Virus record (IMG/VR): IMGVR_UViG_3300017963_000188 | Coordinates: 186,001-250,000 of that record | Direction: 5' to 3' (one strand) | Length of the DNA stretch: 64,000 nt | In this document: positions 1 to 64,000 of the stretch, piece by piece | Layout: each line of letters opens with the position of its first letter | How positions within the stretch are numbered: position 1 is the first letter of the stretch | Program-made: the position numbers and the translations under genes | The notes under the pieces: model-generated | Databases searched by the model: none | Told to the model about the DNA's origin: nothing | What the model saw: only the letters and a program-made list of their open reading frames with translations

Positions 1-73
1 TATGAATACGTACCCTGTGATGTCACAGTCTCAAAATGAAATTTTTGAGTTTGTAGTCGTTCACTGACACTCA

Positions 74-676
74 TTAATTGGCCTCTGCCGACATGAGGAC
101 ATATCCCTTATTATGATTCCATTGAGGTAATATGACCTCTTTCAAAATGTTAAAATTTTTACTTATCTCATCGAATATATAGAAGTAAGGATCTTTATGG
201 CTTGGTTTTTTCTTGAGCAAATTGAGATTCTTAAAAAATCTATGACGAACTAATCCTTGAGAGAGCCCTAATTGCTCAGCAACCCATGATTGACATGTTG
301 TTTGGTACATACCCACCAATATGTCTACATCTAAGTCACTCATAATCTTACTTAGATCTTGTTGCATTTGTTTTTCTGATATAGCTGGGAGGGAAAGGAG
401 GAATTGAATTCTCTTGACAGCTTTCTTCAATCGATAACTAACTGCTGCCTGGGTACACCCAAAGATTTCAGCAATGTCTGATTGCTTTTTATTCACGTCA
501 AAATATAGAAAAACAAAATCAGCCTCTAGATCAGGCAATTTATCCATCAGAGGTTTCACAGTATCCATAGATAAATTATGAAAAAAAGATGCAGTCCTGG
601 TCTGTAATGCATCCTCAGTAGAAAAGCGGCTTTCTATTTCCGCTGGATCTAAAGATATTACCTGTGAAGATCTCAT
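74..676 (-). CDS. Double helix-turn-helix (sigma70 region-4-like) transcription regulator, paralogue 1
   Basis: Two HTH motifs: KKQSDIAEIFGCTQAAVSYRLKK and TCQSWVAEQLGLSQGLVRHRFFK. GGAGG SD upstream. Closely similar to 758..1513. Confidence 0.65.
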   Translation of the reverse strand: MRSSQVISLDPAEIESRFSTEDALQTRTASFFHNLSMDTVKPLMDKLPDLEADFVFLYFDVNKKQSDIAEIFGCTQAAVSYRLKKAVKRIQFLLSLPAISEKQMQQDLSKIMSDLDVDILVGMYQTTCQSWVAEQLGLSQGLVRHRFFKNLNLLKKKPSHKDPYFYIFDEISKNFNILKEVILPQWNHNKGYVLMSAEAN

Positions 677-757
677 CCTCTGCCTCCTCGTATAGCTCTT
701 TCAAAAAAAGTTCTATACTTATATAAGTAGAAAACAAATAAAAAATCAAGCTATATT

Positions 758-1513
758 TCAGGAGACGTGGAAACTTGAGAAAGACATATAGAATAATATA
801 GATATTGATCGAAGTTTCATCATGAGAGATACTGAATCATGCTCTTCTACCGACAAAATACTGACCGGCAAGCCAACATAACTAGCATCGTTCCCATCCT
901 CCAATATCACCATCTGGTCTTCCACCTCCTTGATATTAAATATTTTACCAGAAGGTACGTTTACCAGCAAGTGGTTCTTACGAGTCCATTGAGGTAGGGA
1001 AACTTCTTTCAATATATTGAAGTTTTTACTTAGAGAATTGAAGATGTAAAGATATGGGTCCCTCAGATTCTTTTCAGTATCCAAGGTACGAAGACCTTTA
1101 AAGAACCTATGCCGTACCAAACCTTGGGATATATATAGACTATCAGCTACAGAGGTCTGGCATGTGGTTTGGTAAAGCCGTACAAATATCTCTACATCCA
1201 AAGGGTCCAAAACAGAAGCTAGGACCTCTCTCATTTGTGGCTCTGGTACATCAGGTATACTCAAAAGAAACTCAATACGTTTCAAAGACTTTTTGATGCG
1301 GTAACTAATCGCTGCTTGAGTACATCCAAATATATGTGCTATGTCTTTTTGTTTTTTGTTTTTAACGAAGTACAAATAAAGAATATCAGCTTCAAAATCT
1401 GGTAATCTAGTAAGACATTTATTTAGGAAATCATCTGACAATTTATCACAATCCAAATTCAATTGGCTTATTATTATGTTCTGTAGATCTGATTCATCTA
1501 TCATCACATTCAC
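758..1513 (-). CDS. Double helix-turn-helix (sigma70 region-4-like) transcription regulator, paralogue 2
   Basis: KKQKDIAHIFGCTQAAISYRIKK and TCQTSVADSLYISQGLVRHRFFK. Tandem duplicate of 74..676 with a C-terminal extension. Confidence 0.65.
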   Translation of the reverse strand: MNVMIDESDLQNIIISQLNLDCDKLSDDFLNKCLTRLPDFEADILYLYFVKNKKQKDIAHIFGCTQAAISYRIKKSLKRIEFLLSIPDVPEPQMREVLASVLDPLDVEIFVRLYQTTCQTSVADSLYISQGLVRHRFFKGLRTLDTEKNLRDPYLYIFNSLSKNFNILKEVSLPQWTRKNHLLVNVPSGKIFNIKEVEDQMVILEDGNDASYVGLPVSILSVEEHDSVSLMMKLRSISILFYMSFSSFHVS

Positions 1514-2010
1514 CTTTTTGATAAATTAAAGGTCGGGATGTCAATCAGTATCTTCAGAGACTTCAATTCAATTAACACTGAAGCTATAGATTTATCTATG
1601 TCAATAATAGTCCCAGGAAGGTCTTTATACAAACCACTTCGTATTGTCACCCTATCCTTTTTCTTGAAATTTGAAGTTAAAACAGACCTAAATTGTGTCT
1701 TCAGATCCTTCACGTAAGAGTCGTCCACTGGAGACACTCTTCTTTGGGTATTACCCTTTATCTGCTGGTCTTCAGTCAGCAACCGCTTGATGTACTTTGT
1801 GCCTTCTAATTGAAACAACTTATGAGGTGGGGTGTTGCTAATATCTATAAATATGTAGCCCTTAACTAATGATAAGTCTAGACCTTTTTCATTTTTTAGA
1901 AATGGAATGAAGATATCTACTTCACCAAGGGAAGATTGGATTTCTTTTTTCAGGCGGTCTGTATCCTCCTTTTCACCCCAACTTGTTAATTCAAATACAG
2001 CCCATGCCAT
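1510..2010 (-). CDS. nusG: NusG/RfaH-family transcription elongation or antitermination factor
   Basis: NGN-like N-terminus (MAWAVF...IFIP...KGYIFID) and KOW motif (FKKKDRVTIRSGLYKDLPGTIIDID). Start moved to ATG 2010, just after the dnaX stop. Confidence 0.8.
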   Translation of the reverse strand: MAWAVFELTSWGEKEDTDRLKKEIQSSLGEVDIFIPFLKNEKGLDLSLVKGYIFIDISNTPPHKLFQLEGTKYIKRLLTEDQQIKGNTQRRVSPVDDSYVKDLKTQFRSVLTSNFKKKDRVTIRSGLYKDLPGTIIDIDKSIASVLIELKSLKILIDIPTFNLSKR

Positions 2011-2014
2011 GTTT

Positions 2015-3328
2015 TTATCTTCCCCATGTACTAGCAAATCTCTTCTTGAAGGCTGAAGCACTCATATTTACGGCTGTAGTGCTAACTTCAATCTTCTTTG
2101 GAGTGTTCTTACGTGTCGGTTTATAACCATCGTTTCGTTTTTCAGGATTTATCCCAGCATGATCCACAGGGGTAAGATATTCAGGGTCATTATCCCCCAC
2201 GTCTTTTGGTAGAGGTTTGGATTTGGCTGTTGATGTAGCTTTAGAGGCTGGACGTATGTCAGTAGACATACTCTGAGCTTCTGTAGTGTAACCACGATGT
2301 AGCTTCTCTATAGTCAACAGAACCTCACATATTAACATGGAACGATCTAGAAACCTTAAAGATCTATTAAATGAAACCATGAATCTCTGAACCAATTCTA
2401 TATCAAACTGTCCCAAGATTGCAACTCCTTGGTTTAGATCAAAATAGTTGGGTACGATCAATCTTTGATGGAGATATTGTAGATGAACAAGATTCTCAAG
2501 GATGTTAGAGTATATGTCTTGAGGAGATAATTTGAACAACATCTCCTGGATCAAGGTGAGTGTTTTAGCCTTATCATCAGACAGTATAGATTCAATGAGA
2601 CCCAATATCTCAGTGGACCACCCAATACCTAGATAGTCCTTTACGTTCTGAGTCGAAATACCACCTATCTTACTCACTTGCTCCAAAGAACTGATAGCGT
2701 CCCTAACATGACCTTTACTATGGCTCACAATCCATTCTAAGGCTTCATGCTCGTACTCAAATTCTTCCTGCTTACAAATCAACTCCAATCGATCCGTAAT
2801 GACCTGTGAAGGTATCCTCTCTAACTGTAACAGCTCACATCTGGACCTTATAGCAGGACGCATTTTTCTGAGTTCTGTAGTACAGAAGATACCAATTAGT
2901 TTCCTATCCTCAAGAGGCTTTAGTAGAACATCTTGACTATCTTTACTCATACGGTGAGATTCATCAAACAGAATGATTTTCTTCCCACCAAAAAGATTGT
3001 AGGATAGATTATCGACCGTAGCACGAACCCAATCAATGGTACCATGACCAGCAGCATCTCTTTCTTCGAAATTGAGGTGGTCTTCATTCATGAAGTTTTT
3101 ACATGAATCACAGGTATTGCAAGGTTCATTTCCCTGACGGTTCTGACAAAGCATAGCTCTAGCAAAGATTCGAGCTAATGTTGTCTTACCACTCCCATGT
3201 GGTCCAGAAAAGACATATGATGTTTCCTGGTCTGTACCACCTTCCAACCTGGACTGTAGCACATTACGGATCTTTTCCTGGCCCAGCACATCACTGAACT
3301 GCAACGGACGATATTTTAGGTCAAGCAT
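2015..3328 (-). CDS. dnaX: DNA polymerase III gamma/tau clamp-loader ATPase
   Basis: KYRP..FSDVLGQ, Walker A GPHGSGKTT, Zn cluster C..PCNTCDSC, Walker B DESHRM, SRC motif, sensor-2 GHVRDA. Confidence 0.92.
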   Translation of the reverse strand: MLDLKYRPLQFSDVLGQEKIRNVLQSRLEGGTDQETSYVFSGPHGSGKTTLARIFARAMLCQNRQGNEPCNTCDSCKNFMNEDHLNFEERDAAGHGTIDWVRATVDNLSYNLFGGKKIILFDESHRMSKDSQDVLLKPLEDRKLIGIFCTTELRKMRPAIRSRCELLQLERIPSQVITDRLELICKQEEFEYEHEALEWIVSHSKGHVRDAISSLEQVSKIGGISTQNVKDYLGIGWSTEILGLIESILSDDKAKTLTLIQEMLFKLSPQDIYSNILENLVHLQYLHQRLIVPNYFDLNQGVAILGQFDIELVQRFMVSFNRSLRFLDRSMLICEVLLTIEKLHRGYTTEAQSMSTDIRPASKATSTAKSKPLPKDVGDNDPEYLTPVDHAGINPEKRNDGYKPTRKNTPKKIEVSTTAVNMSASAFKKRFASTWGR

Positions 3329-3846
3329 TATGCACTAGCCTCTACTAACTGAGGGGATGTGTTATTCCCTTTCTCTTTCTTGATATCAACACTTTGGTCT
3401 CCATCAACCTCATCAAGATCAAGAACTTTGACATTACGACCAAACTTCTTCAAGTCTTCATGCCAGAATCCATAGGTGCTGATCACCTCTGAGAATTCTT
3501 GGATGTCAGGATCTCTCATTTTGTAGATATACTCATTGGTTTCTTCATCAACATCTACAAAACAATAGCAAAGATAGTGATACAATGCTGCTTCTCTTTG
3601 ACGTGGATTCAGCTCTTGCCAACCATCAGCACCTAACTCAATGATGTAATGACAACCATCCAAAAAGAAATTCTGCATAGGAGAAGCTTTCTTTGTCTTA
3701 CCAAGAACCAACTTCCCTGCCTTCTTAGAGCATTTCTCTTTCATGACGTAGACAATCTTGGCATCAACTAACTCAGGGGCTCTCTTGGCAATGATCCCCT
3801 CTGCCATTTCCTTCACTTCCTCTGAGTACCAATACTCTGTAGCCAT
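3328..3846 (-). CDS. Phage putative metallopeptidase-like protein with degenerate active site
   Basis: Family-like layout (LGKTKK...YIIEL..D.WQEL...QREAALYH...DIQEF.EVI..YG), but the HExxH position reads HYLCY. Confidence 0.6.
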   Translation of the reverse strand: MATEYWYSEEVKEMAEGIIAKRAPELVDAKIVYVMKEKCSKKAGKLVLGKTKKASPMQNFFLDGCHYIIELGADGWQELNPRQREAALYHYLCYCFVDVDEETNEYIYKMRDPDIQEFSEVISTYGFWHEDLKKFGRNVKVLDLDEVDGDQSVDIKKEKGNNTSPQLVEASA

Positions 3847-3885
3847 AACTTATCTCCTTTGGTAAAAGGGTTTCCAGTCCCTCCA

Positions 3886-4572
3886 TTAAATATCATGGTA
3901 TGCTACCTGGTCAAGGATATAATTCTTCAGTTTTGTATCACCCCACTCATACCATGCCTCACCAATATCCTTGAACTTCGAGCTTAAAACTATACATTTG
4001 AAAGGTGATGACTTTGTACTAAAGTAGTTCCATGCTTTTTTCCTTATACTATCTGAAGATTTTTGTCCAGTTTTATCAGAATCAAAATATAGAAATACTT
4101 TATCAACAAACCTCTCTAAAAATCTATATTGTTGTGATGATAGATTTGCTGTGCTGACACACAAAGTATTAGCATAAATCCTTTGAAGAGGGAAAAAGTC
4201 AAAAGCTCCTTCAACTAAGAAGACACTTTTGGTTCTCCAAATCTCCTCAAGGCATCCTCTGGTTGTCCCAAAAAACCAAGGTCCTGGTGACTTAGCAACC
4301 CATTTGTAGTATTCTTTCTCTGCTACAGCTCTGGTGATAAATCCTGTTGGTGATTGGTCGAGACGTGTTAAAGGAAATAGCACATATCCAGTATTGACTC
4401 GTGGACCATCATAAAACACATTCCCATCTTTGGATATCTTCACAACCCTGGAACTCCAACCGACACGGAACTGTCTTATCTGCTCTTCAGACACTCCACG
4501 AGAAAGTAGAAAATCCACAGCCTCTGGATGCCTTTGCAGATTGGCTTGCCATATCTTTATAAATTTCTCCAT
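3886..4572 (-). CDS. DnaG-type primase catalytic/TOPRIM core without zinc-binding domain
   Basis: AVDFLLSRG...QFRVGW, FPL...GFITR, VEGAFD, YFDSDKTG, KDIGE motifs. Confidence 0.8.
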   Translation of the reverse strand: MEKFIKIWQANLQRHPEAVDFLLSRGVSEEQIRQFRVGWSSRVVKISKDGNVFYDGPRVNTGYVLFPLTRLDQSPTGFITRAVAEKEYYKWVAKSPGPWFFGTTRGCLEEIWRTKSVFLVEGAFDFFPLQRIYANTLCVSTANLSSQQYRFLERFVDKVFLYFDSDKTGQKSSDSIRKKAWNYFSTKSSPFKCIVLSSKFKDIGEAWYEWGDTKLKNYILDQVAYHDI

Positions 4573-5090
4573 TTCACAAGCCTTATCTGTTCCAATGGGT
4601 TTCGAAGCATATATGTAGCATATGCTTTATCCAGGTCCTTTCGAGAAATAATAGTGAAAAAACCTAACTCTACCGTTCCAGGCACGATCATTATACAATC
4701 ATTCAATTTATAATTGATTATCCCCACTCCTTCTAGAGCTAATTCTTCAAAGATTTGGTTTTTTCTGCTAAAGAACTGACCTATTATCCATCGAGGTTGT
4801 ATACCTATTTCAACATAATATTCCAATACATCTTCTAGATCATTATGGATTTCTAGAGTATCTATAAGGGAATCACTCACACGACTGAAAATATCTTCAT
4901 TAGGTTCTACTGGAAAAATACCGGTACGAAACTTATAAGGAGGTTCATTTGAAATTTTAGGTACACCAGTGCTTTTTGAGACAGCTATTGAAGATAAATC
5001 GAACCCTTCCCATTCCATCATTAATGGGACATGATCAGCAGCTCCCAATTCATAGTAGCTATCAACAAGGATTTTACTTAGAATTTTCAT
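4557..5090 (-). CDS. Hypothetical protein
   Basis: ORF in the operon. Probable start at MKILSKIL (5090), overlapping the upstream gene. Confidence 0.5.
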   Translation of the reverse strand: MKILSKILVDSYYELGAADHVPLMMEWEGFDLSSIAVSKSTGVPKISNEPPYKFRTGIFPVEPNEDIFSRVSDSLIDTLEIHNDLEDVLEYYVEIGIQPRWIIGQFFSRKNQIFEELALEGVGIINYKLNDCIMIVPGTVELGFFTIISRKDLDKAYATYMLRNPLEQIRLVKWRNL

Positions 5091-5703
5091 TCTTAGATCT
5101 CTTCTTAAACGAGAAAAATGCCTTGACTCGACCCCAAAACGGCAGTTTTCCTTTTTCATTAAGAATAGACCTTAAAAGAGATAGGTCATGATGATGTTTT
5201 TCAACATGTTTCCAAAACTGGTCTTCTATCTCTCCTTTAGAATACTTATTGAGAAAGGCAGGGCAATGGTCAGCATCACTGCTAATATCACAGATAGTGA
5301 TTTCATTCTTCTCAAATGATAACTTACAAAGCCCTGTGTATTTGATGAACCCATGTAAATCATACTTCTCTGCATGAGACAGGACTAGGTAAAATATATT
5401 GGAATCACTTTCTTCAAAATCAATGAGATGCTTTTTCCGTATCCAAATCCTACTATCATTGATCAGGAATTGAACCCTATCTTTATCTTCGTCTACCACA
5501 CATTGGTATTCAATTCTGACTCGATTGATTCTATTGTAGTTTGGATTAGGCTCACCATCAATGATGGGTTCAATATCAAGTGGATGCTGTAGATTGAACC
5601 TACAATTCCAAGGTTCTTGAGTAGATTTCTCCTTGATATAAGCATAGAAGTACCTTTTTAAAAGATTCTGATACATCTCATATATTTCTTCTTTTGTTTT
5701 CAC
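5074..5703 (-). CDS. Hypothetical protein, possibly Cys/His metal-binding
   Basis: 209-aa ORF tightly packed in the operon, with CRFNLQH and C...C...HCP motifs. Confidence 0.55.
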   Translation of the reverse strand: MKTKEEIYEMYQNLLKRYFYAYIKEKSTQEPWNCRFNLQHPLDIEPIIDGEPNPNYNRINRVRIEYQCVVDEDKDRVQFLINDSRIWIRKKHLIDFEESDSNIFYLVLSHAEKYDLHGFIKYTGLCKLSFEKNEITICDISSDADHCPAFLNKYSKGEIEDQFWKHVEKHHHDLSLLRSILNEKGKLPFWGRVKAFFSFKKRSKNENSK

Positions 5704-5704
5704 A

Positions 5705-6325
5705 TCATGGTCCTTTTATCTCTTTCAAAACTAGTTTTGAGCCATCCAAATCTCCAGCATAAGCTGTGTCTGCAAAGCTCAGGAACTTTGGTTGATGAGT
5801 TACAAGCAATACATCAAATTGAGTCTTTTTACATAATGACTTCAGGAAAGATCCTGCATTATCAATGTATTCTTCCGAAACATTCCCTAAAGATTCATCG
5901 AGAGCTAGGAAGGGATATAGCTTCAGCTTCATTGAAGCTATGAACCGGAAAAGAAGAGACACTATATTGGCTACACCACCCCCAAAAGAATCAAGGACAT
6001 CTCCTTCGATCCCCTTCATCCCATCAGTAAGTAAAAAATCGATGTTGACCTTCCCACGTTTGATGCTTGAATCAATTTTTAAGGAAAGGTCTTGGTCCTC
6101 GAAAATGGCCTGTAAGCCCTCTGTGATGATAGCCCTGATACTTTCCTTGTCTTCGTGGATTAAAGCTTGCAGAATGGTTTTTATGGCCTCTGAAGCCTGT
6201 TCTAGGACAGACATCTGGTGCTCTATCTTCTTAATCTCATCTTCCAATGAAGATTCGTCTCGAAGATACTTGGATCGCACCCCTTCTAGTCGGGATATTT
6301 TGTCTCCAAGATCACCTAACATCAT
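5705..6325 (-). CDS. SbcC/Rad50-like ABC ATPase, C-terminal half
   Basis: Short coiled coil, then signature SFGGG, Walker B/D-loop LALDESLGNV and H-switch LLVTH. No Walker A. Confidence 0.85.
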   Translation of the reverse strand: MMLGDLGDKISRLEGVRSKYLRDESSLEDEIKKIEHQMSVLEQASEAIKTILQALIHEDKESIRAIITEGLQAIFEDQDLSLKIDSSIKRGKVNIDFLLTDGMKGIEGDVLDSFGGGVANIVSLLFRFIASMKLKLYPFLALDESLGNVSEEYIDNAGSFLKSLCKKTQFDVLLVTHQPKFLSFADTAYAGDLDGSKLVLKEIKGP

Positions 6326-7485
6326 TCATTCCAATAGGACAGTATATTCATGACTCGACAGGAAACCTTTTCCTCTTCTTCTCCCTCTTCTGGTTCCCCA
6401 AGGGAGATGTCCAAAGATCCAATGATCTTAAACTTCTTATCCTCAGGGTTGATGCCCATTAGGATTGTATCTTTAGGGAAAGCTCTCAACACACTGATGA
6501 GGTTTGAAAACTGAACCTTGACTGTCAATGCTTCTTCAGGCATGTCTTGGGGAGAAACAGACAAACGAGACTGGAAATTTGGAGGTCGAACCATCTCCAA
6601 AAATCCTTCAGGATGGATGGTGATATCCATCTCGTCAAACAGTTGTGAACCTTTTGTCTTCAGTAGCTGTAGGATATTTGAAAACTTCTTGTTCTCGATG
6701 TTGAATGTGATGGGAGGTTCATCTTCAAGTGAAAGCTCTTCTTCCAATTCCTTTTGAGCCTTCACATTGAAAGCATAGACAAGCACAGATCCGTTTTCAC
6801 TCTCCAGGGCATAACCATTGCCAAATTGAAGAGCCTTGATCTTCTGACCCTTGTATTGGGTCAGGAAAGAAAGGATAGGAGCCATATCATCCATACCAAA
6901 ACTAAGAGCTGGAAATCCCTGAGATGATTCAAAGACCCCAATCTTGATCTCATCCATATAAATGAGCTTATCTCCTGAAACAAGAACTCTAGGAGAGAAA
7001 ATTTCCTTGTTAGAAAAACTCTTGATGTACTTAACCCCTTCAACAAGGACATCAGCATGAATCTCTCCGAGGTCTTGAGTGTCCTTCAAGAGTTTTTCAA
7101 TTGCTGGGACTTTGACTGTCAAGAATGGGTATTTCTGGTCTGTGAAATTCTCTTTCCCAGAATCAAGCCACATACCTCTGATTCGAAGGTTCTTTTCAAG
7201 GTACTGAATCTTGAGTTCCTCAGAAGGAAGAGTGCTGACAAAGTTCTCAACACCTGTCCCAAGTATAATGACAGCATTCTCTTCTGGTATTTCACCATCT
7301 GTGGATTTTATGCTGAAATATGCTCTGGTAGCAAAACGTCCTGAACAAGAGTACAGAACACCTTTAGTAGGGTTGAGCACTTCTAACCTAATAGACTGTG
7401 ATGCTGTATTGTAGCTGGAAAATTCCAGTGTCGAAAGAGCACGTAGAAATTCTTGCCTGTCTACTGTAAGTTCCATTGAAGCCAT
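6322..7485 (-). CDS. dnaN: Divergent DNA polymerase III beta sliding clamp-like protein
   Basis: 387 aa, N-terminus MELTVDRQEFLRAL, clamp-like three-domain spacing, context of dnaX/holA/holB. Confidence 0.6.
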   Translation of the reverse strand: MASMELTVDRQEFLRALSTLEFSSYNTASQSIRLEVLNPTKGVLYSCSGRFATRAYFSIKSTDGEIPEENAVIILGTGVENFVSTLPSEELKIQYLEKNLRIRGMWLDSGKENFTDQKYPFLTVKVPAIEKLLKDTQDLGEIHADVLVEGVKYIKSFSNKEIFSPRVLVSGDKLIYMDEIKIGVFESSQGFPALSFGMDDMAPILSFLTQYKGQKIKALQFGNGYALESENGSVLVYAFNVKAQKELEEELSLEDEPPITFNIENKKFSNILQLLKTKGSQLFDEMDITIHPEGFLEMVRPPNFQSRLSVSPQDMPEEALTVKVQFSNLISVLRAFPKDTILMGINPEDKKFKIIGSLDISLGEPEEGEEEEKVSCRVMNILSYWNE

Positions 7486-7497
7486 TTGTATCTCCTT

Positions 7498-7791
7498 TTA
7501 TAGACCTAGATCATCAAACTGATCATCGAATTGAGATAAGCTCTCTTCAAGAGCTTTCATTTTCTCTTCAAAAGCATTGACCTGATCTTCTAGCTCTTGT
7601 TTCTTTTCATCCAGAGTAGAGCTTAGCTTTTTAGGGTCAAGACCTTTAGCTTTTATCTCTTCAACAATTTCTTTTAACTGTTGTTTCTCTGCATCTAAAC
7701 GACCCTTAATCTTGTCCCGTTTTGAGACAAGTTCGGCTCGTTTCTCTTTCAATTTTGACCATCTTCGGGCCAACGCTTCTACATCGGACAT
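7498..7791 (-). CDS. Small coiled-coil protein
   Basis: 97 aa, heptad-rich and K/E-rich, with GGAGG SD. Lies between the two Rad50 halves. Confidence 0.75.
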   Translation of the reverse strand: MSDVEALARRWSKLKEKRAELVSKRDKIKGRLDAEKQQLKEIVEEIKAKGLDPKKLSSTLDEKKQELEDQVNAFEEKMKALEESLSQFDDQFDDLGL

Positions 7792-7826
7792 GATTTCCTC
7801 CAGGTCATATTACCAAGAGTGTATTT

Positions 7827-8666
7827 TTATTCGTCATCATCAAGACCTAACTCCACAAATCCTGAAGTACCTTCTGGAAGGATAGATTTGTTCTTGTTGG
7901 TCTTATCTGCTTTAAATTTGCATTCCCCAACATAAGGGCAAAACTTACAAGCCTTACTACTTGGGGTTGCCTTGAATTGACGCTTCTTTATCTTCTGCAT
8001 TACATCGATAATTTCTGCTTTCAATTCCTTCAGAGTATCGATAGTGAATTCTACTTCCAATAGAGGATCTTCTGGAAATCTATAGAACCAATACCATAAA
8101 GAGTTTGGCATTTTTCTATGCAAGAGGTAATAAGACAAAGCATACCAAAAGAGCTGTCTATGATCTAGATACCTGTCTTTATACTTGCTCCCTTTACCAT
8201 CAAATATCCTGATCTCACCATCACCTTTAAACACGAAATCAATTCGACCACCAATTTGATCAGCTTTGGTAATGTATGCATAGGTATTGACTTCAGATTT
8301 TGCATATGGAGCTAACAGTTTATAGTCTCTTACCGTATCGATACCATGATCTACAGCTACAATACATTCATCTATAATTAGCTGTTTCCCACCCTCATGT
8401 TCACCCCAAAAGATGTTCTTTTTAGCTACGATTTCGGCAAATACTTTGGGGACTTTATCTTTCAGGATAGTTCTGGCTTCTTTCCCTTTCCTCCAAATCT
8501 GGTCATTGTAAAACATTTCAAACATCTTCTGAACTACTGTACCATAAACAGTATTATACTCATCTTGCATGGTAATAGGTTTGTCCCTATTTATATTCTG
8601 TCTCAGATGCTTCAAAGGGCATTCAACATAATTTTTGAATGCATAAAATGTAAGGGCTCTAGGCAT
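7827..8666 (-). CDS. PD-(D/E)XK nuclease, AddB/RecB/Cas4-like with probable Fe-S staple
   Basis: ECP near the N-terminus, GGRIDF...IFDGKG, QLFWYA, C-terminal CKFCPY..EC. Confidence 0.85.
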   Translation of the reverse strand: MPRALTFYAFKNYVECPLKHLRQNINRDKPITMQDEYNTVYGTVVQKMFEMFYNDQIWRKGKEARTILKDKVPKVFAEIVAKKNIFWGEHEGGKQLIIDECIVAVDHGIDTVRDYKLLAPYAKSEVNTYAYITKADQIGGRIDFVFKGDGEIRIFDGKGSKYKDRYLDHRQLFWYALSYYLLHRKMPNSLWYWFYRFPEDPLLEVEFTIDTLKELKAEIIDVMQKIKKRQFKATPSSKACKFCPYVGECKFKADKTNKNKSILPEGTSGFVELGLDDDE

Positions 8667-9612
8667 TTTCAGCAGCCTCCAAGTAATGGTATATAGTGTC
8701 TTTCACCTCTTGAGCCAGCCCTAAAGATGAAATACTCTGTGTCAGTTTATCTTTTGGGTCCTCTGTAGATACTTTGATGAGATTCTCAATGAAATCTTCA
8801 ATCTTACGAGTCTCTTGTTGGACCTTTTCTTTACGTTCAAAATCAAAAATTTCTTTTGCTTCTCTCACCAATAAATCAATAGGAGTAACTTGGACATTCA
8901 CATCACCATCATCCACAGTGATCTCTATGAAACCTACACGAGGGGTGCGAGTAATGTCATCATATGTCAAAGCCCCCCTAGAGATAGCCCCAAGATTTAT
9001 GAAATGCTTACCTTCAACTTCTTGGATACCCTGGTCTTTATGTATATGACCGAGAACCCAAATGTCAGGGTCTAGTTCAGCAAGTTTCTTATAACTATAG
9101 AACTTCTCTCCTGGATATAATGGGAGATCCGCAACTGAACCATGGAACACTGCGATGAGTATCTTCTCATCACCTTTCTTGCATCTACTGAGCAATTCTT
9201 CATCCACATCTACACGATAATCAATACCAATTATACGAACATCACCAATTGTGATATCTTGCAGCCTATTGAATGTCTTGGTCTTGAACAAAACCCCTAG
9301 TGGTTGCTTATCAATAGTATCAACATTGCTATACATCACATCATGATTGCCAATAATAGCATACACTGGAACCTTGTACTGATTATGTAAAAGAGCCACA
9401 TCACCAGTCAGTTCATGACTGTTCTTTGTAGGTGCTTTCACATGATAGAAATCACCAGCATCAAGAATAGCATCACATTCATGGTCTACTGCTAATTTGT
9501 AAATCTGATCTAACTTATTAAGTATTGCTTCTTTGTAGTCATCGATCCTAGAGACAGGAGGTCTGTCAGAAAGATGGCAATCAGATCTAGTGATGAACCG
9601 ATATTTCTTCAT
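8659..9612 (-). CDS. sbcD: SbcD/Mre11-like metallophosphoesterase nuclease
   Basis: SDCH, AGDFYH, GNHD, HG and LGHIH calcineurin-like motifs. Adjacent to the Rad50 N-half. Confidence 0.88.
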   Translation of the reverse strand: MKKYRFITRSDCHLSDRPPVSRIDDYKEAILNKLDQIYKLAVDHECDAILDAGDFYHVKAPTKNSHELTGDVALLHNQYKVPVYAIIGNHDVMYSNVDTIDKQPLGVLFKTKTFNRLQDITIGDVRIIGIDYRVDVDEELLSRCKKGDEKILIAVFHGSVADLPLYPGEKFYSYKKLAELDPDIWVLGHIHKDQGIQEVEGKHFINLGAISRGALTYDDITRTPRVGFIEITVDDGDVNVQVTPIDLLVREAKEIFDFERKEKVQQETRKIEDFIENLIKVSTEDPKDKLTQSISSLGLAQEVKDTIYHYLEAAENA

Positions 9613-10775
9613 GCTAACGAAGTCTCACACAAGGGGCAGACCTTAAGCTGAGCTTTCACGTCTGCTATTTCATTATCTAACTCTCTCAATTCAGATTCTA
9701 TCTCTGAAGACTCCTTCTCCAAAGCCACAAATTGACGTTTGATAGTCTTTAAAGACTCAATCTTGCCCTGCATCCAAACCACAGAGTCAAAATCTAGTTC
9801 TAAGACTTTGGGTATTTGGATAGACTCTACTCCTTCAAGTCTCGACACTGAATCCAAAGCTGGAATTAGTTGTCGAGACAGGCTTTCAAGTTCACGAGCT
9901 TCTTCCAAATCAGCATCTAAGTTTTCAGTTGGTATCTCGATTTGTGCTAAGTCACTCTCCATCATTGATCTGATTTCAGGTTGAAATTTCTTACACCTAT
10001 CATGAAAATCCTGTATTTCATAGATTTCCACAATGAGTGAATTCAAATCTTCTTCTGGGACAACTATGGTATCAATTTTGGTCAGAGACTTCACCCTAAT
10101 ACCACATCTTTTTAGCTTACTTTCGAGTCCCAAAATCCTTGTCAGTTCTACCTTCAATTCCTCTAGATCAGCTCCCTCAGATCTCAACACATCATATCGA
10201 GCCCTTATGTCAGGGACTTCTTTGAGAGTCTCAATACCTTCTTGGACCCTTTGGAGGTCAGCTTTCCGAGTCTTAAGGGTACTCTTCAGATTACGTTGAT
10301 CTTTTTCGATCAATCTTTGAGCACCATTCAAAATATTAATCCGAGAGATATCAAATAGGATATCAGCACAGGCTCCACCCGTTTCATTCACCAGAAACAA
10401 TGGGTTGAATTGATCAGCTATTTGTGGGGAGAGATCTTTGTTACCTGTAGTGATGACTCGGAATCCAGCATCTGCCAATTCAGATGGCACTTCAAATCCA
10501 ACATTATTGTAGGATTCATTACCTATGGTATATTGGTTCCCTTTCCCTTTTTCCCAGGAAAGAAAGAAACCATTGGGATCTTGAAGAGTGACAGTACAAG
10601 TTTTTTCACCCTCTCGAATATAGTAGCTTCCCTTTGAGTTCCTCAACGCACCTTTGATAGCACGTATTATAGCACTCTTACCAATATTTGTTTTCCCAAC
10701 AATTACTGTGAATCCTTTAATCCTAAAGGATACATCTTTAATTGATTGGAAATTCTTGATCCCAATATCTATCAT
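9609..10775 (-). CDS. SbcC/Rad50-like ABC ATPase, N-terminal half ending in a CxxC hook
   Basis: IKNFQSI, Walker A GKTNIGKS, Q-loop ADQF, long helical arm, terminal CPLC. No signature or Walker B. Confidence 0.85.
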   Translation of the reverse strand: MIDIGIKNFQSIKDVSFRIKGFTVIVGKTNIGKSAIIRAIKGALRNSKGSYYIREGEKTCTVTLQDPNGFFLSWEKGKGNQYTIGNESYNNVGFEVPSELADAGFRVITTGNKDLSPQIADQFNPLFLVNETGGACADILFDISRINILNGAQRLIEKDQRNLKSTLKTRKADLQRVQEGIETLKEVPDIRARYDVLRSEGADLEELKVELTRILGLESKLKRCGIRVKSLTKIDTIVVPEEDLNSLIVEIYEIQDFHDRCKKFQPEIRSMMESDLAQIEIPTENLDADLEEARELESLSRQLIPALDSVSRLEGVESIQIPKVLELDFDSVVWMQGKIESLKTIKRQFVALEKESSEIESELRELDNEIADVKAQLKVCPLCETSLA

Positions 10776-12013
10776 AGAGTCTCTTCTTTCACCTCACCAT
10801 CTTCATCAACAACAATTTCTTCAGTATCAACATTTTCCACTTGCTCTTCTTCTTCAAGAATTATATCCCCTTCGTCACTCTCTACGGCACCCTCAGTTTC
10901 AACATTACTCTCAAAGGATATTTTTTCAAGCACATCACTCTTAATAGCTTCATACACCACAGGATTTTCTCTGAACAGAGTTTGTACCTTCTCTTTTCCC
11001 TGTACCTTGAACCCAACCTTTTTATCATCTTCTTTATATGACAACCAGGAACTATTTTTTGTGATGACTTTACGGAAAATGGCAATATCCAAAATAGTCC
11101 TGATATTGTCAATACCCTTGCCAAACCTGATGAAGATTTCACCAGTATCCCCTTGTTTACTATCCAATTTATTTTTGACACAGGTAACTTTGGTATATGT
11201 ACCAATAGGTTTTTTCTTTTTCTGGCCTGTCAATGAATCTTTGATTTCCAAAACTTCCTGTGCCCGTTTCTGTAGTTTTAACCTGATAGTAGAATAGAAC
11301 TTCAAAGCATTTCCACCACTGGTTGTTTCATCAGGTCTAGTATCATATTTGGAGGTTTTGATCACAGATCGTATCTGATTCACAAAGATCACAGATGTAT
11401 CTTTCCCTCGTAACCAATTAACCAGTTTACCAAGGAACTGAGACATCTTTATGGCACGAAGACCAATTTGCTCATCCTTGCTAGCCTCTCCCTCCAGCAC
11501 CTTTCTAGGCACCATAGCAGAAACAGAGTCTATGATTATGGCATCAAGATTATGCTCTACCCATGTATTGATAATTTCAAAACCCTCTTCCATACAGAAT
11601 GGTACCCAGATATCAATCAGATCATTATCATAATCAACACCAAGGGCTTGAGCATAACCATCATGTAAAGCATTCTCAAAATCAAGGAACCCTACTACAC
11701 CACCAGCCTGTTGTGCTTGTGCTGCAACAGCTAATGCCAATGTTGTCTTACCACTTGATTCAGGACCGTATACCTCAATGATACGACCACGAGGAACACC
11801 AGGGCATATGGATAGTCCAGATGAAGGAATGATCGTACCTCCAATCAGATGGTTGACTATGATGGACCCTGTTGATACATGGGGGAATTGTTCAGTTGGA
11901 TTAGGGTCTTTTCTATTCTTGAAATCCACCTCTTTATGTTTTCTCAATGCTTTTCTAGCTTCTATCAGAGCATTAGTTTTTTCACTTTTTGTTTTTGCTT
12001 TTGCTTTTGGCAT
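10772..12013 (-). CDS. recA: Recombinase RecA
   Basis: STGS, PRGRIIEVYGPESSGKTT, DFENALH, IIIDSVSAM, FVNQIR, SGGNALKFY. Confidence 0.95.
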   Translation of the reverse strand: MPKAKAKTKSEKTNALIEARKALRKHKEVDFKNRKDPNPTEQFPHVSTGSIIVNHLIGGTIIPSSGLSICPGVPRGRIIEVYGPESSGKTTLALAVAAQAQQAGGVVGFLDFENALHDGYAQALGVDYDNDLIDIWVPFCMEEGFEIINTWVEHNLDAIIIDSVSAMVPRKVLEGEASKDEQIGLRAIKMSQFLGKLVNWLRGKDTSVIFVNQIRSVIKTSKYDTRPDETTSGGNALKFYSTIRLKLQKRAQEVLEIKDSLTGQKKKKPIGTYTKVTCVKNKLDSKQGDTGEIFIRFGKGIDNIRTILDIAIFRKVITKNSSWLSYKEDDKKVGFKVQGKEKVQTLFRENPVVYEAIKSDVLEKISFESNVETEGAVESDEGDIILEEEEQVENVDTEEIVVDEDGEVKEETL

Positions 12014-12634
12014 TCAATTTTCTCCAAACAGAAAAAATCTGTCATTCTCACGGTAAGCCATCCCACGTTTTTTCAACTTCCCTTTTACCTTCTTCACACC
12101 AAGAAATATCCACTTTTCCTTTGGGGTAAGTTCTTCCTCAGGGGTGGTCCCATTAAAATAAAGAATGAATCTATAGGTAAGATAGGCTACATTAAAAGCA
12201 TCAGCAGTGTCAGAGTTCCAACCCCCTTTTACATCAGAAGCTTTTTTTGCAGCATCTATCATATCTACTTTGAACATCTTGCCCTTCTCTCTACCCAATA
12301 TTTCTTTGGCTCTACTTTTCACTGTCAACGGGTCCCAAAAGTATACGTTCTTTTTTGCTTTGTGAAGGGCTTCCATAGCAAATAAAAACAATCCATATAG
12401 ACCTTCTGACCAAAGCTCTCCAAATGGAGGACTTTCAATACCTACTGCGGTTAGATCTTCAGTATTGATGCAGAGATCATAGATTGACTCACGAAGATAG
12501 ACGTAGCGATCTATGAACAACATCTTCGAGTCGGTCTGGAATTTTCCTCGATTCACAACTATAGGTGATGCCTGGTCATCTATCAAACACCACCCATAGT
12601 TGGTCATCGAGGGGTCAAGACCAAGGACCCTCAT
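12014..12634 (-). CDS. ruvC: RuvC-like Holliday junction resolvase
   Basis: MRVLGLDPSMTNYGW, IESP, PLTVK and DTADA RNase H-fold motifs. Confidence 0.8.
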   Translation of the reverse strand: MRVLGLDPSMTNYGWCLIDDQASPIVVNRGKFQTDSKMLFIDRYVYLRESIYDLCINTEDLTAVGIESPPFGELWSEGLYGLFLFAMEALHKAKKNVYFWDPLTVKSRAKEILGREKGKMFKVDMIDAAKKASDVKGGWNSDTADAFNVAYLTYRFILYFNGTTPEEELTPKEKWIFLGVKKVKGKLKKRGMAYRENDRFFLFGEN

Positions 12635-12638
12635 GTCA

Positions 12639-13319
12639 TTAAAGGTCCGCTAGAAGATCAGAATAGTCCGAAGAATCGGCACCACCTTCTTCAACCCCAT
12701 CAACGTCGTCACCCAAAGCCTCTTTGAGTTCTTCTGTGGTCATCTTCCGACCCAAAAGATTTGGCAGGGACTCTTCCAGCTTCTTAACCTTAGCAAGTAT
12801 GTCATCTCTGATCTCATCCTTCTTCATCCACAGAGCTTCACCTGCTGGTACAATATCCAACTTCTGATACTGTGTGTCCTTACAAGTCACTTCCAGATCC
12901 GTTTGATGGAGAGGGTTGGACTTATTACGACGCTTCAGGTCGTTATACTTGTCCCCATTGATGACCCAGGGCCATACCTGATACTTACGGAAATTGGTCT
13001 TGTCGATATTACCATCTCGATCAGTAATATACTGAACAATGATAGTAGCAATTCGACTTTTTGGTGCTCCCATACGTTCGCAGCAGAACCCATTAGTACA
13101 GATCACGTAGCCTACCGAGGGATGGTAGTGAGCATTCACGACAAGAAAGGAAATCTTGTCCATCAAATACTTCCCTTCCTCGTCTTTTCTACGCAGAGCA
13201 ATTGCAATGCGATCTGTAGCATTTTTGATCGTACCTTTATAGGTATCGATACGACTGGTCTTGACAACATCATCACCGTCATCAAAACTAACTTCATTGA
13301 TCCAACTTGGCTGTGACAT
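12639..13319 (-). CDS. Single-stranded DNA-binding protein, T4 gp32-like
   Basis: HYH...CTNGFCC metal motif, DLEVT...QYQKLDI strand, acidic C-terminal tail. Next to recA/ruvC. Confidence 0.65.
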   Translation of the reverse strand: MSQPSWINEVSFDDGDDVVKTSRIDTYKGTIKNATDRIAIALRRKDEEGKYLMDKISFLVVNAHYHPSVGYVICTNGFCCERMGAPKSRIATIIVQYITDRDGNIDKTNFRKYQVWPWVINGDKYNDLKRRNKSNPLHQTDLEVTCKDTQYQKLDIVPAGEALWMKKDEIRDDILAKVKKLEESLPNLLGRKMTTEELKEALGDDVDGVEEGGADSSDYSDLLADL

Positions 13320-13331
13320 GGCTTACCTCCA

Positions 13332-14129
13332 TTATAGGTCTTTTAAAATGTCCATCAAATCTTGGTCTTCACCTTTGACTTCTGGCTCTTTTGTTTCTGG
13401 TTCTTCTACTTCAATGGTCTTCAAGTCATTTTCTTTCTTCCCTTCTTCCTCAGAGTTTTCTCCCGTGTCAGGAGAAGAGTTATCAGACTCTGCATCAAAG
13501 TCATCTAAAAAACTGATGTCCTCAGATGCTGACTTTTCCTCATCGTCATCGGTCTCTATAGAAGGTGGATCGTCAGGTATACCATCTAATAAAATTGAAG
13601 GGTCTTTGTTGACATCTTCTTTTTCTTTTTTTTCTTTCCCACCTTCTGAACCAAGATACCCTTCCAAAGAAATCTCTGTAGTCATTAACTGCTTAGCAGT
13701 GCGGATATCGGCATTGGCATCTTTCAGATCCCGAATCTTGACCTTTACAACTTCTTCCAAGGCTTTAAGGTCTCTTTCTTGTTCTTCAAGGTCTGCAATT
13801 TCTTTGAGATTGTCTATTAACTGTTGGTTAGCTGAAGCTACTCTATCTTTGTACGAAGTACCTCTACGTACAACTTCATCAGTAGCTATGAGCTGATCAA
13901 GATCAATTTTATATTCAGCACGAGAGGCTTCTAATTTCCTGGTCACTTCCCAAAGTGACCGCTTTATAGACTGAAGATAACCACTGACTTCATTCAAGTA
14001 GGTACGACACTCGACAAGCTTCTCACGAAGATAAACAGGACCAAGAACAGTGATATCACCATCCTCTAAAGTAATGACCATCTTAGGTATACGGTCAAAT
14101 ACTTGTTTTATCCAAGCCTCATTTATCAT
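13332..14129 (-). CDS. Coiled-coil protein with acidic tail, possible UvsY-like recombination mediator
   Basis: Helical heptads then a D/E-rich tail, adjacent to SSB. Probable start MINEAW (14129). Function inferred from context only. Confidence 0.4.
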   Translation of the reverse strand: MINEAWIKQVFDRIPKMVITLEDGDITVLGPVYLREKLVECRTYLNEVSGYLQSIKRSLWEVTRKLEASRAEYKIDLDQLIATDEVVRRGTSYKDRVASANQQLIDNLKEIADLEEQERDLKALEEVVKVKIRDLKDANADIRTAKQLMTTEISLEGYLGSEGGKEKKEKEDVNKDPSILLDGIPDDPPSIETDDDEEKSASEDISFLDDFDAESDNSSPDTGENSEEEGKKENDLKTIEVEEPETKEPEVKGEDQDLMDILKDL

Positions 14130-14442
14130 CTTCCCTCTTGTCCTCCTCTTCAAGTTTCTTACTCAACTGTTCAATCAACATGTCGAACACACCTGAAGTA
14201 CGATCTTTCTTGAGAGTGTAAGAATCACTTGTGATCATGTTACGGGAAAGTAAGGTAGCAAAGCTCATAACAGAGAGCCTCTTGCACAACTTCATGTACT
14301 CAACTTCAGCTTCTTCAAGCGACCAGTCTTGACCTTCAGGCACAGCGGTAAAAGATAAAAAGATATCTTTACCCCAGGATCTTTTCTCTTGGTCCCCAAA
14401 TGAGGTCATAGCTGCTGTTATTGACTTTATCTTCATTTTCAC
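14119..14442 (-). CDS. Hypothetical protein
   Basis: 107-aa ORF in the operon. Confidence 0.55.
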   Translation of the reverse strand: MKMKIKSITAAMTSFGDQEKRSWGKDIFLSFTAVPEGQDWSLEEAEVEYMKLCKRLSVMSFATLLSRNMITSDSYTLKKDRTSGVFDMLIEQLSKKLEEEDKREDDK

Positions 14443-14467
14443 CTCTCAACAAAACCACTATACGAAC

Positions 14468-16408
14468 TCAATTATTTTTTTGTATCTCACCATTTTGGTA
14501 TAGAATTTCTATAATTCTCTTACCTAATAATGAATTTCTTTGAATAGGTTTATTGTTCTGAATGGCTTTCCCGATAGCTTTTTTCTCCCCTAACAGAATA
14601 AGTTTTTTCCTAGCTCTCGTGATCCCTGTATATAGAAGATTTCGTTGTAACAATGGGAAGAAACTCATCACCAATGGAAGGATGATATAGTCAAATTCAA
14701 GACCTTGTATTTTGTGTACCGTAATAGCATAGGCCAGTTTCATACCCATTGTGTGGAGAGCATCGTCATTTGTTTTCAAATGAAGATATCTGAATGGCTT
14801 GAAAATCTTGATTACAATTTCTTTTGTCTTGAAATCTATAGACCTTATCTTACCAATATCTCCATTGTAGACCTGTAACTTATACATATTTTTAGTGATA
14901 ATTATACGATCCCCCACTCGAAATCGAATACCACCAATAGTCATTTCCTTTTTGTCTTTTGAAGCTGGATTTAGAGAATCTCTCAGATGTTCATTTAGAG
15001 AGTCTACACCAACATCACCACGATACATTGGAGCTATGACTTGAAAATCTTTTTCATCTTTAAATAGCTTTTGAGAAGCTTTTATGATGAAATCTCTAAG
15101 CTCAACCTGATCTGATCCACTGATATACATGAAATCAGCAGGCTTCTTATCTGTGATAGTGATGCTCTGACCTTTATTGATTCTATGAGCATTCAAAACA
15201 ATATCAGAAGCCTCTTCTTGACGGAAAATCTCAGTTAAAGATACTGTGGGGATTTGTTTGGACCCTATTAATTCTCTCAACACGTTTCCTGGGCCAACAC
15301 TAGGTAGCTGAGCTGTATCCCCAATCAATATAAGACGGGTGTTGGTATCAATAGCTGCTAATAAGTGGTAGAACACAACTTGATCTACCATTGACACCTC
15401 GTCAACAATGACAACTTTTGTACTATACTTTCGGTGCTCATTATACTCCCAATGACCACCTCGGTATTCCAAAGCTCTATGTATAGTGAACGCATCTAAT
15501 TGAGTCATTTCCTGGAGATTTTTTGCAGCCACTCCAGTAGGAGTAAGTAGTAAAGGGTCCTCACCAAGAATATTTTTGAACATGCTACACAAGCATTTAG
15601 TGAGGGTTGTCTTTCCAGTACCAGGTAGTCCAGTAAGAATAAATGAATTGTTTTCTAAAGCCATATGCACAGCTTGATTTTGATTCTCAGAAAATTGAAT
15701 ACCCTCTCTTTTTTGGAAATTATCTATAAATTGTGTGATGTCTAGATCTTCAGTTCTTTTATAGATCAAATCACACATCATCTCTGAGGATCGCTTTTCA
15801 ACATTGTAAGCCCATCCGCTGTAAACCATATTATGGTCTAGCACCACAGTTTCTAGAGAATCATTTTTGATCATCTTCATTAGGTCATCTAGAGAGAATT
15901 TGAGATTCAAATTATCACAGACTTTTGACAACACACTTTCTTGAGATAAATATAGATGCCCTGATGATGAGGCTTGAGACAAGATATGTTTGACATATCC
16001 AAGAATACGAACCGGAGAATCTTCTTTCAGACCAATTTCATTTAAAGCAATATGGTCAATCTTTTTGAATTGCACCCTACCAAACCCAATCAAAATATAT
16101 GGGTTCTCGAACAGGTTATTGAGAGAGGGAAGTTTCTGATGCTTGTCATGAAAAGCATAGAGAGCATTCTTAGCTACTTTGTAGGAGAACCCCCATCCCA
16201 TGATAAGGAAAATCTCAGGACTAAATGATTCAATGTAACTCCAATATTGGAGTACACTTCTTGGTCCTCTAAGAGTTTTATGGTTCTGAGTGATAAGTTC
16301 GTAAGGACCTCGATACTTACCAAAATTGATTTGATTGAAAGATGATGGAGGTATCTTTACGATCTCCTCCATCCAGGTCTTCAGACCATTTGCTATCTCA
16401 AGTTCCAT
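14468..16408 (-). CDS. recD2: RecD2-like SF1 DNA helicase
   Basis: ENPY..I...FKKIDHIA N-domain, GLPGTGKTT, TPTGVAAK, VDEVSMV, GDTAQLPSVGPG, IFRQ, AYAITVHKIQG, LYTGITRA. Start at ATG 16408 coupled to the nrdJ stop. Confidence 0.92.
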   Translation of the reverse strand: MELEIANGLKTWMEEIVKIPPSSFNQINFGKYRGPYELITQNHKTLRGPRSVLQYWSYIESFSPEIFLIMGWGFSYKVAKNALYAFHDKHQKLPSLNNLFENPYILIGFGRVQFKKIDHIALNEIGLKEDSPVRILGYVKHILSQASSSGHLYLSQESVLSKVCDNLNLKFSLDDLMKMIKNDSLETVVLDHNMVYSGWAYNVEKRSSEMMCDLIYKRTEDLDITQFIDNFQKREGIQFSENQNQAVHMALENNSFILTGLPGTGKTTLTKCLCSMFKNILGEDPLLLTPTGVAAKNLQEMTQLDAFTIHRALEYRGGHWEYNEHRKYSTKVVIVDEVSMVDQVVFYHLLAAIDTNTRLILIGDTAQLPSVGPGNVLRELIGSKQIPTVSLTEIFRQEEASDIVLNAHRINKGQSITITDKKPADFMYISGSDQVELRDFIIKASQKLFKDEKDFQVIAPMYRGDVGVDSLNEHLRDSLNPASKDKKEMTIGGIRFRVGDRIIITKNMYKLQVYNGDIGKIRSIDFKTKEIVIKIFKPFRYLHLKTNDDALHTMGMKLAYAITVHKIQGLEFDYIILPLVMSFFPLLQRNLLYTGITRARKKLILLGEKKAIGKAIQNNKPIQRNSLLGKRIIEILYQNGEIQKNN

Positions 16409-19038
16409 TATGAACATCCTAATGAGTTACCACAATTTGGACACCGATAACAAGTTCCGTTTGGAGTAGTGAGGAACCCACAATTAGGACAAGGAGGCCC
16501 ATCAGAAATGGTACTTGTCTGCAAGGCTGGTAATTCCTCTACTGGCTCATCCTTCAGTTCTGCTTCAACATGAGTATGGTCATCAGAATAGAAGTATGAC
16601 TTCAACCATCTGAAAATGTAATCAAGAATGGATTTTGCAAACTGTATATCTGAGTTTTTGGTCCAACCTTGAGGCTCAAATCTGGTGTTCTCAAACTTGG
16701 TTATAAATGCATCTAAGGGGACTCCATACTGAAGACCAAGACTCACGGCAATCCCAAAATTGTCCATGAGACCATTTATAGTAGACCCTGCCTTTGCCAT
16801 ACGGATAAATAACTCCCCTGGTGATCCATCTTCAAAAAGACCTACGTGAATATACCCTTTGTGTCCGATTATATCGAATTTGTGTCGAATAGTTTTGATC
16901 TCATCTGGCAAGTTTCGTCTAAGGGGCTTCAAGGCAGCTCTTTTCTTACCTTTTGTCTTGGACATCAAGGGCTGGAAAATTTTGGAACCTTGTCTATAAA
17001 CAGCTATAGATTTCAGACCCATTTTCCAAGCGTCTAGATATATATCCTTGATCTCTTCTATTGTGACGTTTTCAGGCAAGTTGACAGTCTTGCTGATAGC
17101 ACCACTAAGGAATGGTTGGACGGCTGCCATCATCCTGATATGACCCATAGGCTCTATGCATCTATTATTGAGAGGGATAGCACAATCAAATATTGGCAGG
17201 TGTTTCTCAAGAAGCCCAGGTGCTCCTTCTATGTATCCATTCTCAAGAACGTAGTCTTGGATTTTCTTGATCTCATCATTTTTATAATGGAGAGTCTTCA
17301 GAGCTAATGGAATAACAGGATTCACTAATTGCATAGCCCCACCACCAACAAGAACCTTACTTTTCACCAAAGCAATGTCAGGTTCTACTCCTGTGGTTGC
17401 CACATCCATCATGAATCCAATAGTTCCTGTAGGAGCAAGCAGAGTGACTTGACTGTTACGAATCCCATGCTTGTTACACTTTGACACTACCGAATTCCAA
17501 GTATCAAGACTGATCTCTAACAAGTCTTCAATAGGATCTTCTCCTATGATTTTCTTATGGGCTCTTATGTGCTTGTTCATCACTTTGATGAAAGGTTGTT
17601 TGTTGAGTTCCCATTCCTGAAATGGTTCTTTTAGAACGGCAATATCAGCACTGAAATCATATGCCGTTGAAGTCATGAGACTAGTAATTGCAGCAGCAAT
17701 GCTTCGAGAAAAATCTGAGTCATAAGGATGACCCAAAGCCATAAGAGCACCACCAAGATTGGCATACCCCAAACCCAATTGACGATATTTCCTGGCTCCC
17801 TCAGTTATTTTTGGTGTGGGATAAGAAGCCCGGTCAATTAAAATCTCTTGAGCTAGAATAGTCACCTGTACTGCATGTCGGAAAGCTTCAATGTCAAAAA
17901 ATTTCTCTTTATCCAAAGAGACAAACTTCATAAGATTCAATGAAGCAAGATTACAAGCACTATCATTAAGAGACATAAATTCACTACAAGGATTGGAAGC
18001 TACAATCTCACCAGAATTGGCTAGTGTATTCCAATCATTGATAGTGGTATGGTACTGAACACCAGGGTCACCACAAATATGTGCTGCTTTCGCTATGTCC
18101 CCTAGAATCTCAGAAGCTTTGTACTTAGGACCTTTCTTCCCACTGACTACCTCTTTTGTATACCAATTACCATCATTCTTGACAGCTCGGAAAAACTCAT
18201 TTGGGATACGTACTGAGTTGTTACCATTCTGGAAGTAAGTATGATTATAGACGTGTTCAAAATTGGCTTCACCATCTCGGATCAATTCTTGGAGACGTTT
18301 TTCTTCAAGAGCTTTGCACCAAATGAATTCCTCAACATCTGGATGCCCTACATCCAAAATGATCATCTTGGCAGCACGACGTAATCTCCCACCACTTTTG
18401 ATGACACCAGCAAAAGCATCAAAACCTTTCATGAAAGATACAGGACCAGAAGCTATACCTCCTTTTGATAGAGGCTCCGTTGAAGACCTGAGGACAGAAA
18501 AATTGGTCCCTGTCCCACCCCCGTTTTGAAAGATACGAGCCTCGTTGGAGACAAGTTCCATAATAGAACCCATTGAATCTTCCAAACCTTGAATGAAGCA
18601 AGCAGAGATCATAGGCTCTTCATCTAGCCCTATGTTGAAGAACACTGGGCTATTAAAAGCCATGACTTGATTGTAGATCATATACATAAGTTCATTACAA
18701 AATACATCTGCCTCATCTTCATCTAGATATTCACCTTCAATAGCCCATTTACGAATCGTACCACAAACTCGTTCAGCTAGTTCTTTTAGGCTTTTCTCTT
18801 CATTTTTAGCTCTGCTTGTTTTTGCAAAGTATTTCTCAGAAACTATGTTGATAGCTTGCTGACTCCAAAACTGAGGATAGGAAACCCCTTTCTGTTGGAA
18901 TATTGCATTGCCATCTTTGTCTTTTACTTCTGCATTTTTCTTTTCCCATTTTATGCCTGCATCTGGTTTCCCACCTTTACAGAAAAAAGACTCCACTTTC
19001 ATTTTCGTAGTATCACCAGATACCTCTAAACTTATCAT
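16408..19038 (-). CDS. nrdJ: Class II (adenosylcobalamin-dependent) ribonucleotide reductase with TSCPD and C-terminal Zn ribbon
   Basis: FNSPVFFN, SACFI, GGRLRRAAKM, SNPCSE, ACNLAS, LAPTGTI, SGAISKTVN, FEPQG..S ILDYIFR, CPNCG..CYRCPNCG. SD GGAGG supports start 19038. Confidence 0.95.
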   Translation of the reverse strand: MISLEVSGDTTKMKVESFFCKGGKPDAGIKWEKKNAEVKDKDGNAIFQQKGVSYPQFWSQQAINIVSEKYFAKTSRAKNEEKSLKELAERVCGTIRKWAIEGEYLDEDEADVFCNELMYMIYNQVMAFNSPVFFNIGLDEEPMISACFIQGLEDSMGSIMELVSNEARIFQNGGGTGTNFSVLRSSTEPLSKGGIASGPVSFMKGFDAFAGVIKSGGRLRRAAKMIILDVGHPDVEEFIWCKALEEKRLQELIRDGEANFEHVYNHTYFQNGNNSVRIPNEFFRAVKNDGNWYTKEVVSGKKGPKYKASEILGDIAKAAHICGDPGVQYHTTINDWNTLANSGEIVASNPCSEFMSLNDSACNLASLNLMKFVSLDKEKFFDIEAFRHAVQVTILAQEILIDRASYPTPKITEGARKYRQLGLGYANLGGALMALGHPYDSDFSRSIAAAITSLMTSTAYDFSADIAVLKEPFQEWELNKQPFIKVMNKHIRAHKKIIGEDPIEDLLEISLDTWNSVVSKCNKHGIRNSQVTLLAPTGTIGFMMDVATTGVEPDIALVKSKVLVGGGAMQLVNPVIPLALKTLHYKNDEIKKIQDYVLENGYIEGAPGLLEKHLPIFDCAIPLNNRCIEPMGHIRMMAAVQPFLSGAISKTVNLPENVTIEEIKDIYLDAWKMGLKSIAVYRQGSKIFQPLMSKTKGKKRAALKPLRRNLPDEIKTIRHKFDIIGHKGYIHVGLFEDGSPGELFIRMAKAGSTINGLMDNFGIAVSLGLQYGVPLDAFITKFENTRFEPQGWTKNSDIQFAKSILDYIFRWLKSYFYSDDHTHVEAELKDEPVEELPALQTSTISDGPPCPNCGFLTTPNGTCYRCPNCGNSLGCS

Positions 19039-19916
19039 GCTAGTTCCTCCAATAAAAACGACCGTAATAATATATAGCCATCTAATCCTGTATATTTCAT
19101 ACCTATATCTAATTGGCACAACCTTTTATGCCAACTCAGTAACTTAGGCAAGGTTATTTTTGAAGATAGCTCTTGTAGTTTTGTTAGGAAATACGGATGG
19201 GCATTTAACTGACCTGCAAGTTCTTTGATTTCCCCTCCACGAGCCATGAATGATTTTATATATATAACTTTCTCAACAGCTTCCAAAAAGAAAGCCAAGA
19301 TTTGCAATGGAGGTATTTCTTGATGTTCTAGATTAAGAAAAGTCTTGAGTGTGGTTTCTCTTTTTCTGAGGAAATCATTAAATAAATCTAGAGTTGTCTT
19401 TTTCTTTGGGTTGCCAATCCACTTGAGATCCTTTTGTAGAATCTTACCAGCAGTTTTGAAATGATTCCCCAACTTGACTAATTCAGAGTGTGTTTGATAG
19501 AGATCTCCCCTATCCAGACGTTCTGCTAAATACATATATTCATCTTCAGATAACGAGATACCAAATTCCTTCAAGACACCTCTAATGAATACTACAAATC
19601 TTTCTTCATTGAGGTCATTGCATTTGAATGTATTTTCTTGAGGTACTTTTTCTGGTATGTGTTCGAGATACCCCCTGTTAGTCACAGCCCAAACAATGTG
19701 ATGATTTTCCAACTTTATTTTCTTGAGCACGTCGTAACTTATCTTACGGACATCACAAAAAATTATGATCTTCTTGAGAGGACTGCTTTTGATTAGGAAA
19801 TAGATCTCATTAGGGTCCTCTTTTTGGATAACTGTGTCAATACCGGTACGATCTTGGATCATCTCCAAGATTTTCATTCTCAAGAATTCGTTTGTACCTA
19901 TCAGACACCAATGCAT
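19035..19916 (-). CDS. holA: DNA polymerase III delta subunit-like
   Basis: GDLYQTHSELVKL, HPYFLTKL and LCQLDIGMKYTG are typical of delta. Start 19916 coupled to the holB stop. Confidence 0.7.
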   Translation of the reverse strand: MHWCLIGTNEFLRMKILEMIQDRTGIDTVIQKEDPNEIYFLIKSSPLKKIIIFCDVRKISYDVLKKIKLENHHIVWAVTNRGYLEHIPEKVPQENTFKCNDLNEERFVVFIRGVLKEFGISLSEDEYMYLAERLDRGDLYQTHSELVKLGNHFKTAGKILQKDLKWIGNPKKKTTLDLFNDFLRKRETTLKTFLNLEHQEIPPLQILAFFLEAVEKVIYIKSFMARGGEIKELAGQLNAHPYFLTKLQELSSKITLPKLLSWHKRLCQLDIGMKYTGLDGYILLRSFLLEELA

Positions 19917-20770
19917 TATTTTCTCAGCTCTATCTTTGCATCTACCACAGCTTGAAAGAAATGATGCCAAGCTCTAACACTAGGGTATCTCTTCATAGTC
20001 TGGTAGAATTGATTTAAATGGTTATAGATAACGAGTAGGTCTTGACTACCTCTTTTCTCTTCTATCAATGAAAGTCTTTCTTGGACATATGGAGAGGATT
20101 CTGTGAAATGAAGATGCAGTACAAACAACACCCAATGGATTAAATCTCCAAGATCTGTCTCTCGTACTTTAAGAAGATTCAGTAACGTCTCTTTTTCAAA
20201 AAAACTCTCTATGAACAATATAGCTCTTTCCTGTTCCACACGACTTTTGTTAAGTTGGAACAGTGGTATTCCACCATACTCTGCTTCTGATGTTGGTGGT
20301 ATATAAATTTCCCAGCATCGAGATCGAAGAGTGGGGATAACTTCTGTGTGGTAAGGAGTGAGGAAAAGAAACAGATTGTAAGGCTTTACATCCTCTACTA
20401 TTTTCAAAAAAACATCGCTTCCCTCAGGGGTGATTTTATCAGCTTGGTCTATGACAATAGCTCTGACTTTAGAGGCTAGTGGTGGCTTACTGACAGCAGC
20501 AGAAATCTCTCGAATATCATTTACACCCCAAGACTTCTTTTCTAATTCATAGAGAATGTAATCTTCTCTAGGTATTGATATGCAAGAAGCACATTCACAT
20601 TTTGAACTTTGATTACCTTCACAATTGGCATATTTGAATATGAGCCTGGAGAAAAGTTGCTTCCCCATGCCTTCTTCACCAGTGAGAATAAGAGGATGAA
20701 AGGTGCCTTCTCTGACATAACTTGTCAGAAATGCTCGGACACCATCTCTTTCCCAAATCTCACCAAACAT
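19916..20770 (-). CDS. holB: DNA polymerase III delta-prime subunit
   Basis: LILTGEEGMGK, C..C.CASC, IDQADKIT, FLKIVED, IPTLRSRC. Confidence 0.85.
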   Translation of the reverse strand: MFGEIWERDGVRAFLTSYVREGTFHPLILTGEEGMGKQLFSRLIFKYANCEGNQSSKCECASCISIPREDYILYELEKKSWGVNDIREISAAVSKPPLASKVRAIVIDQADKITPEGSDVFLKIVEDVKPYNLFLFLTPYHTEVIPTLRSRCWEIYIPPTSEAEYGGIPLFQLNKSRVEQERAILFIESFFEKETLLNLLKVRETDLGDLIHWVLFVLHLHFTESSPYVQERLSLIEEKRGSQDLLVIYNHLNQFYQTMKRYPSVRAWHHFFQAVVDAKIELRK

Positions 20771-20813
20771 ATATACCTCCTCTTCACTGTATGAAGAGAC
20801 TCTACCAATGAGC

Positions 20814-21410
20814 TTAAATTATTTCTAAACGCTCAGCTAAATTCTTTGTCTTTGGAGCAAAATAGTTGAAGAATCGTTTCTTTTCGGCAGGATTCCTCAA
20901 GACATAGGAAGGATGATACATAATGAAGACATGAAATCTCCCAGCTCTATAAATTTTGCCAGCTATATGTGTAATTTTTTGTTTCTCTTTAAATTGCATC
21001 AAAGTCTGGACTACATCTGATCCCATAAGGATCAGAATCTTTGCCTTGTCAAAAAATTCCAGTTCTTTTCGGAGATGTACTTTACAGGACTCAATCTCTG
21101 TCTGAGTAGGAGGTCGATTTCCAGGAGTGAAACATTTTACCATATTCACTATCCCAACTTGGTTTCTTTTGTAACCAACCTTCCCCATCCACTCATTCAG
21201 AAGCTGCCCAGAACGTCCCACAAAGGGCCTGGTGAAACGATCTTCATCGTTACCAGGGTTACGACCCACAAAAATGATTTTGGCATCCTGAGGGCCTTCT
21301 CCTCGAACAGGACTAACCACGTCTTGATAAAGTGGACAGAGCTGACAAGAAGCTATCTCTGTGGCAATAGAACTATCTTGGATCAGAGGTGTGTCCATGC
21401 ACACTCCCAT
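20814..21410 (-). CDS. Uracil-DNA glycosylase, family 4-like (Fe-S)
   Basis: CQLCPL, GEGP, VGRNPG..ED...PFVGRSG, NMVKC..P.NRPP, YHPSYVLR. Confidence 0.88.
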   Translation of the reverse strand: MGVCMDTPLIQDSSIATEIASCQLCPLYQDVVSPVRGEGPQDAKIIFVGRNPGNDEDRFTRPFVGRSGQLLNEWMGKVGYKRNQVGIVNMVKCFTPGNRPPTQTEIESCKVHLRKELEFFDKAKILILMGSDVVQTLMQFKEKQKITHIAGKIYRAGRFHVFIMYHPSYVLRNPAEKKRFFNYFAPKTKNLAERLEII

Positions 21411-21655
21411 CCTTTAGGTTTCAGAGTAGCTCTCTGCACGAATCCTTTTTGACTGATTTCATTTGAAATCTTCTCAACATAGAATGGACCTTTAACTTCT
21501 GCTATTCGATGTCTAGGTGGGGAACCATCATCTGGCTGATATTGTGATTTGAAAGAAAACCCATCTTCAAAATGAATCAACCATTTGGGTCTAAGAGAAT
21601 CTGTCTTTGTTTCTACTTCTAAATTCAGGTCAGGTATCACATAAATTGTCTTCAA
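21383..21655 (-). CDS. Hypothetical protein, first clear gene of the leftward operon
   Basis: TTG start with AGGGAG SD. Overlaps the UDG start. Confidence 0.5.
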   Translation of the reverse strand: MKTIYVIPDLNLEVETKTDSLRPKWLIHFEDGFSFKSQYQPDDGSPPRHRIAEVKGPFYVEKISNEISQKGFVQRATLKPKGWECAWTHL

Positions 21656-21669
21656 GATACATCTCTCCC

Positions 21670-22190
21670 TTTAGGAACGGGAGGAATTCTTGAAGAATTT
21701 GAGAGATCTCGTTCCCCTCAACCCCTTCCTAAATGTCATGCTAGCTGAAGTTATCCAGCTAGACGAACACTCATAAGTGTTCGGGTTTCATATTGTTTTT
21801 TATACCATCGTCGTTATATATGCTCTCTTTTCTGTTCCTTCCAGTGGTGTTTTTGTTTTCAAGGCTTCTGTTGTTGTTGGCTGCCCAAATTTCTGCTCGG
21901 ATGTGCCTCTCATGAACTTATAAGAGGGAAGAGACATACTTGGCCCGACTCCAACCAGCGAAATGCTGGGGCTAGTAAGGGCTGAGAGCCCACCGGTAGG
22001 CCGGTGGCAGCAAACAGCAGGGCATCTCCCAGACCATCGGGACGTAAATCTAACCTTCCCTGGTACTAGTAGGCCAGTAGTCAGGGCATTTTTACGTTGA
22101 TGGCAGATAAACTGGAAGTTTGGACATGAAACTCTTGACTTGCTAGAAGACTGTTTACCCTCAGCGGTAAGATTCAAACGACCTTTTTTC
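21670..22190. ncRNA. Highly structured intergenic region, candidate ncRNA or cis-acting RNA/ssDNA element
   Basis: Dense inverted repeats: TTTAGGAA/TTCCTAAA, CTAGCTG/CAGCTAG, CGAACACT/AGTGTTCG, CCAGC/GCTGG, GGGCT/AGCCC, CCACCGG/CCGGTGG, CCATC..ACGTAAA/TTTACGTTGATGG. Family not recognised. Confidence 0.45.
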
Positions 22191-22228
22191 ACTTTTTGAA
22201 TCCCCTCCTAATCAAGCCAATTAAGGGC

Positions 22229-22256
22229 ATTATACGGATTCAAACTCCTTTGTCTA
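22229..22256 (-). promoter_or_regulatory. Sigma70-type promoter driving leftward transcription
   Basis: Minus strand TAGACA-N16-TATAAT, upstream of the whole replication cluster. Confidence 0.6.
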
Positions 22257-22439
22257 CAAAAAAGATCTCATACAATTCCAGTAACTTACAACACTGGGTC
22301 TCATAACTCCCTGAACATACAACTAAAAAATTTCCCGCTTCCTACCCATTTTTTTTCATTTCTTCTCCTCACCATATGTTGCCATACAGATCTTTTCGTG
22401 TACTCCCCCTTCTTCATTTATATATACTCTCTTTTCTTT

Positions 22440-22645
22440 TCCTCTTGTAGGTAGAAGTTAAGATCAGATCTATTTATATATATTATTATGGAGATCCAAA
22501 AATTGGAGGTAAGGAAAGTTACCTGTGTTGCAGGTAGGGAGATTTTGGGATCTGAAAAGTTACCATACATGTATTGTAAGTGTAGAGATGAGATCCAAAA
22601 AATTGAGACCTGGATTTGTGGGTGGGGGGATGTTGATTGATCTGT
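22440..22645. other. Candidate replication origin (AT-rich core, GATC cluster, direct repeat)
   Basis: At the coding-strand switch. AGATCAGATCTATTTATATATATTATTAT core and near-repeat GAGATCC(A5/A6)TTG at 22491 and 22590. Confidence 0.35.
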
Positions 22646-22664
22646 TTGTATTGTTAGTGTATAT

Positions 22665-23039
22665 ATGAGTGAAGAGGAGGATGATATGTCGCTTAGTGGT
22701 AATTTCCCGGAAAATGGTACCAGTGTCTCAACTGAAGAGGTGGAGATTTGGAGGGAGGATATCCCTGAAGGCAATTATTGGATTCAGGAGGGGAGGAATT
22801 ATCTGAGGACTCTGACCAAGGATGATGTTATATGGATGTTGCAGAGGATTCCAAAAGCTAGGAAAGATTATTTGGAAGCTGTGAATCCAGAAAGGGAGGA
22901 TTATGTACGTCTTGCTAATGTGCCTCTGGTCAACCACTATGATCCTGACAAAATGAATAAGGGTCTTAACAGGACTCCACAGTCTATTGAATTCCTCTGG
23001 AAGGAGTGCAAAGGTGTATGGCCCAGACACAGACATTGA
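22665..23039 (+). CDS. Hypothetical protein
   Basis: First rightward ORF. GGAGG precedes its second Met. Confidence 0.55.
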   Translation: MSEEEDDMSLSGNFPENGTSVSTEEVEIWREDIPEGNYWIQEGRNYLRTLTKDDVIWMLQRIPKARKDYLEAVNPEREDYVRLANVPLVNHYDPDKMNKGLNRTPQSIEFLWKECKGVWPRHRH

Positions 23040-23404
23040 TTCTTATATGTGTGGGTGGGATTTTGTTTTTTTGTCTTGCCTGTATAGTTGTATTCGTATA
23101 TGGGTTTAAGAGAGGATTTCGATATTTTTATCGGTGTGTGAATGAAGAGAAGGACATAAAGATATATCTCTCGTTGTCAGAGATACTTGGAGATGTTATG
23201 AGGATAAAAAACCGTAAAGAGCCAGATAAGGTGAAGCAACAAAGGTTTTGGAAGGATTTGTGGGGGAAAGCATGTGACCGTGCTAGAACAGTAGAAGATT
23301 CAAGATTAGCTGTGTTGGAACGTTATAGTAAGGAGCCAGAGAAAATCCTACGGAAATTTAATATCATCTCTCAGGCCGATATAGATAGGGAATTTGGTCA
23401 ATGA
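23006..23404 (+). CDS. Hypothetical membrane-anchored protein
   Basis: N-terminal hydrophobic helix LILICVGGILFFCLACIVVFVY. Confidence 0.55.
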   Translation: MQRCMAQTQTLILICVGGILFFCLACIVVFVYGFKRGFRYFYRCVNEEKDIKIYLSLSEILGDVMRIKNRKEPDKVKQQRFWKDLWGKACDRARTVEDSRLAVLERYSKEPEKILRKFNIISQADIDREFGQ

Positions 23405-23880
23405 AAATTGTACGTTATTACCAGCGTCGAATGTCTTTTGATGTCTCTCCCATTGAAGTTGAAGACCCTCTCCAGGTCACTTGGCTCACAGCTCCAGGCA
23501 TTCTCGATTCTGAAATTAAAAATCTTGTAGAGGCAATTGATTTGGAAGGAAAGGTATGGGCTCATACCAGTGACATCGATTTTGTGGCTATGGAGAATGG
23601 TGATTTGTTCTATATGGTGCAGGTCCCAGGTCTTTATGGGTCTGTGAATGTAGAGTCTCTGAAAATACCTTTTTTCCTTTTCCCAATACGATCTCAAGAG
23701 AGTTCTTTTTTCATTCATGTTTACACTGAACAAGACATGGCTTCATTGGAGCCATTTTTTAACGATGGGTTCTTTATCACTTCCAGAAAAGGTCTTCAGG
23801 TCTGTTATCTAGAACCAGTCCCTGAATCGTTGAAGGAATTGACTTTGAAACATTATTGTGGCCCATCACAGGAGGAGTAA
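23401..23880 (+). CDS. Hypothetical protein
   Basis: ATGA-coupled ORF, 159 aa. Confidence 0.6.
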   Translation: MKIVRYYQRRMSFDVSPIEVEDPLQVTWLTAPGILDSEIKNLVEAIDLEGKVWAHTSDIDFVAMENGDLFYMVQVPGLYGSVNVESLKIPFFLFPIRSQESSFFIHVYTEQDMASLEPFFNDGFFITSRKGLQVCYLEPVPESLKELTLKHYCGPSQEE

Positions 23881-24173
23881 TGCGTCCAGCACCTACTAAT
23901 CTAAGGCTATACCCTAAAGTGAAGGATGTGAACATAGCTCTACATGCTTATTGTACCGGATGTGAAGTGGGTGTGGCATATCAGGATAGAGAAAATCAAT
24001 TAAAGGACATGAAGCACCCAACAGGTGCAGTTCTTCTTGGTGAAGATGGAGACAATATCTTAAATGATCCTACCTTGAACGAATTGAAAATGGTTTGCGA
24101 CCGTTGTCTTAAATCACATTACCCTGAATTGCTGATTGCTATCCAAAACCAAATCAGTCCTTGGGAACGATGA
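23880..24173 (+). CDS. Hypothetical Zn-binding protein
   Basis: CTGC...CDRC pairs. GGAGGAG SD before ATG 23880. Confidence 0.55.
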   Translation: MRPAPTNLRLYPKVKDVNIALHAYCTGCEVGVAYQDRENQLKDMKHPTGAVLLGEDGDNILNDPTLNELKMVCDRCLKSHYPELLIAIQNQISPWER

Positions 24174-24349
24174 AGATCTTTGAAGTCAAAATTAATGAAG
24201 ATTCCTTCCAGGTCAAGGCTAAGGAAATTTTCACAGCCACCAAAAGAGCTGTTGATCTCTATCATGACCAAAGGAAGAAGTTGGGTCGTAGGAAAAGAAT
24301 ACCCAAACATATAGAACTATTCATTTCAGTCAGACATACTATCTCATAG
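24170..24349 (+). CDS. Small basic hypothetical protein
   Basis: ATGA-coupled short ORF (MKIFEV...). Confidence 0.45.
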   Translation: MKIFEVKINEDSFQVKAKEIFTATKRAVDLYHDQRKKLGRRKRIPKHIELFISVRHTIS

Positions 24350-24411
24350 TCTCACTAAACTATTTATTAAAATCTAAAAGTGGATATTGTTGTTTGTTCA
24401 CGGAGACACTT

Positions 24412-24903
24412 ATGCCTAGAACTAAGGATAGATACAAATCTGAAGAGAAAGAGACAGAGAGGTTGGTACGGAAGGCTCCTAAGAAGCGTCCTCCTCGTAA
24501 AGATCGTAGACGAGAGCGTGTGAATGAGTCAGATCCCGATTTGAGTAGTTCTGATCCTGACATGTCAATGAATTACAAGCAAATTGGTGGTTCTCTTCAC
24601 AAGCTATCAGAAGATATGAGTCATTTATCTAGAAAAATCTCCAGCCTTTTCCCAGAATTTTCAGATGATTTGTCTGAGATTACTTACCGTATCGAGAGAC
24701 TAGCAAAAGAAGATTGTTCTCTGGTGCAGGCTGGGATGTTTAGAGGACTTCCCAAACAAGAGGCTCGTAAAGTTGCAAGCAACATGTTGGGTAGGCTGAG
24801 TGCTATCTCACATTATGCTGAAGTGAAAAGAGAAGCTATTGATTTGAAAAAAACTATAGAGAGGGACCTTGAGTTTGCTTCTCCCTCAACCAGAGAACTT
24901 TAA
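24412..24903 (+). CDS. Hypothetical head-region protein
   Basis: GGAG SD before MPRTKD, basic N-terminus, preceded by the T-rich motif. Confidence 0.6.
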   Translation: MPRTKDRYKSEEKETERLVRKAPKKRPPRKDRRRERVNESDPDLSSSDPDMSMNYKQIGGSLHKLSEDMSHLSRKISSLFPEFSDDLSEITYRIERLAKEDCSLVQAGMFRGLPKQEARKVASNMLGRLSAISHYAEVKREAIDLKKTIERDLEFASPSTREL

Positions 24904-25493
24904 TGACTTCTATCTCGACAATAGTCTATACCTGCTTGTGTGAAGGTTGTGGTGTGGATGACATCCAGGGAGAACTGTATGATAAGATAGGTCATCTCTA
25001 TCATAGAGATGATGTGATCAAGATTTCGAAACGAATTCTTGGCTTAGATAATGAATCTAGACTTATAGAGTTCAGAGATGAGCTTATTTCTGAGGGTGTT
25101 ACATTTTTTGATGTTGTGTTTTCTGGTCTTGCTCGTATCGAGAACATAAAGAAATTTGATCCTGAAGTGACACCTGATGCAACAGGTTTTGTAGACCGTT
25201 TAATTCAAGGCCCAAGACTAGATGCTTTACACCATATCTTAGATGTTCTGAAACGCTATAAGTATGACCTATACTTGAAATACACCAAAGATTCAGTCAA
25301 TGCTATGGTGTCCATTGTGGAGTCATATATATCTTGGCTTACAGACATTCATGTACTGATACAGCATCTCTTCATCCAGTATTTGGATGAGGAAATTGAT
25401 CTAGATAACCTTGAGGAAGATTTGAATGGCTTTTTCAAAACATTAGAGGAAAAGTGGTTCGATAGTCTCGGTTCAAGTTTTAACCTCATATAG
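24903..25493 (+). CDS. Hypothetical protein
   Basis: TAATG-coupled ORF, 196 aa. Confidence 0.6.
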   Translation: MTSISTIVYTCLCEGCGVDDIQGELYDKIGHLYHRDDVIKISKRILGLDNESRLIEFRDELISEGVTFFDVVFSGLARIENIKKFDPEVTPDATGFVDRLIQGPRLDALHHILDVLKRYKYDLYLKYTKDSVNAMVSIVESYISWLTDIHVLIQHLFIQYLDEEIDLDNLEEDLNGFFKTLEEKWFDSLGSSFNLI

Positions 25494-25502
25494 GATAGGA
25501 AG

Positions 25503-27008
25503 ATGGGTTTTTTAAAATATGCTGATGCTACAGTTTTAGTCCCTTCCATTGATATCGAGGACTGGTTTAGGGCAAAGAATCCTAAGTTCTCAGCTCGTAC
25601 AGCTAATAAAGCAGAGAGTATCCTGGAAGAGTTTGATCCCAAAGAATACTTATTGTCTCATTGCACAATTATTGCTTCTGTAGATACTGAGGCACCTGCC
25701 AATAGCAAGCTAGGTAAAATCAAGGTTGATGGTTTTGTTGTGGATCGTCAATATCCAGATTTCTATGTCACTGCTGATACATCAGTCTATATAAATGGTA
25801 ATGCCGATTGTTGGGAACGTAATCTGCTTGTAGCTTCTTACCCTACTTTTGTTGGTGGTGAGAATTATGTAGAACATGTTCAGATCCCAAGTTTGAGCAA
25901 AGGGAAGGTTATTGATGCTGTAGCTCGTGACCTTGGTGATACCATATATATAGACATCTTGGTTGCTACTCATAAGAAACATAAAGACTTGATCCAGGAT
26001 ATTCTCCGTAAAAAGATTACAACATTATCTATGGGCTGTGAGGTAGTCTTTACTATATGTACCAAATGTGGGAATGTGGCATTTGATGAAACGCAGCTTT
26101 GCCCTCATATTAAATACGAGAAGGGTTCTACATTTATAGATCCTGATGGAAGAGAGCGTATCGTAGCAGAACTGTGTGGGCATAAAGATGTGCCTGATTC
26201 AGTTATATTTATAGAAGCTAGTTGGGTGAAAGATCCTGCATTTACGGGAGCAGTGCTTCATTCTATATTGAACCCTAATATCATAGATCTAGAGAAAATC
26301 TCAGGTCTACTCAAGAATGCTTATGAGTCAAGACGTGAATCTGTTGAAAATGATAATCTTCGACGGGTAGCTTCTAGGATTGTTTTAGCCCAACCCCCAG
26401 AAGATGAAGAACCTGCTGAAGATGAAGCTGAGGATGCTCCTGAGGAGGGTGGAGAAGAAGGAGGAGAGGGAGACTGGCCAGATGATAGTGAGGGTTGGGA
26501 TGTTGAGATGGACCCTGTTGATGAAGGTCTGGAAATCCCTGGTGAGGGTGAATTAACAAGTTATACTGACCTCATGGAAGAGGTCAGGTTGAAGCTACTT
26601 CAAGATGTTTGGGATACTGTTCTTGAAGAAGCTCTAGAAGAGCCAGAACCCGAGATCACTCAATTTACAGAATTTGAAGATGATACTCTTCTAGAATCAA
26701 GAAAAAAGAGACTCTCTAAGAATGTCAACTCAGGTCTAGAAAACTATAGAAAATTTGGATGGCAATCTTTGAAAGATAAATTTTCTAGACTAGAACTTCT
26801 TTTGGTGGCTAAGAAGGCTGGAATTGATTTCTCATTTGATGAAGTAAAAACCTTGTTAAAAGTGGGTTCTATATCATCATATGGTGACGATCCTAAAGTT
26901 TTCCTGAAAAAATGCCAATATATTTTTAATAAATCTATCTCTAATAGAGAGATCAAGAGATTTATCCTTGGTGGATATATTTTGAGTCTGGCAAAATCTC
27001 GTAGTTAA
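25503..27008 (+). CDS. Putative prohead (capsid maturation) protease with Zn-finger insert
   Basis: N.NAD.W, NYVEH..., KGKVIDA, LSMGC, CTKCGN..LCPH, FIEASWV.DPAF..A. Lies upstream of the scaffold and capsid genes. Confidence 0.65.
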   Translation: MGFLKYADATVLVPSIDIEDWFRAKNPKFSARTANKAESILEEFDPKEYLLSHCTIIASVDTEAPANSKLGKIKVDGFVVDRQYPDFYVTADTSVYINGNADCWERNLLVASYPTFVGGENYVEHVQIPSLSKGKVIDAVARDLGDTIYIDILVATHKKHKDLIQDILRKKITTLSMGCEVVFTICTKCGNVAFDETQLCPHIKYEKGSTFIDPDGRERIVAELCGHKDVPDSVIFIEASWVKDPAFTGAVLHSILNPNIIDLEKISGLLKNAYESRRESVENDNLRRVASRIVLAQPPEDEEPAEDEAEDAPEEGGEEGGEGDWPDDSEGWDVEMDPVDEGLEIPGEGELTSYTDLMEEVRLKLLQDVWDTVLEEALEEPEPEITQFTEFEDDTLLESRKKRLSKNVNSGLENYRKFGWQSLKDKFSRLELLLVAKKAGIDFSFDEVKTLLKVGSISSYGDDPKVFLKKCQYIFNKSISNREIKRFILGGYILSLAKSRS

Positions 27009-27018
27009 GGAGGCTATT

Positions 27019-28116
27019 ATGGCTAGAAGAAACAATATGAATCGTAGACCTACGTCACGTCGTCGTCGTAGGGCGGATGCGTATGAGATGAATTCGGATC
27101 ATAGGCAGCCTCCCTATGATGCATACGCTAAGGGTGACCCTGAAGCTTGGGCAGAGGGAAAACACCCTTCAGACCTTTGGTTAGGTGAAGAGCCCAGAGA
27201 TGAAATCGGTATGGGTCAACCCAAGCCTGATTGGGGACATCATTCTGACGAGAGATGGAATGAGGGTACCTATGACAATCAGAAAAGTGAGCCTGCTATG
27301 GAACCCATGATGATGGCAAGAAGGAATAGGAAGTCAAAGGCTGATATCCGAAAGAAGGCTTTCCGTTGTGTGAAGATTGCTAAGCATATGCTTGCTGGTG
27401 CTTCTGAGGAAGCAATTGAGGATCAGGCTGTTGAGCTGATGACTCTAAGCAGCAAGGCTATCCTTGCTACTCTTTCCAGGATTCGTAAGAGTTCTGTAGA
27501 TACTAAGGTTGAGGATACCAAAGAAGCCAAGACCGAGGAATCTAAGGAAAAGAAGGTCAAAGCTGCTCTGACTCCTGATGAAGTCACTACTCTGAAAAGT
27601 CTTATGGCTAAGTTAGAGGCATGTGACACCGTGAAGGGTGAGGAAGGTTTGGAGAAAGAAGGTCAGGAAGAGGAAGATGAAGAAGAGGAAGGTGGGGAAG
27701 AAATGGAGATGGGGGAAGTGGGAGAAGAGGGAGAAGAGCTTCTAGATGAAGGTGAAGCTGCTCCAGCTCCTATGCCTGAAGGTGAAGCTGCTCCAGCTCC
27801 TATGCCTGAAGGTGAAGCTGCTCCAGCTCTTGAAGATGAAATGCTAGAGGACCTCATGGGTGAGCCTGGTCTTGACGTAGAAATGATGGCTCCTCCAATG
27901 ATGGAAGAAGAAGTCCTCCCAGAAAAACAGTATGACCAAGTGTTGCAAGGACTCTTTGATGAAGAGACCGGTGAAGTCAAAGCCAAAAAGTCTTCTCGTA
28001 AACCAGTCAAGAAGTTGGGTGGTTCTGTGAAGGTGGCTTCTAAGGATAAAGGTGGATCTGATCTATCGACTCTTTGGCACTCTGATCCTGATGTATCAGA
28101 TGTTTTCAAAGATTAA
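27019..28116 (+). CDS. Putative capsid scaffolding protein
   Basis: Acidic low-complexity protein between the protease and capsid genes. AGGAGG SD. Confidence 0.55.
   Translation: MARRNNMNRRPTSRRRRRADAYEMNSDHRQPPYDAYAKGDPEAWAEGKHPSDLWLGEEPRDEIGMGQPKPDWGHHSDERWNEGTYDNQKSEPAMEPMMMARRNRKSKADIRKKAFRCVKIAKHMLAGASEEAIEDQAVELMTLSSKAILATLSRIRKSSVDTKVEDTKEAKTEESKEKKVKAALTPDEVTTLKSLMAKLEACDTVKGEEGLEKEGQEEEDEEEEGGEEMEMGEVGEEGEELLDEGEAAPAPMPEGEAAPAPMPEGEAAPALEDEMLEDLMGEPGLDVEMMAPPMMEEEVLPEKQYDQVLQGLFDEETGEVKAKKSSRKPVKKLGGSVKVASKDKGGSDLSTLWHSDPDVSDVFKD
27748..27829 (+). repeat. 30-bp tandem repeat, about 2.7 copies (EGEAAPAPMP)
   Basis: GAAGGTGAAGCTGCTCCAGCTCCTATGCCT repeated exactly. Confidence 0.95.
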
Positions 28117-28166
28117 TGTGATGTAATTGACGAAGAAGATGAAGAAACGTCAACCCTAAAGGAGGT

Positions 28167-28787
28167 ATGAACATGCCAGCAGGATTGCAGGGACAAAGCT
28201 CCCAGGATTTCGTGGCAGGCCCCTCAGCTCTGAGGATCTTGCATCTCGGAATCCGAAACAATGTTGGTGAGCTATGTGCAGATGCCTTCACTCAAAACAA
28301 CCCGTCTGTGGAAACCGGAGATCCGTCAACGACTCTGACCGGTAACACTAAACGGGGTGTCCTGGGTGGGAGTGTGTGTGTAGCTCGTGGTGATGCCGGT
28401 AATGGCCAAGTTGGTGGACCCCCGGCTGTCCCAGATGCTGATAACAAGCCACTGGGTATTTTCATTAACGATGCAGAAGGCAATGCTTTCGAGAATGCCC
28501 CTGCACCGGCTAGTGGAAAGGGTCCATATGTAAGTGGCCAGGGTAGTTATGGGGTTCGTATTTACGAAACTTCCCAGCAAACTACTACTGGTGGCGGGGC
28601 CGTTGGTGATGCATTGACAGCCTACAAGACAGGTCAATCCCTGTATTGTGGTATCAATGGATTGCTGACCAACCGTGCTAACGACTCGATTGAAGTTGCA
28701 GCTTCTGGAACGGCTAAGGAAGTGGGTACTGTTATTGTAGCACCCGATTCCTCCTTCCCGGAACTCGTCTTCAATCTGTTACTGTGA
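28167..28787 (+). CDS. Capsid decoration or stabilising protein
   Basis: Gly-rich 206-aa protein (PLGIFIND, SGKGPYV, Y..GQSLYC..NGLLT) directly before the major capsid gene. Confidence 0.55.
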   Translation: MNMPAGLQGQSSQDFVAGPSALRILHLGIRNNVGELCADAFTQNNPSVETGDPSTTLTGNTKRGVLGGSVCVARGDAGNGQVGGPPAVPDADNKPLGIFINDAEGNAFENAPAPASGKGPYVSGQGSYGVRIYETSQQTTTGGGAVGDALTAYKTGQSLYCGINGLLTNRANDSIEVAASGTAKEVGTVIVAPDSSFPELVFNLLL

Positions 28788-28800
28788 TGGAGGTGCTGAG

Positions 28801-29676
28801 ATGGCTCAAGTATCAAATGCTATGAAGCAAAAAATCATCTCTGAGTTCATCCGCACCGCTGCTGGTAGGCAAAAGCTGGCTGCTTCCATGATTCAGCCAC
28901 TGCGTACACGCAGAGATTACAGTGCGGTAGGACGTAAGACTTTCCTCGTTGAATATTTGCCGGATGGAGCTTTGGCTGTATATGATAAAGACCCAGACGT
29001 ACCGGCTTATGTCGTTGGTGAGGAAGGTGAGAACATTTTGGCTATTGTCAAGACCAGAAGGGTACAGTTCCCTCTGTTTGAAGTAGCCAGTAACCCCGAA
29101 ATTCCGTTGACCCAGGTCAAGGAGAGACGTTTCGATCTGATCGAACGTGCTCAGGATCTTGCCAAGGCTCAGATTCAGGCTGCTGAAGATGAGCGTGTCT
29201 TTGCCATTCTTGATAGCATTGCTGTCAATGGCTATGACAACATTCCTGGTCAGACCAATCCTGATCTGTTGGTGATCGCTCCCATCAACCCAGGCATTCT
29301 TGCCGATGCTTTTGGACAGGTTGAAGAGCATGATCTCCGTGTTGCTCGTATCTATATGAACGCTCGTGACTATGCGGATATCCGTAAGTTCGGTCGTGAC
29401 ATCTTGGATATCGAGTCTCAGGGAACTCTGCTCAAAACCGGTATGATGGCTACGTTGTGGGGAGCCAAGATCATCGTCTCCAGGCTTGTTCCTCGTGGTT
29501 TCGTGTATATCTGTTGTGAACCCGAACAATTTGGACGTATCCCTGTCCGTACAGAACTGACTGTTCTGTCTGCTGATGATCCAAAGGCTAGGACCATTGG
29601 ATTCTCAGTATTCGAGAATCTCGGTATCGGTGCGTACAATCCTTGGGGTCTCCAGAGGCTCGTGGTCCAGCGGTAA
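28801..29676 (+). CDS. Major capsid protein (HK97-like fold)
   Basis: GRQKLAASMIQPLR..RDY..VGRK, PLFEVASNP, IQAAED, LWGAKIIVSR. Position after protease and scaffold, higher GC than its neighbours, downstream hairpin. Confidence 0.8.
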   Translation: MAQVSNAMKQKIISEFIRTAAGRQKLAASMIQPLRTRRDYSAVGRKTFLVEYLPDGALAVYDKDPDVPAYVVGEEGENILAIVKTRRVQFPLFEVASNPEIPLTQVKERRFDLIERAQDLAKAQIQAAEDERVFAILDSIAVNGYDNIPGQTNPDLLVIAPINPGILADAFGQVEEHDLRVARIYMNARDYADIRKFGRDILDIESQGTLLKTGMMATLWGAKIIVSRLVPRGFVYICCEPEQFGRIPVRTELTVLSADDPKARTIGFSVFENLGIGAYNPWGLQRLVVQR

Positions 29677-29720
29677 CGGTTTACCCCTAAGAATCCCTTC
29701 CTAATTCTTGGGTGAAGAGA

Positions 29721-29750
29721 TGGGTGGGGGGTCGAAAGATCCCCCACCCA
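29721..29750 (+). terminator. Strong hairpin after the capsid gene (terminator or mRNA stabiliser)
   Basis: TGGGTGGGGGGTC-GAAA-GATCCCCCACCCA. The nearest U-tract is about 25 nt downstream. Confidence 0.55.
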
Positions 29751-29850
29751 GATCTGCTACTCTATATCTATATATTTTTTTCTTGATCTAATACAAATTT
29801 TCTGTAATATTGTCTGAGAGTGCTTAATACTTCCATGGAGGATCTAGAAA

Positions 29851-30822
29851 ATGTCAAGAGAAGCGAAATGTTATGTAGCTAAGGTGGGTTTCACTATTGG
29901 TGATACTGAACAGAAAATTGAAGCTGGGACTCGAATTGTTTTTGATGGTTATAGAGCTGAGATTGAAGGGGAACCTGCTGTAGTTCTTCCTAGACTCAAG
30001 ACTGTCATTAAAGCAGGATGGTTAGCTCCAGAAGGTGGTTCAGAACCTAGTTATCATCCACAGTCTGCTGATATGCAAGTTTCAGCAGCCACCCCTAATA
30101 AAAAAGATTCTAAGTTTCAAACTGTAGTTTCTGCGGTTGATGAACAAATTGTTGGTTCATTTAGAAACCGACAAGCATTACATGACAGAGCTAAAGAGCA
30201 AGCTACTGGTAGAGATCCTGTTGGTATAGAAGTTGATGAAGAAATGGGTGAGATTGCTCAGGTACGTACTATTGGCAAGAGAAATGTGGGTCGTGAAGGA
30301 GAGGTAACAGGTCGTACCTTGGTAGCTAAAGAGACTTTATCTGCTGTCAATAGAGAGATCAAGGACATTGAAGATGTTCAAGGTGAAGCCAAGACAACTT
30401 CAGTGATGCAGGAAGGGATCGTTTTTAAGCAAGAAAACATATCACCAAAAGCTGCTGGGGCACGAGAGACTGATGGTAAACAGAGTCAAATGATTGCCAC
30501 TTCTGAAGATGCTATTGAGGTAGGTAGTGTTCATGACCGTAACCGTGAAGTCAATGTTGAAGTAGAAGTTGATTCAGATGATTCTGATGATACCCCTCGT
30601 CGAGGGAGAAAGCCCAAGATAGATGATATGCTTGTGGCCACAGTCAAAAAGATGTGTCCTGAATTCCCAGAATCTTGGGATTTTTATGCATCTACAAAAG
30701 ATAAGACCGAAAGTATCAAAGAATTCTCAGAGAAACCTGATATCATCAGGGCTATCTTTTTGGCTGAGACTGATACTTTCAAGCGTGTAATTCGACAGTC
30801 TTATCCAGAAGCACTCAGTTGA
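29851..30822 (+). CDS. Hypothetical protein
   Basis: GGAGG SD, 323 aa, contains a PRRGRKPK basic patch. Confidence 0.7.
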   Translation: MSREAKCYVAKVGFTIGDTEQKIEAGTRIVFDGYRAEIEGEPAVVLPRLKTVIKAGWLAPEGGSEPSYHPQSADMQVSAATPNKKDSKFQTVVSAVDEQIVGSFRNRQALHDRAKEQATGRDPVGIEVDEEMGEIAQVRTIGKRNVGREGEVTGRTLVAKETLSAVNREIKDIEDVQGEAKTTSVMQEGIVFKQENISPKAAGARETDGKQSQMIATSEDAIEVGSVHDRNREVNVEVEVDSDDSDDTPRRGRKPKIDDMLVATVKKMCPEFPESWDFYASTKDKTESIKEFSEKPDIIRAIFLAETDTFKRVIRQSYPEALS

Positions 30823-30878
30823 TCCTCTCCTTGTTTTCCTTTTATTTTATTCTATAACAGAACTGTGATGAGGTTTCC

Positions 30879-31610
30879 ATGTGGGAATATGATTACGAGT
30901 ATCCTTCTGGTTATAGAACATTAGTAGCCCCTCCTGATTCTGACAGATCTAATGGGGGTGAAGGTGATATACTAGACATAGAGGATATGTATCGTAAACC
31001 AAAGCATTTTGATACTGTTGTGGAAAAAGATATGAGAGGTGAATTAAGTTTTTACCCAGGGCAAGGAGCGTATGAAGACCCTGTTATTATAGAACTTGAT
31101 TCAGAGGAATATCGTGATCATCTCATAGCAAATGCTGTAGTATCTAGATTTTTGTGTGAGACCTCTCCTTTAATATTGAGTCCTAAATATCATTCAAGTA
31201 GAATTGCTGTGACCATGAAAGATATTGAGGGGCGGTTGTCTAGGGATGTGAAAAACAAGGCTAGGAGTTGTCGTACCAGATTACGCAGATCTATGCCTAA
31301 AAACAATAGATATACTTTTGAGGTACAATCAAGAGGTGGTCAGGGTACTCATGTAGTGACTGTGAAGGCTGAAGCAAAAGATAGAAGGATCAAAAATCTA
31401 GATAAAGCTGACCTTAAATTGTCTTGTTCTTGTCCATTTTGGATCTATTATGGGCCAGAGTACCATGCTCGAAGAGGTGGTTATTTAGATGGCAATTCAA
31501 AAGGAACTGCAACACCTCCTCGTATCAGAGATCCAAAGGGTAACAATTTGGTGTGTAAGCATGTTTATGCTGTGTTTGACTTAGTGAAAAATTATTCATA
31601 TAGGTGGTGA
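30879..31610 (+). CDS. SWIM-type zinc-finger protein
   Basis: LSCSCPFW...VCKHVYAV (CxC...CxH). Confidence 0.7.
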   Translation: MWEYDYEYPSGYRTLVAPPDSDRSNGGEGDILDIEDMYRKPKHFDTVVEKDMRGELSFYPGQGAYEDPVIIELDSEEYRDHLIANAVVSRFLCETSPLILSPKYHSSRIAVTMKDIEGRLSRDVKNKARSCRTRLRRSMPKNNRYTFEVQSRGGQGTHVVTVKAEAKDRRIKNLDKADLKLSCSCPFWIYYGPEYHARRGGYLDGNSKGTATPPRIRDPKGNNLVCKHVYAVFDLVKNYSYRW

Positions 31611-31613
31611 CCT

Positions 31614-32042
31614 ATGATCTATACTTTTGAATGTGAATGTGGGGAAATGACAAAGAAGAATCTTTCCGTTGAAGAAAGAGATTCTGAAATATTATGTAGC
31701 TGTGGGAATCAGATGGATCGAGTCTTTAACCCTGGCTCAGTGAATTTTTCGTTGAAAGGTTGGGGTTGGACCGGCAGGGATTGGAAAGAGAAAAGGGCAC
31801 GGGAGCAACGATCTGTGGATATGGCTCTCAAACAAAATGAGAGGTATGGAGAAGGGGCAAAGTTGGTTCCTAATTATAAAGGGCAAAAGGCTGATTCTTG
31901 GGAACAGGTGAGAGATCAAGCAGTCATGGAGAAGGGTTCTCAGGTTGCAGCTCAGTATCAACCTTTGATTGAAAAAGAACGGTCTGGTCCAAGATCAAAA
32001 AATGAGGTTATTGACAAGACCGTTAAAGACATGAGGAGTTAG
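31614..32042 (+). CDS. FmdB-family zinc-ribbon protein
   Basis: IYTFECECG...CSCG.QMDRV...FSLKG.GW. Confidence 0.75.
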   Translation: MIYTFECECGEMTKKNLSVEERDSEILCSCGNQMDRVFNPGSVNFSLKGWGWTGRDWKEKRAREQRSVDMALKQNERYGEGAKLVPNYKGQKADSWEQVRDQAVMEKGSQVAAQYQPLIEKERSGPRSKNEVIDKTVKDMRS

Positions 32043-32044
32043 AA

Positions 32045-32683
32045 ATGCCATTCCGACATATGATTAGCATAAGGAAAAGAGCGAAAGACCTTGTTGATAT
32101 ATTGATTGATAATCAAGAAGGGAATCCTTCTTTTACTTTAGAATTTTGTCAAGAGCTTCAAGGATCGTATGGGGATACTATCCAAATACCACAGTTTACT
32201 GGTGGAAAGTCAGATTCAATTACTCATGCAGTGGCTTATACTGGTCATGGTCTTCCAAAAAATGTAACACGTTTTATTTTCAATCCTGCTGATGTTTCAA
32301 TGGATGATGAATCAGTATTTTGGATTGAGTTGACTGTAGATGGTGGTCCTGCCGCTGGTACTCAGCTTCCATTTCCAATCATTTCCCCTATTTATAGAGA
32401 TCGGTCAAATTTCATTGTGGAAGGTACCGCTCCTACTGGTGGTATAGAAGTTTTATTGCCATGTGTTTCTGATGAGATCTTCATCCAAAACACAGGTCTC
32501 ACACCACAAATGTTTGTGAAATATGAAGAAAATGGTGGTGAATTTGTTGTTCCAGCTCTAGGTGCAAATGAGCCCCCAGCTTATCCTGAGAAAAATATTT
32601 CTAGAGTTTTCATGCGTGGTGATGGTGCTACAGCTAGTTTTACATTAAAAGCTAATCTGAATCACGCTCCTTCATATTGGTAA
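32045..32683 (+). CDS. Putative virion structural protein
   Basis: Beta-rich 212-aa protein in the structural cluster. Confidence 0.5.
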   Translation: MPFRHMISIRKRAKDLVDILIDNQEGNPSFTLEFCQELQGSYGDTIQIPQFTGGKSDSITHAVAYTGHGLPKNVTRFIFNPADVSMDDESVFWIELTVDGGPAAGTQLPFPIISPIYRDRSNFIVEGTAPTGGIEVLLPCVSDEIFIQNTGLTPQMFVKYEENGGEFVVPALGANEPPAYPEKNISRVFMRGDGATASFTLKANLNHAPSYW

Positions 32684-32762
32684 TCTACTTTTTCCATTAT
32701 GCTTTTATAACATCCCTATTTAGAGTGGATTTGTGTGTCCACTCTAGGAGGAAAGAAATGTT

Positions 32763-33050
32763 ATGCCTCTTTGTCGAGTCGGATCTGCCCTTAATACGGA
32801 TAGGTTCAAATATGGCATTCCATTAATTGGTGATGTGAATGGAGTTAATGTGATGTATCTAACACCAGATGTATTTGAGCCAACTTCATTAAGGGTACAC
32901 TATAATGGTCAAAAACTTCATGAAGGAGCTGTTGAAGATTACACTATCTCTGAAAGTGGTGGGGTAGGTACAGGTTATGATACTGTGACTTTGAACTTTG
33001 CTCCTTTTGGAGATGACAGAGTAACTGCAAATTATATAACTGCTATTTAG
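32763..33050 (+). CDS. Small beta-rich virion protein
   Basis: GDVNGVN...SLRVHYNGQKL...DYTI...APFGDDRVTANY, a domain type common in virion proteins. Confidence 0.55.
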   Translation: MPLCRVGSALNTDRFKYGIPLIGDVNGVNVMYLTPDVFEPTSLRVHYNGQKLHEGAVEDYTISESGGVGTGYDTVTLNFAPFGDDRVTANYITAI

Positions 33051-33084
33051 CGTTGGTTAAAAAACTTTTTTTGGAGGTTTAGAA

Positions 33085-35022
33085 ATGGGTAGAACATATA
33101 TCAGGCAAGTCACTCAGATCAATCCATCTGATACCTATGATGATACTATTGCTCCAGGATCAACTTTGGAGACAAACCCAAGTAACATTGAGGATGATCT
33201 GAATGGTCTTCGTTCTATGCTCAAGAGAGTCTTGTATTACACAGAGAGTGGTAATTGGTATGATGAAGTGCCAACAATAAATACCAAGACCAGAGGTATA
33301 TACCAAATTGCCACACATCTTGATGCTTTAGAGGAACACAAGTTCCTCTTTAGAGCACAGGTGCTTACTGACATTACTGTCCCTGCAAGTGTTGTTCCTA
33401 CAGGTTCTATTACTACAGTAGCAAAAGCTAATCTTTCTGATGGTGAAACTTTTGTTATTAGTGATGGTACTAATCCTGCTGTGACATTCTACTTTGATGT
33501 TACTGGCACATACACTCCAGGAAGTGGTTATGATGCAACTAACATTCGAGTAAATGTAAGTGGTGACACTACAGCAGATGATGTTCGAGATACTTGCATT
33601 GCAGCTATTGATGGTGTTGGTGCTGGACTCTTGGTAGATGCTTCAAATGGTGGTGCTGCTACTGTAACCCTTACACATGATCAGGGTGGTAGTGCTGGTA
33701 ACCAGACAGTTACTGAAACAGTTTCAGATGCTGGTTTTGCAGTTTCAGGGCTTACTGGTGGTGCTGGTGATCATGTTACTTTGAGCCAGGCTAGTAGTGA
33801 AACACCTACTGAGACAGCGGCTGTCAATGCAGGAACTGCAAATGGTTGTGTTGTTGCTACATTATCTGGTGATGTTGGAAGCCATGACCTTGCTGAAGTC
33901 TCTGGTGTTAATACTATCAACCCCAAAAACTTAGTAGTTATCAGGGACGCTACTACTGGAGACCCAATTCTTTCTAATCAAAAAGAAATTCTTGGGTTGT
34001 TGCAAACTGAAACTGGGGTTACAGATGGTACTGCCTTTAATGACAGTACAGCACAGGTACAGATTTCATTTGTAGTTGAGAATGGTACTGCTGATGATCT
34101 TATCCCTTGTGATGCTGCTGATATTGGTGGTAAATCTGTTAATTACAGTTATGTACGTCGATTGAATCTTGATTCTTTGCCAGAACAAGCATTCTTAACA
34201 GGTGTGTTTACAGATGTAAGTGCCTCTGTTGATGTTACTCTTGATAATGCTATTGACAATCAAGCTGGACCAGCAACACAGATTCAGAATATTGATTGGC
34301 GTATCTCTGATACTTATACTCTTGATTTCCAAACCAGTGACGGTGGTGTAGACCTTTTGAGTATTAAGCCTAATGCTGCTGGTGATGAAATTGAGTTAAA
34401 TGTAGATGACCTTGATATAAACAATGTCAACACAGCCGACTTTGCACAAGGAGCTGCATTTGACACTGGTGGCACCACTATCAATGTAGGTGATACCGCT
34501 GGTCAGATTGATTCTGCTGCTGGTCTGACTCTGGCTTCAGGTGGTGCTGGAGATGTCAAACTTGATTCTGTGAATGAGATCCTTTTTGATGATGGGTATC
34601 GTTCAGGATCTACATTCAGTGTGGATCTTAAATTGGCTGCAAATTCTACTGAATGGGATAATTACGAAACAGCTTTTGGTGAAGTGTCATTGCTGAATGC
34701 TATTGTTCAAGCTTCTACAGCAGCAGATACTGAGAAGACTGTTGCAGTAGTTACAGCAGCTACGATTGCTGCTAATACAAATGTGACAGGAGCTGGTGGA
34801 TCACCAAATATTGATGCTCAACTTTCTGATTATTCAACCTATACATTTGTAACCGATGTTGATATATATTTGAATGGTGTGCTGATGCGTAATGGTGCTG
34901 ATGCAGCAGCAAATCATGATGTATACCCAGGTGATGCACCAGCTAATGGGGATCTGAAATTTGAGTTTGCATTGACAGGTTCTCCTGGTAATCCTGATGT
35001 TATCACAATGATTATCAGGTAG
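33085..35022 (+). CDS. Large virion accessory or fibre-like protein
   Basis: 645 aa, rich in T/G/A/D, with C-terminal IYLNGVLM..G..HDVY. GGAGG SD. Confidence 0.6.
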   Translation: MGRTYIRQVTQINPSDTYDDTIAPGSTLETNPSNIEDDLNGLRSMLKRVLYYTESGNWYDEVPTINTKTRGIYQIATHLDALEEHKFLFRAQVLTDITVPASVVPTGSITTVAKANLSDGETFVISDGTNPAVTFYFDVTGTYTPGSGYDATNIRVNVSGDTTADDVRDTCIAAIDGVGAGLLVDASNGGAATVTLTHDQGGSAGNQTVTETVSDAGFAVSGLTGGAGDHVTLSQASSETPTETAAVNAGTANGCVVATLSGDVGSHDLAEVSGVNTINPKNLVVIRDATTGDPILSNQKEILGLLQTETGVTDGTAFNDSTAQVQISFVVENGTADDLIPCDAADIGGKSVNYSYVRRLNLDSLPEQAFLTGVFTDVSASVDVTLDNAIDNQAGPATQIQNIDWRISDTYTLDFQTSDGGVDLLSIKPNAAGDEIELNVDDLDINNVNTADFAQGAAFDTGGTTINVGDTAGQIDSAAGLTLASGGAGDVKLDSVNEILFDDGYRSGSTFSVDLKLAANSTEWDNYETAFGEVSLLNAIVQASTAADTEKTVAVVTAATIAANTNVTGAGGSPNIDAQLSDYSTYTFVTDVDIYLNGVLMRNGADAAANHDVYPGDAPANGDLKFEFALTGSPGNPDVITMIIR

Positions 35023-35068
35023 TATCAACTAATATATATGTAGCTAAAAACAACTAGAGGAGATGTAG

Positions 35069-35671
35069 ATGAATGTAGAAAAGTCAGAACTGAAGATGTT
35101 GATTACCAAAGAGGTTGGTAAGAGACTAAGTGCTCAGGAGGAAGCTGCAAAACAAGAGCTGTATCGTAATGACGGTGCTATTGGTGCTTTGAAGCAAGGT
35201 ATAGAAAAGTTAGAAAATCATAAGGGATACTATAAGAAGAAGTTAATGGGTGAAGAAATGTCACCTGAAGAGCATACTATGGTGGTGACAGCTATAGATC
35301 AGTGTAAAGGTATCCTTACCAATTTGTCAGATGCAGCTTTTATCAATAAACAGATTAAACAGGGAGAAGTGTTAGCCTTTGGTAAAAGTGAGAATATTCT
35401 TTCTTCAATGCATGAAGAAGAACGGGCAAAATTAGAAACTCTCTATAAAGCCATCGAAGATGGTACTATAACTCCAGATAGTGATGGTTCTGTGCGTCCT
35501 TCTTTACAAGCTGCACGAGGGAAATCAGTGGTGGCTGACCTCAATGAGCGTAGAGCCAAAGCAGCAAAAGAAAAAGCTGAAAAGAAAGAAGGTGCTGCCA
35601 AGAAAGCAACTAAAGCAGCTACTAAGAAAACCGAGGCTTCAAAGAAGCGAGGGAGACCTAAAAAGTCTTAG
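35069..35671 (+). CDS. Coiled-coil protein with K/A-rich tail and AT-hook-like end
   Basis: Helical core followed by KKATKAATKK...KKRGRPKK. Confidence 0.65.
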   Translation: MNVEKSELKMLITKEVGKRLSAQEEAAKQELYRNDGAIGALKQGIEKLENHKGYYKKKLMGEEMSPEEHTMVVTAIDQCKGILTNLSDAAFINKQIKQGEVLAFGKSENILSSMHEEERAKLETLYKAIEDGTITPDSDGSVRPSLQAARGKSVVADLNERRAKAAKEKAEKKEGAAKKATKAATKKTEASKKRGRPKKS

Positions 35672-35691
35672 ATAGAATAGGATGAAGGGAT

Positions 35692-36180
35692 ATGCCTCGA
35701 ACTCCAGATAGAGTGTACGGACCTTCACTGGAGGAAGAGACTCGATACGATGAGCAAACTGAAGATCCTACAGAAGAAGGTGCTGTACGATATGTAAGTG
35801 GAGCCTTTAAGCTCAAAGACAGCCTGGGTATATACAATCCTCGTACTGGTGGGAGTGGTATAACTGAGGCAGAACATAAAGTTCTAAGGCAGTTAATCCA
35901 CTTTATAGACAATGGTCCTGCTGAGGGTTTTGTGTCAGGGGCATATAGAGAAATCCTTCCCTCTGCCGATCCTTTTCCCACCTCAGAGATATGGTGGGAA
36001 TCCTCCTCAAAAACTAAGAAGATAGTTGAACTTACCATTACTCGAAATGCTAATAAAATACCAACTGCTGAGGAGTGGAAAGTATATGATACTGATGGTT
36101 CTACAGTATTGGCTACTGTAACAGATACTATATCGTATACTGGTATTTTTGAGACTTCCAGAACGAGGGCAATAACATGA
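35692..36180 (+). CDS. Putative virion structural protein
   Basis: 162 aa in the accessory structural block. Confidence 0.55.
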   Translation: MPRTPDRVYGPSLEEETRYDEQTEDPTEEGAVRYVSGAFKLKDSLGIYNPRTGGSGITEAEHKVLRQLIHFIDNGPAEGFVSGAYREILPSADPFPTSEIWWESSSKTKKIVELTITRNANKIPTAEEWKVYDTDGSTVLATVTDTISYTGIFETSRTRAIT

Positions 36181-37166
36181 GTCGTAGCCCTGCTGTGATA
36201 TTATATGATAGTGCTGCTCATCCAGTAGGGGTTGAGTTGGATGGTTCAATTTATCGCCTTCAGACCCAAACCAAATTAGCTACAGGTCATGGTTTAGCGA
36301 CAGAAGCTAAACAAGATGTTTTGGAAGCCTCTCTCACGTCAATTGAAGGGGATACCGATAATCTTGACGTAGCTCTTTCATCTCGTGCCTCAGAATCAAC
36401 TGCTGACCTGATTCGAGCAAAGACAGATAATCTTGATGTAGCATTATCTACACGTACAAAGCCGAGTGACCTCCAAAAAACAGTGTTGCATGATGGGTCC
36501 GGTAATCCTGTCGGTATCATTCTTGATGGTGCTGTATATCGTTTGCAATCAGAATCAAAAATAGCAAAAGGATCTTCTGATTTAGTGTCTCTAGATGCCA
36601 TTGACACAATCAGTGGGCAGGGTAGGCTGAAAGCAACATTGTATTCACTCGGAGGTGAGCCCATAGCGTTCACTTCTGCACCACCAGACCCATCCTCAAT
36701 CAGAAATTCATATGTGCTTAACGGAAGCAATGATTCGTTGCTAGTGGATGGGAGTGTTACACCTGTTGAATTTACATATGAAGCAGATTCAACATATGAT
36801 ATTTCTCTGCAAGAGATGAAACTCACCATAGCATCAAATTCTATTACCTTCGGCAATGGTTACTTTGGTGCTGTATCAGGACCATTGACCAATGGTGTAT
36901 TGGTTCAAATAACAGCAGGTGGTAATACTGGGACAGTGATCAATATACAGCAGAATGAGGGTTTTGTGAATTTTGCATCCCCCGGTGGTTTTCAATGGGT
37001 CGTGAGCAGTAAAGATTTGCTGTCTACAACCTGGTTAATTGGTGGGGGGTTGAGGTTATATGCAGGAACATCGGATAGAGTTTCTGTTACGGTAAGAGAT
37101 GATATTGATTCTGCTGGGGTGTATTTTAGATGTTTTGTTAAGGGTAATTTACTTCCATCAGTGTGA
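36177..37166 (+). CDS. Putative virion protein with internal repeats
   Basis: Duplicated PVG..LDG..YRLQ and TDNLDVALS.R motifs, then a beta-rich C-terminal domain. Confidence 0.6.
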   Translation: MSRSPAVILYDSAAHPVGVELDGSIYRLQTQTKLATGHGLATEAKQDVLEASLTSIEGDTDNLDVALSSRASESTADLIRAKTDNLDVALSTRTKPSDLQKTVLHDGSGNPVGIILDGAVYRLQSESKIAKGSSDLVSLDAIDTISGQGRLKATLYSLGGEPIAFTSAPPDPSSIRNSYVLNGSNDSLLVDGSVTPVEFTYEADSTYDISLQEMKLTIASNSITFGNGYFGAVSGPLTNGVLVQITAGGNTGTVINIQQNEGFVNFASPGGFQWVVSSKDLLSTTWLIGGGLRLYAGTSDRVSVTVRDDIDSAGVYFRCFVKGNLLPSV

Positions 37167-37173
37167 GATAGTA

Positions 37174-38160
37174 ATGCCGATTAATACTGTTGTGATTAAC
37201 AATTTGAATCTTGAGCGTTCTAAGTTCAAACGTCTCGATAATGGCTCCGAAGAGATGGCTATTAATGGTGCTGCTCAAGGTACACCTACAGTAATTTGGA
37301 ATGGAACTGGTGCTGGAGATACTGGTGGTGATTGGGATCACGAGGCACAAGGAACAGAAACAGCAGAGTCAAAATATTCTGGGACAAATGGTCTTGATAG
37401 TGGTGAAAGGTCAGCCGGACAAGAGACAAGATTTGATTATGGGGAGAATCAAGACATAGCTGGGACATATGATACCTTGACTTTCTGGATGCAGCCCAAA
37501 GCCTATCCTGTAGGTTCAAATTTCAAGATTCTATTTAGAACCAGTGGGGGTTCTAATCCTGGTAATGTCCTTTATGTTGCTGATTATATTGATAACTTTG
37601 ATCTGGATATTTGGCAGCAAGTTAATATTCCAATAGCAGATTTTGATCTCGTAAATGATGTTGCTAAGTTAGTTTTCATTTATGCCTCTCAAGGTGGTCA
37701 GCATTTCTGGTTTGATGATATTGAGCTGAATAGTAGTGGTGGGGGAGGTCCTTATACGTTCAGAATCTCAGCACCTAGCACAGAAATATATCATGTAGAT
37801 TCAATGAAACTTATCGTGGTTTCTGGTACTTCTGGCTGGAATTCAAATTCTTTTGCAGATATTACAAGTGGTTTAGCAAATGGTGTTTTGATTCGACATC
37901 TAGATACTGAACCAGAAGAAGACCAAACTTTGTGGTCTTTCACTATGAAGACGAATGTAGACCTTTTTGGGTATCTACGTCCAGTAGATGATATGGTATT
38001 TTCGGATAATACTCAGATGTTTGTTTTTCTGCTAAAACCCGAGATAGCTACAGTGCATATAACTGATAAAAAAGTTCTTGATATTGTGATTCGAGACAAT
38101 CTTTCAAGTTTAACTAAGATGAGAGCTTTTCTTCATTATGGTGTGGAGGTGATTGAATGA
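37174..38160 (+). CDS. Virion protein with carbohydrate-binding (galactose-binding-like) domain
   Basis: YDTLTFWM...WQQVNIPIADF...FWFDDIEL CBM-like signature. Start moved to MPINT (37174). Confidence 0.55.
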   Translation: MPINTVVINNLNLERSKFKRLDNGSEEMAINGAAQGTPTVIWNGTGAGDTGGDWDHEAQGTETAESKYSGTNGLDSGERSAGQETRFDYGENQDIAGTYDTLTFWMQPKAYPVGSNFKILFRTSGGSNPGNVLYVADYIDNFDLDIWQQVNIPIADFDLVNDVAKLVFIYASQGGQHFWFDDIELNSSGGGGPYTFRISAPSTEIYHVDSMKLIVVSGTSGWNSNSFADITSGLANGVLIRHLDTEPEEDQTLWSFTMKTNVDLFGYLRPVDDMVFSDNTQMFVFLLKPEIATVHITDKKVLDIVIRDNLSSLTKMRAFLHYGVEVIE

Positions 38161-38888
38161 TAGATCTCAGAAATCCTCCACGGTTTTCAGATGGGAAACC
38201 ACATTACGTCCCAGATATCTTTCCGTCTGGGATGGTAAGTAATTATACTGGTGTAAGTGATGATGTGTCTAATGGAGTGAAATTTGCTGGTACTGAATTC
38301 TCAAAAGCATATGTTATGGGTGGTAGTGACAGCATTGAGTTTCAATTCATTGAATGGTCTTACCTAGCTGGTGGTATGGTTTTCTATGATGGTGGTAAGC
38401 CAGGTGATAAGGTCTCATTTAGTATTTATGCTCCAGCTACTGTAGGGACTTCTAATCCAGGAGCCGGTAATTATTTGAAATATGAGATAGCTCCAAATAC
38501 ACATGTTTATATACCATATCCCAATGGTGGTTGGGATTTGGATCTGTCTGAAAAATTAAATGGTAATGTAACTTTTACTAAAGTGGTTCCAGTACCAGCT
38601 CCTGGTAATAATACAGGATGGTTTGATTGGGACCCAGATACAGAAACAGTATCAATTAATGTAACTGGAAAAGGAGGGTATAATCTGATTGATCAGCCTA
38701 TATCATTAGCTACTTTTGTATCAAAAATACCTTTAATTGGAAATGGTGAAGTGCCTCTTGTTATTCCGGCTGTTAAGCCTATGCGGGTACTTGCTCATTG
38801 GATACATAAAGTTGTGATAGTCAATAATTCAGATAAGGCTCTTGATGTAGGTTGGATTTTGTATCTGGGTAAGAAAAATGCCGTATAG
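38157..38888 (+). CDS. Putative virion structural protein
   Basis: ATGA-coupled, Gly/aromatic beta-rich, 243 aa. Confidence 0.55.
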   Translation: MIDLRNPPRFSDGKPHYVPDIFPSGMVSNYTGVSDDVSNGVKFAGTEFSKAYVMGGSDSIEFQFIEWSYLAGGMVFYDGGKPGDKVSFSIYAPATVGTSNPGAGNYLKYEIAPNTHVYIPYPNGGWDLDLSEKLNGNVTFTKVVPVPAPGNNTGWFDWDPDTETVSINVTGKGGYNLIDQPISLATFVSKIPLIGNGEVPLVIPAVKPMRVLAHWIHKVVIVNNSDKALDVGWILYLGKKNAV

Positions 38889-38897
38889 GAGTTTGGT

Positions 38898-39425
38898 ATG
38901 GAACAACATGTTGATATCTTTTTTACGTGTAGTAGTGCCTGGTATAGTCGTCTTTTAAGATGGGCTGAAAAGAGTAAGGTAAGTCACACCGGGTTGGAGT
39001 ATAACAATCTTTCATTTGAAGGTGATAGCTGGACCTTAGAGTCAAGTGCTGGTGGTGTTGAGACGTTTCCTACAAAGAAAAGACCCCAAAATGTAACTCA
39101 CCGTTTTCGATGTCAATCATCTAACATTTCATCAGCTTTGAAGGAGATTTCTGAACTTGTTACATCTCCTTATGATTGGAAAAGTGCCTTTTTCATTGGG
39201 CTGGTGTTCATTGTTTGGAAGTTGTTAAAAGTGAAAATCAAACGACCTTTCAATAATTCTAGAGGTCAGGTTTGTTCAGAAATGGTCTCTAGATTTCTGA
39301 AAGTTTTGGGAAGTCCTGGTATTGATAATTTCGATTTTGAATCTGTGACACCTCAAATGCTTCTTAGTTATTGTCGAAATCGACCAGAGCTTTTTGTTGA
39401 AGTCGATATAGGAGGTGCATTATGA
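38898..39425 (+). CDS. Permuted papain-like NlpC/P60 enzyme (YiiX/YaeF-like)
   Basis: SHTG near the N-terminus, PYDW, VCSEMV near the C-terminus, VTPQ. His precedes Cys, the permuted order. Confidence 0.75.
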   Translation: MEQHVDIFFTCSSAWYSRLLRWAEKSKVSHTGLEYNNLSFEGDSWTLESSAGGVETFPTKKRPQNVTHRFRCQSSNISSALKEISELVTSPYDWKSAFFIGLVFIVWKLLKVKIKRPFNNSRGQVCSEMVSRFLKVLGSPGIDNFDFESVTPQMLLSYCRNRPELFVEVDIGGAL

Positions 39426-39802
39426 GTATAATACAATGGTGGGTGTCTAGATTTAAGTGGGAGCCAGATAATTGGTGGTGGGAACAGATCAATATGAAAG
39501 AGGCTTGGGGTTGGGTAGGTCTTGAAGATAAGTTACCAGCTTGGACTTTTGTTATACCTGACAAATTGTCCCATTTTTTAACATGTTTTCTATTGACATG
39601 GCTATTTTTTAGGTTAGGATTAAATAGACATTGGGCAGCCTTTTTGGGTTGGTTCATAATGATGGGACCATGGGAAATTCTTCTTGATGGTTGTTTTAGG
39701 CATGGTGCTTCTTGGAAAGATATGATAGCTAATACGTTAGGTACAATTTTGTGCTGGTGGTGGTTAGCTAGTTATGGTAATGTAGGTCAGTCCCAGTTGT
39801 GA
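39422..39802 (+). CDS. VanZ-like membrane protein
   Basis: DKLSHF, hydrophobic helices, WEI, ASWKDMIANTLG. Confidence 0.65.
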   Translation: MSIIQWWVSRFKWEPDNWWWEQINMKEAWGWVGLEDKLPAWTFVIPDKLSHFLTCFLLTWLFFRLGLNRHWAAFLGWFIMMGPWEILLDGCFRHGASWKDMIANTLGTILCWWWLASYGNVGQSQL

Positions 39803-39828
39803 TTTTATGTAACTAATAGGAGGAAGAT

Positions 39829-40341
39829 ATGAAAGTTGAGATGACAAGAAAGGAGTTGATTTCTTTCAATGATACTCTGAAGGCTTTAGCTAGGATCAGA
39901 GAAACTAGATTTGCTTATGTCATTGCAAAGAATAAACGTACCATCAAGGATGAACTTGACGCTCTAGAAGAAGCAAGACAAGCTCCAGATGGCTATGAAG
40001 AATACGAAAAGCAACGAGTTAGATTGGTCACAAAACATGCAGTGAAAGATCCAGATGGTAATCCAATCTTCCTTCCTAATGGTGCTACTAGAATCAGAAA
40101 TGAAATTGAGTTCGAAGCTGAATTCAATAAGCTCCGAGAAGAACATCGTGAGGCAGTTGAGTTAGGTGAAGCTAAAGAAAAGGAACTTCAAGAATTTCTG
40201 AAAGAGAAGATTTCATTCGATTTACATGCTGTTGATGTTAAGTATCTTCCAAAAGATCTAAGTTCTGATGAGATGGAAACATTGATGCCCATCATTGATG
40301 GGAATCTAGATGATTTGTTTTTAGACCCTGACCCATCTTAA
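39829..40341 (+). CDS. Conserved phage hypothetical protein (helical)
   Basis: AGGAGG SD, FAYVIAKN...L..EL motif. Confidence 0.65.
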   Translation: MKVEMTRKELISFNDTLKALARIRETRFAYVIAKNKRTIKDELDALEEARQAPDGYEEYEKQRVRLVTKHAVKDPDGNPIFLPNGATRIRNEIEFEAEFNKLREEHREAVELGEAKEKELQEFLKEKISFDLHAVDVKYLPKDLSSDEMETLMPIIDGNLDDLFLDPDPS

Positions 40342-40444
40342 ACATAGATATCTCTATAAATAAATCTTCAAATTATATATTTATTTTTCCTGTCTATTGA
40401 TGGTCATGTTGCGCTATAATTGACAGAGGAGGGTTGTATAGTCT

Positions 40445-40828
40445 ATGCCCGTTGAAACAATTAAACAATTTGCTCAATACGGTGGTTATATTGGTTTATT
40501 GACTGCTGTGATGGTCGTAGGTCTTGGTTTTGCTGTGATGTATCTTTGGAGGTATATACAAAAATTGATGGTTCAGATCAATACTACCCAAGAAGAACAT
40601 CAAAAGACATTAACATCTCTTCAAGAGGAGTATCAGAAAACCATCACATCTATACAAGAGAAATACCAGGTAACATTGACTGATCTACAAGATAAGCGTG
40701 TAGAAGAATCCAAAGAAGTGAGAGAACTTTTGATGGATTTCTCTAATGAGAATAACACTGTCATCAGGGGTCTCACTGAAGCTATGAATGCTTGGAAAGA
40801 GGCTATGGTAGCCAGGAGAAACACTTGA
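40445..40828 (+). CDS. Single-TM coiled-coil membrane protein, holin-like
   Basis: QYGGYIGLLTAVMVVGLGFAVMYLW TM segment followed by a coiled coil. Confidence 0.45.
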   Translation: MPVETIKQFAQYGGYIGLLTAVMVVGLGFAVMYLWRYIQKLMVQINTTQEEHQKTLTSLQEEYQKTITSIQEKYQVTLTDLQDKRVEESKEVRELLMDFSNENNTVIRGLTEAMNAWKEAMVARRNT

Positions 40829-41076
40829 TGTGGCCATTCAAGCCAAAAGAGATTGAAGATGATACCAAAGATGGGGAAGTCTCTGTTGAATTTGAATTTG
40901 ATCTAGAAGAACTTTTTAAAGTTCCAGAAAGCGATGGAGAATCTCATAAGACTGTGACTACATTGATAAAATCACAGAGAGACCGATATCAAGACTTGAA
41001 ATCTCAACTTCAAGATTTTAAAACTCAGGCCATTAACTTAATGGATGTTCCTGTGAAAGGTGGTAGCAATGAGTGA
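40828..41076 (+). CDS. Hypothetical protein
   Basis: TGATG-coupled start MWPFK, AGGAG SD. Confidence 0.55.
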   Translation: MWPFKPKEIEDDTKDGEVSVEFEFDLEELFKVPESDGESHKTVTTLIKSQRDRYQDLKSQLQDFKTQAINLMDVPVKGGSNE

Positions 41077-41593
41077 ACCCACAATAAAGGATGTAGCAGA
41101 CAAATTAGATAGAATCCTTGAATTGATTACTAAGTTAATTGACCCAATGACTAAAACTTTGGATGAAGCTGAGAAAAGTACCAGAGAAATCAATAGATCT
41201 ACTTTAAGTCGTTACATAGTTCTTGGTGGTATGGCTTTGACAGTCATCGTGATGTGTGGGGCTATGGGCTATGTCTTATGGGAAATGCGGGATGTAGTCA
41301 AAAAGCTAGAAGAGCAGCATCTGAAAGTGGGAGTCACTGAAGTACAGGTAGATACTCTTGTGGATCTTGCAAAGAAAAATGCTTCTACACCTGAAATCAG
41401 GAAGAAATTAGAGAAAATAACTAGAATTAAAGATGATCCTAGTCCTGAGCAGGTGAAGATGGTGATTAAAGCGGCATCTAGGAAGCCATCTTCTTCTATA
41501 CAAATAAAAGTGGATAAAGATAAGAATCTTAGTAAGAAACCGTTGGAAAAAGCAGCCTCATCAGAAAAAGAAGATGAGGATGACACGGATTGA
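41069..41593 (+). CDS. Single-TM coiled-coil protein
   Basis: YIVLGGMALTVIVMCGAMGYVLW TM segment flanked by heptads. Confidence 0.55.
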   Translation: MSEPTIKDVADKLDRILELITKLIDPMTKTLDEAEKSTREINRSTLSRYIVLGGMALTVIVMCGAMGYVLWEMRDVVKKLEEQHLKVGVTEVQVDTLVDLAKKNASTPEIRKKLEKITRIKDDPSPEQVKMVIKAASRKPSSSIQIKVDKDKNLSKKPLEKAASSEKEDEDDTD

Positions 41594-41663
41594 TTTTATA
41601 GAGGATACAGAATAACGATTATCTTTTTATGATTACCTAGAATAGGTCATGATTTAAGAGGAG

Positions 41664-42239
41664 ATGACAATGCTAAGAGTTATTCATAGCCAATCTGAAG
41701 AAGGAACCATTATTCTCAGTGATATCGAGGATGGAGTTAGGTTCAATTCTAGACATATCCTTGATGCTTCAAAGAGGGCTTTATTGAAGCAACAGGTTCT
41801 GGTTCCATACGAGAATCCAGACGATGCAGCTCAACCTGGATTTGTTGACCTTCAAGAGACTGATAATGTGCTCTTGTCGGCTGACCATGGTTGCATCAAG
41901 GGTCTCCAGGACAATGGTTTAGCTACGGTGCAGATTTTCTCAGCCGCTGATCTGACTGCTCCTGCTATTACCACAGCCGATTTGGACAACCCTGGGGCTG
42001 GAGACCTTACTGTAACAGGTACTGATTTTCTGAGTATCCCACCAGATGTTTCCAAACTGGTTTTAACTGGCACTGGAGCCGTAGAATTGACTCAGGCTCA
42101 AGTAACTGGTGGTGGTGGTACTTGGTCAGATACTTCTATCGTTGTCCCAGCAGCATTGGTTCCAGGCGTTGCTACGGGCACTACTTCAGCTACTGTAAGA
42201 GCTGATGGTCAGGATTCGAACACGGTGGCTTTATCATAA
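41664..42239 (+). CDS. Virion protein with C-terminal IPT/TIG-like domain
   Basis: APAIT...LTVTGTDF...WSDTSIVV..P..V..G...VRADGQDSN. Confidence 0.6.
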   Translation: MTMLRVIHSQSEEGTIILSDIEDGVRFNSRHILDASKRALLKQQVLVPYENPDDAAQPGFVDLQETDNVLLSADHGCIKGLQDNGLATVQIFSAADLTAPAITTADLDNPGAGDLTVTGTDFLSIPPDVSKLVLTGTGAVELTQAQVTGGGGTWSDTSIVVPAALVPGVATGTTSATVRADGQDSNTVALS

Positions 42240-42250
42240 GATGATTTGGT

Positions 42251-42592
42251 ATGGACAAAGAATCAATAGGAGAATTTCTAGACCAACATCTGGTGAACTT
42301 TCGTGGCAACCAGTGGAGGCCACATTTTATTTTCCCTCAGAATTACTTGAAGTTTCTTCTGAAGGAAATGGAAGCTCATTTCAAGACTATAGATGGACTT
42401 GATATTGAGGGCATCACTTGGCAAGCTAAGTTTAGGAAGAAGAAACACGAGATGAAGGTATATTTAGATAAGGCAAAGAGGGCAAGATACTTTGACCATA
42501 TCGATTTTATGGAAAATATGGACATGTTTTACAGGGAAGCAAGATCATTCATCGAAGCTCTCTGGAAACTTCGTTTGAAAAAGGAGATATAA
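42251..42592 (+). CDS. Hypothetical protein
   Basis: 113-aa ORF in the operon. Confidence 0.55.
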   Translation: MDKESIGEFLDQHLVNFRGNQWRPHFIFPQNYLKFLLKEMEAHFKTIDGLDIEGITWQAKFRKKKHEMKVYLDKAKRARYFDHIDFMENMDMFYREARSFIEALWKLRLKKEI

Positions 42593-42594
42593 AG

Positions 42595-43125
42595 ATGGCA
42601 CGTATTGGAGTTATCAGAACAGATGTGGCACAAGTTCACGTTAGCGATCTTGAGCCAGTTTCCCAGTGGGCTCCCTCAGTAGAACCTTTGGGTCAGGAAA
42701 GAGCCATTGCCAGGCCAGTTCCAGGTACTGCTAGCAATTCTCATCAGAGTGTTGAAGAGATCCTAGCCGCAGATTCCAATGGGTTGACTGCTGCTGAAAT
42801 CACTGCTACAGCTCCCCTTATCATTGCTAGGGGTCTTCCCAGTGGTGGCCCTATCAATGTCAGCAAAACCAATCTTGACTTTGACTATTCAGGCATTGAC
42901 GCTGCTGCATTCGATTTTGCAGGTGCTAATATGGATGCTGACACAGCAACAGCTTTGGCTGAAGAGCTTGCTCCATCTTTTGTTGAAACCGGTGTGTTCC
43001 TTCTTTCTTTTGACCATGGTGTGATTCATGGTTATAGGGACAGTGGTTTCGAGTATGGTGGTACTGCTGGTGCAGCCGTTGGTGTCGTTGATGACGATGG
43101 ATCTACTGCATTTTCATTACCATAA
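42595..43125 (+). CDS. Putative virion protein
   Basis: AAGGAG SD. N-terminus weakly resembles 41664..42239. Confidence 0.55.
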   Translation: MARIGVIRTDVAQVHVSDLEPVSQWAPSVEPLGQERAIARPVPGTASNSHQSVEEILAADSNGLTAAEITATAPLIIARGLPSGGPINVSKTNLDFDYSGIDAAAFDFAGANMDADTATALAEELAPSFVETGVFLLSFDHGVIHGYRDSGFEYGGTAGAAVGVVDDDGSTAFSLP

Positions 43126-43197
43126 TAGGTAATTTGTAGTTTGGTGTTGTTTACAGCACCAATGTAATGTAACGATCTGTTAGCTTATGGTAATGTG

Positions 43198-43449
43198 ATG
43201 AATCATGACAAATCCTCAAATACCCGTGCGGTAAGTGATATATATTTTGCTGCTTTTCTTAGGACATGTGGGTGTATGTTGGAACGTCATGAGAGAAGGG
43301 GTAATAGAACCTTGTTTATTTTTGAGGAATCACCTCGATTAGAGGAACTCAAATTGGCTTACTACAATAAGTCAGACGGAACAAAGGTCATTCCATTAGA
43401 TTTTGCTAACAGCGTAAAGGACCTTAAATCCCTATGTTATATGAGTTGA
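43198..43449 (+). CDS. DUF5659-like small protein
   Basis: SDIYFAAFL...G..L...R...RTLFIF...YYN...V.P..F...KDLK pattern. Confidence 0.6.
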   Translation: MNHDKSSNTRAVSDIYFAAFLRTCGCMLERHERRGNRTLFIFEESPRLEELKLAYYNKSDGTKVIPLDFANSVKDLKSLCYMS

Positions 43450-43452
43450 TGA

Positions 43453-43845
43453 ATGTCATATGCTGTGAGGGGAAAGCGTCGTACCTTCTATGTCCTGTTT
43501 CTTAGAGAGGAAACAGGAGATCCTTTTGATCCCACCAATCCAGTTATAGAAATATTCCATTACGATGACCTAGATGGAGCTACTGGAACCAATAAGATAG
43601 TAGATGTGCCAGCAACTGCTTTGATTTCAGATCCTGAAGTTGGTCATTTTCATTTTGTATGGGCTGTCCCCTATACCAAACCTTTAAGGCAAGTACATTA
43701 TGCCCTATCAACAGGGGATGATCCTATTACGGGACGTACCGGACATTGCGAGGAAATTTTCTCTATAATTGATGATACAGACCCCTCTTCTACACCATCT
43801 CCTTGTGGGGGTGGAGGGATGACTTGTTCTTTCGTCAAAAATTGA
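43453..43845 (+). CDS. Putative virion protein (Ig-like)
   Basis: G.PFDPTNP..EIF...VGHFHFVW..P. Resembles the N-terminal domain of the next gene. Confidence 0.5.
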   Translation: MSYAVRGKRRTFYVLFLREETGDPFDPTNPVIEIFHYDDLDGATGTNKIVDVPATALISDPEVGHFHFVWAVPYTKPLRQVHYALSTGDDPITGRTGHCEEIFSIIDDTDPSSTPSPCGGGGMTCSFVKN

Positions 43846-43900
43846 TTCCCACTTGTCTTTTTATTTCTATAAGTAGTAGAATAGTTTTGCGAGGTTCACT

Positions 43901-44791
43901 ATGAGTGTAGCTTTTGTAAGAGGTCAAACTCTTGGTAGAGATGACCTAAATATCTATCTTCGTAATTCAGCCGGATTACCAGCTAATGCGGCTGTGATTA
44001 CGTATGCTATCTATGATTATACGACAGGGGTTGAAGTTCTTATTGGTGATGCCGATAGAGTACCTGTTAATCCTGCTGTTGGGGAATACTACGCAGCATT
44101 TCAAATACCATTTGATGCTAATATTGGTGATTTCCGTATCAGATGGACTTTCAAAGAAACTTTCTCATCAGCTCCTGTTCAGTGTGTTCAAGAGTTCAAT
44201 GTTGTAGAAGGGGGCCTAGCAGCACAGACATTAAGCTATGGTGCAGTTATGGATGATCTGATAGATCGTCTTAGAATCTATTTGAGAGATAATAATCCTG
44301 ATCGTAACTATCATTTCCGACCTCCTACAGGTGAAGGTATCATCAATAGTTACAACAGAGTTTTTGGGTATATTTGGGAAAATCTAGAGTTAAATGAGTA
44401 TATTGAAGGTAGTGCAAACCTTATTATGATGTATCCTCCCAGGACTGTATATAATAATGTTTCTGGCATGCTGCAAAGTCGTCCTGAATGGAGAACTTTG
44501 ACTTTGACTGGGGCTATGATTCTTGCCCTTCAAGCATTGATGATCAACTGGATAGAGGAAGAATTCGACTACTCGATTGGTGGTATTTCTCTTAGCATTG
44601 AGAAATCCAGCAAATATGAAGCTGCTAAGCGAAATGCTGAAGAGCAATTTGATAAATATGTTGAGGCTGCAAAACGTGGTGTGAAAATTACAAAGGGACT
44701 ACAACAGCCTAAATATGGTGTTGGTATTCGTAGTTCTTTTGGGCCTCATGTTGGTAGAGGGGTTCTGACCCCTAGAAAATTTATAGGATGA
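43901..44791 (+). CDS. Putative neck / head-tail adaptor protein
   Basis: LIDRLR..LRD.NP, EEFDYSIGGISLSIEKS..Y. Position between head and tail genes. Confidence 0.55.
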   Translation: MSVAFVRGQTLGRDDLNIYLRNSAGLPANAAVITYAIYDYTTGVEVLIGDADRVPVNPAVGEYYAAFQIPFDANIGDFRIRWTFKETFSSAPVQCVQEFNVVEGGLAAQTLSYGAVMDDLIDRLRIYLRDNNPDRNYHFRPPTGEGIINSYNRVFGYIWENLELNEYIEGSANLIMMYPPRTVYNNVSGMLQSRPEWRTLTLTGAMILALQALMINWIEEEFDYSIGGISLSIEKSSKYEAAKRNAEEQFDKYVEAAKRGVKITKGLQQPKYGVGIRSSFGPHVGRGVLTPRKFIG

Positions 44792-44794
44792 TAC

Positions 44795-46072
44795 ATGGCA
44801 TTTCCAGAAGCCCCACATAATTTGAATGTGGTATCACCATATATCCCAAATGCATTGGATCTTAGATGGGATAATCCTGGTATTCTACCAGGGAATTCTC
44901 AGTTCAAGGTGCTTGGAGTCAATATTTATCGAGCCTTTGACAGTGAATTTGGTCCATTTCGTAAACTCAATGAAATACCTATTGGAGCTACGTTTTATCG
45001 TGATCAGGTACAGTTGAAAGTTGAGATTGATGAAGATGTATCAGATAATTACATCTCTAAAGGTACTCGTGAAGATGATAAATGGATATTCAGGGTGAAA
45101 CGATACCCTATCATGAAACCAGCTACTGATACTAATTTGAAAATAGCTGATCATGCCAAAGATGTTACAGTAAAGATTGATGGTGTAGAAGTAGTACCAT
45201 TTAAAGTGAAGGGGGATCTTGGTATTGTAGAGTTGGTGAATGGGCCTATTTTCAATCCGACTACTCAACGATTAGAACCACCAGTGCTCCCAACAGACAG
45301 TTCAGTAACGACTTGTACGTATAGATATCTATCCAATTCTTTATCTACAGCTATGAGTCAGAGGATTTTTTATCGTATCACAACGGTAGTAGAGGGCACA
45401 GGTTCAGGTGATGATGGGTACATTGAAACTCCAATGGAGAATACGTATCCTGTTTCAGCTCATGAAATTGAGAAGTTGGATTATATTTGGACAGAAGCTA
45501 TTAGACGTAATCGATGGATACTAGAGCAGGGTGGGGAAAGAGTTAAAGTGTTCTTAAAACGTCACATAGGAATTCAATGTCCTTGCTGGAGATCGCATAA
45601 GAACCAGCCCAAGAGTGATTGTAAGAGATGTTTTGGATCTGGTGTTTTGGGTGGGTATGACGGTCCTTATGATATGATTATAGCTCCAGATGAATCTTCA
45701 AAGAAAAAAGCTCAATCAGATATGGGTCGAAAGTTAGAGCATAGTTGGGAGGCATGGACAGGTCCTAGCCCTCTCCTTTCTCATCGTGATTTTATTGTAC
45801 GTCAGAATGGTGACCGATATACTATTGGAGCACCTTCAATCCCTTCAGCAAGAGGTTCTATACTACAACAACATTTTACAATGAACTACATTGATTCAGG
45901 AGATATTAGGTATTATGTCCCAGTCACTGGTACAGCATCTCTTGTATTCCCAGAGACTCGACTTCAAAGTGATGGGTCTAATGTGTATCCTCAGATTACT
46001 GAGAAATCCACTATTCCAGATGAAAGGGAACAACGAGGTCGTACCGTAGTTTGGGAAAATATTACCTACTAG
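44795..46072 (+). CDS. Putative neck / head-closure protein with FN3-like and Zn-finger segments
   Basis: PEAPHNL...LRWD...GVNIYRA, CPCW...CKRCFGSG..GGY, WTGPSPLL..RDFIV. Confidence 0.55.
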   Translation: MAFPEAPHNLNVVSPYIPNALDLRWDNPGILPGNSQFKVLGVNIYRAFDSEFGPFRKLNEIPIGATFYRDQVQLKVEIDEDVSDNYISKGTREDDKWIFRVKRYPIMKPATDTNLKIADHAKDVTVKIDGVEVVPFKVKGDLGIVELVNGPIFNPTTQRLEPPVLPTDSSVTTCTYRYLSNSLSTAMSQRIFYRITTVVEGTGSGDDGYIETPMENTYPVSAHEIEKLDYIWTEAIRRNRWILEQGGERVKVFLKRHIGIQCPCWRSHKNQPKSDCKRCFGSGVLGGYDGPYDMIIAPDESSKKKAQSDMGRKLEHSWEAWTGPSPLLSHRDFIVRQNGDRYTIGAPSIPSARGSILQQHFTMNYIDSGDIRYYVPVTGTASLVFPETRLQSDGSNVYPQITEKSTIPDEREQRGRTVVWENITY

Positions 46073-46079
46073 AATGTAA

Positions 46080-46589
46080 ATGAAATTTAGAATTCAACCA
46101 AATATTTTCACACCTGATCCGAAAGAACCAAAATTAAACCGTTTCTTTTTGGACCGTTTAGCACGAGATATGGTGAGGATTCTGAAGACAGAAATCAAAA
46201 AAGAATCCTTCAAAGCTCCAGCAACGGATTTAATTCGTTCTTGGAAATACTCTGTTAAGGGGCAAGACATAGTAATATGGTCTGACCATCCAGCTTTGAC
46301 AGGGGAGAAAGTTGAAGAAGAGGTAGAAGAAGAAAAGTTGGATCTTGATAATATTGACCTGCCTGATGATCCAAGAGAGGCTATGAAAGTATTACGTGCA
46401 ATACCAAATGTAGCTGTGATACAAGATGATGGTAAGATTGAAGTGAGGAAAGTGACAGCAAAAAAGATGGGGGATGAATGGGTATTCCCACCTCATAAAA
46501 GAACTGCATTTTTGGAACGAGCTAAAAGGTCAATTATGAAAATGATACGTAACAGGATTCAATCTAAGATACGAGAAGCAATAGGGTGA
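46080..46589 (+). CDS. Putative neck or tail-component protein
   Basis: LIRSWKY and W.FP....FLERAK resemble HK97 gp10-like morphogenesis proteins. Confidence 0.4.
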   Translation: MKFRIQPNIFTPDPKEPKLNRFFLDRLARDMVRILKTEIKKESFKAPATDLIRSWKYSVKGQDIVIWSDHPALTGEKVEEEVEEEKLDLDNIDLPDDPREAMKVLRAIPNVAVIQDDGKIEVRKVTAKKMGDEWVFPPHKRTAFLERAKRSIMKMIRNRIQSKIREAIG

Positions 46590-46593
46590 TGTT

Positions 46594-47244
46594 ATGGCAA
46601 AGATAGACTTAGACCGTGACCTTGTAGTCATAGGGAACATTGTGGGAGACCATAGAATAGATGATTTGGGAGTGACTGTGGGATATGATGAAGCGGTGCG
46701 TCTCACAGCAAAACAAGTATCAAAATCAAAAGATTTGTTCAGAGACATTAAAGATAAGAAACTTAGAGTAGATCGTAGGTTGTATGCTTCTTCAACAAAA
46801 GTTCCTGAGAAACCTGTGAAACCAAAAGAAGAATCATTACCATCTTTGCCTAAGCCTGTAGCTAAGAGAGTAACTCAAAACACAAGCTCTCCAGATCTTG
46901 AAGCTGTGAAATTTTTGGCTGCTGGGAATGCTAGGACTTTGGAGAATCTTACCCAGCTCTTAGGTGAGGTTGTATCAGAACTGAAAGATATGAAGAGTTC
47001 AGTAGGGAATGGTGTTGATAAAGATACTCTTCGTGAATTGTTACGAAGCATACAGATCCAATCAGGATCTGGGCAGGATATAATAGATACAGAAGCACCT
47101 CGATATATACCTTCAGACCTTTTAGGTGCTGAAAATGTAGTTTCTACAAAGGTCGATGTCAAATCAGAGAAGAAGAAGACTGGTAAGCTAGATAGCAATT
47201 TGAAGGCTTTGAAGGAACTAAGGGCTAAAAAAGAGAATGGTTAA
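46594..47244 (+). CDS. Hypothetical protein, candidate actin partner
   Basis: Globular N-terminus, Pro/Lys linker, helical middle, basic C-terminal helix LKALKELRAKK. Directly upstream of the actin gene. Confidence 0.6.
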   Translation: MAKIDLDRDLVVIGNIVGDHRIDDLGVTVGYDEAVRLTAKQVSKSKDLFRDIKDKKLRVDRRLYASSTKVPEKPVKPKEESLPSLPKPVAKRVTQNTSSPDLEAVKFLAAGNARTLENLTQLLGEVVSELKDMKSSVGNGVDKDTLRELLRSIQIQSGSGQDIIDTEAPRYIPSDLLGAENVVSTKVDVKSEKKKTGKLDSNLKALKELRAKKENG

Positions 47245-47434
47245 TCTTTTTATATATATCTGAATGTGATGGGCTTTCAGGGATGATGTTGCTCAAACTC
47301 TAGAATCTATAAGATTCTATGTTTATTATGTGGCAAATATTTACTAGACGGAGCCGATCATAAGATGTTATATATAGACCTTGGGAGAAGGTCGCAATTT
47401 ATGTTATGTAGCTAACGTCAAAGGAGAACACGAG

Positions 47435-48427
47435 ATGAGTAACTCAGGAGTTGGTCTAGATATAGGGACCATGAACATCATTTCTGCTCGTAAGAATGAC
47501 GAGGATGAACTAGTAGTCAAGAGGCTTAGAGATGCTTTTTTGGATCTTGAGCCTGATGCTAAGAAGATGCTCAAGCTTTCTGGAGTGAGTTATATAGAAT
47601 ACAAGGATAAGATTGTTATTGTTGGGGATACAGCTTTACATACTGCAAATATCTTCAAAAGAGATGCTCGTAGACCTCTATCAAAGGGTATCATTTCACC
47701 AGAAGAGGTTGATGCTGTTGAAATTTTGTCCATCATCATTAAGCAGGTGCTTGGTAAACCATCTGTTAAGAATGAGATTTGTTACTTCTCTGTGCCAGCC
47801 GAACCAATTGATGATGTTTCAAAAGATGTAATCTACCATACCGATGTATTCAAGAGAATTCTTAAAGAACTAGGGTATGAGCCTCAAGAATCAAATGAAG
47901 CCCTTTCAGTGATTTTGTCTGAATGTGCTCAGGAGAATTTTTCGGGTATTGCCTTGAGTTTTGGTAGTGGTATGGTCAATGTTGCTATGGCCTATCATAG
48001 CATGCTTTCGTTGGCATTTTCTATGTCTCGTGCTGGAGATTGGATTGATACTCAGGCAGGGAAAGCTCTAGGTCAAACTTCTTCTAGGATGTGTACCATC
48101 AAGGAAAAAGGTATTGATCTGAAAAACCCTAAAGATCGTAATGAAGAGGCAATAACCATTTATTATAAATCCTTGATTGAGGATGCTGTTAAGTATCTGG
48201 TGAAGAAGGTTGGTGAAATGGGAGAGTTGGATTTCCCAGAACCAATCCCTATTGTGTTGGCAGGTGGTACCTCGAAGATAGGCGGTTTTTTGGACGTGTT
48301 CAAAGAGATATTTGAACCCTATAAGGTCAAAATGAAAGTGGAAATCAGTGAAGTCCGAATGGCTGTGAATGTATTAACAAGTGTTTCAGAAGGGCTTCTA
48401 TTACAAGCTCTTCAAGAATATGAATAA
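47435..48427 (+). CDS. Actin-like ATPase (volactin/MreB/FtsA superfamily)
   Basis: Phosphate-1 GLDIGTMN, connect-1 NEAL, phosphate-2 LSFGSGMVN, AGDWID, adenosine VLAGGTSKIGG, connect-2 SVSEGL. AAGGAG SD supports start 47435. Confidence 0.9.
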   Translation: MSNSGVGLDIGTMNIISARKNDEDELVVKRLRDAFLDLEPDAKKMLKLSGVSYIEYKDKIVIVGDTALHTANIFKRDARRPLSKGIISPEEVDAVEILSIIIKQVLGKPSVKNEICYFSVPAEPIDDVSKDVIYHTDVFKRILKELGYEPQESNEALSVILSECAQENFSGIALSFGSGMVNVAMAYHSMLSLAFSMSRAGDWIDTQAGKALGQTSSRMCTIKEKGIDLKNPKDRNEEAITIYYKSLIEDAVKYLVKKVGEMGELDFPEPIPIVLAGGTSKIGGFLDVFKEIFEPYKVKMKVEISEVRMAVNVLTSVSEGLLLQALQEYE

Positions 48428-48438
48428 GGAGGATAGAT

Positions 48439-48702
48439 ATGGCACGTCGTTACAAAGGTATACTGTTTCCTGACACTTCTTTTGAGACTCCAGAGCATGG
48501 TATCCCAGGACAAGAAGGTAAGGCAAAGAAGAAGGCAAAGAAGCCTGCGGCAAAGCCTATTGAAGAAACCGAAACTCTCAGCTCTTCTGATTTGAGCAAG
48601 ATGAAGAAAGCTCAGGTAGAAGAAGAAGCAGAGAAGTTAGGGATTGACATAACTGATAAGACCAAAAAAGAATTGGTTGAAGAAATCTTGAATACCCAAT
48701 AA
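48439..48702 (+). CDS. Small protein with HeH/SAP/Rho-N-like helical motif
   Basis: LSKMKKAQVEEEAEKLGIDITDKTKKELVEEI. AGGAGG SD. Confidence 0.6.
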   Translation: MARRYKGILFPDTSFETPEHGIPGQEGKAKKKAKKPAAKPIEETETLSSSDLSKMKKAQVEEEAEKLGIDITDKTKKELVEEILNTQ

Positions 48703-49823
48703 TGTACTATTGGCTCACAAATGCAACCAAAAAGTTCCTAATTAGTGAACTTAGAGAGTCGTTCGCTGATCATCCGTATTTCTCTAAGATTCAGGTCCAA
48801 GATCGGTTTTCTTTCAAAGAACGTCCTCAATTTGCTTTGATTATAAAGGGATCTAGTGGTGATAGGATAGTGTTATCACCACAGAATTTTGTAGGTATGG
48901 TGCATAGTTATTGTATGCTTGCATCTATTGATGGACATAAAGGACAGTTCTTAGAATGGATACGAGAAGATACTCAGGCTCTATATGATAATGATAATGT
49001 GTTCCCTACCGAGCCTGGGATATATGTTCTTGAACTTCTTGATGTTGATGATGAGAAAGAAGGTGGTACTGTAATTGTGGATGTTTTCCGGTCTATATTT
49101 GATGAGAATCTCATAACATTTGAGACTGGGTTAGAAACTGAAGCCTATCTTGATAATGAACCTATCACAAAAAGTCTTCGTCTTCGAGTAGATAATAATG
49201 ATTATGTCTATATTTTAGAGGAAGGTGTTGATTATGACCAGGATGGTAATAAAATCACTTTTCTCAGTCCTTTTGTGGAGAAAACTACTATCCTAGCAGA
49301 TTACAAAGTTTTGACTGGGAGTAATGGTCCACATACTTTCAATTCTTTTGGTTCGAATAATTCTATACTTCCAGGAGTAGTTCTAGCTTTCGGACATAAA
49401 TTGCTAAAAGGTGACAAGTGTGCTGTAGTTATAACGGATCGTAGAGGGCCAGCATTCAATGAATATGGTGGTCATTATACAATGAGCTTTGACATAGATG
49501 CCATTGCAGTAAAGGATTCTGAACAAGCAGAGCAAGTAGCTGACGATGCTGTGATGACTTTTCTGAAGAAAAAATCTCAATTTGAGGATGTTGGCCTGAC
49601 AATGGTAGATGGTCCTTCTTTGGGTGGTGAGTCTGAAGAAGTCTATGATGAAGAAGGGGATGAATATTATTTCTCAAATAGTTTTTCTATATCTTTCCAA
49701 ACAGATTGGTCTTATTATGAGCCTCTGCCACTGCAAGTCTCTCAAGTAGTGGTTTCTACGGTCTATGAACAGATCGTCACGAGATCTGAAAGACGTGAGT
49801 TAGATATAGAAAAGTTTTTTTAA
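48702..49823 (+). CDS. Putative tail terminator/completion protein
   Basis: ERPQFALII...G, SFDIDAIA..DSEQAEQVAD, SISFQTDW. Upstream of the sheath gene. Confidence 0.45.
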   Translation: MYYWLTNATKKFLISELRESFADHPYFSKIQVQDRFSFKERPQFALIIKGSSGDRIVLSPQNFVGMVHSYCMLASIDGHKGQFLEWIREDTQALYDNDNVFPTEPGIYVLELLDVDDEKEGGTVIVDVFRSIFDENLITFETGLETEAYLDNEPITKSLRLRVDNNDYVYILEEGVDYDQDGNKITFLSPFVEKTTILADYKVLTGSNGPHTFNSFGSNNSILPGVVLAFGHKLLKGDKCAVVITDRRGPAFNEYGGHYTMSFDIDAIAVKDSEQAEQVADDAVMTFLKKKSQFEDVGLTMVDGPSLGGESEEVYDEEGDEYYFSNSFSISFQTDWSYYEPLPLQVSQVVVSTVYEQIVTRSERRELDIEKFF

Positions 49824-49878
49824 CCTTTTTATGTCATCTCTATTTGTAGATGATGGATTCGTAGCAGCGAGGGAAACC

Positions 49879-50295
49879 ATGCCAGTATATAAATATGAAT
49901 GTAGCGGATGTGGTCTAGAATTTGACCGGCTTGTGTCTAGTTCCGAGGGGAGTGAGAAGACTTCCTGTGTGAATTGTGAAGAAGAAGCCACTAAAATTGT
50001 GGCTAAGGCTAGTTTTAATTTTTCATCTTCTCGTGCCCAAGGTGAAACTGGGGTGCATGATATTGACTATCCTGTTGTGGATAAGGCAGTGGGTCGTTCT
50101 GCTGAGAAGAGATGGATCAAGTTTGAAGAGCGTCGTAAAGCTGAAGACCATGCTAGGAGCGATTATGATAGTCCCTATCTAGGCAAAGTGCCTATTGGGG
50201 ATCATACTGACGGATATTATCGAGTACCTCAAGAAAGACTTGAGGTACGTCGTGAAGCAGCCAAAGAATTACATGAGGCTTTGGTTGGAAATTAA
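49879..50295 (+). CDS. FmdB-family zinc-ribbon protein
   Basis: MPVYKYECSGCG..F..L.....CVNC...A.K. Start moved to 49879. Confidence 0.8.
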   Translation: MPVYKYECSGCGLEFDRLVSSSEGSEKTSCVNCEEEATKIVAKASFNFSSSRAQGETGVHDIDYPVVDKAVGRSAEKRWIKFEERRKAEDHARSDYDSPYLGKVPIGDHTDGYYRVPQERLEVRREAAKELHEALVGN

Positions 50296-50342
50296 TTATC
50301 TTTTATTAGAAAAGTTAGTTAGGCTTTTTTTAGGAGGATAAA

Positions 50343-53300
50343 ATGACACCATTAGGTATGGGACCTTTCGAGTCACACGTTTTCCCTGGGGTCTATACTA
50401 GAACTGTCCGTGAACGAGGTGGTGGACCTCCTGCGGGCATCAGACCCTTAGTAATCATAGGTGTAGGACAGGAATACCTTGAAGTAACCGATTTGGAACT
50501 GGTTCGAGGTTCGTCTGCTACTGTAGATCAGCGTATCGTCAATGAGGATGTGAGTGAAAGATTTGTTTTGGATGAAACAAATCCTGATAATCCTGTCCTT
50601 GGTGCTGCTGATGGGGTGCATTCTAAGTTCAAGGTACGTAACCTTCCTATCGTGACTGGAGAAGGTAGAGGTGAAACCTCTACTAGTCCTACCCATGTGG
50701 AGGTTACTGTAGACGGTACTCTAGTAGCAGTAGCTCAAGTGAATGGTACTAAGGGTGAGGTTACTCTTCAGTCCATTCCAGCAGAAGGATCTACAGTTCT
50801 TTGTACCTACTACTATAATCGCACCGATACTCAGGTCACTGAAGATGTGTCTGATCAGGTTAGTGAAGAATATGCCCTGTTGTATTCTAGCCCAGAGACA
50901 TTTGAAGTTACTGAAGGTATCAATGACACCTTCAAGTTGTCTGTGAATGGTGGTTCAGAGAAGACTGTCACTTTAACGGCAGGGGCTGGTAGAACAGCTC
51001 TTCAGATCATTGCTGATATCAATGCAGCTCAAGTAACAGGTCTGACAGTTTCAGTGGATCTTGATGAACAAGGTCAAAACAGAATCGAACTGAAAGCTGC
51101 TAGTGAGATTGAGATTGGAAATGGTAATGCTAATGCTCTCTTGGGATTTGCAGCAGGTCAGACTTCTGGGAGGAATAAATCTTTCAGAACATTCCAGAGA
51201 CCAATCGTAGATGGATCTAATGGTGGTATCACATCAACAGATCCTACCGATGTGACAGTGGCAGTTAATGGTACAGACCAAACTCCAGTGTCAATTGATG
51301 GTACGAATGGTTGGGTGACGTTATCAGTACCACCTCCAGTAGGAGCTACTGTTGCAGTCACATACTATTTCAATACATATCAAGATACTTTCGATTATCT
51401 ACCAAATGATGACATTACTGAAGTGGGTAATTGTGGGTATGCTCCAGGACGTAGGGATTACTTAAATCTTTCTGATTTTGTGGTCAGTGATGGGAAGATT
51501 TATTGGGGTACTTCTGTATCTGTTACAGGTGGTGACCGTTCTGCTGGAGCAGAGCCATTTGATGATACTCAGATTTCAACTCTGTTGATTGATAATCGTA
51601 TCTACATGGCTGAATGTGAACGATATGTTGATACATCAGTCACTCCTTCAGTGGTTTCTGATAATGAGTTTGTTCTTCCAATGCCTCCAACAACGGGCAA
51701 TGGTAGGAATTCTCCATTAGGTTCAAGTCTATATGAGACTGTTTCAGAAGGTCGTATTGATCTCCCTACAAATCGTCCCGATCTTGTCATTGCATATCGT
51801 GGACGTGATGTTGTAGATGCTCTCAATAATGGTCCTATAGATGTTCTAGAAGTTGACTCTTCTACTCGTAGAGTCAAGTTAGGTGGAACGGTACCTCCTG
51901 GGGACTTGGTATTCTGTACGTTCTGGTACAATCGTATCACAGATGACACTTTCACTCTTGAATGTCTGAATGAAGGTGTTTCAGGTACTGGTAAGTATAG
52001 TGTCTTGTCATCTTTGACAGGTACTAATCAGTATGCTGTTCTCTTTGCTGGGAAGAGTGGTGGGTTGGCTGAGACAGTTCAATGGCCTTCAGGTGTTGAG
52101 ACTGTACCAGATGCAATTCATGTTGGTGGTGACCCTGTTTTAGAGATTGTTACAGTTACGTTCCATGATTCTACTGGAACCCCTGCAATTTTCACAAACA
52201 CTGAACCTGGACCATATTCTTGCTACGATGGTGCTTCCGACTTGTTCTATTATAATGTAGACAATATTGGGATGACCAATGTAGACCTAAGCAATAGTGG
52301 TGCAGCTTCAATAGTAAGTGGTGCTTGTGGGACTACTATTGATTGTAGTGGTGGGAATAATCTCGTTGAATTTACAGTTGATGGTGTGTCGGTACCAGTT
52401 ACTCTCGGAACATCAGCTACTGAAGCAATTGCTGATATCGTGACAGCTATTAACTTAGCTTCAAATGGTACAGCTCTTAGTGCAGATATTGCTGAGACCA
52501 TTGGTACGGGGGCTCTTACCAGACTTCGGATCTTCTCCCCCACTGCTCCTACTGGTCCAGATGATGTTTCTACTGTAGTTGTAGAATCTGGCACCGCAAA
52601 CACACCTCTTCTTCTCACAGAAGGTGACGAGAGCACTGGTATTGAAGGTGCTGTGGCATTGCCAGCTACTTTACTCAGCTCTAATGCTGAAAGTTATGCT
52701 ATCACTGCTGGTGTGAACGATATTTTCCGTCTCACCATTGATGGTGTTCCTTATGAGGTCAGCCTCACAGCCGGTACTCGTACTGCTGCCCAGATTGCTA
52801 CAGACATCAATACGGAAACAGGTGCTTCCAATGCTGGATCTGTGACCGTAGGTGCTAGCAATTATCTCAGGCTTTATTCCAATATCTCTAGTCCAGATAG
52901 TAAGATCATCATTGGTGATGGTACTGCAAATACTACTCTTGGGTTCACTAGTAATCAGACTGGGGATCAAAGACTGCCTGGAGCTGAAGAAATTTCAGTG
53001 GTCTTGAATGATGATACTACATTTAAGACTCGGGCTAGAGCAAGCACCGTAACTCAAGCTGGTGTTGGAGTGTTCTTGAGGATTGAGTCTCTGACCATTG
53101 GTACTACATCATCTATCGCTTTTGGTACAGGTACTGACAGTGCCTTCAATGATACTGGACTTGGGATTGTACCAGGGACATCTGGAGATGTTGGTGAAGG
53201 TGCTGGATCTTACTTTGATGTGACTTCTTCACATTCAGAAGGTTCTGGTACTGGTACAAGCAACATTGGTTATCCGGGACAAACCTATACAGATGAGGTC

Positions 53301-54566
53301 ACGGGTCTTAGATTTACAGTTCTAGAATCTACAACAGGATCATATACTGATGGGGAATCTTTCGGGATGTCTGTAGTTGATGAGATCCCAACTAATGCAA
53401 ATACTCCTGTCAGGACTATCCCTGGTGTTGAAATGACAGTAGCAAATACTGTAAATGTCAGTGTTGGTGATACTTCTATTGTCCGTACTTTCGATAAGTC
53501 CGGTAATGAACCATCTATCGGTGACTTCTATTACATCAGTTATAGTTATACCAAAGATAGTTGGGACACAGAACTGTTCACTTCTGATGAGATGCCTGTC
53601 ATTAAGTCCCTATATGGTGAAGTCTCAGTCGAAAACAGATTGTCTCTGGCTGCCGACATTGCCTTCAAGAATGGTATCCCATATCTTGGCTTGAAGCAGG
53701 TTCCAAAGGTTGAAGATTCAAGTCAGGCTTCTGTATCTAGTTTCATTGAAGCTATCAAAGAACTTGAGCAGCCTCTCCCAGGGGATGTGAAGCCTTACGT
53801 TATCGTTCCATTGACGACAGAAGCTGAAGTTATTAGCTATCTTGAGCAGCATTGTGCTATCCAGTCCAGTCCACGATATGGTAACAGAAGGATTGGTTTC
53901 TTCGGCTTTGCAAGTGGTACTAAGCCTACAGATGCTCAGGCTACAGCTAAGGCTATTGGTTCTCATCGTATGAGGACAGTATATCCTGATTCAGCTATCG
54001 TTGGAATCGAGAACGAGATTGGGGAAGAGACTGAACAGATTGTTGATGGTACTTACTTGGCAGTAGCTCTGGCAGCTTCTTGTCTCAATCCTATCAATGA
54101 CTTTGCTCAGCCTTATACCAATAGGACTCTGCAAGGATTTAAACGTCTTGGTCGTCAGATCAATACTGTTGAACAGAGTCAGACAGCTATTTCAGGTATC
54201 AATGTTCTCCAGGATACTGCTACTGCAATTGAAGTTATGCAGGGCTTCACTACTGATATGTCTGATCTGCTCACTCAGATTCCGACCATTACTCAGATTG
54301 ATGACCAGATGCATGTCAACATGACTAAGCGTCTGAAGAAGTTTACTGGTGTGAAGTTCTTACCTTCACTTCCTGCTGAGGTTCAGTCTGAGGCCAATGG
54401 TGTGTTGAGAGCAATGAAGGAAGCTAATCTAATAGCAGATTATGAGCCTGCGGTTGCTACGGCACATCCTGATGATCCAACATTGATCTTGGTTGAAGCA
54501 TATTATGCTCCAATCTTCCCGAACCTCTACATTCTTGTGACACAGCATGTAAGGATTCGCATCTAA
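50343..54566 (+). CDS. Contractile tail sheath protein, unusually large (1407 aa)
   Basis: N-terminal FPGVYTRT, sheath C-domain (H...S......RIGF, VYPD, Y.AVALA, GINVL, TTD, VEAYYAPIFP), with many inserted beta domains. Confidence 0.88.
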   Translation: MTPLGMGPFESHVFPGVYTRTVRERGGGPPAGIRPLVIIGVGQEYLEVTDLELVRGSSATVDQRIVNEDVSERFVLDETNPDNPVLGAADGVHSKFKVRNLPIVTGEGRGETSTSPTHVEVTVDGTLVAVAQVNGTKGEVTLQSIPAEGSTVLCTYYYNRTDTQVTEDVSDQVSEEYALLYSSPETFEVTEGINDTFKLSVNGGSEKTVTLTAGAGRTALQIIADINAAQVTGLTVSVDLDEQGQNRIELKAASEIEIGNGNANALLGFAAGQTSGRNKSFRTFQRPIVDGSNGGITSTDPTDVTVAVNGTDQTPVSIDGTNGWVTLSVPPPVGATVAVTYYFNTYQDTFDYLPNDDITEVGNCGYAPGRRDYLNLSDFVVSDGKIYWGTSVSVTGGDRSAGAEPFDDTQISTLLIDNRIYMAECERYVDTSVTPSVVSDNEFVLPMPPTTGNGRNSPLGSSLYETVSEGRIDLPTNRPDLVIAYRGRDVVDALNNGPIDVLEVDSSTRRVKLGGTVPPGDLVFCTFWYNRITDDTFTLECLNEGVSGTGKYSVLSSLTGTNQYAVLFAGKSGGLAETVQWPSGVETVPDAIHVGGDPVLEIVTVTFHDSTGTPAIFTNTEPGPYSCYDGASDLFYYNVDNIGMTNVDLSNSGAASIVSGACGTTIDCSGGNNLVEFTVDGVSVPVTLGTSATEAIADIVTAINLASNGTALSADIAETIGTGALTRLRIFSPTAPTGPDDVSTVVVESGTANTPLLLTEGDESTGIEGAVALPATLLSSNAESYAITAGVNDIFRLTIDGVPYEVSLTAGTRTAAQIATDINTETGASNAGSVTVGASNYLRLYSNISSPDSKIIIGDGTANTTLGFTSNQTGDQRLPGAEEISVVLNDDTTFKTRARASTVTQAGVGVFLRIESLTIGTTSSIAFGTGTDSAFNDTGLGIVPGTSGDVGEGAGSYFDVTSSHSEGSGTGTSNIGYPGQTYTDEVTGLRFTVLESTTGSYTDGESFGMSVVDEIPTNANTPVRTIPGVEMTVANTVNVSVGDTSIVRTFDKSGNEPSIGDFYYISYSYTKDSWDTELFTSDEMPVIKSLYGEVSVENRLSLAADIAFKNGIPYLGLKQVPKVEDSSQASVSSFIEAIKELEQPLPGDVKPYVIVPLTTEAEVISYLEQHCAIQSSPRYGNRRIGFFGFASGTKPTDAQATAKAIGSHRMRTVYPDSAIVGIENEIGEETEQIVDGTYLAVALAASCLNPINDFAQPYTNRTLQGFKRLGRQINTVEQSQTAISGINVLQDTATAIEVMQGFTTDMSDLLTQIPTITQIDDQMHVNMTKRLKKFTGVKFLPSLPAEVQSEANGVLRAMKEANLIADYEPAVATAHPDDPTLILVEAYYAPIFPNLYILVTQHVRIRI

Positions 54567-54748
54567 TTTAGTCGATATTTATCCTTCATACGCTTTGTTC
54601 TGAAATCTTCAAAAATCTTCACTGTGCTCTGAGTCTTTTTAGACTCAGGCATTTGATCTAGAAGATAATTGATGTTTTTGATGGCTTTCTCTACATTCCC
54701 TCTTTTTAGGTAAGCCAATACTTCAATTAGGACTCTTGCTTCATCCAT
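54563..54748 (-). CDS. Small hypothetical protein
   Basis: AGGAGG SD on the minus strand. Convergent with the sheath gene. Confidence 0.5.
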   Translation of the reverse strand: MDEARVLIEVLAYLKRGNVEKAIKNINYLLDQMPESKKTQSTVKIFEDFRTKRMKDKYRLN

Positions 54749-54842
54749 GACAACACCTCCTAACCTTATATACTGGTTAATTTTCTATTTTTAAAGTAGG
54801 ATTATGAGATTAGCTATATCTCAATGATAAGGAGAGAAAATC

Positions 54843-55196
54843 ATGTCTGATGCAACTATTCAGAGTACCTTACAATATCCTCCAGAAAGTGGTGTAAGCC
54901 CAGTTCAAATACCCAAGTCTGTCACAATAAGTAGTTTCACTGAGAAAGTAGACTCTACCTATCTGTTGGATACTGGTGTTGGGCAAGACCTTGATTTGGG
55001 GTCTGTAGCTTCTGCAAAAGCTCTTTATATGAGTTCAGATCAGGATATTGTGGTTTATATCAATGGAGCAGTTACTGGATTCAACATTGTAGCAAATGGT
55101 TACTTCATTTTGGCTGGTGGGGCTTCTGATATCACTTCGATTTCTGTTGATGTTTCTGTGGACAATACTTCGATTCGACTTTGGGCCGTTGAATGA
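54843..55196 (+). CDS. Putative small virion protein
   Basis: AAGGAG SD, beta-rich, 117 aa. Confidence 0.55.
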   Translation: MSDATIQSTLQYPPESGVSPVQIPKSVTISSFTEKVDSTYLLDTGVGQDLDLGSVASAKALYMSSDQDIVVYINGAVTGFNIVANGYFILAGGASDITSISVDVSVDNTSIRLWAVE

Positions 55197-55468
55197 GATA
55201 TTCGATCCAAAAAGGTCAGATTCGAAACCAGGTTTTGAAGCAAATCAGTGTGTTGAAGGAATCTGTGTCTGTTTTAGAGGAAGCATCTGGTTTGAAATCA
55301 GATGAAATTAAAGAATATGAAGAGAATGATCCTGGGAAAGCTTCAAAGTTGAAGCGTCAAGTGAGGATTATCCAGGAAGCTATCAGTTCTATAAGAAAGT
55401 CTGTAAAAGTTCTAGAAAAGTATAGAAATACCAAAGTGACTTATCAATATCCTAACCCAAAGGAATGA
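55193..55468 (+). CDS. Hypothetical protein
   Basis: ATGA-coupled helical ORF. Confidence 0.5.
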   Translation: MRYSIQKGQIRNQVLKQISVLKESVSVLEEASGLKSDEIKEYEENDPGKASKLKRQVRIIQEAISSIRKSVKVLEKYRNTKVTYQYPNPKE

Positions 55469-55703
55469 TTTTCGAGGGAAGAATCACTTTACCTTCCGTG
55501 ACCCCATATCTTTGACGTAATGATTTCTTACGATCTCTTTGAGCTGCCCACCGATCCAGTTCTGATTTTGAGAACATATAAGGTTTTTCTGAGGGGTTGA
55601 CAGGGGAAATCTCTCTACGGCTTAGGCAGTTATAGAATGACTTTTTCTTCAATCCAAGATACTGACAAGCATCATCGGTGCAAAAATACTTTTCTTCCAT
55701 CAC
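55452..55703 (-). CDS. Excisionase/MerR-like HTH DNA-binding protein
   Basis: FCTDDACQYLGLKKKSFYN...I.P......YMFSKSELDRW. Confidence 0.75.
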   Translation of the reverse strand: MMEEKYFCTDDACQYLGLKKKSFYNCLSRREISPVNPSEKPYMFSKSELDRWAAQRDRKKSLRQRYGVTEGKVILPSKIIPLG

Positions 55704-56500
55704 ATAACCAGATTTTCTACGATTTCTTTGACAACCTTAACCTTTTGGTATCCGCTAAGGAATCTAATGAAATCTTTTGATAGCCCTACGAGTTGGAATT
55801 TTATTGAAGCTGGCTCTACAGGGCTTCCTAATTGTTCTCCAACTTCTTCAGCCAGTTCAGTTAGACTATACTGTTCAAGATAATATTTTCTGAACATATC
55901 GGCAAGAGGAAACTTTGAACGCTGAGTTTTGGAATCATCTTCAAGGAATTTCACGAAATCTTTGAAGATGATCTGCCACTCAAGGTCATTCATTTCTTGT
56001 TCAAATAATCGCATTGTAGATTCAGGTGACCCTTGAAGACGTTCTTCCAAAGTGTCTATAACATCAGTTCCTGCTGGGCCATAGTATTCTTGGCCTTTAT
56101 CTCTGATCCACTTCTTTTTCTTTAGAACAGATAATTCTTGAACCGTCTTATTTACTAGCAGTTTTGTGATATCTGTGACCGTCTTATCTTCATCTAGTTT
56201 TTCGAACCAGTTATTTCGAATCAAAAACTCAATCACATCTTCCATAGCATCATTTGCATCGGCAGGGTTTGGGAAGAAGCTTTTTACCTTGTTGAACATA
56301 TAGTTCTTGATCTTCAAGGCTTCAGCCTTGTCAATTGGTTTACCTATTTTCTCAAACATTTGCATGAGATATAGAACCCATGTCTCAGAGTAACTTGCGA
56401 TAACTCTTCGTAATACAACAATAAATTGTTCTGGGAAGCTGAGAGCAGAAAATACCTTTTTACGTAATGCTCTAAGCTGTCGGGTCGCTATGCGTGTCAT
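55700..56500 (-). CDS. Divergent sigma-factor-like protein
   Basis: Region-2-like DANDAMEDVIEFL and region-4-like MFRKYYLEQYSLTELAEEVG. AGGAG SD. Confidence 0.45.
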   Translation of the reverse strand: MTRIATRQLRALRKKVFSALSFPEQFIVVLRRVIASYSETWVLYLMQMFEKIGKPIDKAEALKIKNYMFNKVKSFFPNPADANDAMEDVIEFLIRNNWFEKLDEDKTVTDITKLLVNKTVQELSVLKKKKWIRDKGQEYYGPAGTDVIDTLEERLQGSPESTMRLFEQEMNDLEWQIIFKDFVKFLEDDSKTQRSKFPLADMFRKYYLEQYSLTELAEEVGEQLGSPVEPASIKFQLVGLSKDFIRFLSGYQKVKVVKEIVENLVM

Positions 56501-56644
56501 TTAGTTCTCCTGTCTCTATCAGTAGATAACTCTCACTAAGAAGATAAATAAAAAAATTATAGAAATTTTCACTATAAAAATTTAGAGAATTGTAGTATAG
56601 AACTATAGGGCATGGATAATCTATGCTCGTAACAGGAGGTGGCT

Positions 56645-58201
56645 ATGAACTTTAAATTCAATATTCCAGAGCTTGATGGCATTATAGAGGCTGTATATGA
56701 GTCTCTAGAAATGAATCGTCAAATCCTGGAGAATCAAAGGGTTGGTCTAGAGAATCAGAAGATTCTCCAGGAAAATCTGAAATCTGTGGCTAATGCTTTG
56801 GGTGGTTCTGGTGTTCGACCTGAACTTAAAGAGTTGCAGAGTGTCGAAACACCGGAGAGAAAACCAAAACCTAAGTCCAAACCAAAAGCCCTAAAGCCAA
56901 AGTCAGCATCTGCTGAGGTTTCATGTTCAGAACCTCAACATGACCATGACCATGACCATGACCATGATGAGGAACAATGTATTGTGCCAGACTGTTCAGA
57001 GCCTTTCTATTCAAAAGGTTTATGTATAAGGCACTACCAATCACATCGATTAGCCCAGAAAAAGAGCCCTGAGTCTGAGCAAAGGTGGCTCAAGAAGTAT
57101 AAGGTCACTTCTGAGGATATTGAGAAGGGTAAAGCTCGAAGGAAAAGGGGGTCACGTAAGTCTGCTGTGAAAACCCCAGCAAAGAATGAAGCTAAGAGTG
57201 CTGACACAGGAGGTCAAGAAAAAGGGGAGGGAAACTACCCAAAAGCACGTAGGGAGACATCTGAGGCAGCGGTGTCTCCCAGTGCAGATATCTGCCTCAT
57301 AAATGATTGTGGTAGGAAAGCTCATTCAAGAGGGCTTTGTTCAGCTCATTATCAGCAGTATCGAGAAGCTACAAAGAAAGGTGGGGAGTCAGAGTTCTTT
57401 GATGAGCATGACATTGAAGTTCTCCCAAGAGGGAAGAAAGGGAGGCGTACAAAAGAAGATGTAGATCCAACTCCCAATGTCGATATGAGTAGGGTTCTTG
57501 AAGATAAGAAATCTTACAAGGAGGTGAAAGAGCTGAAATTGACCTCTGTGTCCATTTCAGAGATCACTAAAGAGCTTGACTCAAGTTTGGATAGGAAGTT
57601 CCCTGAGCTTGAATACTGGGTCTGGAGGGACAGTTTAAATGGTGTTCGTAGTGATGGACGTGTTCTTCTAGATCTAGAAAAGAATAGCCTTCTCTTCTTT
57701 TCCAAAAAGGATATGGCTTGGGAAGGTCAAGTGTGGGAACGAGAACTCATCGTGAGTTTGGCTGATAAATTCCAGGTCAGGTATATCAGGATAGATGATG
57801 ATTTGAAGGTTCTGACCTCGAATTTCAGGAATTATTATGCTCTGCCAGAAGAATCTGATGGGAGGTTTTTACTGAGGGCAAAGCTTCGTATGGATCGTCC
57901 AGATGTGTTCTGGGAGGTAGGTGACTTGTTTTATATCCACAGCTTCAGGATCGATGGTTCCGTGATTGATGCTGTGTATGCATGGCTAGTGAAGCCTCCA
58001 TGCTTTGATGCCCCATCAGAGGATGATCCTTTGTGGGAAGAATGGAACAATGCTACTAAGAACATCTGTGCCTTTGCAGGAGCTGATAAGATTGAGAAGT
58101 GGTTCGAGCTTCTTTTCAACGGGGTAATTCCTGTTGGAGCACATGATAAGTTGCGGGAAATTAGTTCTTCCCAGATTGAATCGGCTCTAGAGAAAGATTG
58201 A
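56645..58201 (+). CDS. Protein with two CxxxxC...GLCxxHY zinc-finger modules and an HD repeat
   Basis: CIVPDCSEPFYSKGLCIRHY and CLINDCGRKAHSRGLCSAHY. AGGAGG SD before ATG 56645. Confidence 0.7.
   Translation: MNFKFNIPELDGIIEAVYESLEMNRQILENQRVGLENQKILQENLKSVANALGGSGVRPELKELQSVETPERKPKPKSKPKALKPKSASAEVSCSEPQHDHDHDHDHDEEQCIVPDCSEPFYSKGLCIRHYQSHRLAQKKSPESEQRWLKKYKVTSEDIEKGKARRKRGSRKSAVKTPAKNEAKSADTGGQEKGEGNYPKARRETSEAAVSPSADICLINDCGRKAHSRGLCSAHYQQYREATKKGGESEFFDEHDIEVLPRGKKGRRTKEDVDPTPNVDMSRVLEDKKSYKEVKELKLTSVSISEITKELDSSLDRKFPELEYWVWRDSLNGVRSDGRVLLDLEKNSLLFFSKKDMAWEGQVWERELIVSLADKFQVRYIRIDDDLKVLTSNFRNYYALPEESDGRFLLRAKLRMDRPDVFWEVGDLFYIHSFRIDGSVIDAVYAWLVKPPCFDAPSEDDPLWEEWNNATKNICAFAGADKIEKWFELLFNGVIPVGAHDKLREISSSQIESALEKD
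56939..56968 (+). repeat. CATGAC hexamer repeat, 5 copies (HDHDHDHDHD)
   Basis: CATGAC x4 followed by CATGAT. Confidence 0.95.
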
Positions 58202-58235
58202 TCTTCATCAATATCTTCGATATACTCTAGAAGTT

Positions 58236-59039
58236 ATGAAGAAGATATTGATTCAAAAAACTTGTGCTGGTGTTTCTCCTGAAGTAGTGACCTTTGAAAC
58301 GGGGGCTTCCCCAGATCAAGTCTCTACTTTAGAATGTAACACATTTAATCATCATGGTGATGGTTATTCTCCGTTTTTCCCATCATCTTTGCATTTATTC
58401 TATGAGAGTCTATTGCTTGGTCGATCATTGCCTAATACAATGGTTATGAATCATATTCGTCATTATTCAAATGCTTTGGCTCCATGCTTTTTTCTATATG
58501 ATCTTGATATTTATTCAGAGAGAGCACCTGAATTGGTATCAGTTGTGGATCGTATTGAGCGTTGGGGAAGCGTTGGTTTTATCAATATACCACCTAGAAT
58601 AGATGCTCTACTATACAGTATATTTTCATTACTGCCTGATAAGGAACATGAAGAGAATCTTTCAGAAGATAGTTTGGGTGAAATACTACGTGTAGCTATC
58701 GATACTTTCCATTGGTATCTCTCAAATAACATCGTACCTAACACACATAGATCTCAATTGTCAGAACCTAATATTCTAGAACAGAGAGGGTCTTATGTGA
58801 TAGCTGAAATTGAAGACCTAAAAGACATTGACTCTCTATATCGTAAGGGTATAGAGTATGGTTTATGCTTTATGGGTGATGAGGCAGTGTTGTTCAAAAA
58901 GTCTATATTTATAGAAGTTCCTATGGAGAAGATCGCATCCAAGATGGGTGACTACAGAAAATTGGATAATTTTTTAATAATCTCTATTAAGAGAGAAAGA
59001 AGTTTTGTAATTTCTTTATGCCGTAGGTTTTTTGGTTAG
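58236..59039 (+). CDS. Hypothetical protein, weak DHH-like motif
   Basis: 267-aa ORF with FNHHG. Function not supported further. Confidence 0.55.
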   Translation: MKKILIQKTCAGVSPEVVTFETGASPDQVSTLECNTFNHHGDGYSPFFPSSLHLFYESLLLGRSLPNTMVMNHIRHYSNALAPCFFLYDLDIYSERAPELVSVVDRIERWGSVGFINIPPRIDALLYSIFSLLPDKEHEENLSEDSLGEILRVAIDTFHWYLSNNIVPNTHRSQLSEPNILEQRGSYVIAEIEDLKDIDSLYRKGIEYGLCFMGDEAVLFKKSIFIEVPMEKIASKMGDYRKLDNFLIISIKRERSFVISLCRRFFG

Positions 59040-59069
59040 TTATAGTGTAAACCACTAGGAGGTAATCGA

Positions 59070-59453
59070 ATGAGACGCCAAAATGCAGAATCAGCAATTA
59101 GCAGACTAGAGAGAAGGGTTCGTCGGAGAAAGTCCGCTTCGAGAGCTACCAATGTCGAACGTCCTAGTCGTAGAAGTGCAAGGTCTAAAAGACCCCGTAT
59201 GACCAGAGAGGCAGCATCTAGAACTGCTCGTATCAGATTAGCAAATATCTTGAATACCGCAGCAGATTGTTTGGATTGCTTGGAAGCTGCTGAGCAGGAA
59301 AGAGTGACTCGTGATACAAGGGCTGCTCGTAAGGATCTTGCTGGTATCATCACCAGGCTTGCTGACCTCACTGAAAATAAGGCTCCTTTTGATCCAGTAG
59401 CGATCCGTGAGCTAAAAGCAATTGAAAGGGATCTGGAACTGTTCCCTCGGTAA
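59070..59453 (+). CDS. Arg-rich basic protein
   Basis: AGGAGG SD. N-terminal half is highly R/S-rich. Confidence 0.65.
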   Translation: MRRQNAESAISRLERRVRRRKSASRATNVERPSRRSARSKRPRMTREAASRTARIRLANILNTAADCLDCLEAAEQERVTRDTRAARKDLAGIITRLADLTENKAPFDPVAIRELKAIERDLELFPR

Positions 59454-59517
59454 TTGCTGTTTGAGCATACAATATCTATGGGACTTGACCTGTAGATGTC
59501 ATAGATTGAGGTAGGCA

Positions 59518-60171
59518 ATGTCAAACGACAATTATATTTACCGTAAGGGAGCCACCCCTAATACTCGGACTGCTATCAGTCAGAAGAATAGGATCTTTGC
59601 TTTTGCAACAGGTGGAGATAGCAATCTGACTCAGATCGGAAATGTTGCTTCATTTGATCTTTCAGAGAGCAGAACCATTGATCCGGTTCGGGGTATTGGG
59701 TATGGTGATCAAGTAGCAGAACTCGTTCCTTCAGTCACTGACCCTATGAGCATCAGTGCTTCTAGGGCTATGTTGTATCTCCAGAACTTCTATCAGGCCC
59801 TGGGATACTATGGTGGTGCAGAAGGTCTTGTACGCTCCCTTAAACATCATAGATGGCCTTTTGATATAAAGCAGGAACTTGTCTTGTCACATCTTGTGAA
59901 TCAAGAGTTGAAATGGACTAGGGTTACACCTGCTGTTGAAGACAGTTCACGGGCCATTGTCACATATTTCGAGGCATGTTGGATCAATAGCTATTCAGCT
60001 TCTTACCCAGCAGATTCAGCTATTGTGAATGAAGACCTCGATATTACTGTCTCAGATGTTCTAGATAATGTGACTCCAAATCAAAGCCAGTATGCTAGGT
60101 TGACTTTGGATAATACATATTCTAGCTTGGATTCAGGTGGAGATATCAAACGCTCTGTAAGATTTGCGTAA
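59518..60171 (+). CDS. Tail tube protein
   Basis: IGNVASF..SESRTI..VRGIGYGD...ELVPS, PFDI, YFEACWINSYS..Y..D...V.E...ITV.DV, typical of myovirus tubes. Confidence 0.8.
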   Translation: MSNDNYIYRKGATPNTRTAISQKNRIFAFATGGDSNLTQIGNVASFDLSESRTIDPVRGIGYGDQVAELVPSVTDPMSISASRAMLYLQNFYQALGYYGGAEGLVRSLKHHRWPFDIKQELVLSHLVNQELKWTRVTPAVEDSSRAIVTYFEACWINSYSASYPADSAIVNEDLDITVSDVLDNVTPNQSQYARLTLDNTYSSLDSGGDIKRSVRFA

Positions 60172-60211
60172 TCCATCTTATCCCTTTATGTTATGTTATG
60201 TGGAGTAAATC

Positions 60212-60859
60212 ATGCCTTCAGCATTCCTACTTGATGGACTAGAGCAACTAAAAGATGTTGGTCTTCTAGAAATATCTTTTGAGGTTTCTGGTCTCAAAAT
60301 TGTACTTCGTTCCCTTAAAGCAGAAGATGATATCTTAATAGCCCGTAAGATGGCAGAACTCGATTCTGAGGGGCTAGAGTATGTCCAGACCTATAAGATG
60401 TGGATGGTAGCTTATTCTATTGCACAGCTCAATGACATGGACTTGAGAGGTATCAAAGCTATACCCCTAAAACCAGAAAAAGAAGGTGATAAACCAAAGA
60501 CGAAGACTAAGGAAGAGTATTTGTTCGAGTTGCTTTCTACATGGTCACGATCAGTGGTTTCTGTATGCTTTAAGAAGTATGGTGAACTTCTGGTTAAGAC
60601 TGAGAATAGTGCTGAAGAAGGGGTTGAATACGAAGTCTTTGATGTTGATGCTGAGATTAAGAGGTTGCAGGACAAAATAGAATCTTTGAAATCTCAGAAA
60701 GAGACTCCTTCTAGTGAAGCTTCTGATATAGAGAGTAATTTGTTTGAGAATGAAAAGTTGGAGGCTGAAGCAAAATTGTCTAAGGAGGAACCTTCTACAG
60801 ATACATCACCTCCTGAAGTAGATAACGATTCAAATGCTGAATCTCCATCTAATCCATAA
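60212..60859 (+). CDS. Tail assembly chaperone
   Basis: Follows the tube gene. KIVLRSL..ED, VAYSI.QLN, LLSTW...VV...F.KY..L. Confidence 0.6.
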   Translation: MPSAFLLDGLEQLKDVGLLEISFEVSGLKIVLRSLKAEDDILIARKMAELDSEGLEYVQTYKMWMVAYSIAQLNDMDLRGIKAIPLKPEKEGDKPKTKTKEEYLFELLSTWSRSVVSVCFKKYGELLVKTENSAEEGVEYEVFDVDAEIKRLQDKIESLKSQKETPSSEASDIESNLFENEKLEAEAKLSKEEPSTDTSPPEVDNDSNAESPSNP

Positions 60860-60870
60860 GGTGCTTTGAT

Positions 60871-62055
60871 GTGGTCTCAGATACTCGTACAGCCCTATTG
60901 GATAGGGATCAACATAATCCTGATCTAAGTGTAGAACGCTACAGGTCTCAAAGAGAAAAGGAAAAACAACGAGAAGAAAAGTGGCTGCTTCGATATAAGA
61001 ATCTGGAACAACTTATCTTCCAGGGTTTTTTGACTCTTCCTGTTTGCATCCAAGATACACGATTTGTTTTAAAGACAATCAATACTGTAGAGTTTGAAAA
61101 AGCACGTTTGTATCTAGGTCTTCGTCAATCAGATCATATTATACACCAATTGTATTTTATAGCTCATTCCATACTTATGGTAAATGATGTGAATGTTCTT
61201 CAGAGCAGATCTGAGTCATTACCATATATCATAAAATCTTTGCAAACCTTGCCTGTATCATACTTAACACGTATGGTTACATTGTTGACTGATCTTAATA
61301 ATTTATCTGTGAAAAGTGGGCCTCTTATTGAAGCCTATTGTTATGAGGATGTATCACGGCAGAATTGGATGTCTTTGAAAGGCTACAAATTGAATGATCC
61401 TATGGTTTCAGGTGTCGAAGGTACTCAGTATATTGGGTTGAATACCTACCAGAAATTATGGGTTTCTTTGAATAATTTGGAAGACATCAAGATAGCTCGT
61501 GAAGTTGATTGGGATTATGCTAAGTTTGTAGGATCTTGTTTTAATCCCAAAGGAGTTAGAAACATAGAGGCTCATGATAAAGGTCGTCGAGCTAGAGAAC
61601 GTGAAGAAAGAGAAATGATCCGTAAAGGTGTTGTTGAAGATGACACTATTAAAATACAAGCCAATACTGTTGAAGAATTGATGGATGAGTTGGAACGTAG
61701 TCTGAAGGGTGAGAAAGATTGGCATGACAAAGTTATAGAAGAATACGAAAGGAAAACAACAGAAGATTATAGAAAACAAAAAGAAAGTTATCTTGAAATA
61801 ATGGAAGAATCCCCTCTATCTCTAGAAGAATTGCAAAATCTTCAAGATGAGAATCCTGGTAAAAGAGTGTTTTCTCTAGATCAAGCTAAGGAATCTCTTG
61901 AGAAGAGGCGTCAAGGGGTTATCAATTCTCCTGCTATGCAACGGATGTATGAAATGTCGAGATCTTCCAAATACATCAACCGTCTTAATCCTTCTATAAA
62001 TTCAGATATTGTAGAGGGTTTTGAGGTAGAGACCCCGAACATAGGGAGAAAATAA
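60871..62055 (+). CDS. Second tail assembly chaperone-like protein
   Basis: Shares FVLKTI...E and IAHSI..VND with the previous gene. Precedes the tape measure. Confidence 0.5.
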   Translation: MVSDTRTALLDRDQHNPDLSVERYRSQREKEKQREEKWLLRYKNLEQLIFQGFLTLPVCIQDTRFVLKTINTVEFEKARLYLGLRQSDHIIHQLYFIAHSILMVNDVNVLQSRSESLPYIIKSLQTLPVSYLTRMVTLLTDLNNLSVKSGPLIEAYCYEDVSRQNWMSLKGYKLNDPMVSGVEGTQYIGLNTYQKLWVSLNNLEDIKIAREVDWDYAKFVGSCFNPKGVRNIEAHDKGRRAREREEREMIRKGVVEDDTIKIQANTVEELMDELERSLKGEKDWHDKVIEEYERKTTEDYRKQKESYLEIMEESPLSLEELQNLQDENPGKRVFSLDQAKESLEKRRQGVINSPAMQRMYEMSRSSKYINRLNPSINSDIVEGFEVETPNIGRK

Positions 62056-64000
62056 TGCCTGCGGTTGAAAAAGAGATTTATGAACAGATATATAAGCTGT
62101 CTACTGAAGGTCATGATAAGGTTCTCAATAATCTTGGTGATATTCATAAGGCAGTTTTGGGTATTGCTGAAGATGTAGCTTTTAAACCATTAGGTTTCAA
62201 AACTCTCATATCAGAAGCAAAGAAAGCTAAAGCTAGTGTTGATGGCATTTCCAAGTCATTGCAACAGATTCCGAAAAATATTGCAGGTACTATCAAGAAA
62301 GATTTCGCTGAAGGTTTTCGTGGGTTACGTAAGGATATAGCAAAAGAAGCTAAAGCAGCAAGTTCGTTTTGGGGTGAAGCTTTTTCAGGAAAATCAGTGG
62401 GGAAAATAAGCCCTGCTGTTCAAGCTGCTATTCAAGATGCTACAGAAAAAGGTTTAAAAGAAGGTGTTGATGATAGTGCTGCTTCTATAAGTAAGGCTCT
62501 TGAGACTCTCTTAAAACATGCTCCTACTATAAAGCCTGAGTTTGACCCTAAAGCTATGGGTCTTCCTTCTATTGAAGTGCAACCAGATATAGAGACTGCT
62601 ACGATGATTGAGCAGTTTGAAGTTTTTAAGGATATGGCAGCTACTGGAGGAAAGGAATTCCAAGAAAATTTAGAGGATGCTTTTCAAAGAGGTGAAGACC
62701 TTATCGAAGATATGAAGAATGCAACTGTTAATGATAAGAACCTAGTTGGCTTACAGAGATCTTTTAGGGATACTGTAAAAGGCATTCAAAAATCATTCGA
62801 AAAGGGTTCTGAAGGAACCACTAAGGATTTGAAAGATGAAGTGCCTAAGATTATGAAGGGTGGTTCTGATTTCATATATGATGCCTTCCATGCCTTAGAA
62901 AGTCCAGAAGCTTTTTTCCAAGGTATTGGTAAAGCTGGTGAATTTTTACAGAAGAAAGTTCCTGCTGGACTTGAAAAATGGTCTCGTTCTCTTGACAAGA
63001 AAGGTGGTTTGTTAGGTAAAGGAGCAAAAAAAGCTGCTGGTAAGGGTGCAGGAGCCGCAGCAGGTGGTGGTGGTGCTGGAGGTGCAGCTTTATCTGGTCT
63101 TGGTAAAGTAGCCATGGTTGCAGGTGCTGCATTAGCAGCAGTGGCAGCTATTGGAGCCCTAGTGAAGCTCTTGTTAGAAGCTGATTCTGCTATCAAAGAT
63201 TTTAACAAGTCTATGTTAAGTAATGTTGGTGCTGGTAATTTGATGGCAGCTACATTTTTGGAGGGTAAAGATGCAGCCAGTGCTTTTCACGATGGGTTAG
63301 ATACTCTTTATAAAGCAGGTAACGATTTTGGTTTCTTTTTAAGAACTGGGATTAAGCATGAAGAATTTGCAGCAGCTTTAGGTGCTATGTCAAAAGCTGG
63401 TTGGACATTTGCAGATGTTACAGGCCAGGCTGGAGATGATGCTAAAAACTTACAAGATGCTGTGAATTTAGCTAATGTGGCAAGTAAGAATTTTGGTATT
63501 GGTCTTACTGAAGGAGCTGAGACAATCGGTGATTGGAGAAAAAATCTTGGGATGTCTACTGAAGCAATTGCTATGACATTTGCTCAGATACAACAGGATG
63601 CTCTTGAAGCTAATATGGATGTTGGTAAATTTTTCAATACCGTGAAAAATGTGTCTTCTGATTTTGTTTTGTTTGGTGTTCGAGCCCATGAAGTTTCTGG
63701 TATGCTGGAACTTCTCGGTAAATCTGTTGGCCCAAAAAAAGCTGCTGAGATGATAGGTGGGCTCGTTGGTCAGATGAAAAATATGGGTGAGCAAGACCGT
63801 ATCCGTATTGTTGCTCTAGCTGGTCATAAGAAAACGTTAGATGCTTTACGTGGATCTCAAATGAGAGGTTTGAAGTCATTAAAGGATCAAAATGGTGCTT
63901 TCTTTGCCAGTGCTGGTAACCAAGACTTATATAATAAGGCTTTGCAAGGGAATGTTGGTGCTATAGAAGAACTTCAAAAGAAAGCTGCTGGCACAAAAGG
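62055..64000 (+). CDS. Tape measure protein, 5' part (runs off the window, absent from the ORF track)
   Basis: ATG 62055 overlaps the upstream TAA. Open frame MPAVEKEIYEQ... continues to the window end and is Ala/Gly-rich and helical (AAAGGGGAGGAALSGLGKVAMVAGAALAAVAAIG). Canonical position. Confidence 0.85.
   Translation, partial: MPAVEKEIYEQIYKLSTEGHDKVLNNLGDIHKAVLGIAEDVAFKPLGFKTLISEAKKAKASVDGISKSLQQIPKNIAGTIKKDFAEGFRGLRKDIAKEAKAASSFWGEAFSGKSVGKISPAVQAAIQDATEKGLKEGVDDSAASISKALETLLKHAPTIKPEFDPKAMGLPSIEVQPDIETATMIEQFEVFKDMAATGGKEFQENLEDAFQRGEDLIEDMKNATVNDKNLVGLQRSFRDTVKGIQKSFEKGSEGTTKDLKDEVPKIMKGGSDFIYDAFHALESPEAFFQGIGKAGEFLQKKVPAGLEKWSRSLDKKGGLLGKGAKKAAGKGAGAAAGGGGAGGAALSGLGKVAMVAGAALAAVAAIGALVKLLLEADSAIKDFNKSMLSNVGAGNLMAATFLEGKDAASAFHDGLDTLYKAGNDFGFFLRTGIKHEEFAAALGAMSKAGWTFADVTGQAGDDAKNLQDAVNLANVASKNFGIGLTEGAETIGDWRKNLGMSTEAIAMTFAQIQQDALEANMDVGKFFNTVKNVSSDFVLFGVRAHEVSGMLELLGKSVGPKKAAEMIGGLVGQMKNMGEQDRIRIVALAGHKKTLDALRGSQMRGLKSLKDQNGAFFASAGNQDLYNKALQGNVGAIEELQKKAAGTK

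What the first reader, a model, noticed from the sequence alone, without database searches (positions are those of the whole stretch)
5705..10775. Rad50/SbcC split into two genes at the zinc hook, with other genes between the halves
Seen: 9609..10775 has Walker A, Q-loop and about 230 residues of arm, ending at CPLC. 5705..6325 has only a short coil plus the signature, Walker B, D-loop and H-switch. Between them lie sbcD, a PD-(D/E)XK nuclease, a 97-aa coil protein and the clamp. The N-half arm carries about three Pro-punctuated repeats (IDTIVVPEEDL, LAQIEIPTENL, VESIQIPKVLEL). Knowledge: canonical Rad50/SbcC and T4 gp46 are single chains whose coil folds back on itself. Inference: a heteromeric Mre11-Rad50 complex with an asymmetric, segmented arm.
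Basis: partly seen in the sequence, partly recalled or inferred. Interest (0 to 1): 0.7.

Follow-up and report, generated by a model that had tools for sequence, protein, structure and literature searches.

The report
Naturally split phage Rad50 ATPase
This giant phage encodes its DNA-break-processing ATPase Rad50/SbcC as two separate proteins cut exactly at the zinc hook, plus a small conserved helical protein. The same layout recurs in many phage genomes, yet I found no paper describing it.

Summary
ORF 9609-10775 (-) is a Rad50 N-half: Walker A, Q-loop and a 245-residue helical arm ending in CPLC. ORF 5705-6325 (-) is a Rad50 C-half: a 72-residue helix, then signature SFGGG, Walker B and H-loop. 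SbcD, a Cas4-like nuclease, a 97-aa helical protein and a DnaN-type clamp lie between them.

It is not a misassembly. Two independent public runs carry identical contigs, and the architecture is conserved.
- All 66 distinct N-halves end 3-20 residues after a CxxC.
- A stand-alone C-half lies within 10 kb in 67 of 80 related viral loci, and elsewhere in the genome in 5 of 5 others tested.
- The C-half family has 152 clusters at E<=1e-30.
- Cultured Bacillus, Tunturiibacter and Microbacterium phages share the split.
- The minimal operon is N-half, SbcD, coil, C-half.

Each half models as, and best matches, the complementary chain of engineered two-chain Rad50 heads. The ~90-aa coil protein always travels with one of the halves. 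The N-arm carries ~41-residue Pro-punctuated modules whose number varies.

Physical assembly is inferred, not shown: my one complex prediction gave no answer. No paper describing a split Rad50 was found. Verdict: new variant of a known kind.

The parts
9609..10775 (-). Rad50/SbcC N-half (388 aa): ABC lobe I with Walker A and Q-loop, then a segmented helical arm ending in the CPLC zinc-hook motif
   Evidence: AAA_15 6.9e-11, phrog_16465/1499/77. AF2 pLDDT 79.9. Foldseek best hits are Rad50 N-terminal chains 1f2u_C and 9a9j_A. More than 150 homologous clusters of about 390 aa.
10674..10697 (-). Walker A, GKTNIGKS
   Evidence: Translation. G27, G32, K33 and S34 are invariant in 36 homologues.
9792..10079 (-). 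Arm region with three Pro-punctuated loops (IDTIVVP, LAQIEIP, VESIQIP), part of ~41-residue tandem modules
9627..9638 (-). CPLC, the zinc-hook motif placed at the C-terminus of the N-half
   Evidence: 66 of 66 distinct N-halves have a CxxC 3-20 residues from the end. Weak matches to Rad50_zn_hook (Pfam 0.078) and to the hook structure 1l8d_A (0.0033).
8659..9612 (-). SbcD/Mre11 nuclease (317 aa). Its start overlaps the N-half stop by 4 nt.
   Evidence: Metallophos 3.2e-13, phrog_100, Mre11_Halo 1.5e-10. Motifs DxH, GD, GNHD, H and GHxH are conserved.
7827..8666 (-). PD-(D/E)XK Cas4-like nuclease. Present in the jumbo-phage version of the operon and absent from the minimal one.
   Evidence: PDDEXK_1 1.3e-18, cas4 2.4e-8. 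Found in 60 of 83 loci.
7498..7791 (-). 97-aa two-helix protein with a conserved A-G-Y/L-D-P-K turn (KAKGLDPK at 7630-7653). Proposed extra subunit of the split Rad50.
   Evidence: Alignment of 44 homologues. Adjacent to the C-half block or to the N-half in every genome examined in which it was detected. No named family.
6322..7485 (-). DnaN-type beta sliding clamp (387 aa), inserted between the coil gene and the C-half. Its stop overlaps the C-half start.
5705..6325 (-). Rad50/SbcC C-half (206 aa): a 72-residue helix, then ABC lobe II with signature SFGGG (5975-5989), Walker B DE (5894-5899) and H-loop H177 (5795-5797)
   Evidence: phrog_15167 4.6e-21. Profile against PDB Rad50 C-terminal chains 1.3e-10. 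AF2 pLDDT 95.6. Foldseek best hits 5h66_B, 1ii8_B, 1f2t_B, 3qkr_B.
5074..5703 (-). Conserved Cys-rich protein of unknown function (209 aa) immediately downstream of the C-half. Membership of the complex is unknown.
   Evidence: Found in 57 loci. The median gap to the C-half is -4 nt. Four nearly invariant Cys. No family or fold match.
10772..12013 (-). RecA/UvsX-like recombinase, immediately upstream. Its stop overlaps the N-half start.
   Evidence: RecA 5.2e-55, phrog_97. Upstream of the N-half in 78 of 83 loci.
12014..12634 (-). RuvC-like Holliday junction resolvase, the first gene of the conserved block
   Evidence: phrog_159 7.2e-15. Found in 68 loci.

Best explanation
The two ORFs are the N- and C-terminal halves of the phage's only Rad50/SbcC ATPase. 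They are encoded as separate polypeptides cut just after the zinc-hook CxxC.

Inferred mechanism:
- The 72-residue N-terminal helix of the C-half pairs antiparallel with the first long helix of the N-half, roughly residues 150-232. This brings lobe I (Walker A, Q-loop) and lobe II (signature, Walker B, H-loop) together into one nucleotide-binding domain, as co-expressed Rad50 fragments do.
- Two such heterodimers, together with an SbcD/Mre11 dimer, form the end-processing nuclease. This is the T4 gp46/47 analogue. It feeds the adjacent RecA/UvsX and RuvC for recombination-dependent replication and repair.
- Beyond the paired stem the N-half arm continues alone. It consists of a variable number of ~41-residue helix-plus-Pro-loop modules, then a constant ~50-residue helix bearing the terminal CxxC. 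The CxxC presumably dimerises through zinc.
- The conserved ~90-aa two-helix protein is a further subunit. It most likely packs on the unpartnered part of the N-arm, near the hook or at the stem junction.

Shown: the split, the motif complementarity, the folds of each half, conservation, co-occurrence and synteny.
Inferred: trans-assembly, zinc binding, the coil protein's binding site and the biological role.
For: ORFs and motifs:
- ORFs and motifs are as described.
- Each half lacks the other's motifs, and the motifs present are invariant or nearly invariant across homologues.

Identity of each half:
- C-half profile against Rad50 C-terminal chains 3qkr_B and 1ii8_B: 1.3e-10.
- N-half model best matches Rad50 N-terminal chains.
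- C-half model (pLDDT 95.6) best matches the C-terminal chains of two-chain SMC/Rad50 heads.
- SbcD with an intact active site is translationally coupled to the N-half.
- There is no other Rad50/SbcC in the 358-kb genome.

Conservation and co-occurrence:
- C-half within 10 kb of the N-half in 67 of 80 viral loci, and elsewhere in the genome in 5 of 5 of the rest.
- All 66 N-halves end at a CxxC.
- C-half family: 3,928 clusters at E<=1e-3 and 152 at <=1e-30. The top 150 are all full-profile matches; nearly all are about 190-240 aa, with a few shorter fragments and a few with longer tails.
- Cultured phages show the same split: 0305phi8-36, phBC6A51, vB_BboS-125 and Tunturi_5.

The coil gene stays beside the C-half block in 5 of 5 dispersed genomes and beside the N-half in Tunturi_5.

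Two independent runs carry identical contigs.

Precedent: an engineered human Rad50 split at the hook, with a dimeriser on the N-half, assembles and works (PMC3642328). The solved Rad50 catalytic domains are themselves two-chain constructs.
Against: - There is no direct evidence of N-C binding. The single complex prediction scored only the coil protein and returned no answer (score 0.02).
- Single-sequence matches to Rad50 families fall far below the curated cut-offs.
- T4 gp46 is barely detectable by profile comparison.
- The D-loop aspartate is replaced by serine.
- The tertiary arrangement of the N-arm is unresolved (pTM 0.36).
- N-arm length varies from 306 to 491 residues, while the coil and C-half lengths stay constant (r = 0.09 and 0.25). 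A simple one-to-one three-piece antiparallel arm therefore cannot hold over the arm's full length.
Confidence: 0.85

Rival explanations
1. Assembly or annotation artefact. On this reading a single Rad50 gene was broken by a chimeric contig, a frameshift or a mis-join.
For: Logan contigs of both runs break at about 6229-6256, inside the C-half ORF.
Against: - That break is not at either gene boundary of the split.
- One 21.5-kb contig of run X2 covers 6236-10900 without a single difference. The X1 contigs overlap across the remaining joins.
- Two further IMG/VR contigs from other metagenomes carry the identical arrangement (L004 and L005).
- More than 60 distinct genomes at 25-70% identity share the same termini: N ends after CxxC and C starts with a helix.
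Confidence: 0.01
2. Decayed remnants. On this reading the two ORFs are non-functional pieces of a Rad50 gene disrupted by inserted genes.
For: Four genes lie between the halves in this window. Phage genes are often fractured by mobile elements; in vB_BboS-125 an AP2/HNH-type gene sits next to the N-half.
Against: - All catalytic motifs are invariant or nearly invariant across very divergent homologues.
- The family is old and large.
- This pair is the only Rad50 in a genome class in which SbcCD is practically universal (PMC7824862).
- The genes are translationally coupled in a tight operon.
Confidence: 0.02
3. The two proteins are not partners. On this reading the N-half is an independent AAA_15/OLD-like or Lamassu-like ATPase piece, and the C-half belongs to a different system, for example a clamp-associated factor.
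For: - The N-terminal 50 residues match Old, GajA and AriA models.
- The C-half travels with the clamp and not with the N-half in dispersed genomes.
- In Tunturi_5 and several jumbo phages the halves lie 15-220 kb apart.
Against: - Neither protein has a complete ABC motif set.
- Exactly one of each is present per genome tested.
- In the minimal loci they sit in one four-gene operon with SbcD.
- Their folds are the two complementary lobes of a single Rad50 head.
- The OLD/GajA matches cover only the P-loop strand-helix.
Confidence: 0.05
4. The halves are joined after translation or during it, by a split intein, ribosomal bypass or trans-splicing, so the mature protein is a single chain.
For: Phages are known to use split inteins and translational bypassing (established knowledge; T4 gene 60).
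Against: - The N-half ends 3-20 residues after the CxxC, which leaves no room for an intein fragment.
- The C-half begins directly with its coiled-coil helix.
- In some genomes 3.3 kb to 220 kb, including functional genes, separate the halves.
Confidence: 0.01

Closest known systems
Canonical Rad50/SbcC with Mre11/SbcD (P. furiosus Rad50-Mre11, E. coli SbcCD, T4 gp46/gp47)
   Same: - ABC head built from an N-terminal Walker A/Q-loop lobe and a C-terminal signature/Walker B/H-loop lobe.
- A helical arm emerges from the head, with a CxxC motif at the far end of the ascending arm.
- An adjacent calcineurin-type nuclease with all Mre11 motifs.
- The neighbourhood holds a recombinase and, as in T4, the sliding clamp.
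   Different: - Two polypeptides instead of one.
- The descending arm is cut to 72 residues.
- The CxxC is a chain terminus, not the apex of a hairpin.
- The distal arm is made of ~41-residue Pro-punctuated modules of variable number.
- An extra conserved ~90-aa helical protein.
- The D-loop Asp is replaced by Ser.
- Scores fall below the curated family cut-offs.
Engineered split Rad50: two-chain catalytic-domain constructs (PDB 1F2T/1F2U, 1II8, 3QKR, 9A9J), and the human Rad50 cut at the hook with FKBP on the N-half (PMC3642328)
   Same: - N and C fragments expressed as separate chains assemble into a working head.
- In the human construct the dimerisation module sits at the C-terminus of the N-half, exactly as the CxxC does here.
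   Different: Those are laboratory constructs. In the human construct both halves keep a full-length coil. Here the split is natural, ancient and asymmetric.
Mre11-Rad50 fusion proteins (Mimivirus R555 and others; Yoshida et al. 2011, PMC3175470)
   Same: Bacillus phage 0305phi8-36 ORF008 is listed there as a fusion. It belongs to the same lineage as the window's genes: SbcD fused to a Rad50 N-half that ends in CPTC.
   Different: That paper noted that one P-loop NTPase segment 'was not observed' in the Bacillus phage. It did not identify the separate C-half (ORF005) two genes downstream, or the coil protein (ORF007). In the window SbcD is not fused.
Phage genes in pieces (for example the fragmented nrdA of Aeromonas phage Aeh1, PMC3045599; T4 topoisomerase gp39/gp60, from my own knowledge)
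   Same: An essential enzyme encoded as separate polypeptides that reassemble.
   Different: Those splits are recent and tied to homing endonuclease insertion. This one is shared by phages of Bacillota, Actinomycetota and Acidobacteriota hosts and by many uncultured jumbo phages. It also has a dedicated extra subunit.
SMC-like defence ATPases (Lamassu LmuB; OLD/GajA/AriA)
   Same: Weak profile matches. On one 611-position LmuB model the N-half maps to 8-384, the coil to 350-441 and the C-half to 417-597, which is colinear.
   Different: - The E-values are only 1e-4 to 1e-7, and the arm parts are driven by coiled-coil composition.
- There is no Toprim or LmuA-type effector.
- The partner here is SbcD, inside a recombination operon.

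Membership tests
Rad50/SbcC ABC ATPase | Walker A (P-loop) in the N-terminal lobe | tested here: met
   GKTNIGKS at 10674-10697. G27, G32, K33 and S34 are invariant in 36 homologues.
Rad50/SbcC ABC ATPase | Q-loop glutamine in the N-terminal lobe | tested here: inconclusive
   Q122 in IADQF-PLFL is invariant and lies where a Q-loop is expected. That stretch of the model has low confidence (pLDDT 51-59), and no residue-level structural alignment was available.
Rad50/SbcC ABC ATPase | Signature motif, Walker B and H-loop in the C-terminal lobe | tested here: met
   SFGGG, LALDE and VTH. G115, G116, D143, E144 and H177 are invariant or nearly so in 61 homologues. They align to the same motifs of P. 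furiosus Rad50.
Rad50/SbcC ABC ATPase | D-loop aspartate after Walker B | tested here: not met
   The aligned position is a conserved Ser (A/N-V-S), where P. furiosus has Y-L-D.
Rad50/SbcC ABC ATPase | Both lobes in one chain, joined by a long antiparallel coiled-coil hairpin | tested here: not met
   Two ORFs lie 3.3 kb apart. The arm is 245 residues on the N-half and 72 on the C-half.
Rad50/SbcC ABC ATPase | CxxC zinc hook at the tip of the arm | tested here: inconclusive
   A CxxC is present at the end of the ascending arm in 66 of 66 homologues. Matches to hook models are weak (Pfam 0.078; 1l8d_A 0.0033). Zinc binding and dimerisation cannot be tested with these tools.
Rad50/SbcC ABC ATPase | Cognate Mre11/SbcD nuclease partner | tested here: met
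   SbcD has all phosphoesterase motifs and a C-terminal helical region. It overlaps the N-half stop and is present in 70 of 83 loci. Physical binding was not tested.
Rad50/SbcC ABC ATPase | Score above the curated family thresholds (Pfam SMC_N, AAA_23, SbcC_Walker_B; NCBIfam Rad50) | tested here: not met
   - Only AAA_15 passes its cut-off for the protein scanned whole (42.8 against 32.1 bits). AAA_23 scores 20.7 bits there (cut-off 27). In the genome scan its local match over the N-terminal strand-helix (profile positions 2-68) reaches 29.2 bits.
- SMC_N scores 16-17 bits against a cut-off of 40.
- NCBIfam Rad50 scores 15-27 bits against cut-offs of 700-850.
- SbcC_Walker_B has no hit in the genome.
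Rad50/SbcC ABC ATPase | Fold of each lobe equals Rad50 lobe I or lobe II | tested here: met
   - N-half model against 1f2u_C: E 6.5e-5, TMt 0.48.
- C-half model against 1ii8_B, 9a9j_B and 1f2u_B: E about 1e-7 to 3e-6, TMt 0.55-0.76.
Beta sliding clamp (DnaN), for ORF 6322-7485 | Full-length similarity to three-domain beta clamps | tested here: met
   The profile of 38 syntenic homologues matches solved beta clamps at 1e-25 over positions 1-354. The window's protein matches a profile built without it at 3.7e-21.

The most novel reading that the evidence does not exclude
This would be a distinct architectural class of Mre11-Rad50 machine, in which the arm is not a continuous antiparallel hairpin.
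- A short heterodimeric stem, formed by the N-half helix and the C-half helix, carries a distal rod made only of N-half chains.
- That rod is built from a variable number of ~41-residue modules and pairs in parallel with the second N-half.
- The rod is closed by an intra-complex zinc site formed from two chain-terminal CxxC motifs.
- The conserved ~90-aa helical hairpin protein replaces the missing descending coil at the hook or at the stem junction.

The ring would then have an extra, non-covalent gate at the apex, and arm length could be tuned one module at a time.
Probability: 0.25. Interest if true: 0.8.

Novelty: new variant of a known kind. Interest (0 to 1): 0.62.

Why it matters
**Open question.** Why Rad50's long coiled coil and hook matter, and whether the covalent continuity of the hairpin is needed, is still debated. 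So far it has been probed with engineered truncations and hook replacements.

**What this lineage offers.**
- Nature has done the experiment. A large and old phage lineage runs its only Rad50 as two chains cut at the hook.
- The descending arm is drastically shortened.
- Arm length varies by single ~41-residue modules.
- A dedicated small helical protein accompanies the halves.

**Experimental systems.** Several members are in cultured phages with tractable hosts, such as Bacillus cereus/thuringiensis phages and Tunturiibacter phage Tunturi_5. The architecture can therefore be tested directly by co-purification, cryo-EM and genetics.

**Annotation.** The N-half is currently labelled 'exonuclease' or 'SbcC'. 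The C-half is labelled 'ATPase' or 'chromosome segregation ATPase'. The coil protein is 'hypothetical'. The 0305phi8-36 'fusion lacking a P-loop segment' is explained by the separate ORF005.

Tried and rejected
1. **Complex prediction.** I ran N-half + C-half + SbcD + coil(1-87) with the coil as the scored partner. The result was no answer (ipSAE 0.02, controls not run). It is not evidence either way. It used the only job, so N-C pairing and N-arm homodimerisation could not be predicted.

2. **T4 gp46 comparison.** Profile comparison with T4 gp46 aligned only the P-loop strand-helix (Prob 63%). The C-half found nothing meaningful. T4 is too divergent to serve as the reference; archaeal Rad50 is closer.

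3. **LRR hit.** The best sequence hit of the N-half profile in the PDB was a leucine-rich-repeat protein (4u08_A, 4.7e-12) over the arm. I rejected it as a periodic-leucine artefact, because AlphaFold predicts confident helices there (pLDDT 86-94). The tertiary packing of the modules remains unknown.

4. **Rosetta-stone fusions.** The longer C-half relatives (P0148, P0237, P0276, P0161) have low-complexity read-through tails and no second domain.

5. **Coil protein and downstream Cys-rich protein.** Searches against PDB, Pfam, NCBIfam, PADLOC and the ESM Atlas gave only generic coiled-coil matches for the coil, and nothing for the Cys-rich protein.

6. **Promoter and terminator scan.** Counts over 4400-14400 were no higher than in shuffled sequence.

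7. **Second AAA_23 hit in the genome.** The hit at G000:C1:91647-91748 is a 261-aa compact ABC ATPase without an arm. It is not a second Rad50.

8. **Literature.** Exact phrases for a split or bipartite Rad50/SbcC found no paper. Jumbo-phage overviews treat SbcC as a single protein. The searched library is not complete.

Full report
**Where the window lies.** The window is bases 186001-250000 of a 358,038-bp IMG/VR phage record that CheckV rates complete, that is, a jumbo phage. The region of the finding is a run of tightly packed, mostly overlapping genes on the minus strand. In order:
- RuvC-like resolvase, 12014-12634.
- RecA/UvsX, 10772-12013.
- Rad50 N-half, 9609-10775.
- SbcD, 8659-9612.
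- PD-(D/E)XK nuclease, 7827-8666.
- A 97-aa helical protein, 7498-7791.
- A 387-aa protein, 6322-7485.
- Rad50 C-half, 5705-6325.
- A 209-aa Cys-rich protein, 5074-5703.

**Observation.**
- The N-half has Walker A GKTNIGKS, an invariant Gln in IADQFNPLFL, a long helical region, and CPLC five residues before the stop.
- The C-half has one long helix, then SFGGG, LALDE and VTH.
- One correction: the D-loop aspartate is a conserved serine in this family.
- SbcD has every Mre11 phosphoesterase motif.
- The nuclease is PDDEXK_1/Cas4-like.
- The 'clamp' has no Pfam hit by itself. It matches the profile of the ORFs at the same position in related phages at 3.7e-21, and that profile matches solved DnaN beta clamps at 1e-25 over their full length.
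- The Pro-punctuated repeats are real. Two of the prolines are nearly invariant in 36 homologues. Across 66 distinct N-halves the h-x-h-P motifs sit 40-43 residues apart in 44 of 71 spacings, at twice the density of shuffled arms.

**What the halves are.**
- Single-sequence hits are weak: AAA_15 6.9e-11 for the N-half, and SMC_N 0.005 and phrog_15167 'ATPase' 4.6e-21 for the C-half.
- A profile of 61 C-halves finds the C-terminal chains of P. furiosus Rad50 first (3qkr_B 1.3e-10, 1ii8_B, 1f2t_B). It aligns them end to end, with the motifs matching.
- The AlphaFold model of the C-half is very confident (pLDDT 95.6, pTM 0.79): helix 3-74, then an ABC lobe II. Its best structural matches are the C-terminal chains of two-chain SMC and Rad50 heads.
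- The N-half model (pLDDT 79.9) has lobe I, then helices 133-184, 187-232, 244-273, 287-311 and 329-377. Its best matches are the N-terminal chains of the same Rad50 entries.
- The two ORFs are therefore the two complementary pieces of one Rad50 head. Neither has a complete ATPase motif set.
- The genome holds no other Rad50/SbcC. The only other AAA_23 hit is a compact 261-aa ABC ATPase without an arm.

**Not an artefact.**
- Two runs from different studies, a 2018 sediment and a 2021 seawater metagenome, contain contigs identical to the window over 5500-10900.
- One contig spans 6236-10900 without a difference.
- The only contig break, at 6229-6256, is inside the C-half ORF and not at a boundary of the split.
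- Two further IMG/VR contigs from other samples carry the identical arrangement.

**Distribution.**
- The N-half family has more than 150 clusters at 90% identity, 294-482 aa long, nearly all covering the whole query. They lie on contigs of up to about 497 kb.
- The C-half profile finds 3,928 clusters at 50% identity with E<=1e-3, 2,238 at <=1e-10 and 152 at <=1e-30. The best 150 are all full-profile matches; nearly all are about 190-240 aa, with a few shorter fragments and a few with longer tails.
- I fetched 80 viral loci through the N-half and scanned their ORFs with iterated profiles.
- A stand-alone C-half lies within the fetched 10 kb in 67 of the 80. The order RuvC, RecA, N-half, SbcD, PD-(D/E)XK, coil, [~390-aa ORF], C-half, Cys-rich protein holds in 53 of the loci scanned.
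- In a more distant group (L070, L072, L074, L077, L083) the operon is simply RecA, N-half, SbcD, coil, C-half, and the genes are mostly contiguous or overlapping. The nuclease and the clamp are therefore additions of the jumbo clade.
- In five genomes where the C-half was not near the N-half, each has exactly one stand-alone C-half 15-220 kb away. It is always in the block coil, clamp, C-half, Cys-rich protein.
- All 66 distinct N-halves end 3-20 residues after a CxxC, mostly CPTC or CPLC.

**Cultured phages with the split.**
- Bacillus phage 0305phi8-36: ORF008 is an SbcD-N-half fusion ending in CPTC, ORF007 is the coil protein and ORF005 is the C-half.
- Prophage phBC6A51: BC1852 'SbcC' ends in CPLC, BC1854 is the coil, BC1855 is annotated 'chromosome segregation ATPases', and BC1857 is SbcD.
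- vB_BboS-125: gp32, gp34 and gp35.
- Tunturiibacter phage Tunturi_5: gp181 (N-half) and gp180 (coil) sit beside UvsX and RuvC. The C-half, gp14, is more than 100 kb away.
- Microbacterium phage Magritte: gp155 (N-half) and gp2 (C-half). Here the N-half has lost the CxxC, and no coil protein was detected in the flanks.
- Sources.

**Arm anatomy.**
- The C-half contributes 72 helical residues. The first long helix of the N-half is about 100 residues and ends at the first Pro loop, so a stem of roughly 70-80 paired residues is plausible.
- Beyond it, the window's N-half has helices of 30, 25 and 49 residues separated by loops that carry the I-x-I-P motifs.
- Across the family the N-half ranges from 306 to 491 residues. 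In the alignment the longer members carry extra ~41-residue modules. Coil (~90 aa) and C-half (~200-240 aa) lengths do not follow it (r = 0.09 and 0.25).
- A strict one-to-one antiparallel arm assembled from three pieces is therefore excluded over the full length. The modules must pack on themselves, on the second N-half or on something else.
- I could not resolve this.

**The 97-aa protein.**
- It belongs to a family of 84-106-aa proteins: helix, conserved A-G-Y-D-P-K-x-L turn, helix. The acidic tail of the window's copy is not conserved.
- The ESM Atlas holds at least 100 clusters of look-alikes, all unannotated and mostly viral. Pfam, NCBIfam, PADLOC and PDB give only generic coiled-coil matches.
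- Its gene is next to the C-half (or to the clamp plus C-half) in nearly all loci, and next to the N-half in Tunturi_5. It is present even in the four-gene minimal operons and in small Bacillus siphophages.
- This is good genomic evidence that it belongs with the split Rad50. Where it binds is an inference.
- The complex prediction with it as partner gave no answer.

**Mechanism (inferred).**
- The halves assemble in trans through the stem and form a composite ATP-binding head.
- Two heads engage on ATP, and SbcD supplies the nuclease.
- The complex processes DNA ends for the neighbouring RecA/UvsX and RuvC, as T4 gp46/47 does. In T4 the clamp gene also lies next to gene 46.
- Precedents show that this is feasible. 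The solved Rad50 catalytic domains are co-expressed N and C fragments. A human Rad50 cut at the hook, carrying a dimeriser on the N-half with the C-half as a separate polypeptide, assembles and regains function when dimerised (PMC3642328).

**Comparison with the literature.**
- Yoshida et al. 2011 (PMC3175470) listed 0305phi8-36 ORF008 among the Mre11/Rad50 fusions. They remarked that one P-loop segment 'was not observed', but did not connect it with ORF005.
- Overviews of jumbo phages and the SPN3US work treat SbcC as one protein.
- Phrase searches for a split or bipartite Rad50/SbcC returned nothing, and broader searches found no description.
- The library does not cover subscription journals, so 'undescribed' is provisional.

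**Verdict.** This is a real, conserved, widespread and apparently unrecognised architectural variant of Rad50/SbcC. I file it as working like Rad50. I do not file it as a canonical member, because two defining features were tested and not met: both lobes on a single chain joined by a hairpin arm, and scores above the curated family thresholds. The D-loop aspartate is also not met. Novelty: new variant of a known kind. Interest 0.62.

Noticed in passing
window 5074-5703 (-): A 209-aa protein with four nearly invariant cysteines and a conserved Trp sits immediately after the C-half (median gap -4 nt). It is found in 57 related loci and in all five dispersed coil-clamp-C-half blocks. No Pfam, PDB or Atlas match. 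It could be a further partner of the complex, or a metal-binding factor.
   Followed up: partly
window 6322-7485 (-): A very divergent DnaN-type beta clamp, 12-17% identical to its syntenic homologues and with no Pfam hit by itself. It is embedded between the coil gene and the C-half throughout the jumbo clade, and its stop overlaps the C-half start. T4 also keeps its clamp next to gene 46.
   Followed up: yes
window 7827-8666 (-): A Cas4-like PD-(D/E)XK nuclease with a C...CxxCx5C pattern typical of Fe-S Cas4/AddB nuclease domains, encoded directly after SbcD. It may be the 5'-3' resection partner, by analogy with NurA in archaeal operons. It is absent from the minimal operons.
   Followed up: partly
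L007, L075 (RecA ORFs of 812 and 807 aa); L017 (SbcD ORF of 700 aa): In some related phages the RecA or SbcD ORFs are about twice the usual length. This could reflect inteins or fusions.
   Followed up: no
L085:7424-8404 (+), Bacillus phage vB_BboS-125 NC_048735.1, about 22423-23403: A clear SbcD ORF (E 2.5e-48 to the SbcD profile) lies in a stretch with no annotated CDS in the public record.
   Followed up: no
window 6229-6256: The Logan contigs of both public runs break at the same place inside the C-half ORF. This suggests a graph branch, for example a strain variant or a short repeat. The IMG/VR assemblies run through it.
   Followed up: no
G000:C1:91081-91866 (-), outside the window (L086:934-1719): A 261-aa compact ABC-type ATPase (GLNGSGKST, VYLLDEPD, SVHH) with a Lys-rich tail. 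It is the only other AAA_23 hit in the genome and is not a Rad50.
   Followed up: partly
window 2015-4572 (-): A DnaX-like clamp-loader subunit (437 aa, GPHGSGKTT) and other apparent replication genes lie just downstream of the block. This is my own reading of the translations; no family scan was run on them.
   Followed up: no
window about 22000: Cumulative GC skew reaches its minimum near 22 kb, where gene orientation appears to switch from the minus to the plus strand.
   Followed up: no
L094:3501-4553, Microbacterium phage Magritte gp155: This N-half homologue lacks the terminal CxxC, and no coil-family protein was detected within 3.5 kb of either half. That is a single case consistent with the coil protein being tied to the hook.
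   Followed up: partly

What the first reader, a model, noticed from the sequence alone, without database searches (positions are those of the whole stretch)
21670..22190. About 500 nt of dense secondary structure at the head of the 21-kb replication operon
Seen: at least seven stems, some nested, for example TTTAGGAA...TTCCTAAA, CTAGCTG/CAGCTAG, CGAACACT-CATA-AGTGTTCG, CCAGC-GAAAT-GCTGG, CCACCGG-TAGG-CCGGTGG, and CCATC.ACGTAAA enclosing CCCTGG..CAGGG. The region is GC-richer than its flanks. Several wobble pairs read G-U on the plus strand, which favours a plus-strand fold, and a copy of the T-rich motif (TTGTTTTTTAT, 21793-21803) points into it. The leftward sigma70 transcript also crosses it. 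I could not match it to tRNA, tmRNA, RNase P, SRP or group I/II introns. Inference: a novel ncRNA (possibly a late antisense RNA that shuts off the early operon), an antitermination leader for the phage NusG, or an ssDNA priming signal.
Basis: partly seen in the sequence, partly recalled or inferred. Interest (0 to 1): 0.7.

Follow-up and report, generated by a model that had tools for sequence, protein, structure and literature searches.

The report
Structured, translated leader of phage replication operon
The GC-rich, hairpin-filled stretch at the head of this huge phage's replication operon is a leftward-transcribed leader holding a conserved RNA fold inside a reading frame that stays stop-free in related phages although its peptide is not conserved, which suggests a previously undescribed regulatory leader rather than a plus-strand antisense RNA.

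Summary
On its own the sequence folds only slightly better than shuffles. The favoured strand is minus, not plus. The T-rich motif is not enriched.

The region sits in a 1-kb gap between divergent operons of a 358-kb phage, at the genome's cumulative GC-skew minimum. A sigma70-like promoter (22256-22229, minus) and a Shine-Dalgarno site with a GTG start (22192) open a 130-codon frame ending at 21800.

Five related phage lineages keep one minus-strand frame stop-free for 135-196 codons at the same place (P 0.005 to below 0.0003 each). The peptides share only 12-24% identity, have atypical codon usage and are predicted unfolded.

Inside the frame lies a roughly 240-nt RNA fold (22124-21884) found in three lineages. 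It has 56 pairs, 25 of them with compensatory changes, and 17 G-U pairs that exist only on the minus strand. Three sequence blocks are conserved but read in different codon phases. Rfam, tRNA and tmRNA searches found nothing.

An A-rich tail and three stable hairpins (21783-21670) follow, ending at the ribosome-binding site of the first conserved gene.

Best reading: a new cis-acting, translated, structured leader. Its mechanism is inferred, not shown.

The parts
22229..22256 (-). Sigma70-like promoter (TAGACA-16-TATAAT) for the leftward early/replication operon. Promoter-like sites lie at the equivalent place in relatives L006 and L008.
   Evidence: These are consensus matches only; the transcription start has not been mapped.
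22190..22209 (-). Ribosome-binding site AGGAGGGG (22209-22202), a 9-nt spacer, then the GTG start codon (22192-22190) of the leader frame.
   Evidence: Read from the sequence. Relatives L006, L011 and L008 also have a Shine-Dalgarno-like site and a start codon at the head of their open frame.
21800..22192 (-). Leader frame of 130 codons. It is stop-free, while the other two minus-strand frames of the 575-nt leader carry 10 and 13 stops. The peptide is basic (pI 10.4), not conserved and predicted unfolded.
21884..22124 (-). Conserved RNA fold of about 240 nt. A closing stem P1 (22124-22119 with 21889-21884) encloses a long hairpin, a three-way junction and variable hairpins.
22026..22118 (-). 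Long hairpin P2. Fourteen of its 17 basal pairs (helices 2-4) show compensatory changes across three lineages.
   Evidence: (helices 2-4).
22046..22060 (-). Conserved block A, GGGAAGnnTAGATTT. It forms most of the 3' side of an asymmetric internal loop in P2, running into the flanking stems.
21943..22023 (-). Three-way junction P3/P3a/P3b. They keep their positions but have different sequences in L006 and L011.
   Evidence: helices 7-11.
21973..21982 (-). Conserved block B, GCCCTTACTA, a junction strand. It is read in codon phase 0, 0 and 1 in the window, L006 and L011.
21945..21954 (-). Conserved block C, TTGGAGTCGG, a junction and P3 strand. It is read in codon phase 1, 2 and 1 in the window, L006 and L011.
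21800..21883 (-). A- and C-rich, T-poor, weakly structured tail that carries the end of the leader frame. A-rich tails follow the core in L006, L008 and L011 as well.
21670..21783 (-). Cluster of three stable hairpins without U-tracts: 21783-21764, 21762-21741 and 21733-21670. They lie between the leader stop codon and the next ribosome-binding site.
   Evidence: z -3.6 minus, -2.3 plus. The equivalent segments in L006 (-2.5) and L008 (-4.0) are also structured.
21655..21669 (-). Ribosome-binding site GGGAGAG (21669-21663) and TTG start (21655) of the first conserved gene (90 aa). The 3' arm of the last hairpin lies immediately next to this site.
   Evidence: The 90-aa product is 52% identical to the 97-aa product at the same position in L006.

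Best explanation
The region is the promoter-proximal leader of the leftward early/replication operon. It is made as RNA from the minus strand by host-type RNA polymerase.

It has four parts in series:
1. A ribosome-binding site and GTG start.
2. A 130-codon frame whose peptide is unconstrained but whose openness is conserved. Embedded in it is a conserved fold of about 240 nt, made of a long hairpin with a conserved internal loop and a three-way junction with conserved junction strands.
3. An A-rich, unstructured tail.
4. A cluster of stable hairpins that ends at the ribosome-binding site of the first conserved gene.

Inferred mechanism: the leader acts in cis. Ribosomes must read through the folded leader cistron for the 21-kb operon to be expressed. 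They could do this by keeping transcription coupled to translation and keeping Rho off the unstructured tail, and/or by opening the hairpins that border the next ribosome-binding site. The conserved loop and junction would be a docking site for a factor or ligand that stabilises the fold and so tunes or shuts off ribosome passage.

Shown here: the strand, the conserved fold, the conserved open frame with an unconserved peptide, and the layout. Inferred: translation itself, action in cis, and any role for Rho or a bound factor.
For: **Context**
- The region is a 1-kb divergent gap. To the left lie a 90-aa gene, then UDG, clamp loader, class II RNR, RecD, RecA, SbcCD-like, primase-like and sigma-like genes, all on the minus strand.

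**Promoter and start**
- Promoter-like site at 22256-22229, with equivalents in relatives.
- A Shine-Dalgarno site and start codon open the frame in 4 of 5 lineages.

**Open frame**
- One minus-strand frame is stop-free for 135, 160, 149, 184 and 196 codons in the five lineages. The other two frames of the same leader stretches hold 10-29 stops each.
- Dinucleotide-shuffle P values are 0.005, 0.0007, 0.0013, below 0.0003 and below 0.0003.

**Peptide not constrained**
- Identity among lineages is 12-24%.
- Differences by codon position are 21/18/25 of 46 codons, against 119/79/169 of 284 for the clamp loader.
- The codon-usage score is -0.055, against 0.166 +/- 0.083 for real genes, and GC at codon position 2 is 0.55.
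- ESM gives pLDDT 0.23 and AlphaFold2 gives 38.

**Nucleotide-level constraint**
- Blocks of 10-15 nt are identical between lineages whose neighbouring proteins are 48-58% identical. These blocks are read in different codon phases.

**Conserved fold**
- RNAalifold on the window plus L006 predicts 86 pairs, 23 with changes on both sides.
- Column-shuffle z is -7.1 on minus and -3.6 on plus.
- With L011 added: 56 pairs, 98.7% of cells paired, 25 pairs with compensatory changes, 0 of 500 shuffles as high, and only 2-3 such pairs in slid controls.

**No end of transcript**
- No intrinsic terminator lies on the minus strand between the fold and the next gene.

**Structured spacer in relatives**
- The spacer between the two cistrons is structured in three lineages.
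Against: - There are no expression data. No RNA run was listed, so the transcript, its ends and its translation are inferred.
- Only three independent sequences carry the recognisable fold. L011 was fitted to the model and matched weakly (13.4 bits, E about 0.005). An R-scape type test is not possible.
- L008 and L015 keep the open frame and the position but have no recognisable homologue of the fold. L015 shows no excess folding.
- Single-sequence stability of the core is modest: z -2.2, -0.5 and -1.7.
- A ribosome that follows the polymerase closely would tend to prevent the fold from forming, so the two constraints need a timing argument.
- The tail is clearly C-rich and G-poor only in L006, so a Rho loading site is not a uniform feature.
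Confidence: 0.5

Rival explanations
1. It is simply a fast-evolving early gene for a small, basic, disordered protein, for example a functional analogue of lambda N or an anti-host protein. On this view the mRNA structure is secondary, serving stability or translation rate.
For: - The frame is open in all five lineages and has a ribosome-binding site, a start codon and a promoter.
- All five products are basic (pI 9.3-10.7) and rich in Ser, Thr, Gly and Pro.
- It is the first cistron after an early promoter, as N and cro are in lambda (my own knowledge of lambda).
- BLASTP between the window and L006 products gives 38% identity over 47 residues, E 4e-4.
Against: - The best-conserved nucleotides are read in different codon phases.
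- Substitutions are spread almost evenly over the three codon positions.
- Codon usage and GC at codon position 2 are atypical.
- No motif is shared by all five products.
- The other two frames would also give basic products, so basicity follows from base composition.
- No fold is predicted.
- This reading does not explain 25 compensated pairs.
Confidence: 0.2
2. The element belongs to the replication origin. The promoter-driven structured transcript, or the displaced minus-strand DNA, would activate or prime replication, as with ColE1 RNA II, the T4 and T7 origin transcripts, or plasmid single-strand initiation signals.
For: - The global minimum of cumulative GC skew for the 358-kb genome falls in kb 208, which is this gap. 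The first peak of the curve lies near kb 41, about half a genome away.
- Relatives L008 and L009 carry a 21-bp x 7.6 iteron-like array and an 8-bp x 6.9 array in the same gap.
- The element heads the replication genes.
- The fold is strand-specific, which also fits single-stranded DNA.
Against: - GC skew also follows gene orientation, which switches here, so the origin is not proven.
- No DnaA-box cluster is present, and the window has no tandem array.
- A maintained, ribosome-accessible frame is not expected for a primer or R-loop RNA, because translation opposes R-loops.
- The iterons in relatives lie upstream of the promoter, not in the element.
Confidence: 0.12
3. It is a free-standing non-coding RNA, processed out of the leader and acting in trans on the host or phage. 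On this view the open frame is a by-product of needing ribosomes or avoiding polarity.
For: - It has a closed architecture with a P1 stem, conserved loop and junction nucleotides, and a GC-rich island in an AT-richer genome.
- The phage already carries a large RNA set of 49 tRNAs and a tmRNA.
- The hairpin cluster downstream could be a processing site.
Against: - There is no terminator and no defined 3' end.
- It is a single copy.
- It always lies in the same cis position ahead of the same operon.
- No target or partner is evident.
- The open frame remains unexplained.
Confidence: 0.1
4. It is a plus-strand (antisense, possibly late) RNA that pairs with and silences the early leader.
For: - Most stems are strand-symmetric.
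- The plus strand also beats alignment shuffles (z -3.6).
- A hairpin followed by T-rich sequence scores as a plus-strand terminator-like site at 21764-21783.
Against: - The plus-strand single-sequence fold gives z -0.45.
- Seventeen G-U cells of the consensus become A-C on the plus strand.
- No plus-strand promoter-like site precedes the element.
- The T-rich motif is not enriched.
- The terminator-like hairpin lies upstream, not downstream, of the GC-rich core on the plus strand.
Confidence: 0.04
5. There is no function. The stems are chance products of a GC-rich patch, and the open frame is a gene-caller artefact.
For: - Local z-scores of the core are weak.
- There is no database match.
Against: - Compensatory changes are present.
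- Sequence blocks are conserved.
- The open frame is significant in five lineages.
- Position and layout are conserved.
Confidence: 0.04

Closest known systems
Translated leader cistrons that gate an operon through Rho-dependent attenuation (E. coli tnaC-tnaA, Salmonella mgtA/mgtCBR and corA leaders)
   Same: A short cistron with its own ribosome-binding site lies between the promoter and the first real gene. An unstructured tract follows, and alternative RNA structures are present. What matters is ribosome occupancy, not the peptide's function (my own knowledge; reviews found: PMC12360218, PMC5314796).
   Different: - Known leader cistrons have about 10-30 codons; this one has 130-196.
- Known leaders do not enclose a 240-nt conserved multi-helix fold.
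- The C-rich, G-poor tract is clear only in L006.
- Dependence on Rho is untested.
Lambda immediate-early region (divergent pL/pR; N and cro as first genes; nut sites; Rho-dependent tL1/tR1 ahead of the replication genes) and HK022 put RNA
   Same: - Divergent host-type early promoters.
- A small, basic, poorly conserved first cistron.
- RNA hairpins between that cistron and a long operon containing replication genes.
- put RNAs are cis-acting structured RNAs just downstream of early promoters that modify the polymerase (my own knowledge).
   Different: - No arginine-rich motif or other conserved peptide motif.
- No boxA/boxB pattern was identified.
- put RNA is a pair of stem-loops of about 70 nt and is not translated.
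- No Rfam match of any kind.
ColE1 RNA II and phage origin transcripts (T4 oriF/oriG, T7 primary origin)
   Same: A promoter-driven, specifically folded transcript a few hundred nucleotides long lies at or beside the probable origin (GC-skew minimum).
   Different: - Those RNAs are not translated.
- No RNase H or R-loop feature can be tested here.
- The iteron-like arrays of relatives lie outside the element.
Large structured bacterial and phage RNAs of unknown function (GOLLD, ROOL, OLE, raiA)
   Same: It is a multi-helix, GC-rich RNA island in a phage genome that also holds many tRNAs, and it was detected by comparative analysis.
   Different: - No match to their Rfam models even at E up to 10.
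- It is smaller.
- It is embedded in an open frame and fixed at the head of one operon rather than near the tRNA arrays.

Membership tests
Any Rfam 15 family (riboswitches, ribozymes, RNase P, SRP, 6S, group I/II introns, GOLLD/ROOL/OLE and others) | Match to the family covariance model at its gathering score | tested here: not met
   There were 0 matches in the whole window at gathering score. At E up to 10 on 21400-22700, the only hit was a chance match to a human lncRNA model (15 bits against a cut-off of 50).
tRNA / tmRNA | Cloverleaf, or tRNA-like domain plus tag frame, detected by ARAGORN | tested here: not met
   ARAGORN found 0 genes in the window. The genome's 49 tRNAs and its tmRNA lie elsewhere, at 92-149 kb and 327 kb.
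Ordinary protein-coding gene | Open frame with ribosome-binding site and start codon, kept in relatives | tested here: met
   The frame is stop-free for 135-196 codons in five lineages, P 0.005 to below 0.0003. A Shine-Dalgarno site and start codon are present in 4 of 5.
Ordinary protein-coding gene | Amino-acid sequence under purifying selection (conserved residues, excess of third-position changes) | tested here: not met
   Identity is 12-24%. Changes by codon position are 21/18/25 of 46 codons, against 119/79/169 of 284 in the clamp loader. Conserved nucleotide blocks are read in different phases.
Ordinary protein-coding gene | Codon usage and positional GC like the genome's genes; a predicted fold | tested here: not met
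   The score is -0.055 per codon against 0.166 +/- 0.083. GC at codon positions 1, 2 and 3 is 0.46, 0.55 and 0.42, against about 0.5, 0.34 and 0.35. ESM pLDDT is 0.23 and AlphaFold2 pLDDT is 38. There is no Pfam hit.
Conserved structured RNA (generic criteria) | Base pairs kept through compensatory changes, beyond controls | tested here: met
   25 of 56 pairs have changes on both sides and 98.7% of cells are paired. 0 of 500 shuffles reach this, and slid controls give 2-3. Alifold z is -7.1. Caveat: only three sequences, one of them fitted to the model.
Conserved structured RNA (generic criteria) | Thermodynamic stability above dinucleotide shuffles in each member | tested here: inconclusive
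   Core z is -2.2 (window), -0.5 (L006) and -1.7 (L011). The whole 545 nt gives -2.5 on minus.
Rho-dependent leader attenuator with leader cistron | Leader cistron followed by an unstructured C-rich, G-poor loading tract before the first gene | tested here: inconclusive
   The leader cistron is present. The tail is A-rich and T-poor in all lineages, but clearly C-rich and G-poor only in L006.
Rho-dependent leader attenuator with leader cistron | Termination that depends on Rho and on translation of the leader | not testable with these tools
   This needs reporter assays with stop-codon mutants and Rho inhibition. No RNA data were listed.
Lambda N / nut antitermination | Arginine-rich RNA-binding motif in the first early protein, and a boxA plus boxB hairpin in the leader | tested here: not met
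   No motif is shared among the five products. Hairpins exist, but no boxA/boxB pattern was recognised. This was judged by eye only, without a formal model.
Origin primer RNA (ColE1 RNA II type) | Transcript that runs into the origin and is not translated | tested here: inconclusive
   The locus is the GC-skew minimum, but the transcript carries a maintained frame with a ribosome-binding site. The initiation site is unknown.

The most novel reading that the evidence does not exclude
This is a new class of phage riboregulator. A conserved, ligand- or factor-binding RNA fold is deliberately placed inside a long 'peptide-irrelevant' leader cistron, so that ribosome transit through the fold is the switch that licenses or shuts off a 21-kb replication operon next to the origin. 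On this reading, selection acts on keeping the frame open and on the RNA structure, not on the protein.
Probability: 0.25. Interest if true: 0.8.

Novelty: new variant of a known kind. Interest (0 to 1): 0.6.

Why it matters
If this reading is right, the locus shows two constraints superimposed on one stretch of sequence: a conserved RNA fold, and a frame kept stop-free while its peptide drifts and even changes phase. Gene callers label such a stretch 'hypothetical protein', and RNA-motif pipelines usually skip it because it is 'coding'.

It would give a concrete and testable control point for the early replication operon of an uncultured clade of huge, tRNA-rich phages, lying next to their probable origin.

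It also suggests a general search criterion for hidden regulatory leaders in phage metagenomes: an open frame that is kept, an unconserved peptide, and covarying stems.

Tried and rejected
**Database matches**
- Rfam at gathering score and at E up to 10, and ARAGORN: nothing.
- blastn against 50,697 phage records: no match.

**Searches for more homologues**
- Window UDG and 90-aa proteins in IMG/VR: only identical copies of this phage, L002-L005, which are uninformative.
- Exact two-block and three-block RNA patterns in IMG/VR: this phage only.
- The same three-block pattern in GTDB genomes: two hits, in Dokdonia and a MAG. The covariance model gave no significant match at either pattern site, so I treat them as chance.
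- Protein-alignment scans of JGI metagenomes and IMG/VR: no new lineage.
- Word-based protein searches with the 90-aa, 124-aa and clamp-loader proteins: only one new contig, L023, which stops 110 nt short of the element.
- The exhaustive HMMER search with the 124-aa neighbour is what supplied the relatives used.

**Extending the fold to more lineages**
- Covariance model R1 did not find the fold in L008, L009 or L015, even with filters off.
- A sequence-only MAFFT alignment of three lineages misaligned L011 and gave only z -2.9.

**Side leads that did not hold up**
- A candidate shared hairpin motif (loop AGGCTTAGTAT) proved to be a ribosome-binding-site-plus-start cassette repeated in L008 and at 15.3 kb of the genome. 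It is not a genome-wide signal.
- DnaA boxes are not enriched and are absent from the gap. The window gap has no tandem repeats.
- The T-rich motif is not enriched.
- The 26-nt direct repeat (21814-21839 and 22418-22443) has only these two copies in the genome and no assigned role.

**Other**
- RNA sequencing runs: none was listed.
Full report
**1. Where the finding sits**

The window is bases 186001-250000 of a 358-kb virus record with 40.6% GC. The finding lies in a gap of about 1 kb, 21656-22664, between two divergent gene blocks.

To the left, every gene is on the minus strand:
- a 90-aa gene (21655-21383)
- a family-4 uracil-DNA glycosylase
- two clamp-loader subunits
- a class II ribonucleotide reductase
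- a RecD-like helicase
- RecA, an SbcCD-like pair and a Cas4-like nuclease
- a primase-like protein, another clamp-loader ATPase and a protein with a weak KOW hit
- two proteins with sigma-70 region 4

To the right, genes run on the plus strand from 22665.

**2. Checking the observation**

The patch 21880-22100 is GC-rich: 0.54 in 200-nt windows and up to 0.60 in 100-nt windows, against flanks of 0.34-0.40. It is the 14th richest distinct 200-nt window of the genome, and several of the richer ones are tRNA clusters.

The folding energy of the single sequence is less impressive.

| Stretch | z, plus strand | z, minus strand |
|---|---|---|
| Whole 545 nt (21656-22200) | -0.45 | -2.50 |
| 120-nt windows over 21680-21839 (three hairpins) | -2.2 to -2.8 | -3.1 to -3.9 |
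| 120-nt windows over the GC-rich core | +1.7 to -1.6 | +0.7 to -1.8 |
| GC-rich core as a 251-nt block | -2.1 | -2.2 |

The T-rich motif is not enriched: 7 matches against 3.3 +/- 1.8 expected. A sigma70-like site (TAGACA-16-TATAAT) lies on the minus strand at 22256-22229.

It is 130 codons long and is preceded by AGGAGGGG nine bases upstream.

**3. Known families**

- Rfam 15 gives nothing at gathering scores over the whole window. At E up to 10 it gives only a chance hit.
- ARAGORN finds no tRNA or tmRNA in the window.
- The phage collection has no similar DNA.
- The 130-aa product has no Pfam family.

**4. Relatives**

Identical copies of this phage (L002-L005) carry no information. An exhaustive HMMER search with the rightward 124-aa neighbour found eight clusters at 39-58% identity. 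Their contigs (L006/L007, L008/L009/L010, L011-L013, L015) keep the same layout: clamp loader, a gene of about 90 aa, a minus-strand frame of 147-179 codons, a gap, then the divergent 116-aa gene. A GC-rich island sits at the same relative place in each.

**5. The open frame is kept but the protein is not**

In each of five lineages, one minus-strand frame is free of stops while the other two frames of the same leader stretches hold 10-29 stops each.

| Lineage | Longest stop-free run (codons) | P from dinucleotide shuffles |
|---|---|---|
| Window | 135 | 0.005 |
| L006 | 160 | 0.0007 |
| L008 | 149 | 0.0013 |
| L011 | 184 | below 0.0003 |
| L015 | 196 | below 0.0003 |

(P values.) Four of the five lineages have a Shine-Dalgarno site and start codon at the head of the frame. 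Promoter-like sites lie just upstream in the window, L006 and L008.

Several results show that the products are not under normal protein-level selection:
- They share only 12-24% identity. The best pair gives 38% over 47 residues. The neighbouring proteins, by contrast, are 48-58% identical.
- Where the window and L006 share a frame, differences fall almost evenly on codon positions: 21, 18 and 25 of 46. The clamp loader gives 119, 79 and 169 of 284.
- The codon-usage score is -0.055 per codon, against 0.166 +/- 0.083 for the genome's long genes.
- GC at the second codon position is 0.55, against about 0.34.
- ESM and AlphaFold2 predict no fold, with pLDDT 0.23 and 38.
- All five products are basic, but the other two frames would be basic as well.

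**6. A conserved RNA fold lies inside the frame**

The window and L006 share three perfectly conserved blocks on the minus strand: GGGAAGnnTAGATTT, GCCCTTACTA and TTGGAGTCGG. L011 keeps AGCCCTTA and GGTTGG at the same spacing.

These blocks are read in different codon phases. Block B is in phase 0, 0 and 1, and block C in phase 1, 2 and 1, in the window, L006 and L011 respectively. The constraint is therefore on nucleotides, not on amino acids.

Between the blocks, hairpins keep their place but change sequence:
- CCACCGG/CCGGTGG in the window, CACGG/CCGGG in L006, GCGC/GCGC in L011
- CCAGC/GCTGG in the window, CCCC/GGGG in L006, CCCCC/GGGGG in L011

The statistics agree:
- RNAalifold on the sequence-only alignment of the window and L006 predicts 86 pairs, 23 with changes on both sides.
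- Against column shuffles, its energy gives z = -7.1 on the minus strand and -3.6 on the plus strand.
- A covariance model built from those two sequences finds the L011 element with filters off, weakly, at 13.4 bits.
- On the three-sequence alignment, 56 pairs in 13 helices are 98.7% paired. 25 pairs have compensatory changes. 0 of 500 shuffles are as high, and slid controls give 2-3.
- Seventeen cells are G-U on the minus sense and would be A-C on the plus strand, which fixes the strand.

The fold spans 22124-21884. It consists of:
- a closing stem P1
- a long hairpin P2 (22118-22026) with a conserved asymmetric internal loop
- a three-way junction (22023-21943) whose junction strands are blocks B and C
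- two variable hairpins

It is a single copy in the genome.

Caveats: only three independent sequences carry it, L011 was aligned by the model, and L008 and L015 have no recognisable homologue. L008's leader frame is nonetheless very strongly structured (z -8.0), while L015's is not.

**7. Downstream of the fold**

The last 80 nt or so of the frame are A- and C-rich, T-poor and weakly structured. A-rich tails also follow in L006, L008 and L011.

Three stable hairpins without U-tracts come next, at 21783-21670. The last one touches the GGGAGAG ribosome-binding site of the 90-aa gene. This spacer folds better than shuffles in all three lineages tested:
- Window: z -3.6 on minus, -2.3 on plus
- L006: -2.5 and -1.8
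- L008: -4.0 and -3.8

No intrinsic terminator lies on the minus strand, so the transcript should run on into the operon.

**8. The origin**

The cumulative GC skew of the whole genome reaches its global minimum in kb 208, which is exactly this gap. The first peak of the curve lies near kb 41, roughly half a genome away. L008 and L009 carry an iteron-like 21-bp x 7.6 array in the same gap, upstream of their leader promoter. The window has no tandem array and no DnaA boxes there. Skew also follows gene orientation, so the origin is probable but not shown.

**9. Interpretation**

Four things are shown: the strand, a conserved fold, a conserved open frame with an unconstrained peptide, and a fixed position between an early promoter and the replication operon.

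The reading that accounts for all four is a cis-acting, translated, structured leader. What is selected is that ribosomes can read through, together with the shape of the RNA. The most likely consequence is control of downstream expression, either by transcription-translation coupling and Rho polarity or by opening the hairpins at the next ribosome-binding site. The conserved loop and junction would be a binding site that modulates this. These mechanistic steps are inferred.

Rival readings:
- A fast-evolving basic protein gene explains the frame but not the phase-independent conservation or the covariation.
- An origin RNA or single-stranded DNA signal explains the position and strand specificity but not the frame.
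- A processed trans-acting RNA is possible but has no defined end.
- The plus-strand antisense RNA is disfavoured.
- Chance is excluded by the comparative data.

**10. Comparison and novelty**

Functionally the nearest systems are leader-cistron attenuators (tnaC, mgtA/mgtCBR) and the lambda/HK022 early leaders. This element differs in having a leader frame of 130-196 codons with a 240-nt conserved fold inside it, and it matches no curated RNA family. I rate it a new variant of a known kind. Interest is moderately high, limited by the small number of homologues and the complete lack of expression data.

Noticed in passing
window 22200-22700 (genome kb 208); L009:4421-4637: The global cumulative GC-skew minimum of the 358-kb genome falls in this divergent gap, which makes it the probable replication origin. 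Relatives L008 and L009 carry a 21-bp x 7.6 tandem array (99% matches) and an 8-bp x 6.9 array in the same gap. The window itself has no tandem array there.
   Followed up: partly
window 21814-21839 and 22418-22443 (+): A 26-nt direct repeat (92% identical, 604 nt apart) brackets the leader and its promoter. These are its only two copies in the genome. On the minus strand, each copy ends in a ribosome-binding-site-like AAGAGAG a few bases before an ATG. No role has been assigned.
   Followed up: partly
genome 15280-15390 (outside the window); L008:4215, 4182 and 3671 (-); L011:3489 (-): A cassette GGAGGCTTAGTAT(C/T)CATGAC, which reads as a ribosome-binding site, spacer and start codon, recurs in several lineages. 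Its flanking bases covary as a small hairpin. In L008, two tandem copies lie inside the leader frame and one lies in the spacer.
   Followed up: partly
genome 92-149 kb and 327 kb (outside the window): ARAGORN finds 49 tRNA genes covering all 20 amino acids, plus a tmRNA with tag ANDNALPMAA, mostly on one strand in a 57-kb tract.
   Followed up: no
window 74-676, 758-1513, 1510-2061 (-): The far end of the leftward block encodes two proteins with sigma-70 region 4 and a 183-aa protein with a sub-threshold KOW hit (E 0.0014).
   Followed up: partly
window 22488-22680 (+): The leader of the rightward operon has two pairs of direct repeats: an 18-nt pair at 22491 and 22590, and a 23-nt pair at 22570 and 22647. 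It also folds better than shuffles (z about -2 to -2.5).
   Followed up: no
L008:1-1423 and L009:1-1365: In these relatives the class II ribonucleotide reductase is 1583 aa long and carries intein, LAGLIDADG and HNH hits. The window's copy is 903 aa and has none of them.
   Followed up: no
window 21383-21655 (-): The word-based search returned only the 90-aa first gene itself, which made it look like an orphan. It is in fact 52% identical to the 97-aa product at the same position in L006, so it is conserved within this phage clade.
   Followed up: yes

What the first reader, a model, noticed from the sequence alone, without database searches (positions are those of the whole stretch)
24356..60189. 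Recurring T-rich 12-mer upstream of late genes: candidate phage-specific promoter
Seen, approximate consensus TWATYYTTTTAT, in gaps ahead of gene starts: 24356 TAAACTATTTAT, 30834 TTTTCCTTTTAT, 32697 TTATGCTTTTAT, 41619 TTATCTTTTTAT, 43853 TTGTCTTTTTAT, 47242 TAATCTTTTTAT, 49821 TAACCTTTTTAT, 50296 TTATCTTTTAT, 54778 TAATTTTCTAT, 59008 TAATTTCTTTAT, 60178 TTATCCCTTTAT. On the minus strand it precedes minus-strand genes: 56559-56548 TAATTTTTTTAT and 749-738 TTGATTTTTTAT. Orientation follows the downstream gene, usually about 30-55 nt before the start codon. It is not a sigma70 consensus. Inference: a late promoter read by a phage-encoded factor.
Basis: partly seen in the sequence, partly recalled or inferred. 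Interest (0 to 1): 0.6.

Follow-up and report, generated by a model that had tools for sequence, protein, structure and literature searches.

The report
Phage-specific promoter motif in a jumbo phage
The recurring T-rich word is real and is the core of a strand-specific, promoter-like element found in front of about 55 genes of an uncultivated 358-kb phage, but it is not confined to late genes and the factor that reads it is only inferred.

Summary
Unbiased motif discovery on the whole 358-kb phage genome recovers the same signal as a longer element, consensus ATwATcTtTTTATAT within a 20-mer. Eleven of the 13 reader sites fit it; 59008 and 60178 do not.

The element is far above dinucleotide-shuffled background and points with the downstream gene (33 sense, 2 antisense in co-directional gaps). 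It ends a median of 42 nt before start codons. It has no upstream hairpin, and 22 of 52 sites lie in divergent gaps, so it is not a terminator tail. A relative with the same GC content has almost none.

It is found genome-wide: 31 genes in the 0-150 kb small-gene regions and 15 in the virion block. "Late promoter" is therefore only partly right.

A second, stronger class (TTTAAA-N17-TATAGA, about 41 sites) precedes early-type genes, including a sigma-factor gene.

The phage has no RNA polymerase genes that I could detect. It has one sigma-70-family gene and two sigma-region-4 proteins.

Best reading: a -10-like, single-block middle/late promoter used by host polymerase with a phage sigma-like factor. 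No RNA data exist. It is a new member of a known kind, of moderate interest.

The parts
24352..24371 (+). Motif A 20-mer (reader site 24356), 41 nt before the start at 24412 of gene 24412-24903
   Evidence: Matrix score 13.0
26915..26934 (+). It lies inside the 3' end of the protease-like gene, 85 nt before gene 27019-28116
   Evidence: Score 13.4; protease-like match
30830..30849 (+). Motif A (reader site 30834), 30 nt before gene 30879-31610
   Evidence: Score 11.4
32693..32712 (+). Motif A (reader site 32697), 51 nt before gene 32763-33050
   Evidence: Score 11.9
40369..40388 (+).
   Evidence: Score 13.0
41615..41634 (+). Motif A (reader site 41619), 36 nt before gene 41670-42239
   Evidence: Score 16.4
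43849..43868 (+). Motif A (reader site 43853), 33 nt before gene 43901-44791. The next gene, 44795-46072, is a conserved virion or tail protein
   Evidence: Score 15.1; virion annotation
47238..47257 (+). Motif A (reader site 47242). It overlaps the stop codon of 46594-47244 and lies 124-178 nt before the next gene (start 47381 or 47435)
   Evidence: Score 14.8
49817..49836 (+). Motif A (reader site 49821). The gene start is more likely 49879, which has a ribosome-binding site, than 49831
   Evidence: Score 10.8
50292..50311 (+). Motif A (reader site 50296, register shifted), 32 nt before the 1407-aa gene 50343-54566
   Evidence: Score 12.9
54777..54796 (+). Motif A (reader site 54778, register shifted), 47 nt before gene 54843-55196. 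It lies back to back with a class B promoter on the other strand
   Evidence: Score 13.7
56544..56563 (-). Motif A (reader site 56559-56548), 44 nt before gene 55700-56500 on the minus strand. It has one of the two top scores in the genome
   Evidence: Score 17.8
730..749 (-). Motif A (reader site 749-738, register shifted), 54 nt before the sigma-region-4 gene 74-676
   Evidence: Score 11.3
59008..59019 (+). Reader site that does not fit the extended motif
   Evidence: In-register score 3.7
60178..60189 (+). Reader site that does not fit the extended motif
   Evidence: In-register score 3.5
74..676 (-). Sigma-region-4 protein with a second helix-turn-helix (P0002). It is the ortholog of a protein conserved in all five relatives tested and is a candidate cofactor
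   Evidence: Pfam Sigma70_r4, E 3.6e-9. Alignment A1. The model matches sigma region 4 domains at rmsd 0.8-1.5 A over 52-60 residues, but Foldseek E-values are weak (0.03-1.5)
758..1513 (-). Paralog of the above (P0001), next to the clamp-loader gene 2015-3328
   Evidence: Pfam Sigma70_r4, E 1.4e-9. Homologs at 40-54% identity in five relatives
54769..54798 (-). Class B promoter (TTTAAA-N17-TATATA here), 21 nt before the small gene 54563-54748
   Evidence: Score 28.6
56570..56599 (+). Class B promoter, 46 nt before the HNH-endonuclease-like gene 56645-58201
   Evidence: Score 22.0; HNH match

Best explanation
The T-rich word is the core of a 17-20 bp promoter element, ATwATcTtTTTATAT, that occurs in front of about 55 genes of this 358-kb phage.

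Its TATAT end acts as a -10-like block. An invariant T-run and an ATwAT block lie about one helical turn upstream. There is no -35 hexamer. Transcription would start roughly 7-12 nt after TTTAT.

Host core RNA polymerase is directed to the element by a phage sigma-like factor. The most likely factor is the sigma-70-family protein encoded at genome 175,525-176,199, which itself sits behind a class B (early-type) promoter. The two conserved sigma-region-4 proteins in the window (74-676 and 758-1513) may act as cofactors.

The class serves middle and late genes. These include the virion genes in the window and also many genes outside the virion block.

Shown: the motif, its statistics, its orientation and its spacing. 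Inferred: the start site, the timing and the factor.
For: The motif is real and oriented:
- Found de novo, far above shuffled sets, and rediscovered in two disjoint halves of the genome.
- 33 sense against 2 antisense hits in co-directional gaps.
- The same consensus appears in co-directional and divergent gaps, so its 5' part is not just stop codons.

It is a promoter rather than a terminator:
- 22 of 52 sites lie in divergent gaps.
- The folding energy of the 45 nt ending at the T-run is -3.6 kcal/mol, against -3.1 for shuffles. Only 2 of 52 sites reach -10 or lower.
- None of the terminator-like hairpins found in the window lies at a motif A site.

Geometry:
- The minimum TTTAT-to-start-codon distance is 22 nt.
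- The ribosome-binding site begins less than 22 nt after TTTAT at 11 of 50 sites, but less than 12 nt at only 1.
- The start site must therefore lie within about 12 nt of the motif, which makes the TATAT block -10-like.

Machinery:
- No match to Pfam RNA polymerase families.
- One Sigma70_r2 gene and two Sigma70_r4 genes.
- A class B site at genome 175422 lies upstream of the sigma gene.

Lineage specificity:
- Motif A is absent from three relatives, including one of equal GC.
- The sigma-region-2 protein is poorly conserved (found in 2 of 5 relatives at 38-40% identity). The region-4 proteins have invariant recognition helices in all 5. A lineage-specific motif therefore fits the divergent sigma better.

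Class separation:
- Class B is nearly absent from the virion block (2 genes, against 15 for A). Only 2 genes carry both classes.
- Class B genes are takeover-type: RNA ligases, an SNF2 helicase, MoxR/VWA and Bro-N.
Against: - There is no transcript evidence at all. Only DNA runs hold this phage.
- The host is unknown, so its primary sigma specificity is unknown. Motif A could be a host-type promoter without a -35 box.
- The position that would be -7 is not a conserved T (A 0.40, T 0.37).
- 31 of the 55 motif A genes lie in regions that also hold class B promoters, so timing cannot be read from position.
- Only 33 of 101 genes at divergent gaps have an A or B site at my thresholds. Other promoters must exist, or my gene calls are imperfect.
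- Gene calls and start codons come from my own greedy ORF picker with a ribosome-binding-site rule, not from a trained gene finder.
- One of the two top-scoring copies (window 14468-14487) points against the surrounding genes.
Confidence: 0.55

Rival explanations
1. Motif A is read directly by the host's primary sigma holoenzyme, as a promoter with no -35 box and a T-rich extended -10 region. Under this reading the highly conserved class B is the phage-specific class.
For: - The core TATAT resembles a -10 hexamer.
- Class B keeps about 30 nt nearly invariant, spacer included, and has A rather than T at its last -10 position in 92% of sites. That is unusual for host sigma-70 promoters.
- Canonical TTGACA/TATAAT promoters are not enriched anywhere in the genome (6 found, 5.3 expected). 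Some non-canonical class must therefore serve as the host-read early class.
Against: - Class B has exact sigma-70 geometry (two hexamers, 17-bp spacer) and precedes takeover-type genes and the sigma gene.
- Motif A precedes the virion genes, from which B is nearly absent.
- Motif A is absent from a relative of equal GC.
Confidence: 0.22
2. Motif A is a binding site for a phage activator centred near -28 (T4 MotA-box logic). It would replace the -35 element and work with a weak TAGA/TATAGA -10 element 10-12 nt further downstream. The double helix-turn-helix sigma-region-4 proteins would be the binder.
For: - TAG begins 13-14 nt after TTTAT at 21 of 52 sites, and positions +15 and +16 are purines at 48 and 47 of 52 sites.
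- 12 of 52 sites have a good TATAGA at offset 10-12, where about 3 are expected.
- The two conserved blocks, ATwAT and TTTAT, lie about 10 bp apart, which would suit a two-domain binder.
Against: - This geometry puts the start site at +22 or later, but the ribosome-binding site begins before +22 at 11 of 50 sites. Part of the purine signal is that ribosome-binding site.
- The offset of the downstream element is variable.
- The recognition helices of the region-4 proteins are invariant in relatives that lack the motif.
Confidence: 0.1
3. The motif acts at the RNA level, as an AU-rich translational enhancer or processing site in 5' leaders, and not in transcription initiation.
For: It is strand-specific and lies 22-76 nt upstream of start codons. 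An RNA-level leader element would show the same pattern.
Against: - It carries about 15 bits of position-specific information with near-invariant columns, which is more than general AU-richness.
- In divergent gaps the motif begins only 12-50 nt from the neighbouring gene's start codon at 16 of 22 sites. That leaves little room for a separate promoter upstream of it.
- Only 2 genes have both A and B sites.
Confidence: 0.08
4. The motif is a chance product of AT-rich intergenic DNA, or the T-tract of intrinsic terminators.
For: - The 12-mer alone is only weakly specific outside the window (13 sense, 5 antisense).
- In co-directional gaps the motif often abuts the upstream stop codon.
Against: - Dinucleotide shuffles, orientation bias, independent rediscovery and the equal-GC relative all reject chance.
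- There is no upstream hairpin, and 22 of 52 sites lie in divergent gaps.
Confidence: 0.02

Closest known systems
Promoters of phage-encoded sigma factors in phiEco32 and phage 7-11 (single element TAATGTATA / TGATGT..TATA near -10)
   Same: - A single conserved block near -10 with no -35 hexamer.
- Repeated ahead of middle and late genes.
- The phage encodes its own sigma-70-family protein and no RNA polymerase.
- The promoter layout was likewise inferred from over-represented intergenic words (PMC4331800).
   Different: - The sequence is unrelated and the block is longer (about 17 bp, with an upstream ATwAT block).
- The phage is a 358-kb uncultivated jumbo phage.
- The sigma-to-promoter assignment is untested.
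T4-type late promoters (TATAAATA at -10; gp55, gp33 and the sliding clamp) - from established knowledge
   Same: - An AT-rich -10-only element.
- A region-2-type sigma gene elsewhere in the genome (175,525-176,199).
- Separate small proteins with a region-4-like fold, encoded beside a clamp loader and a possible clamp.
- Iyer et al. describe minimal sigma factors and gp33 orthologs in jumbo phages that lack an RNA polymerase (PMC7824862).
   Different: - On the coding strand the core reads TATTTATA, the reverse complement of the T4 word. It is strongly oriented, so it is not the T4 element.
- No gp55 or gp33 homology was shown.
- Clamp dependence is untestable here.
T4 middle promoters (MotA box at -30 plus a sigma-70 -10 element; sigma appropriation) - from established knowledge
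   Same: A phage-specific box upstream of a -10-like element is a possible reading, and the phage has region-4-like proteins.
   Different: The ribosome-binding-site positions place the start site too close to the box for this geometry at 11 of 50 sites.
SPO1 middle promoters (gp28: AGGAGA at -35, TTTNTTT at -10) - from established knowledge
   Same: A T-rich -10 region read by a phage sigma on host core polymerase, and a cascade of phage sigma-like genes.
   Different: No conserved -35 hexamer here, the sequence differs, and no homology to gp28 was tested.

Membership tests
Canonical sigma-70 promoter | TTGACA-like -35 hexamer 16-18 bp upstream of a TATAAT-like -10 hexamer | tested here: not met
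   Only one motif A site (43853) coincides with a 9-of-12 consensus match. Consensus matches are fewer than in shuffles in the window (36 against 48.9, and 39 against 48.4). They are at chance in all upstream regions (6 against 5.3).
Canonical sigma-70 promoter | Conserved A at -11 and T at -7 of the -10 hexamer | tested here: inconclusive
   The core TATAT gives A 0.70 and T 0.99 in adjacent columns. The column that would be -7 is A 0.40 / T 0.37. The register is unknown without mapped start sites.
Phage-sigma single-element promoter (phiEco32 / T4-late type) | One conserved block at about -10, no -35, repeated ahead of phage genes in gene orientation | tested here: met
   (spacing and ribosome-binding-site limits put the start site within about 12 nt of the block).
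Phage-sigma single-element promoter (phiEco32 / T4-late type) | The phage encodes a sigma-family protein and lacks its own RNA polymerase | tested here: met
   Sigma70_r2 gene at genome 175,525-176,199 and two Sigma70_r4 genes. No match to PF00562, PF00623 or PF00940. The PF00940 search had no working positive control, and very divergent subunits could be missed.
Phage-sigma single-element promoter (phiEco32 / T4-late type) | Transcription from the element depends on the phage factor | not testable with these tools
   No RNA data. Needs in vitro transcription.
T4 late promoter | TATAAATA on the non-template strand | tested here: not met
   The coding-strand consensus is tTTTATAt / TATTTATA, and hits are 33 sense against 2 antisense.
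Late (virion-gene-specific) promoter class | Restricted to, or distinct at, late genes | tested here: not met
   15 of 55 genes lie in the virion block and 31 in the 0-150 kb regions. No column differs significantly between the two groups (smallest uncorrected p 0.034).
Intrinsic terminator | GC-rich hairpin directly before the T-tract | tested here: not met
   Folding energy -3.6 against -3.1 kcal/mol for shuffles. 2 of 52 sites reach -10 or lower. 22 of 52 sites lie in divergent gaps.
Known RNA family | Match to an Rfam model | tested here: not met
   No Rfam match in the window at gathering score.

The most novel reading that the evidence does not exclude
This clade of huge phages (41 related loci from genomes of up to about 440 kb) runs a split-sigma system. 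A divergent region-2 sigma sets a lineage-specific -10-block promoter. The clade-invariant double helix-turn-helix region-4 proteins, encoded beside the clamp loader, supply the flap-binding or DNA-tracking half. This would be a T4-late-like logic evolved in an unrelated jumbo-phage lineage, with motif A as its readout.
Probability: 0.12. Interest if true: 0.6.

Novelty: new member of a known kind. Interest (0 to 1): 0.35.

Why it matters
It gives a testable transcription map for an uncultivated 358-kb phage from marine sediment. The map has two promoter classes, one of which drives a sigma gene, and a defined 20-bp element ahead of the virion genes.

Such elements help to set gene starts and operon boundaries in huge-phage genomes, where most proteins have no annotation. 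They could also serve as orthogonal promoter-factor pairs.

The kind of thing itself, a phage-specific promoter class, is well known.

Tried and rejected
- **Nearest phage records.** Megablast of 20 kb of the window against GenBank phage records found nothing. Protein-level hits show only distant kin: an uncultured 485-kb phage at 42%, Tunturiibacter phage Tunturi_5 at 28% and Bacillus phage G at 26%.
- **Conservation in relatives.** The 41 related IMG/VR loci are at most 48% identical in the query protein, apart from two identical copies of this phage, so nucleotide footprinting is impossible. I fetched three relatives (400, 363 and 400 kb) and ran the same motif discovery. Nothing rose clearly above null level. 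Weak words such as GGTGTAGA and ATCTTCTTGTAG in the 58%-GC relative resemble the class B -10 element and motif A, but scored only 65-73, within the range of my shuffles, and gene calling there is poor. Degenerate-pattern tests were uninformative. The A and B matrices find 0-1 sites in the relatives.
- **RNA evidence.** Only four DNA metagenome runs were listed, two of which hold the sequence. I did not use read laying, because contigs cannot show transcript starts.
- **A separate late subclass.** Not supported.
- **A fixed downstream TATAGA as the -10 element.** Only 12 of 52 sites have it, and its offset varies.
- **A third motif in the virion block.** The word AAAGGTCAGG from the discovery run is noise, with 3-4 copies.
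- **Annotation of genes behind the motif.** PHROGs gave no function for ten of them; two had weak matches to unknown-function families.
- **Host identification.** A phage histidine kinase matches Desulfobacterales and other sediment genomes at 31-50% identity. This is a weak hint only.
- **Fold of the region-4 proteins.** The model (pLDDT 74) matches sigma region 4 domains well locally, but no Foldseek hit reached E 0.001. The second domain remains unassigned.


Full report
**Setting**

The window is bases 186,001-250,000 of a single 358,038-bp virus record from IMG/VR. The record is rated complete, has 40.6% GC and no ambiguous bases.
- Two metagenome runs hold the sequence, one from sediment and one from seawater. 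Two other IMG/VR records carry it at 100% identity over the matched protein.
- The genome carries 49 tRNA genes and a tmRNA gene. Ribosome-binding sites of the AGGAGG type are very clear.
- The left third of the window (minus strand) holds replication and recombination genes: clamp loader, primase-like, Dda-like helicase, ribonucleotide reductase and a UvsX-like recombinase.
- From about 22 kb onward the plus strand holds the virion block: a prohead-protease-like gene, a conserved virion or tail protein, and a 1407-residue protein.
- The nearest cultured phages are very distant: Tunturi_5 at 28% and phage G at 26% in one virion protein.

Every one of the 13 strings is at the stated place and strand. 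I called genes on the whole genome with my own greedy ORF picker and refined starts by ribosome-binding site. I masked tRNAs and the last 18 nt before each start, then ran a ZOOPS expectation-maximisation search. The background was order-2 and learned from the upstream regions themselves, so it is matched for AT content.

- Its log-likelihood at width 20 is 155-168. The best motif in 12 dinucleotide-shuffled copies of the same regions scored 62-81.
- Run separately on the virion block (205-320 kb) and on everything else, the search finds the same consensus in both halves: 22 of 44 and 48 of 193 regions.
- Genome-wide, 42 of 50 matrix hits at score >=12 are intergenic, although intergenic DNA is about 9% of the genome. 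Of those, 38 have a same-strand gene start within 150 nt.
- In co-directional gaps the hits at score >=11 are 33 sense and 2 antisense, against 1.4 in shuffles. The matrix was trained on the sense orientation, so this count is partly circular.
- A natural control is a relative of the same GC content (40.1%) with as much upstream DNA. It has one sense hit at score >=10, against 58 here.

The bare 12-mer is much less specific. Eleven reader sites score 10.8-17.8 on the 20-mer, three of them after a small shift of register. Sites 59008 and 60178 score 3.7 and 3.5 and should be dropped.

**What it is not**
- It is not the T-tail of terminators. The 45 nt ending at the T-run fold no better than shuffles (-3.6 against -3.1 kcal/mol). 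Twenty-two of 52 sites lie in divergent gaps, where no gene ends upstream.
- The terminator-like hairpins that do occur in the window lie elsewhere.
- The 5' part of the motif is not merely stop codons, because divergent-gap sites show the same consensus.
- No Rfam family matches the window.

**Anatomy and likely start site**

The near-invariant columns are a T in the ATwAT block, three T's, and the T of TAT (frequencies 0.86-0.99). The two blocks, ATwAT and TTTAT, lie about one helical turn apart.

The end of TTTAT is 22-76 nt from the start codon at 49 of 52 sites, with a median of 42.

Downstream there is a looser signal: TAG begins 13-14 nt after TTTAT at 21 of 52 sites, and positions +15 and +16 are purines at 48 and 47 of 52. 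Only 12 of 52 sites have a good TATAGA there, its offset drifts, and part of the purine signal is the ribosome-binding site itself.

The decisive constraint is this. The ribosome-binding site begins less than 22 nt after TTTAT at 11 of 50 sites, but less than 12 nt at only one. If the site's own transcript carries the ribosome-binding site, the start must lie within about 12 nt of TTTAT. This makes the TATAT end a -10-like block rather than a -30 box. It is an inference, not a measurement.

**A second class and the machinery**

The same search found a stronger motif, class B, with TTTAAA and TATAGA (or TATATA) separated by exactly 17 bp.
- About 30 nt are conserved, and the motif is followed almost at once by the ribosome-binding site.
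- There are about 41 sites. They lie in the 2-135 kb and 320-355 kb regions and are nearly absent from the virion block.
- The genes behind them are takeover-type: two RNA ligases, an SNF2 helicase, a MoxR/VWA pair and a Bro-N protein.
- One class B site lies upstream of the only Sigma70_r2 gene (genome 175,525-176,199).
- Canonical TTGACA/TATAAT promoters are not enriched anywhere.

No Pfam RNA polymerase family matches the genome. The search for the single-subunit family had no working positive control, and very divergent subunits could escape.

The window encodes two paralogous proteins (74-676 and 758-1513) with a sigma region 4 domain near the N-terminus, followed by a second helix-turn-helix.
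- Homologs exist in all five relatives tested, with invariant recognition helices.
- The predicted fold (pLDDT 74) superposes on sigma region 4 domains at 0.8-1.5 A. The whole-protein Foldseek E-values are weak.
- The region-2 sigma, by contrast, was found in only 2 of 5 relatives, at 38-40% identity.
- Because motif A is lineage-specific, the divergent sigma is the better candidate reader. The invariant region-4 proteins fit a conserved cofactor role better. This is an inference.
- It echoes the minimal sigma and gp33-like proteins described for jumbo phages that lack a polymerase (PMC7824862).

**Is it late?**

Only partly.
- Fifty-five genes carry the element at score >=11. Fifteen lie in the virion block, 31 in the 0-150 kb regions and 7 in the 320-358 kb region.
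- Sites in the virion block do not differ significantly from the rest in any column.
- Annotated genes behind it outside the virion block include a PAS histidine-kinase hybrid and a 2',5'-RNA-ligase-like protein. Most have no annotation.
- Only 2 genes carry both classes.
- The simplest reading is a two-step programme. Class B comes first and expresses the sigma gene. Motif A then serves everything later, virion genes included.
- Only 33 of 101 genes at divergent gaps have either class at my thresholds, so the map is incomplete.

**Comparison with known systems**

In kind, this is a phage-specific promoter class on host polymerase.
- The closest architecture is the single-block promoters of phage-encoded sigmas in phiEco32 and 7-11 (consensus TAATGTATA; PMC4331800) and the -10-only T4 late promoter.
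- The sequence matches neither. On the coding strand the core reads as the reverse complement of the T4 word, and it is strongly oriented.
- The T4 middle (MotA-box) geometry conflicts with the ribosome-binding-site positions.
- The recent phage G study reports only generic software predictions of promoters (PMC12484599).
- I found no description of this motif, or of promoters in this clade.

**Verdict**

It is a new member of a known kind and of moderate interest. Its main value is as a handle on transcription in a large, unannotated clade of huge phages.

Noticed in passing
window 54769-54798 (-), 56570-56599 (+), weak 36944-36973 (-); genome-wide about 41 sites: A second, stronger promoter-like class: TTTAAA, exactly 17 bp, then TATAGA or TATATA. 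About 30 nt are conserved and the ribosome-binding site follows almost immediately. It precedes takeover-type genes and the sigma gene at genome 175,525-176,199. The last -10 position is A in 92% of sites, which is unusual for a primary-sigma promoter.
   Followed up: partly
window 14468-14487 (+): One of the two top-scoring motif A copies in the genome (17.8-17.9). It points against the surrounding minus-strand replication genes, at the junction of genes 14119-14442 and 14468-16417. It may be an antisense promoter.
   Followed up: no
window 74-676 (-) and 758-1513 (-): Two paralogous proteins with a sigma region 4 domain followed by a second helix-turn-helix. Their recognition helices are invariant across five relatives whose genomes range from 39 to 58% GC. 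They are encoded next to the clamp-loader gene (2015-3328) and a possible sliding-clamp gene (6322-7485, faint match).
   Followed up: partly
genome 92,241-149,462 and 327,248 (outside the window): 49 tRNA genes, nearly all on the minus strand and grouped by amino acid, plus a tmRNA gene with tag ANDNALPMAA at 144,255-144,611.
   Followed up: no
genome 93,495-95,450 (-), locus L118: The phage encodes a hybrid histidine kinase (PAS, HisKA, HATPase and receiver domains) behind a motif A site. The nearest bacterial homologs are in Desulfobacterales and other sediment genomes at 31-50% identity. This is a weak hint to the host.
   Followed up: partly
genome 4,121-5,242; 100,538-101,548; 75,670-76,680: Several RNA-repair-type genes: a T4 Rnl1-like ligase, an HNH domain fused to an RNA ligase domain, and a 2',5'-RNA-ligase / Acb1-like phosphoesterase. 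The first two lie behind class B promoters and the third behind motif A.
   Followed up: no
window 49831-50295: The longest-ORF start at 49831 falls inside the motif A 20-mer at 49817-49836. The ATG at 49879, which has a GAGGGAAA ribosome-binding site, is the more likely start.
   Followed up: partly
window 24000-63999: Matches to the sigma-70 consensus are fewer than in dinucleotide shuffles (36 against 48.9 +/- 5.2, and 39 against 48.4 +/- 6.1).
   Followed up: partly
relative G003 (loci L092-L111, 58% GC): Weak over-represented words GGTGTAGA and ATCTTCTTGTAG upstream of genes. They resemble the class B -10 element and motif A of this phage but are not above null level.
   Followed up: partly
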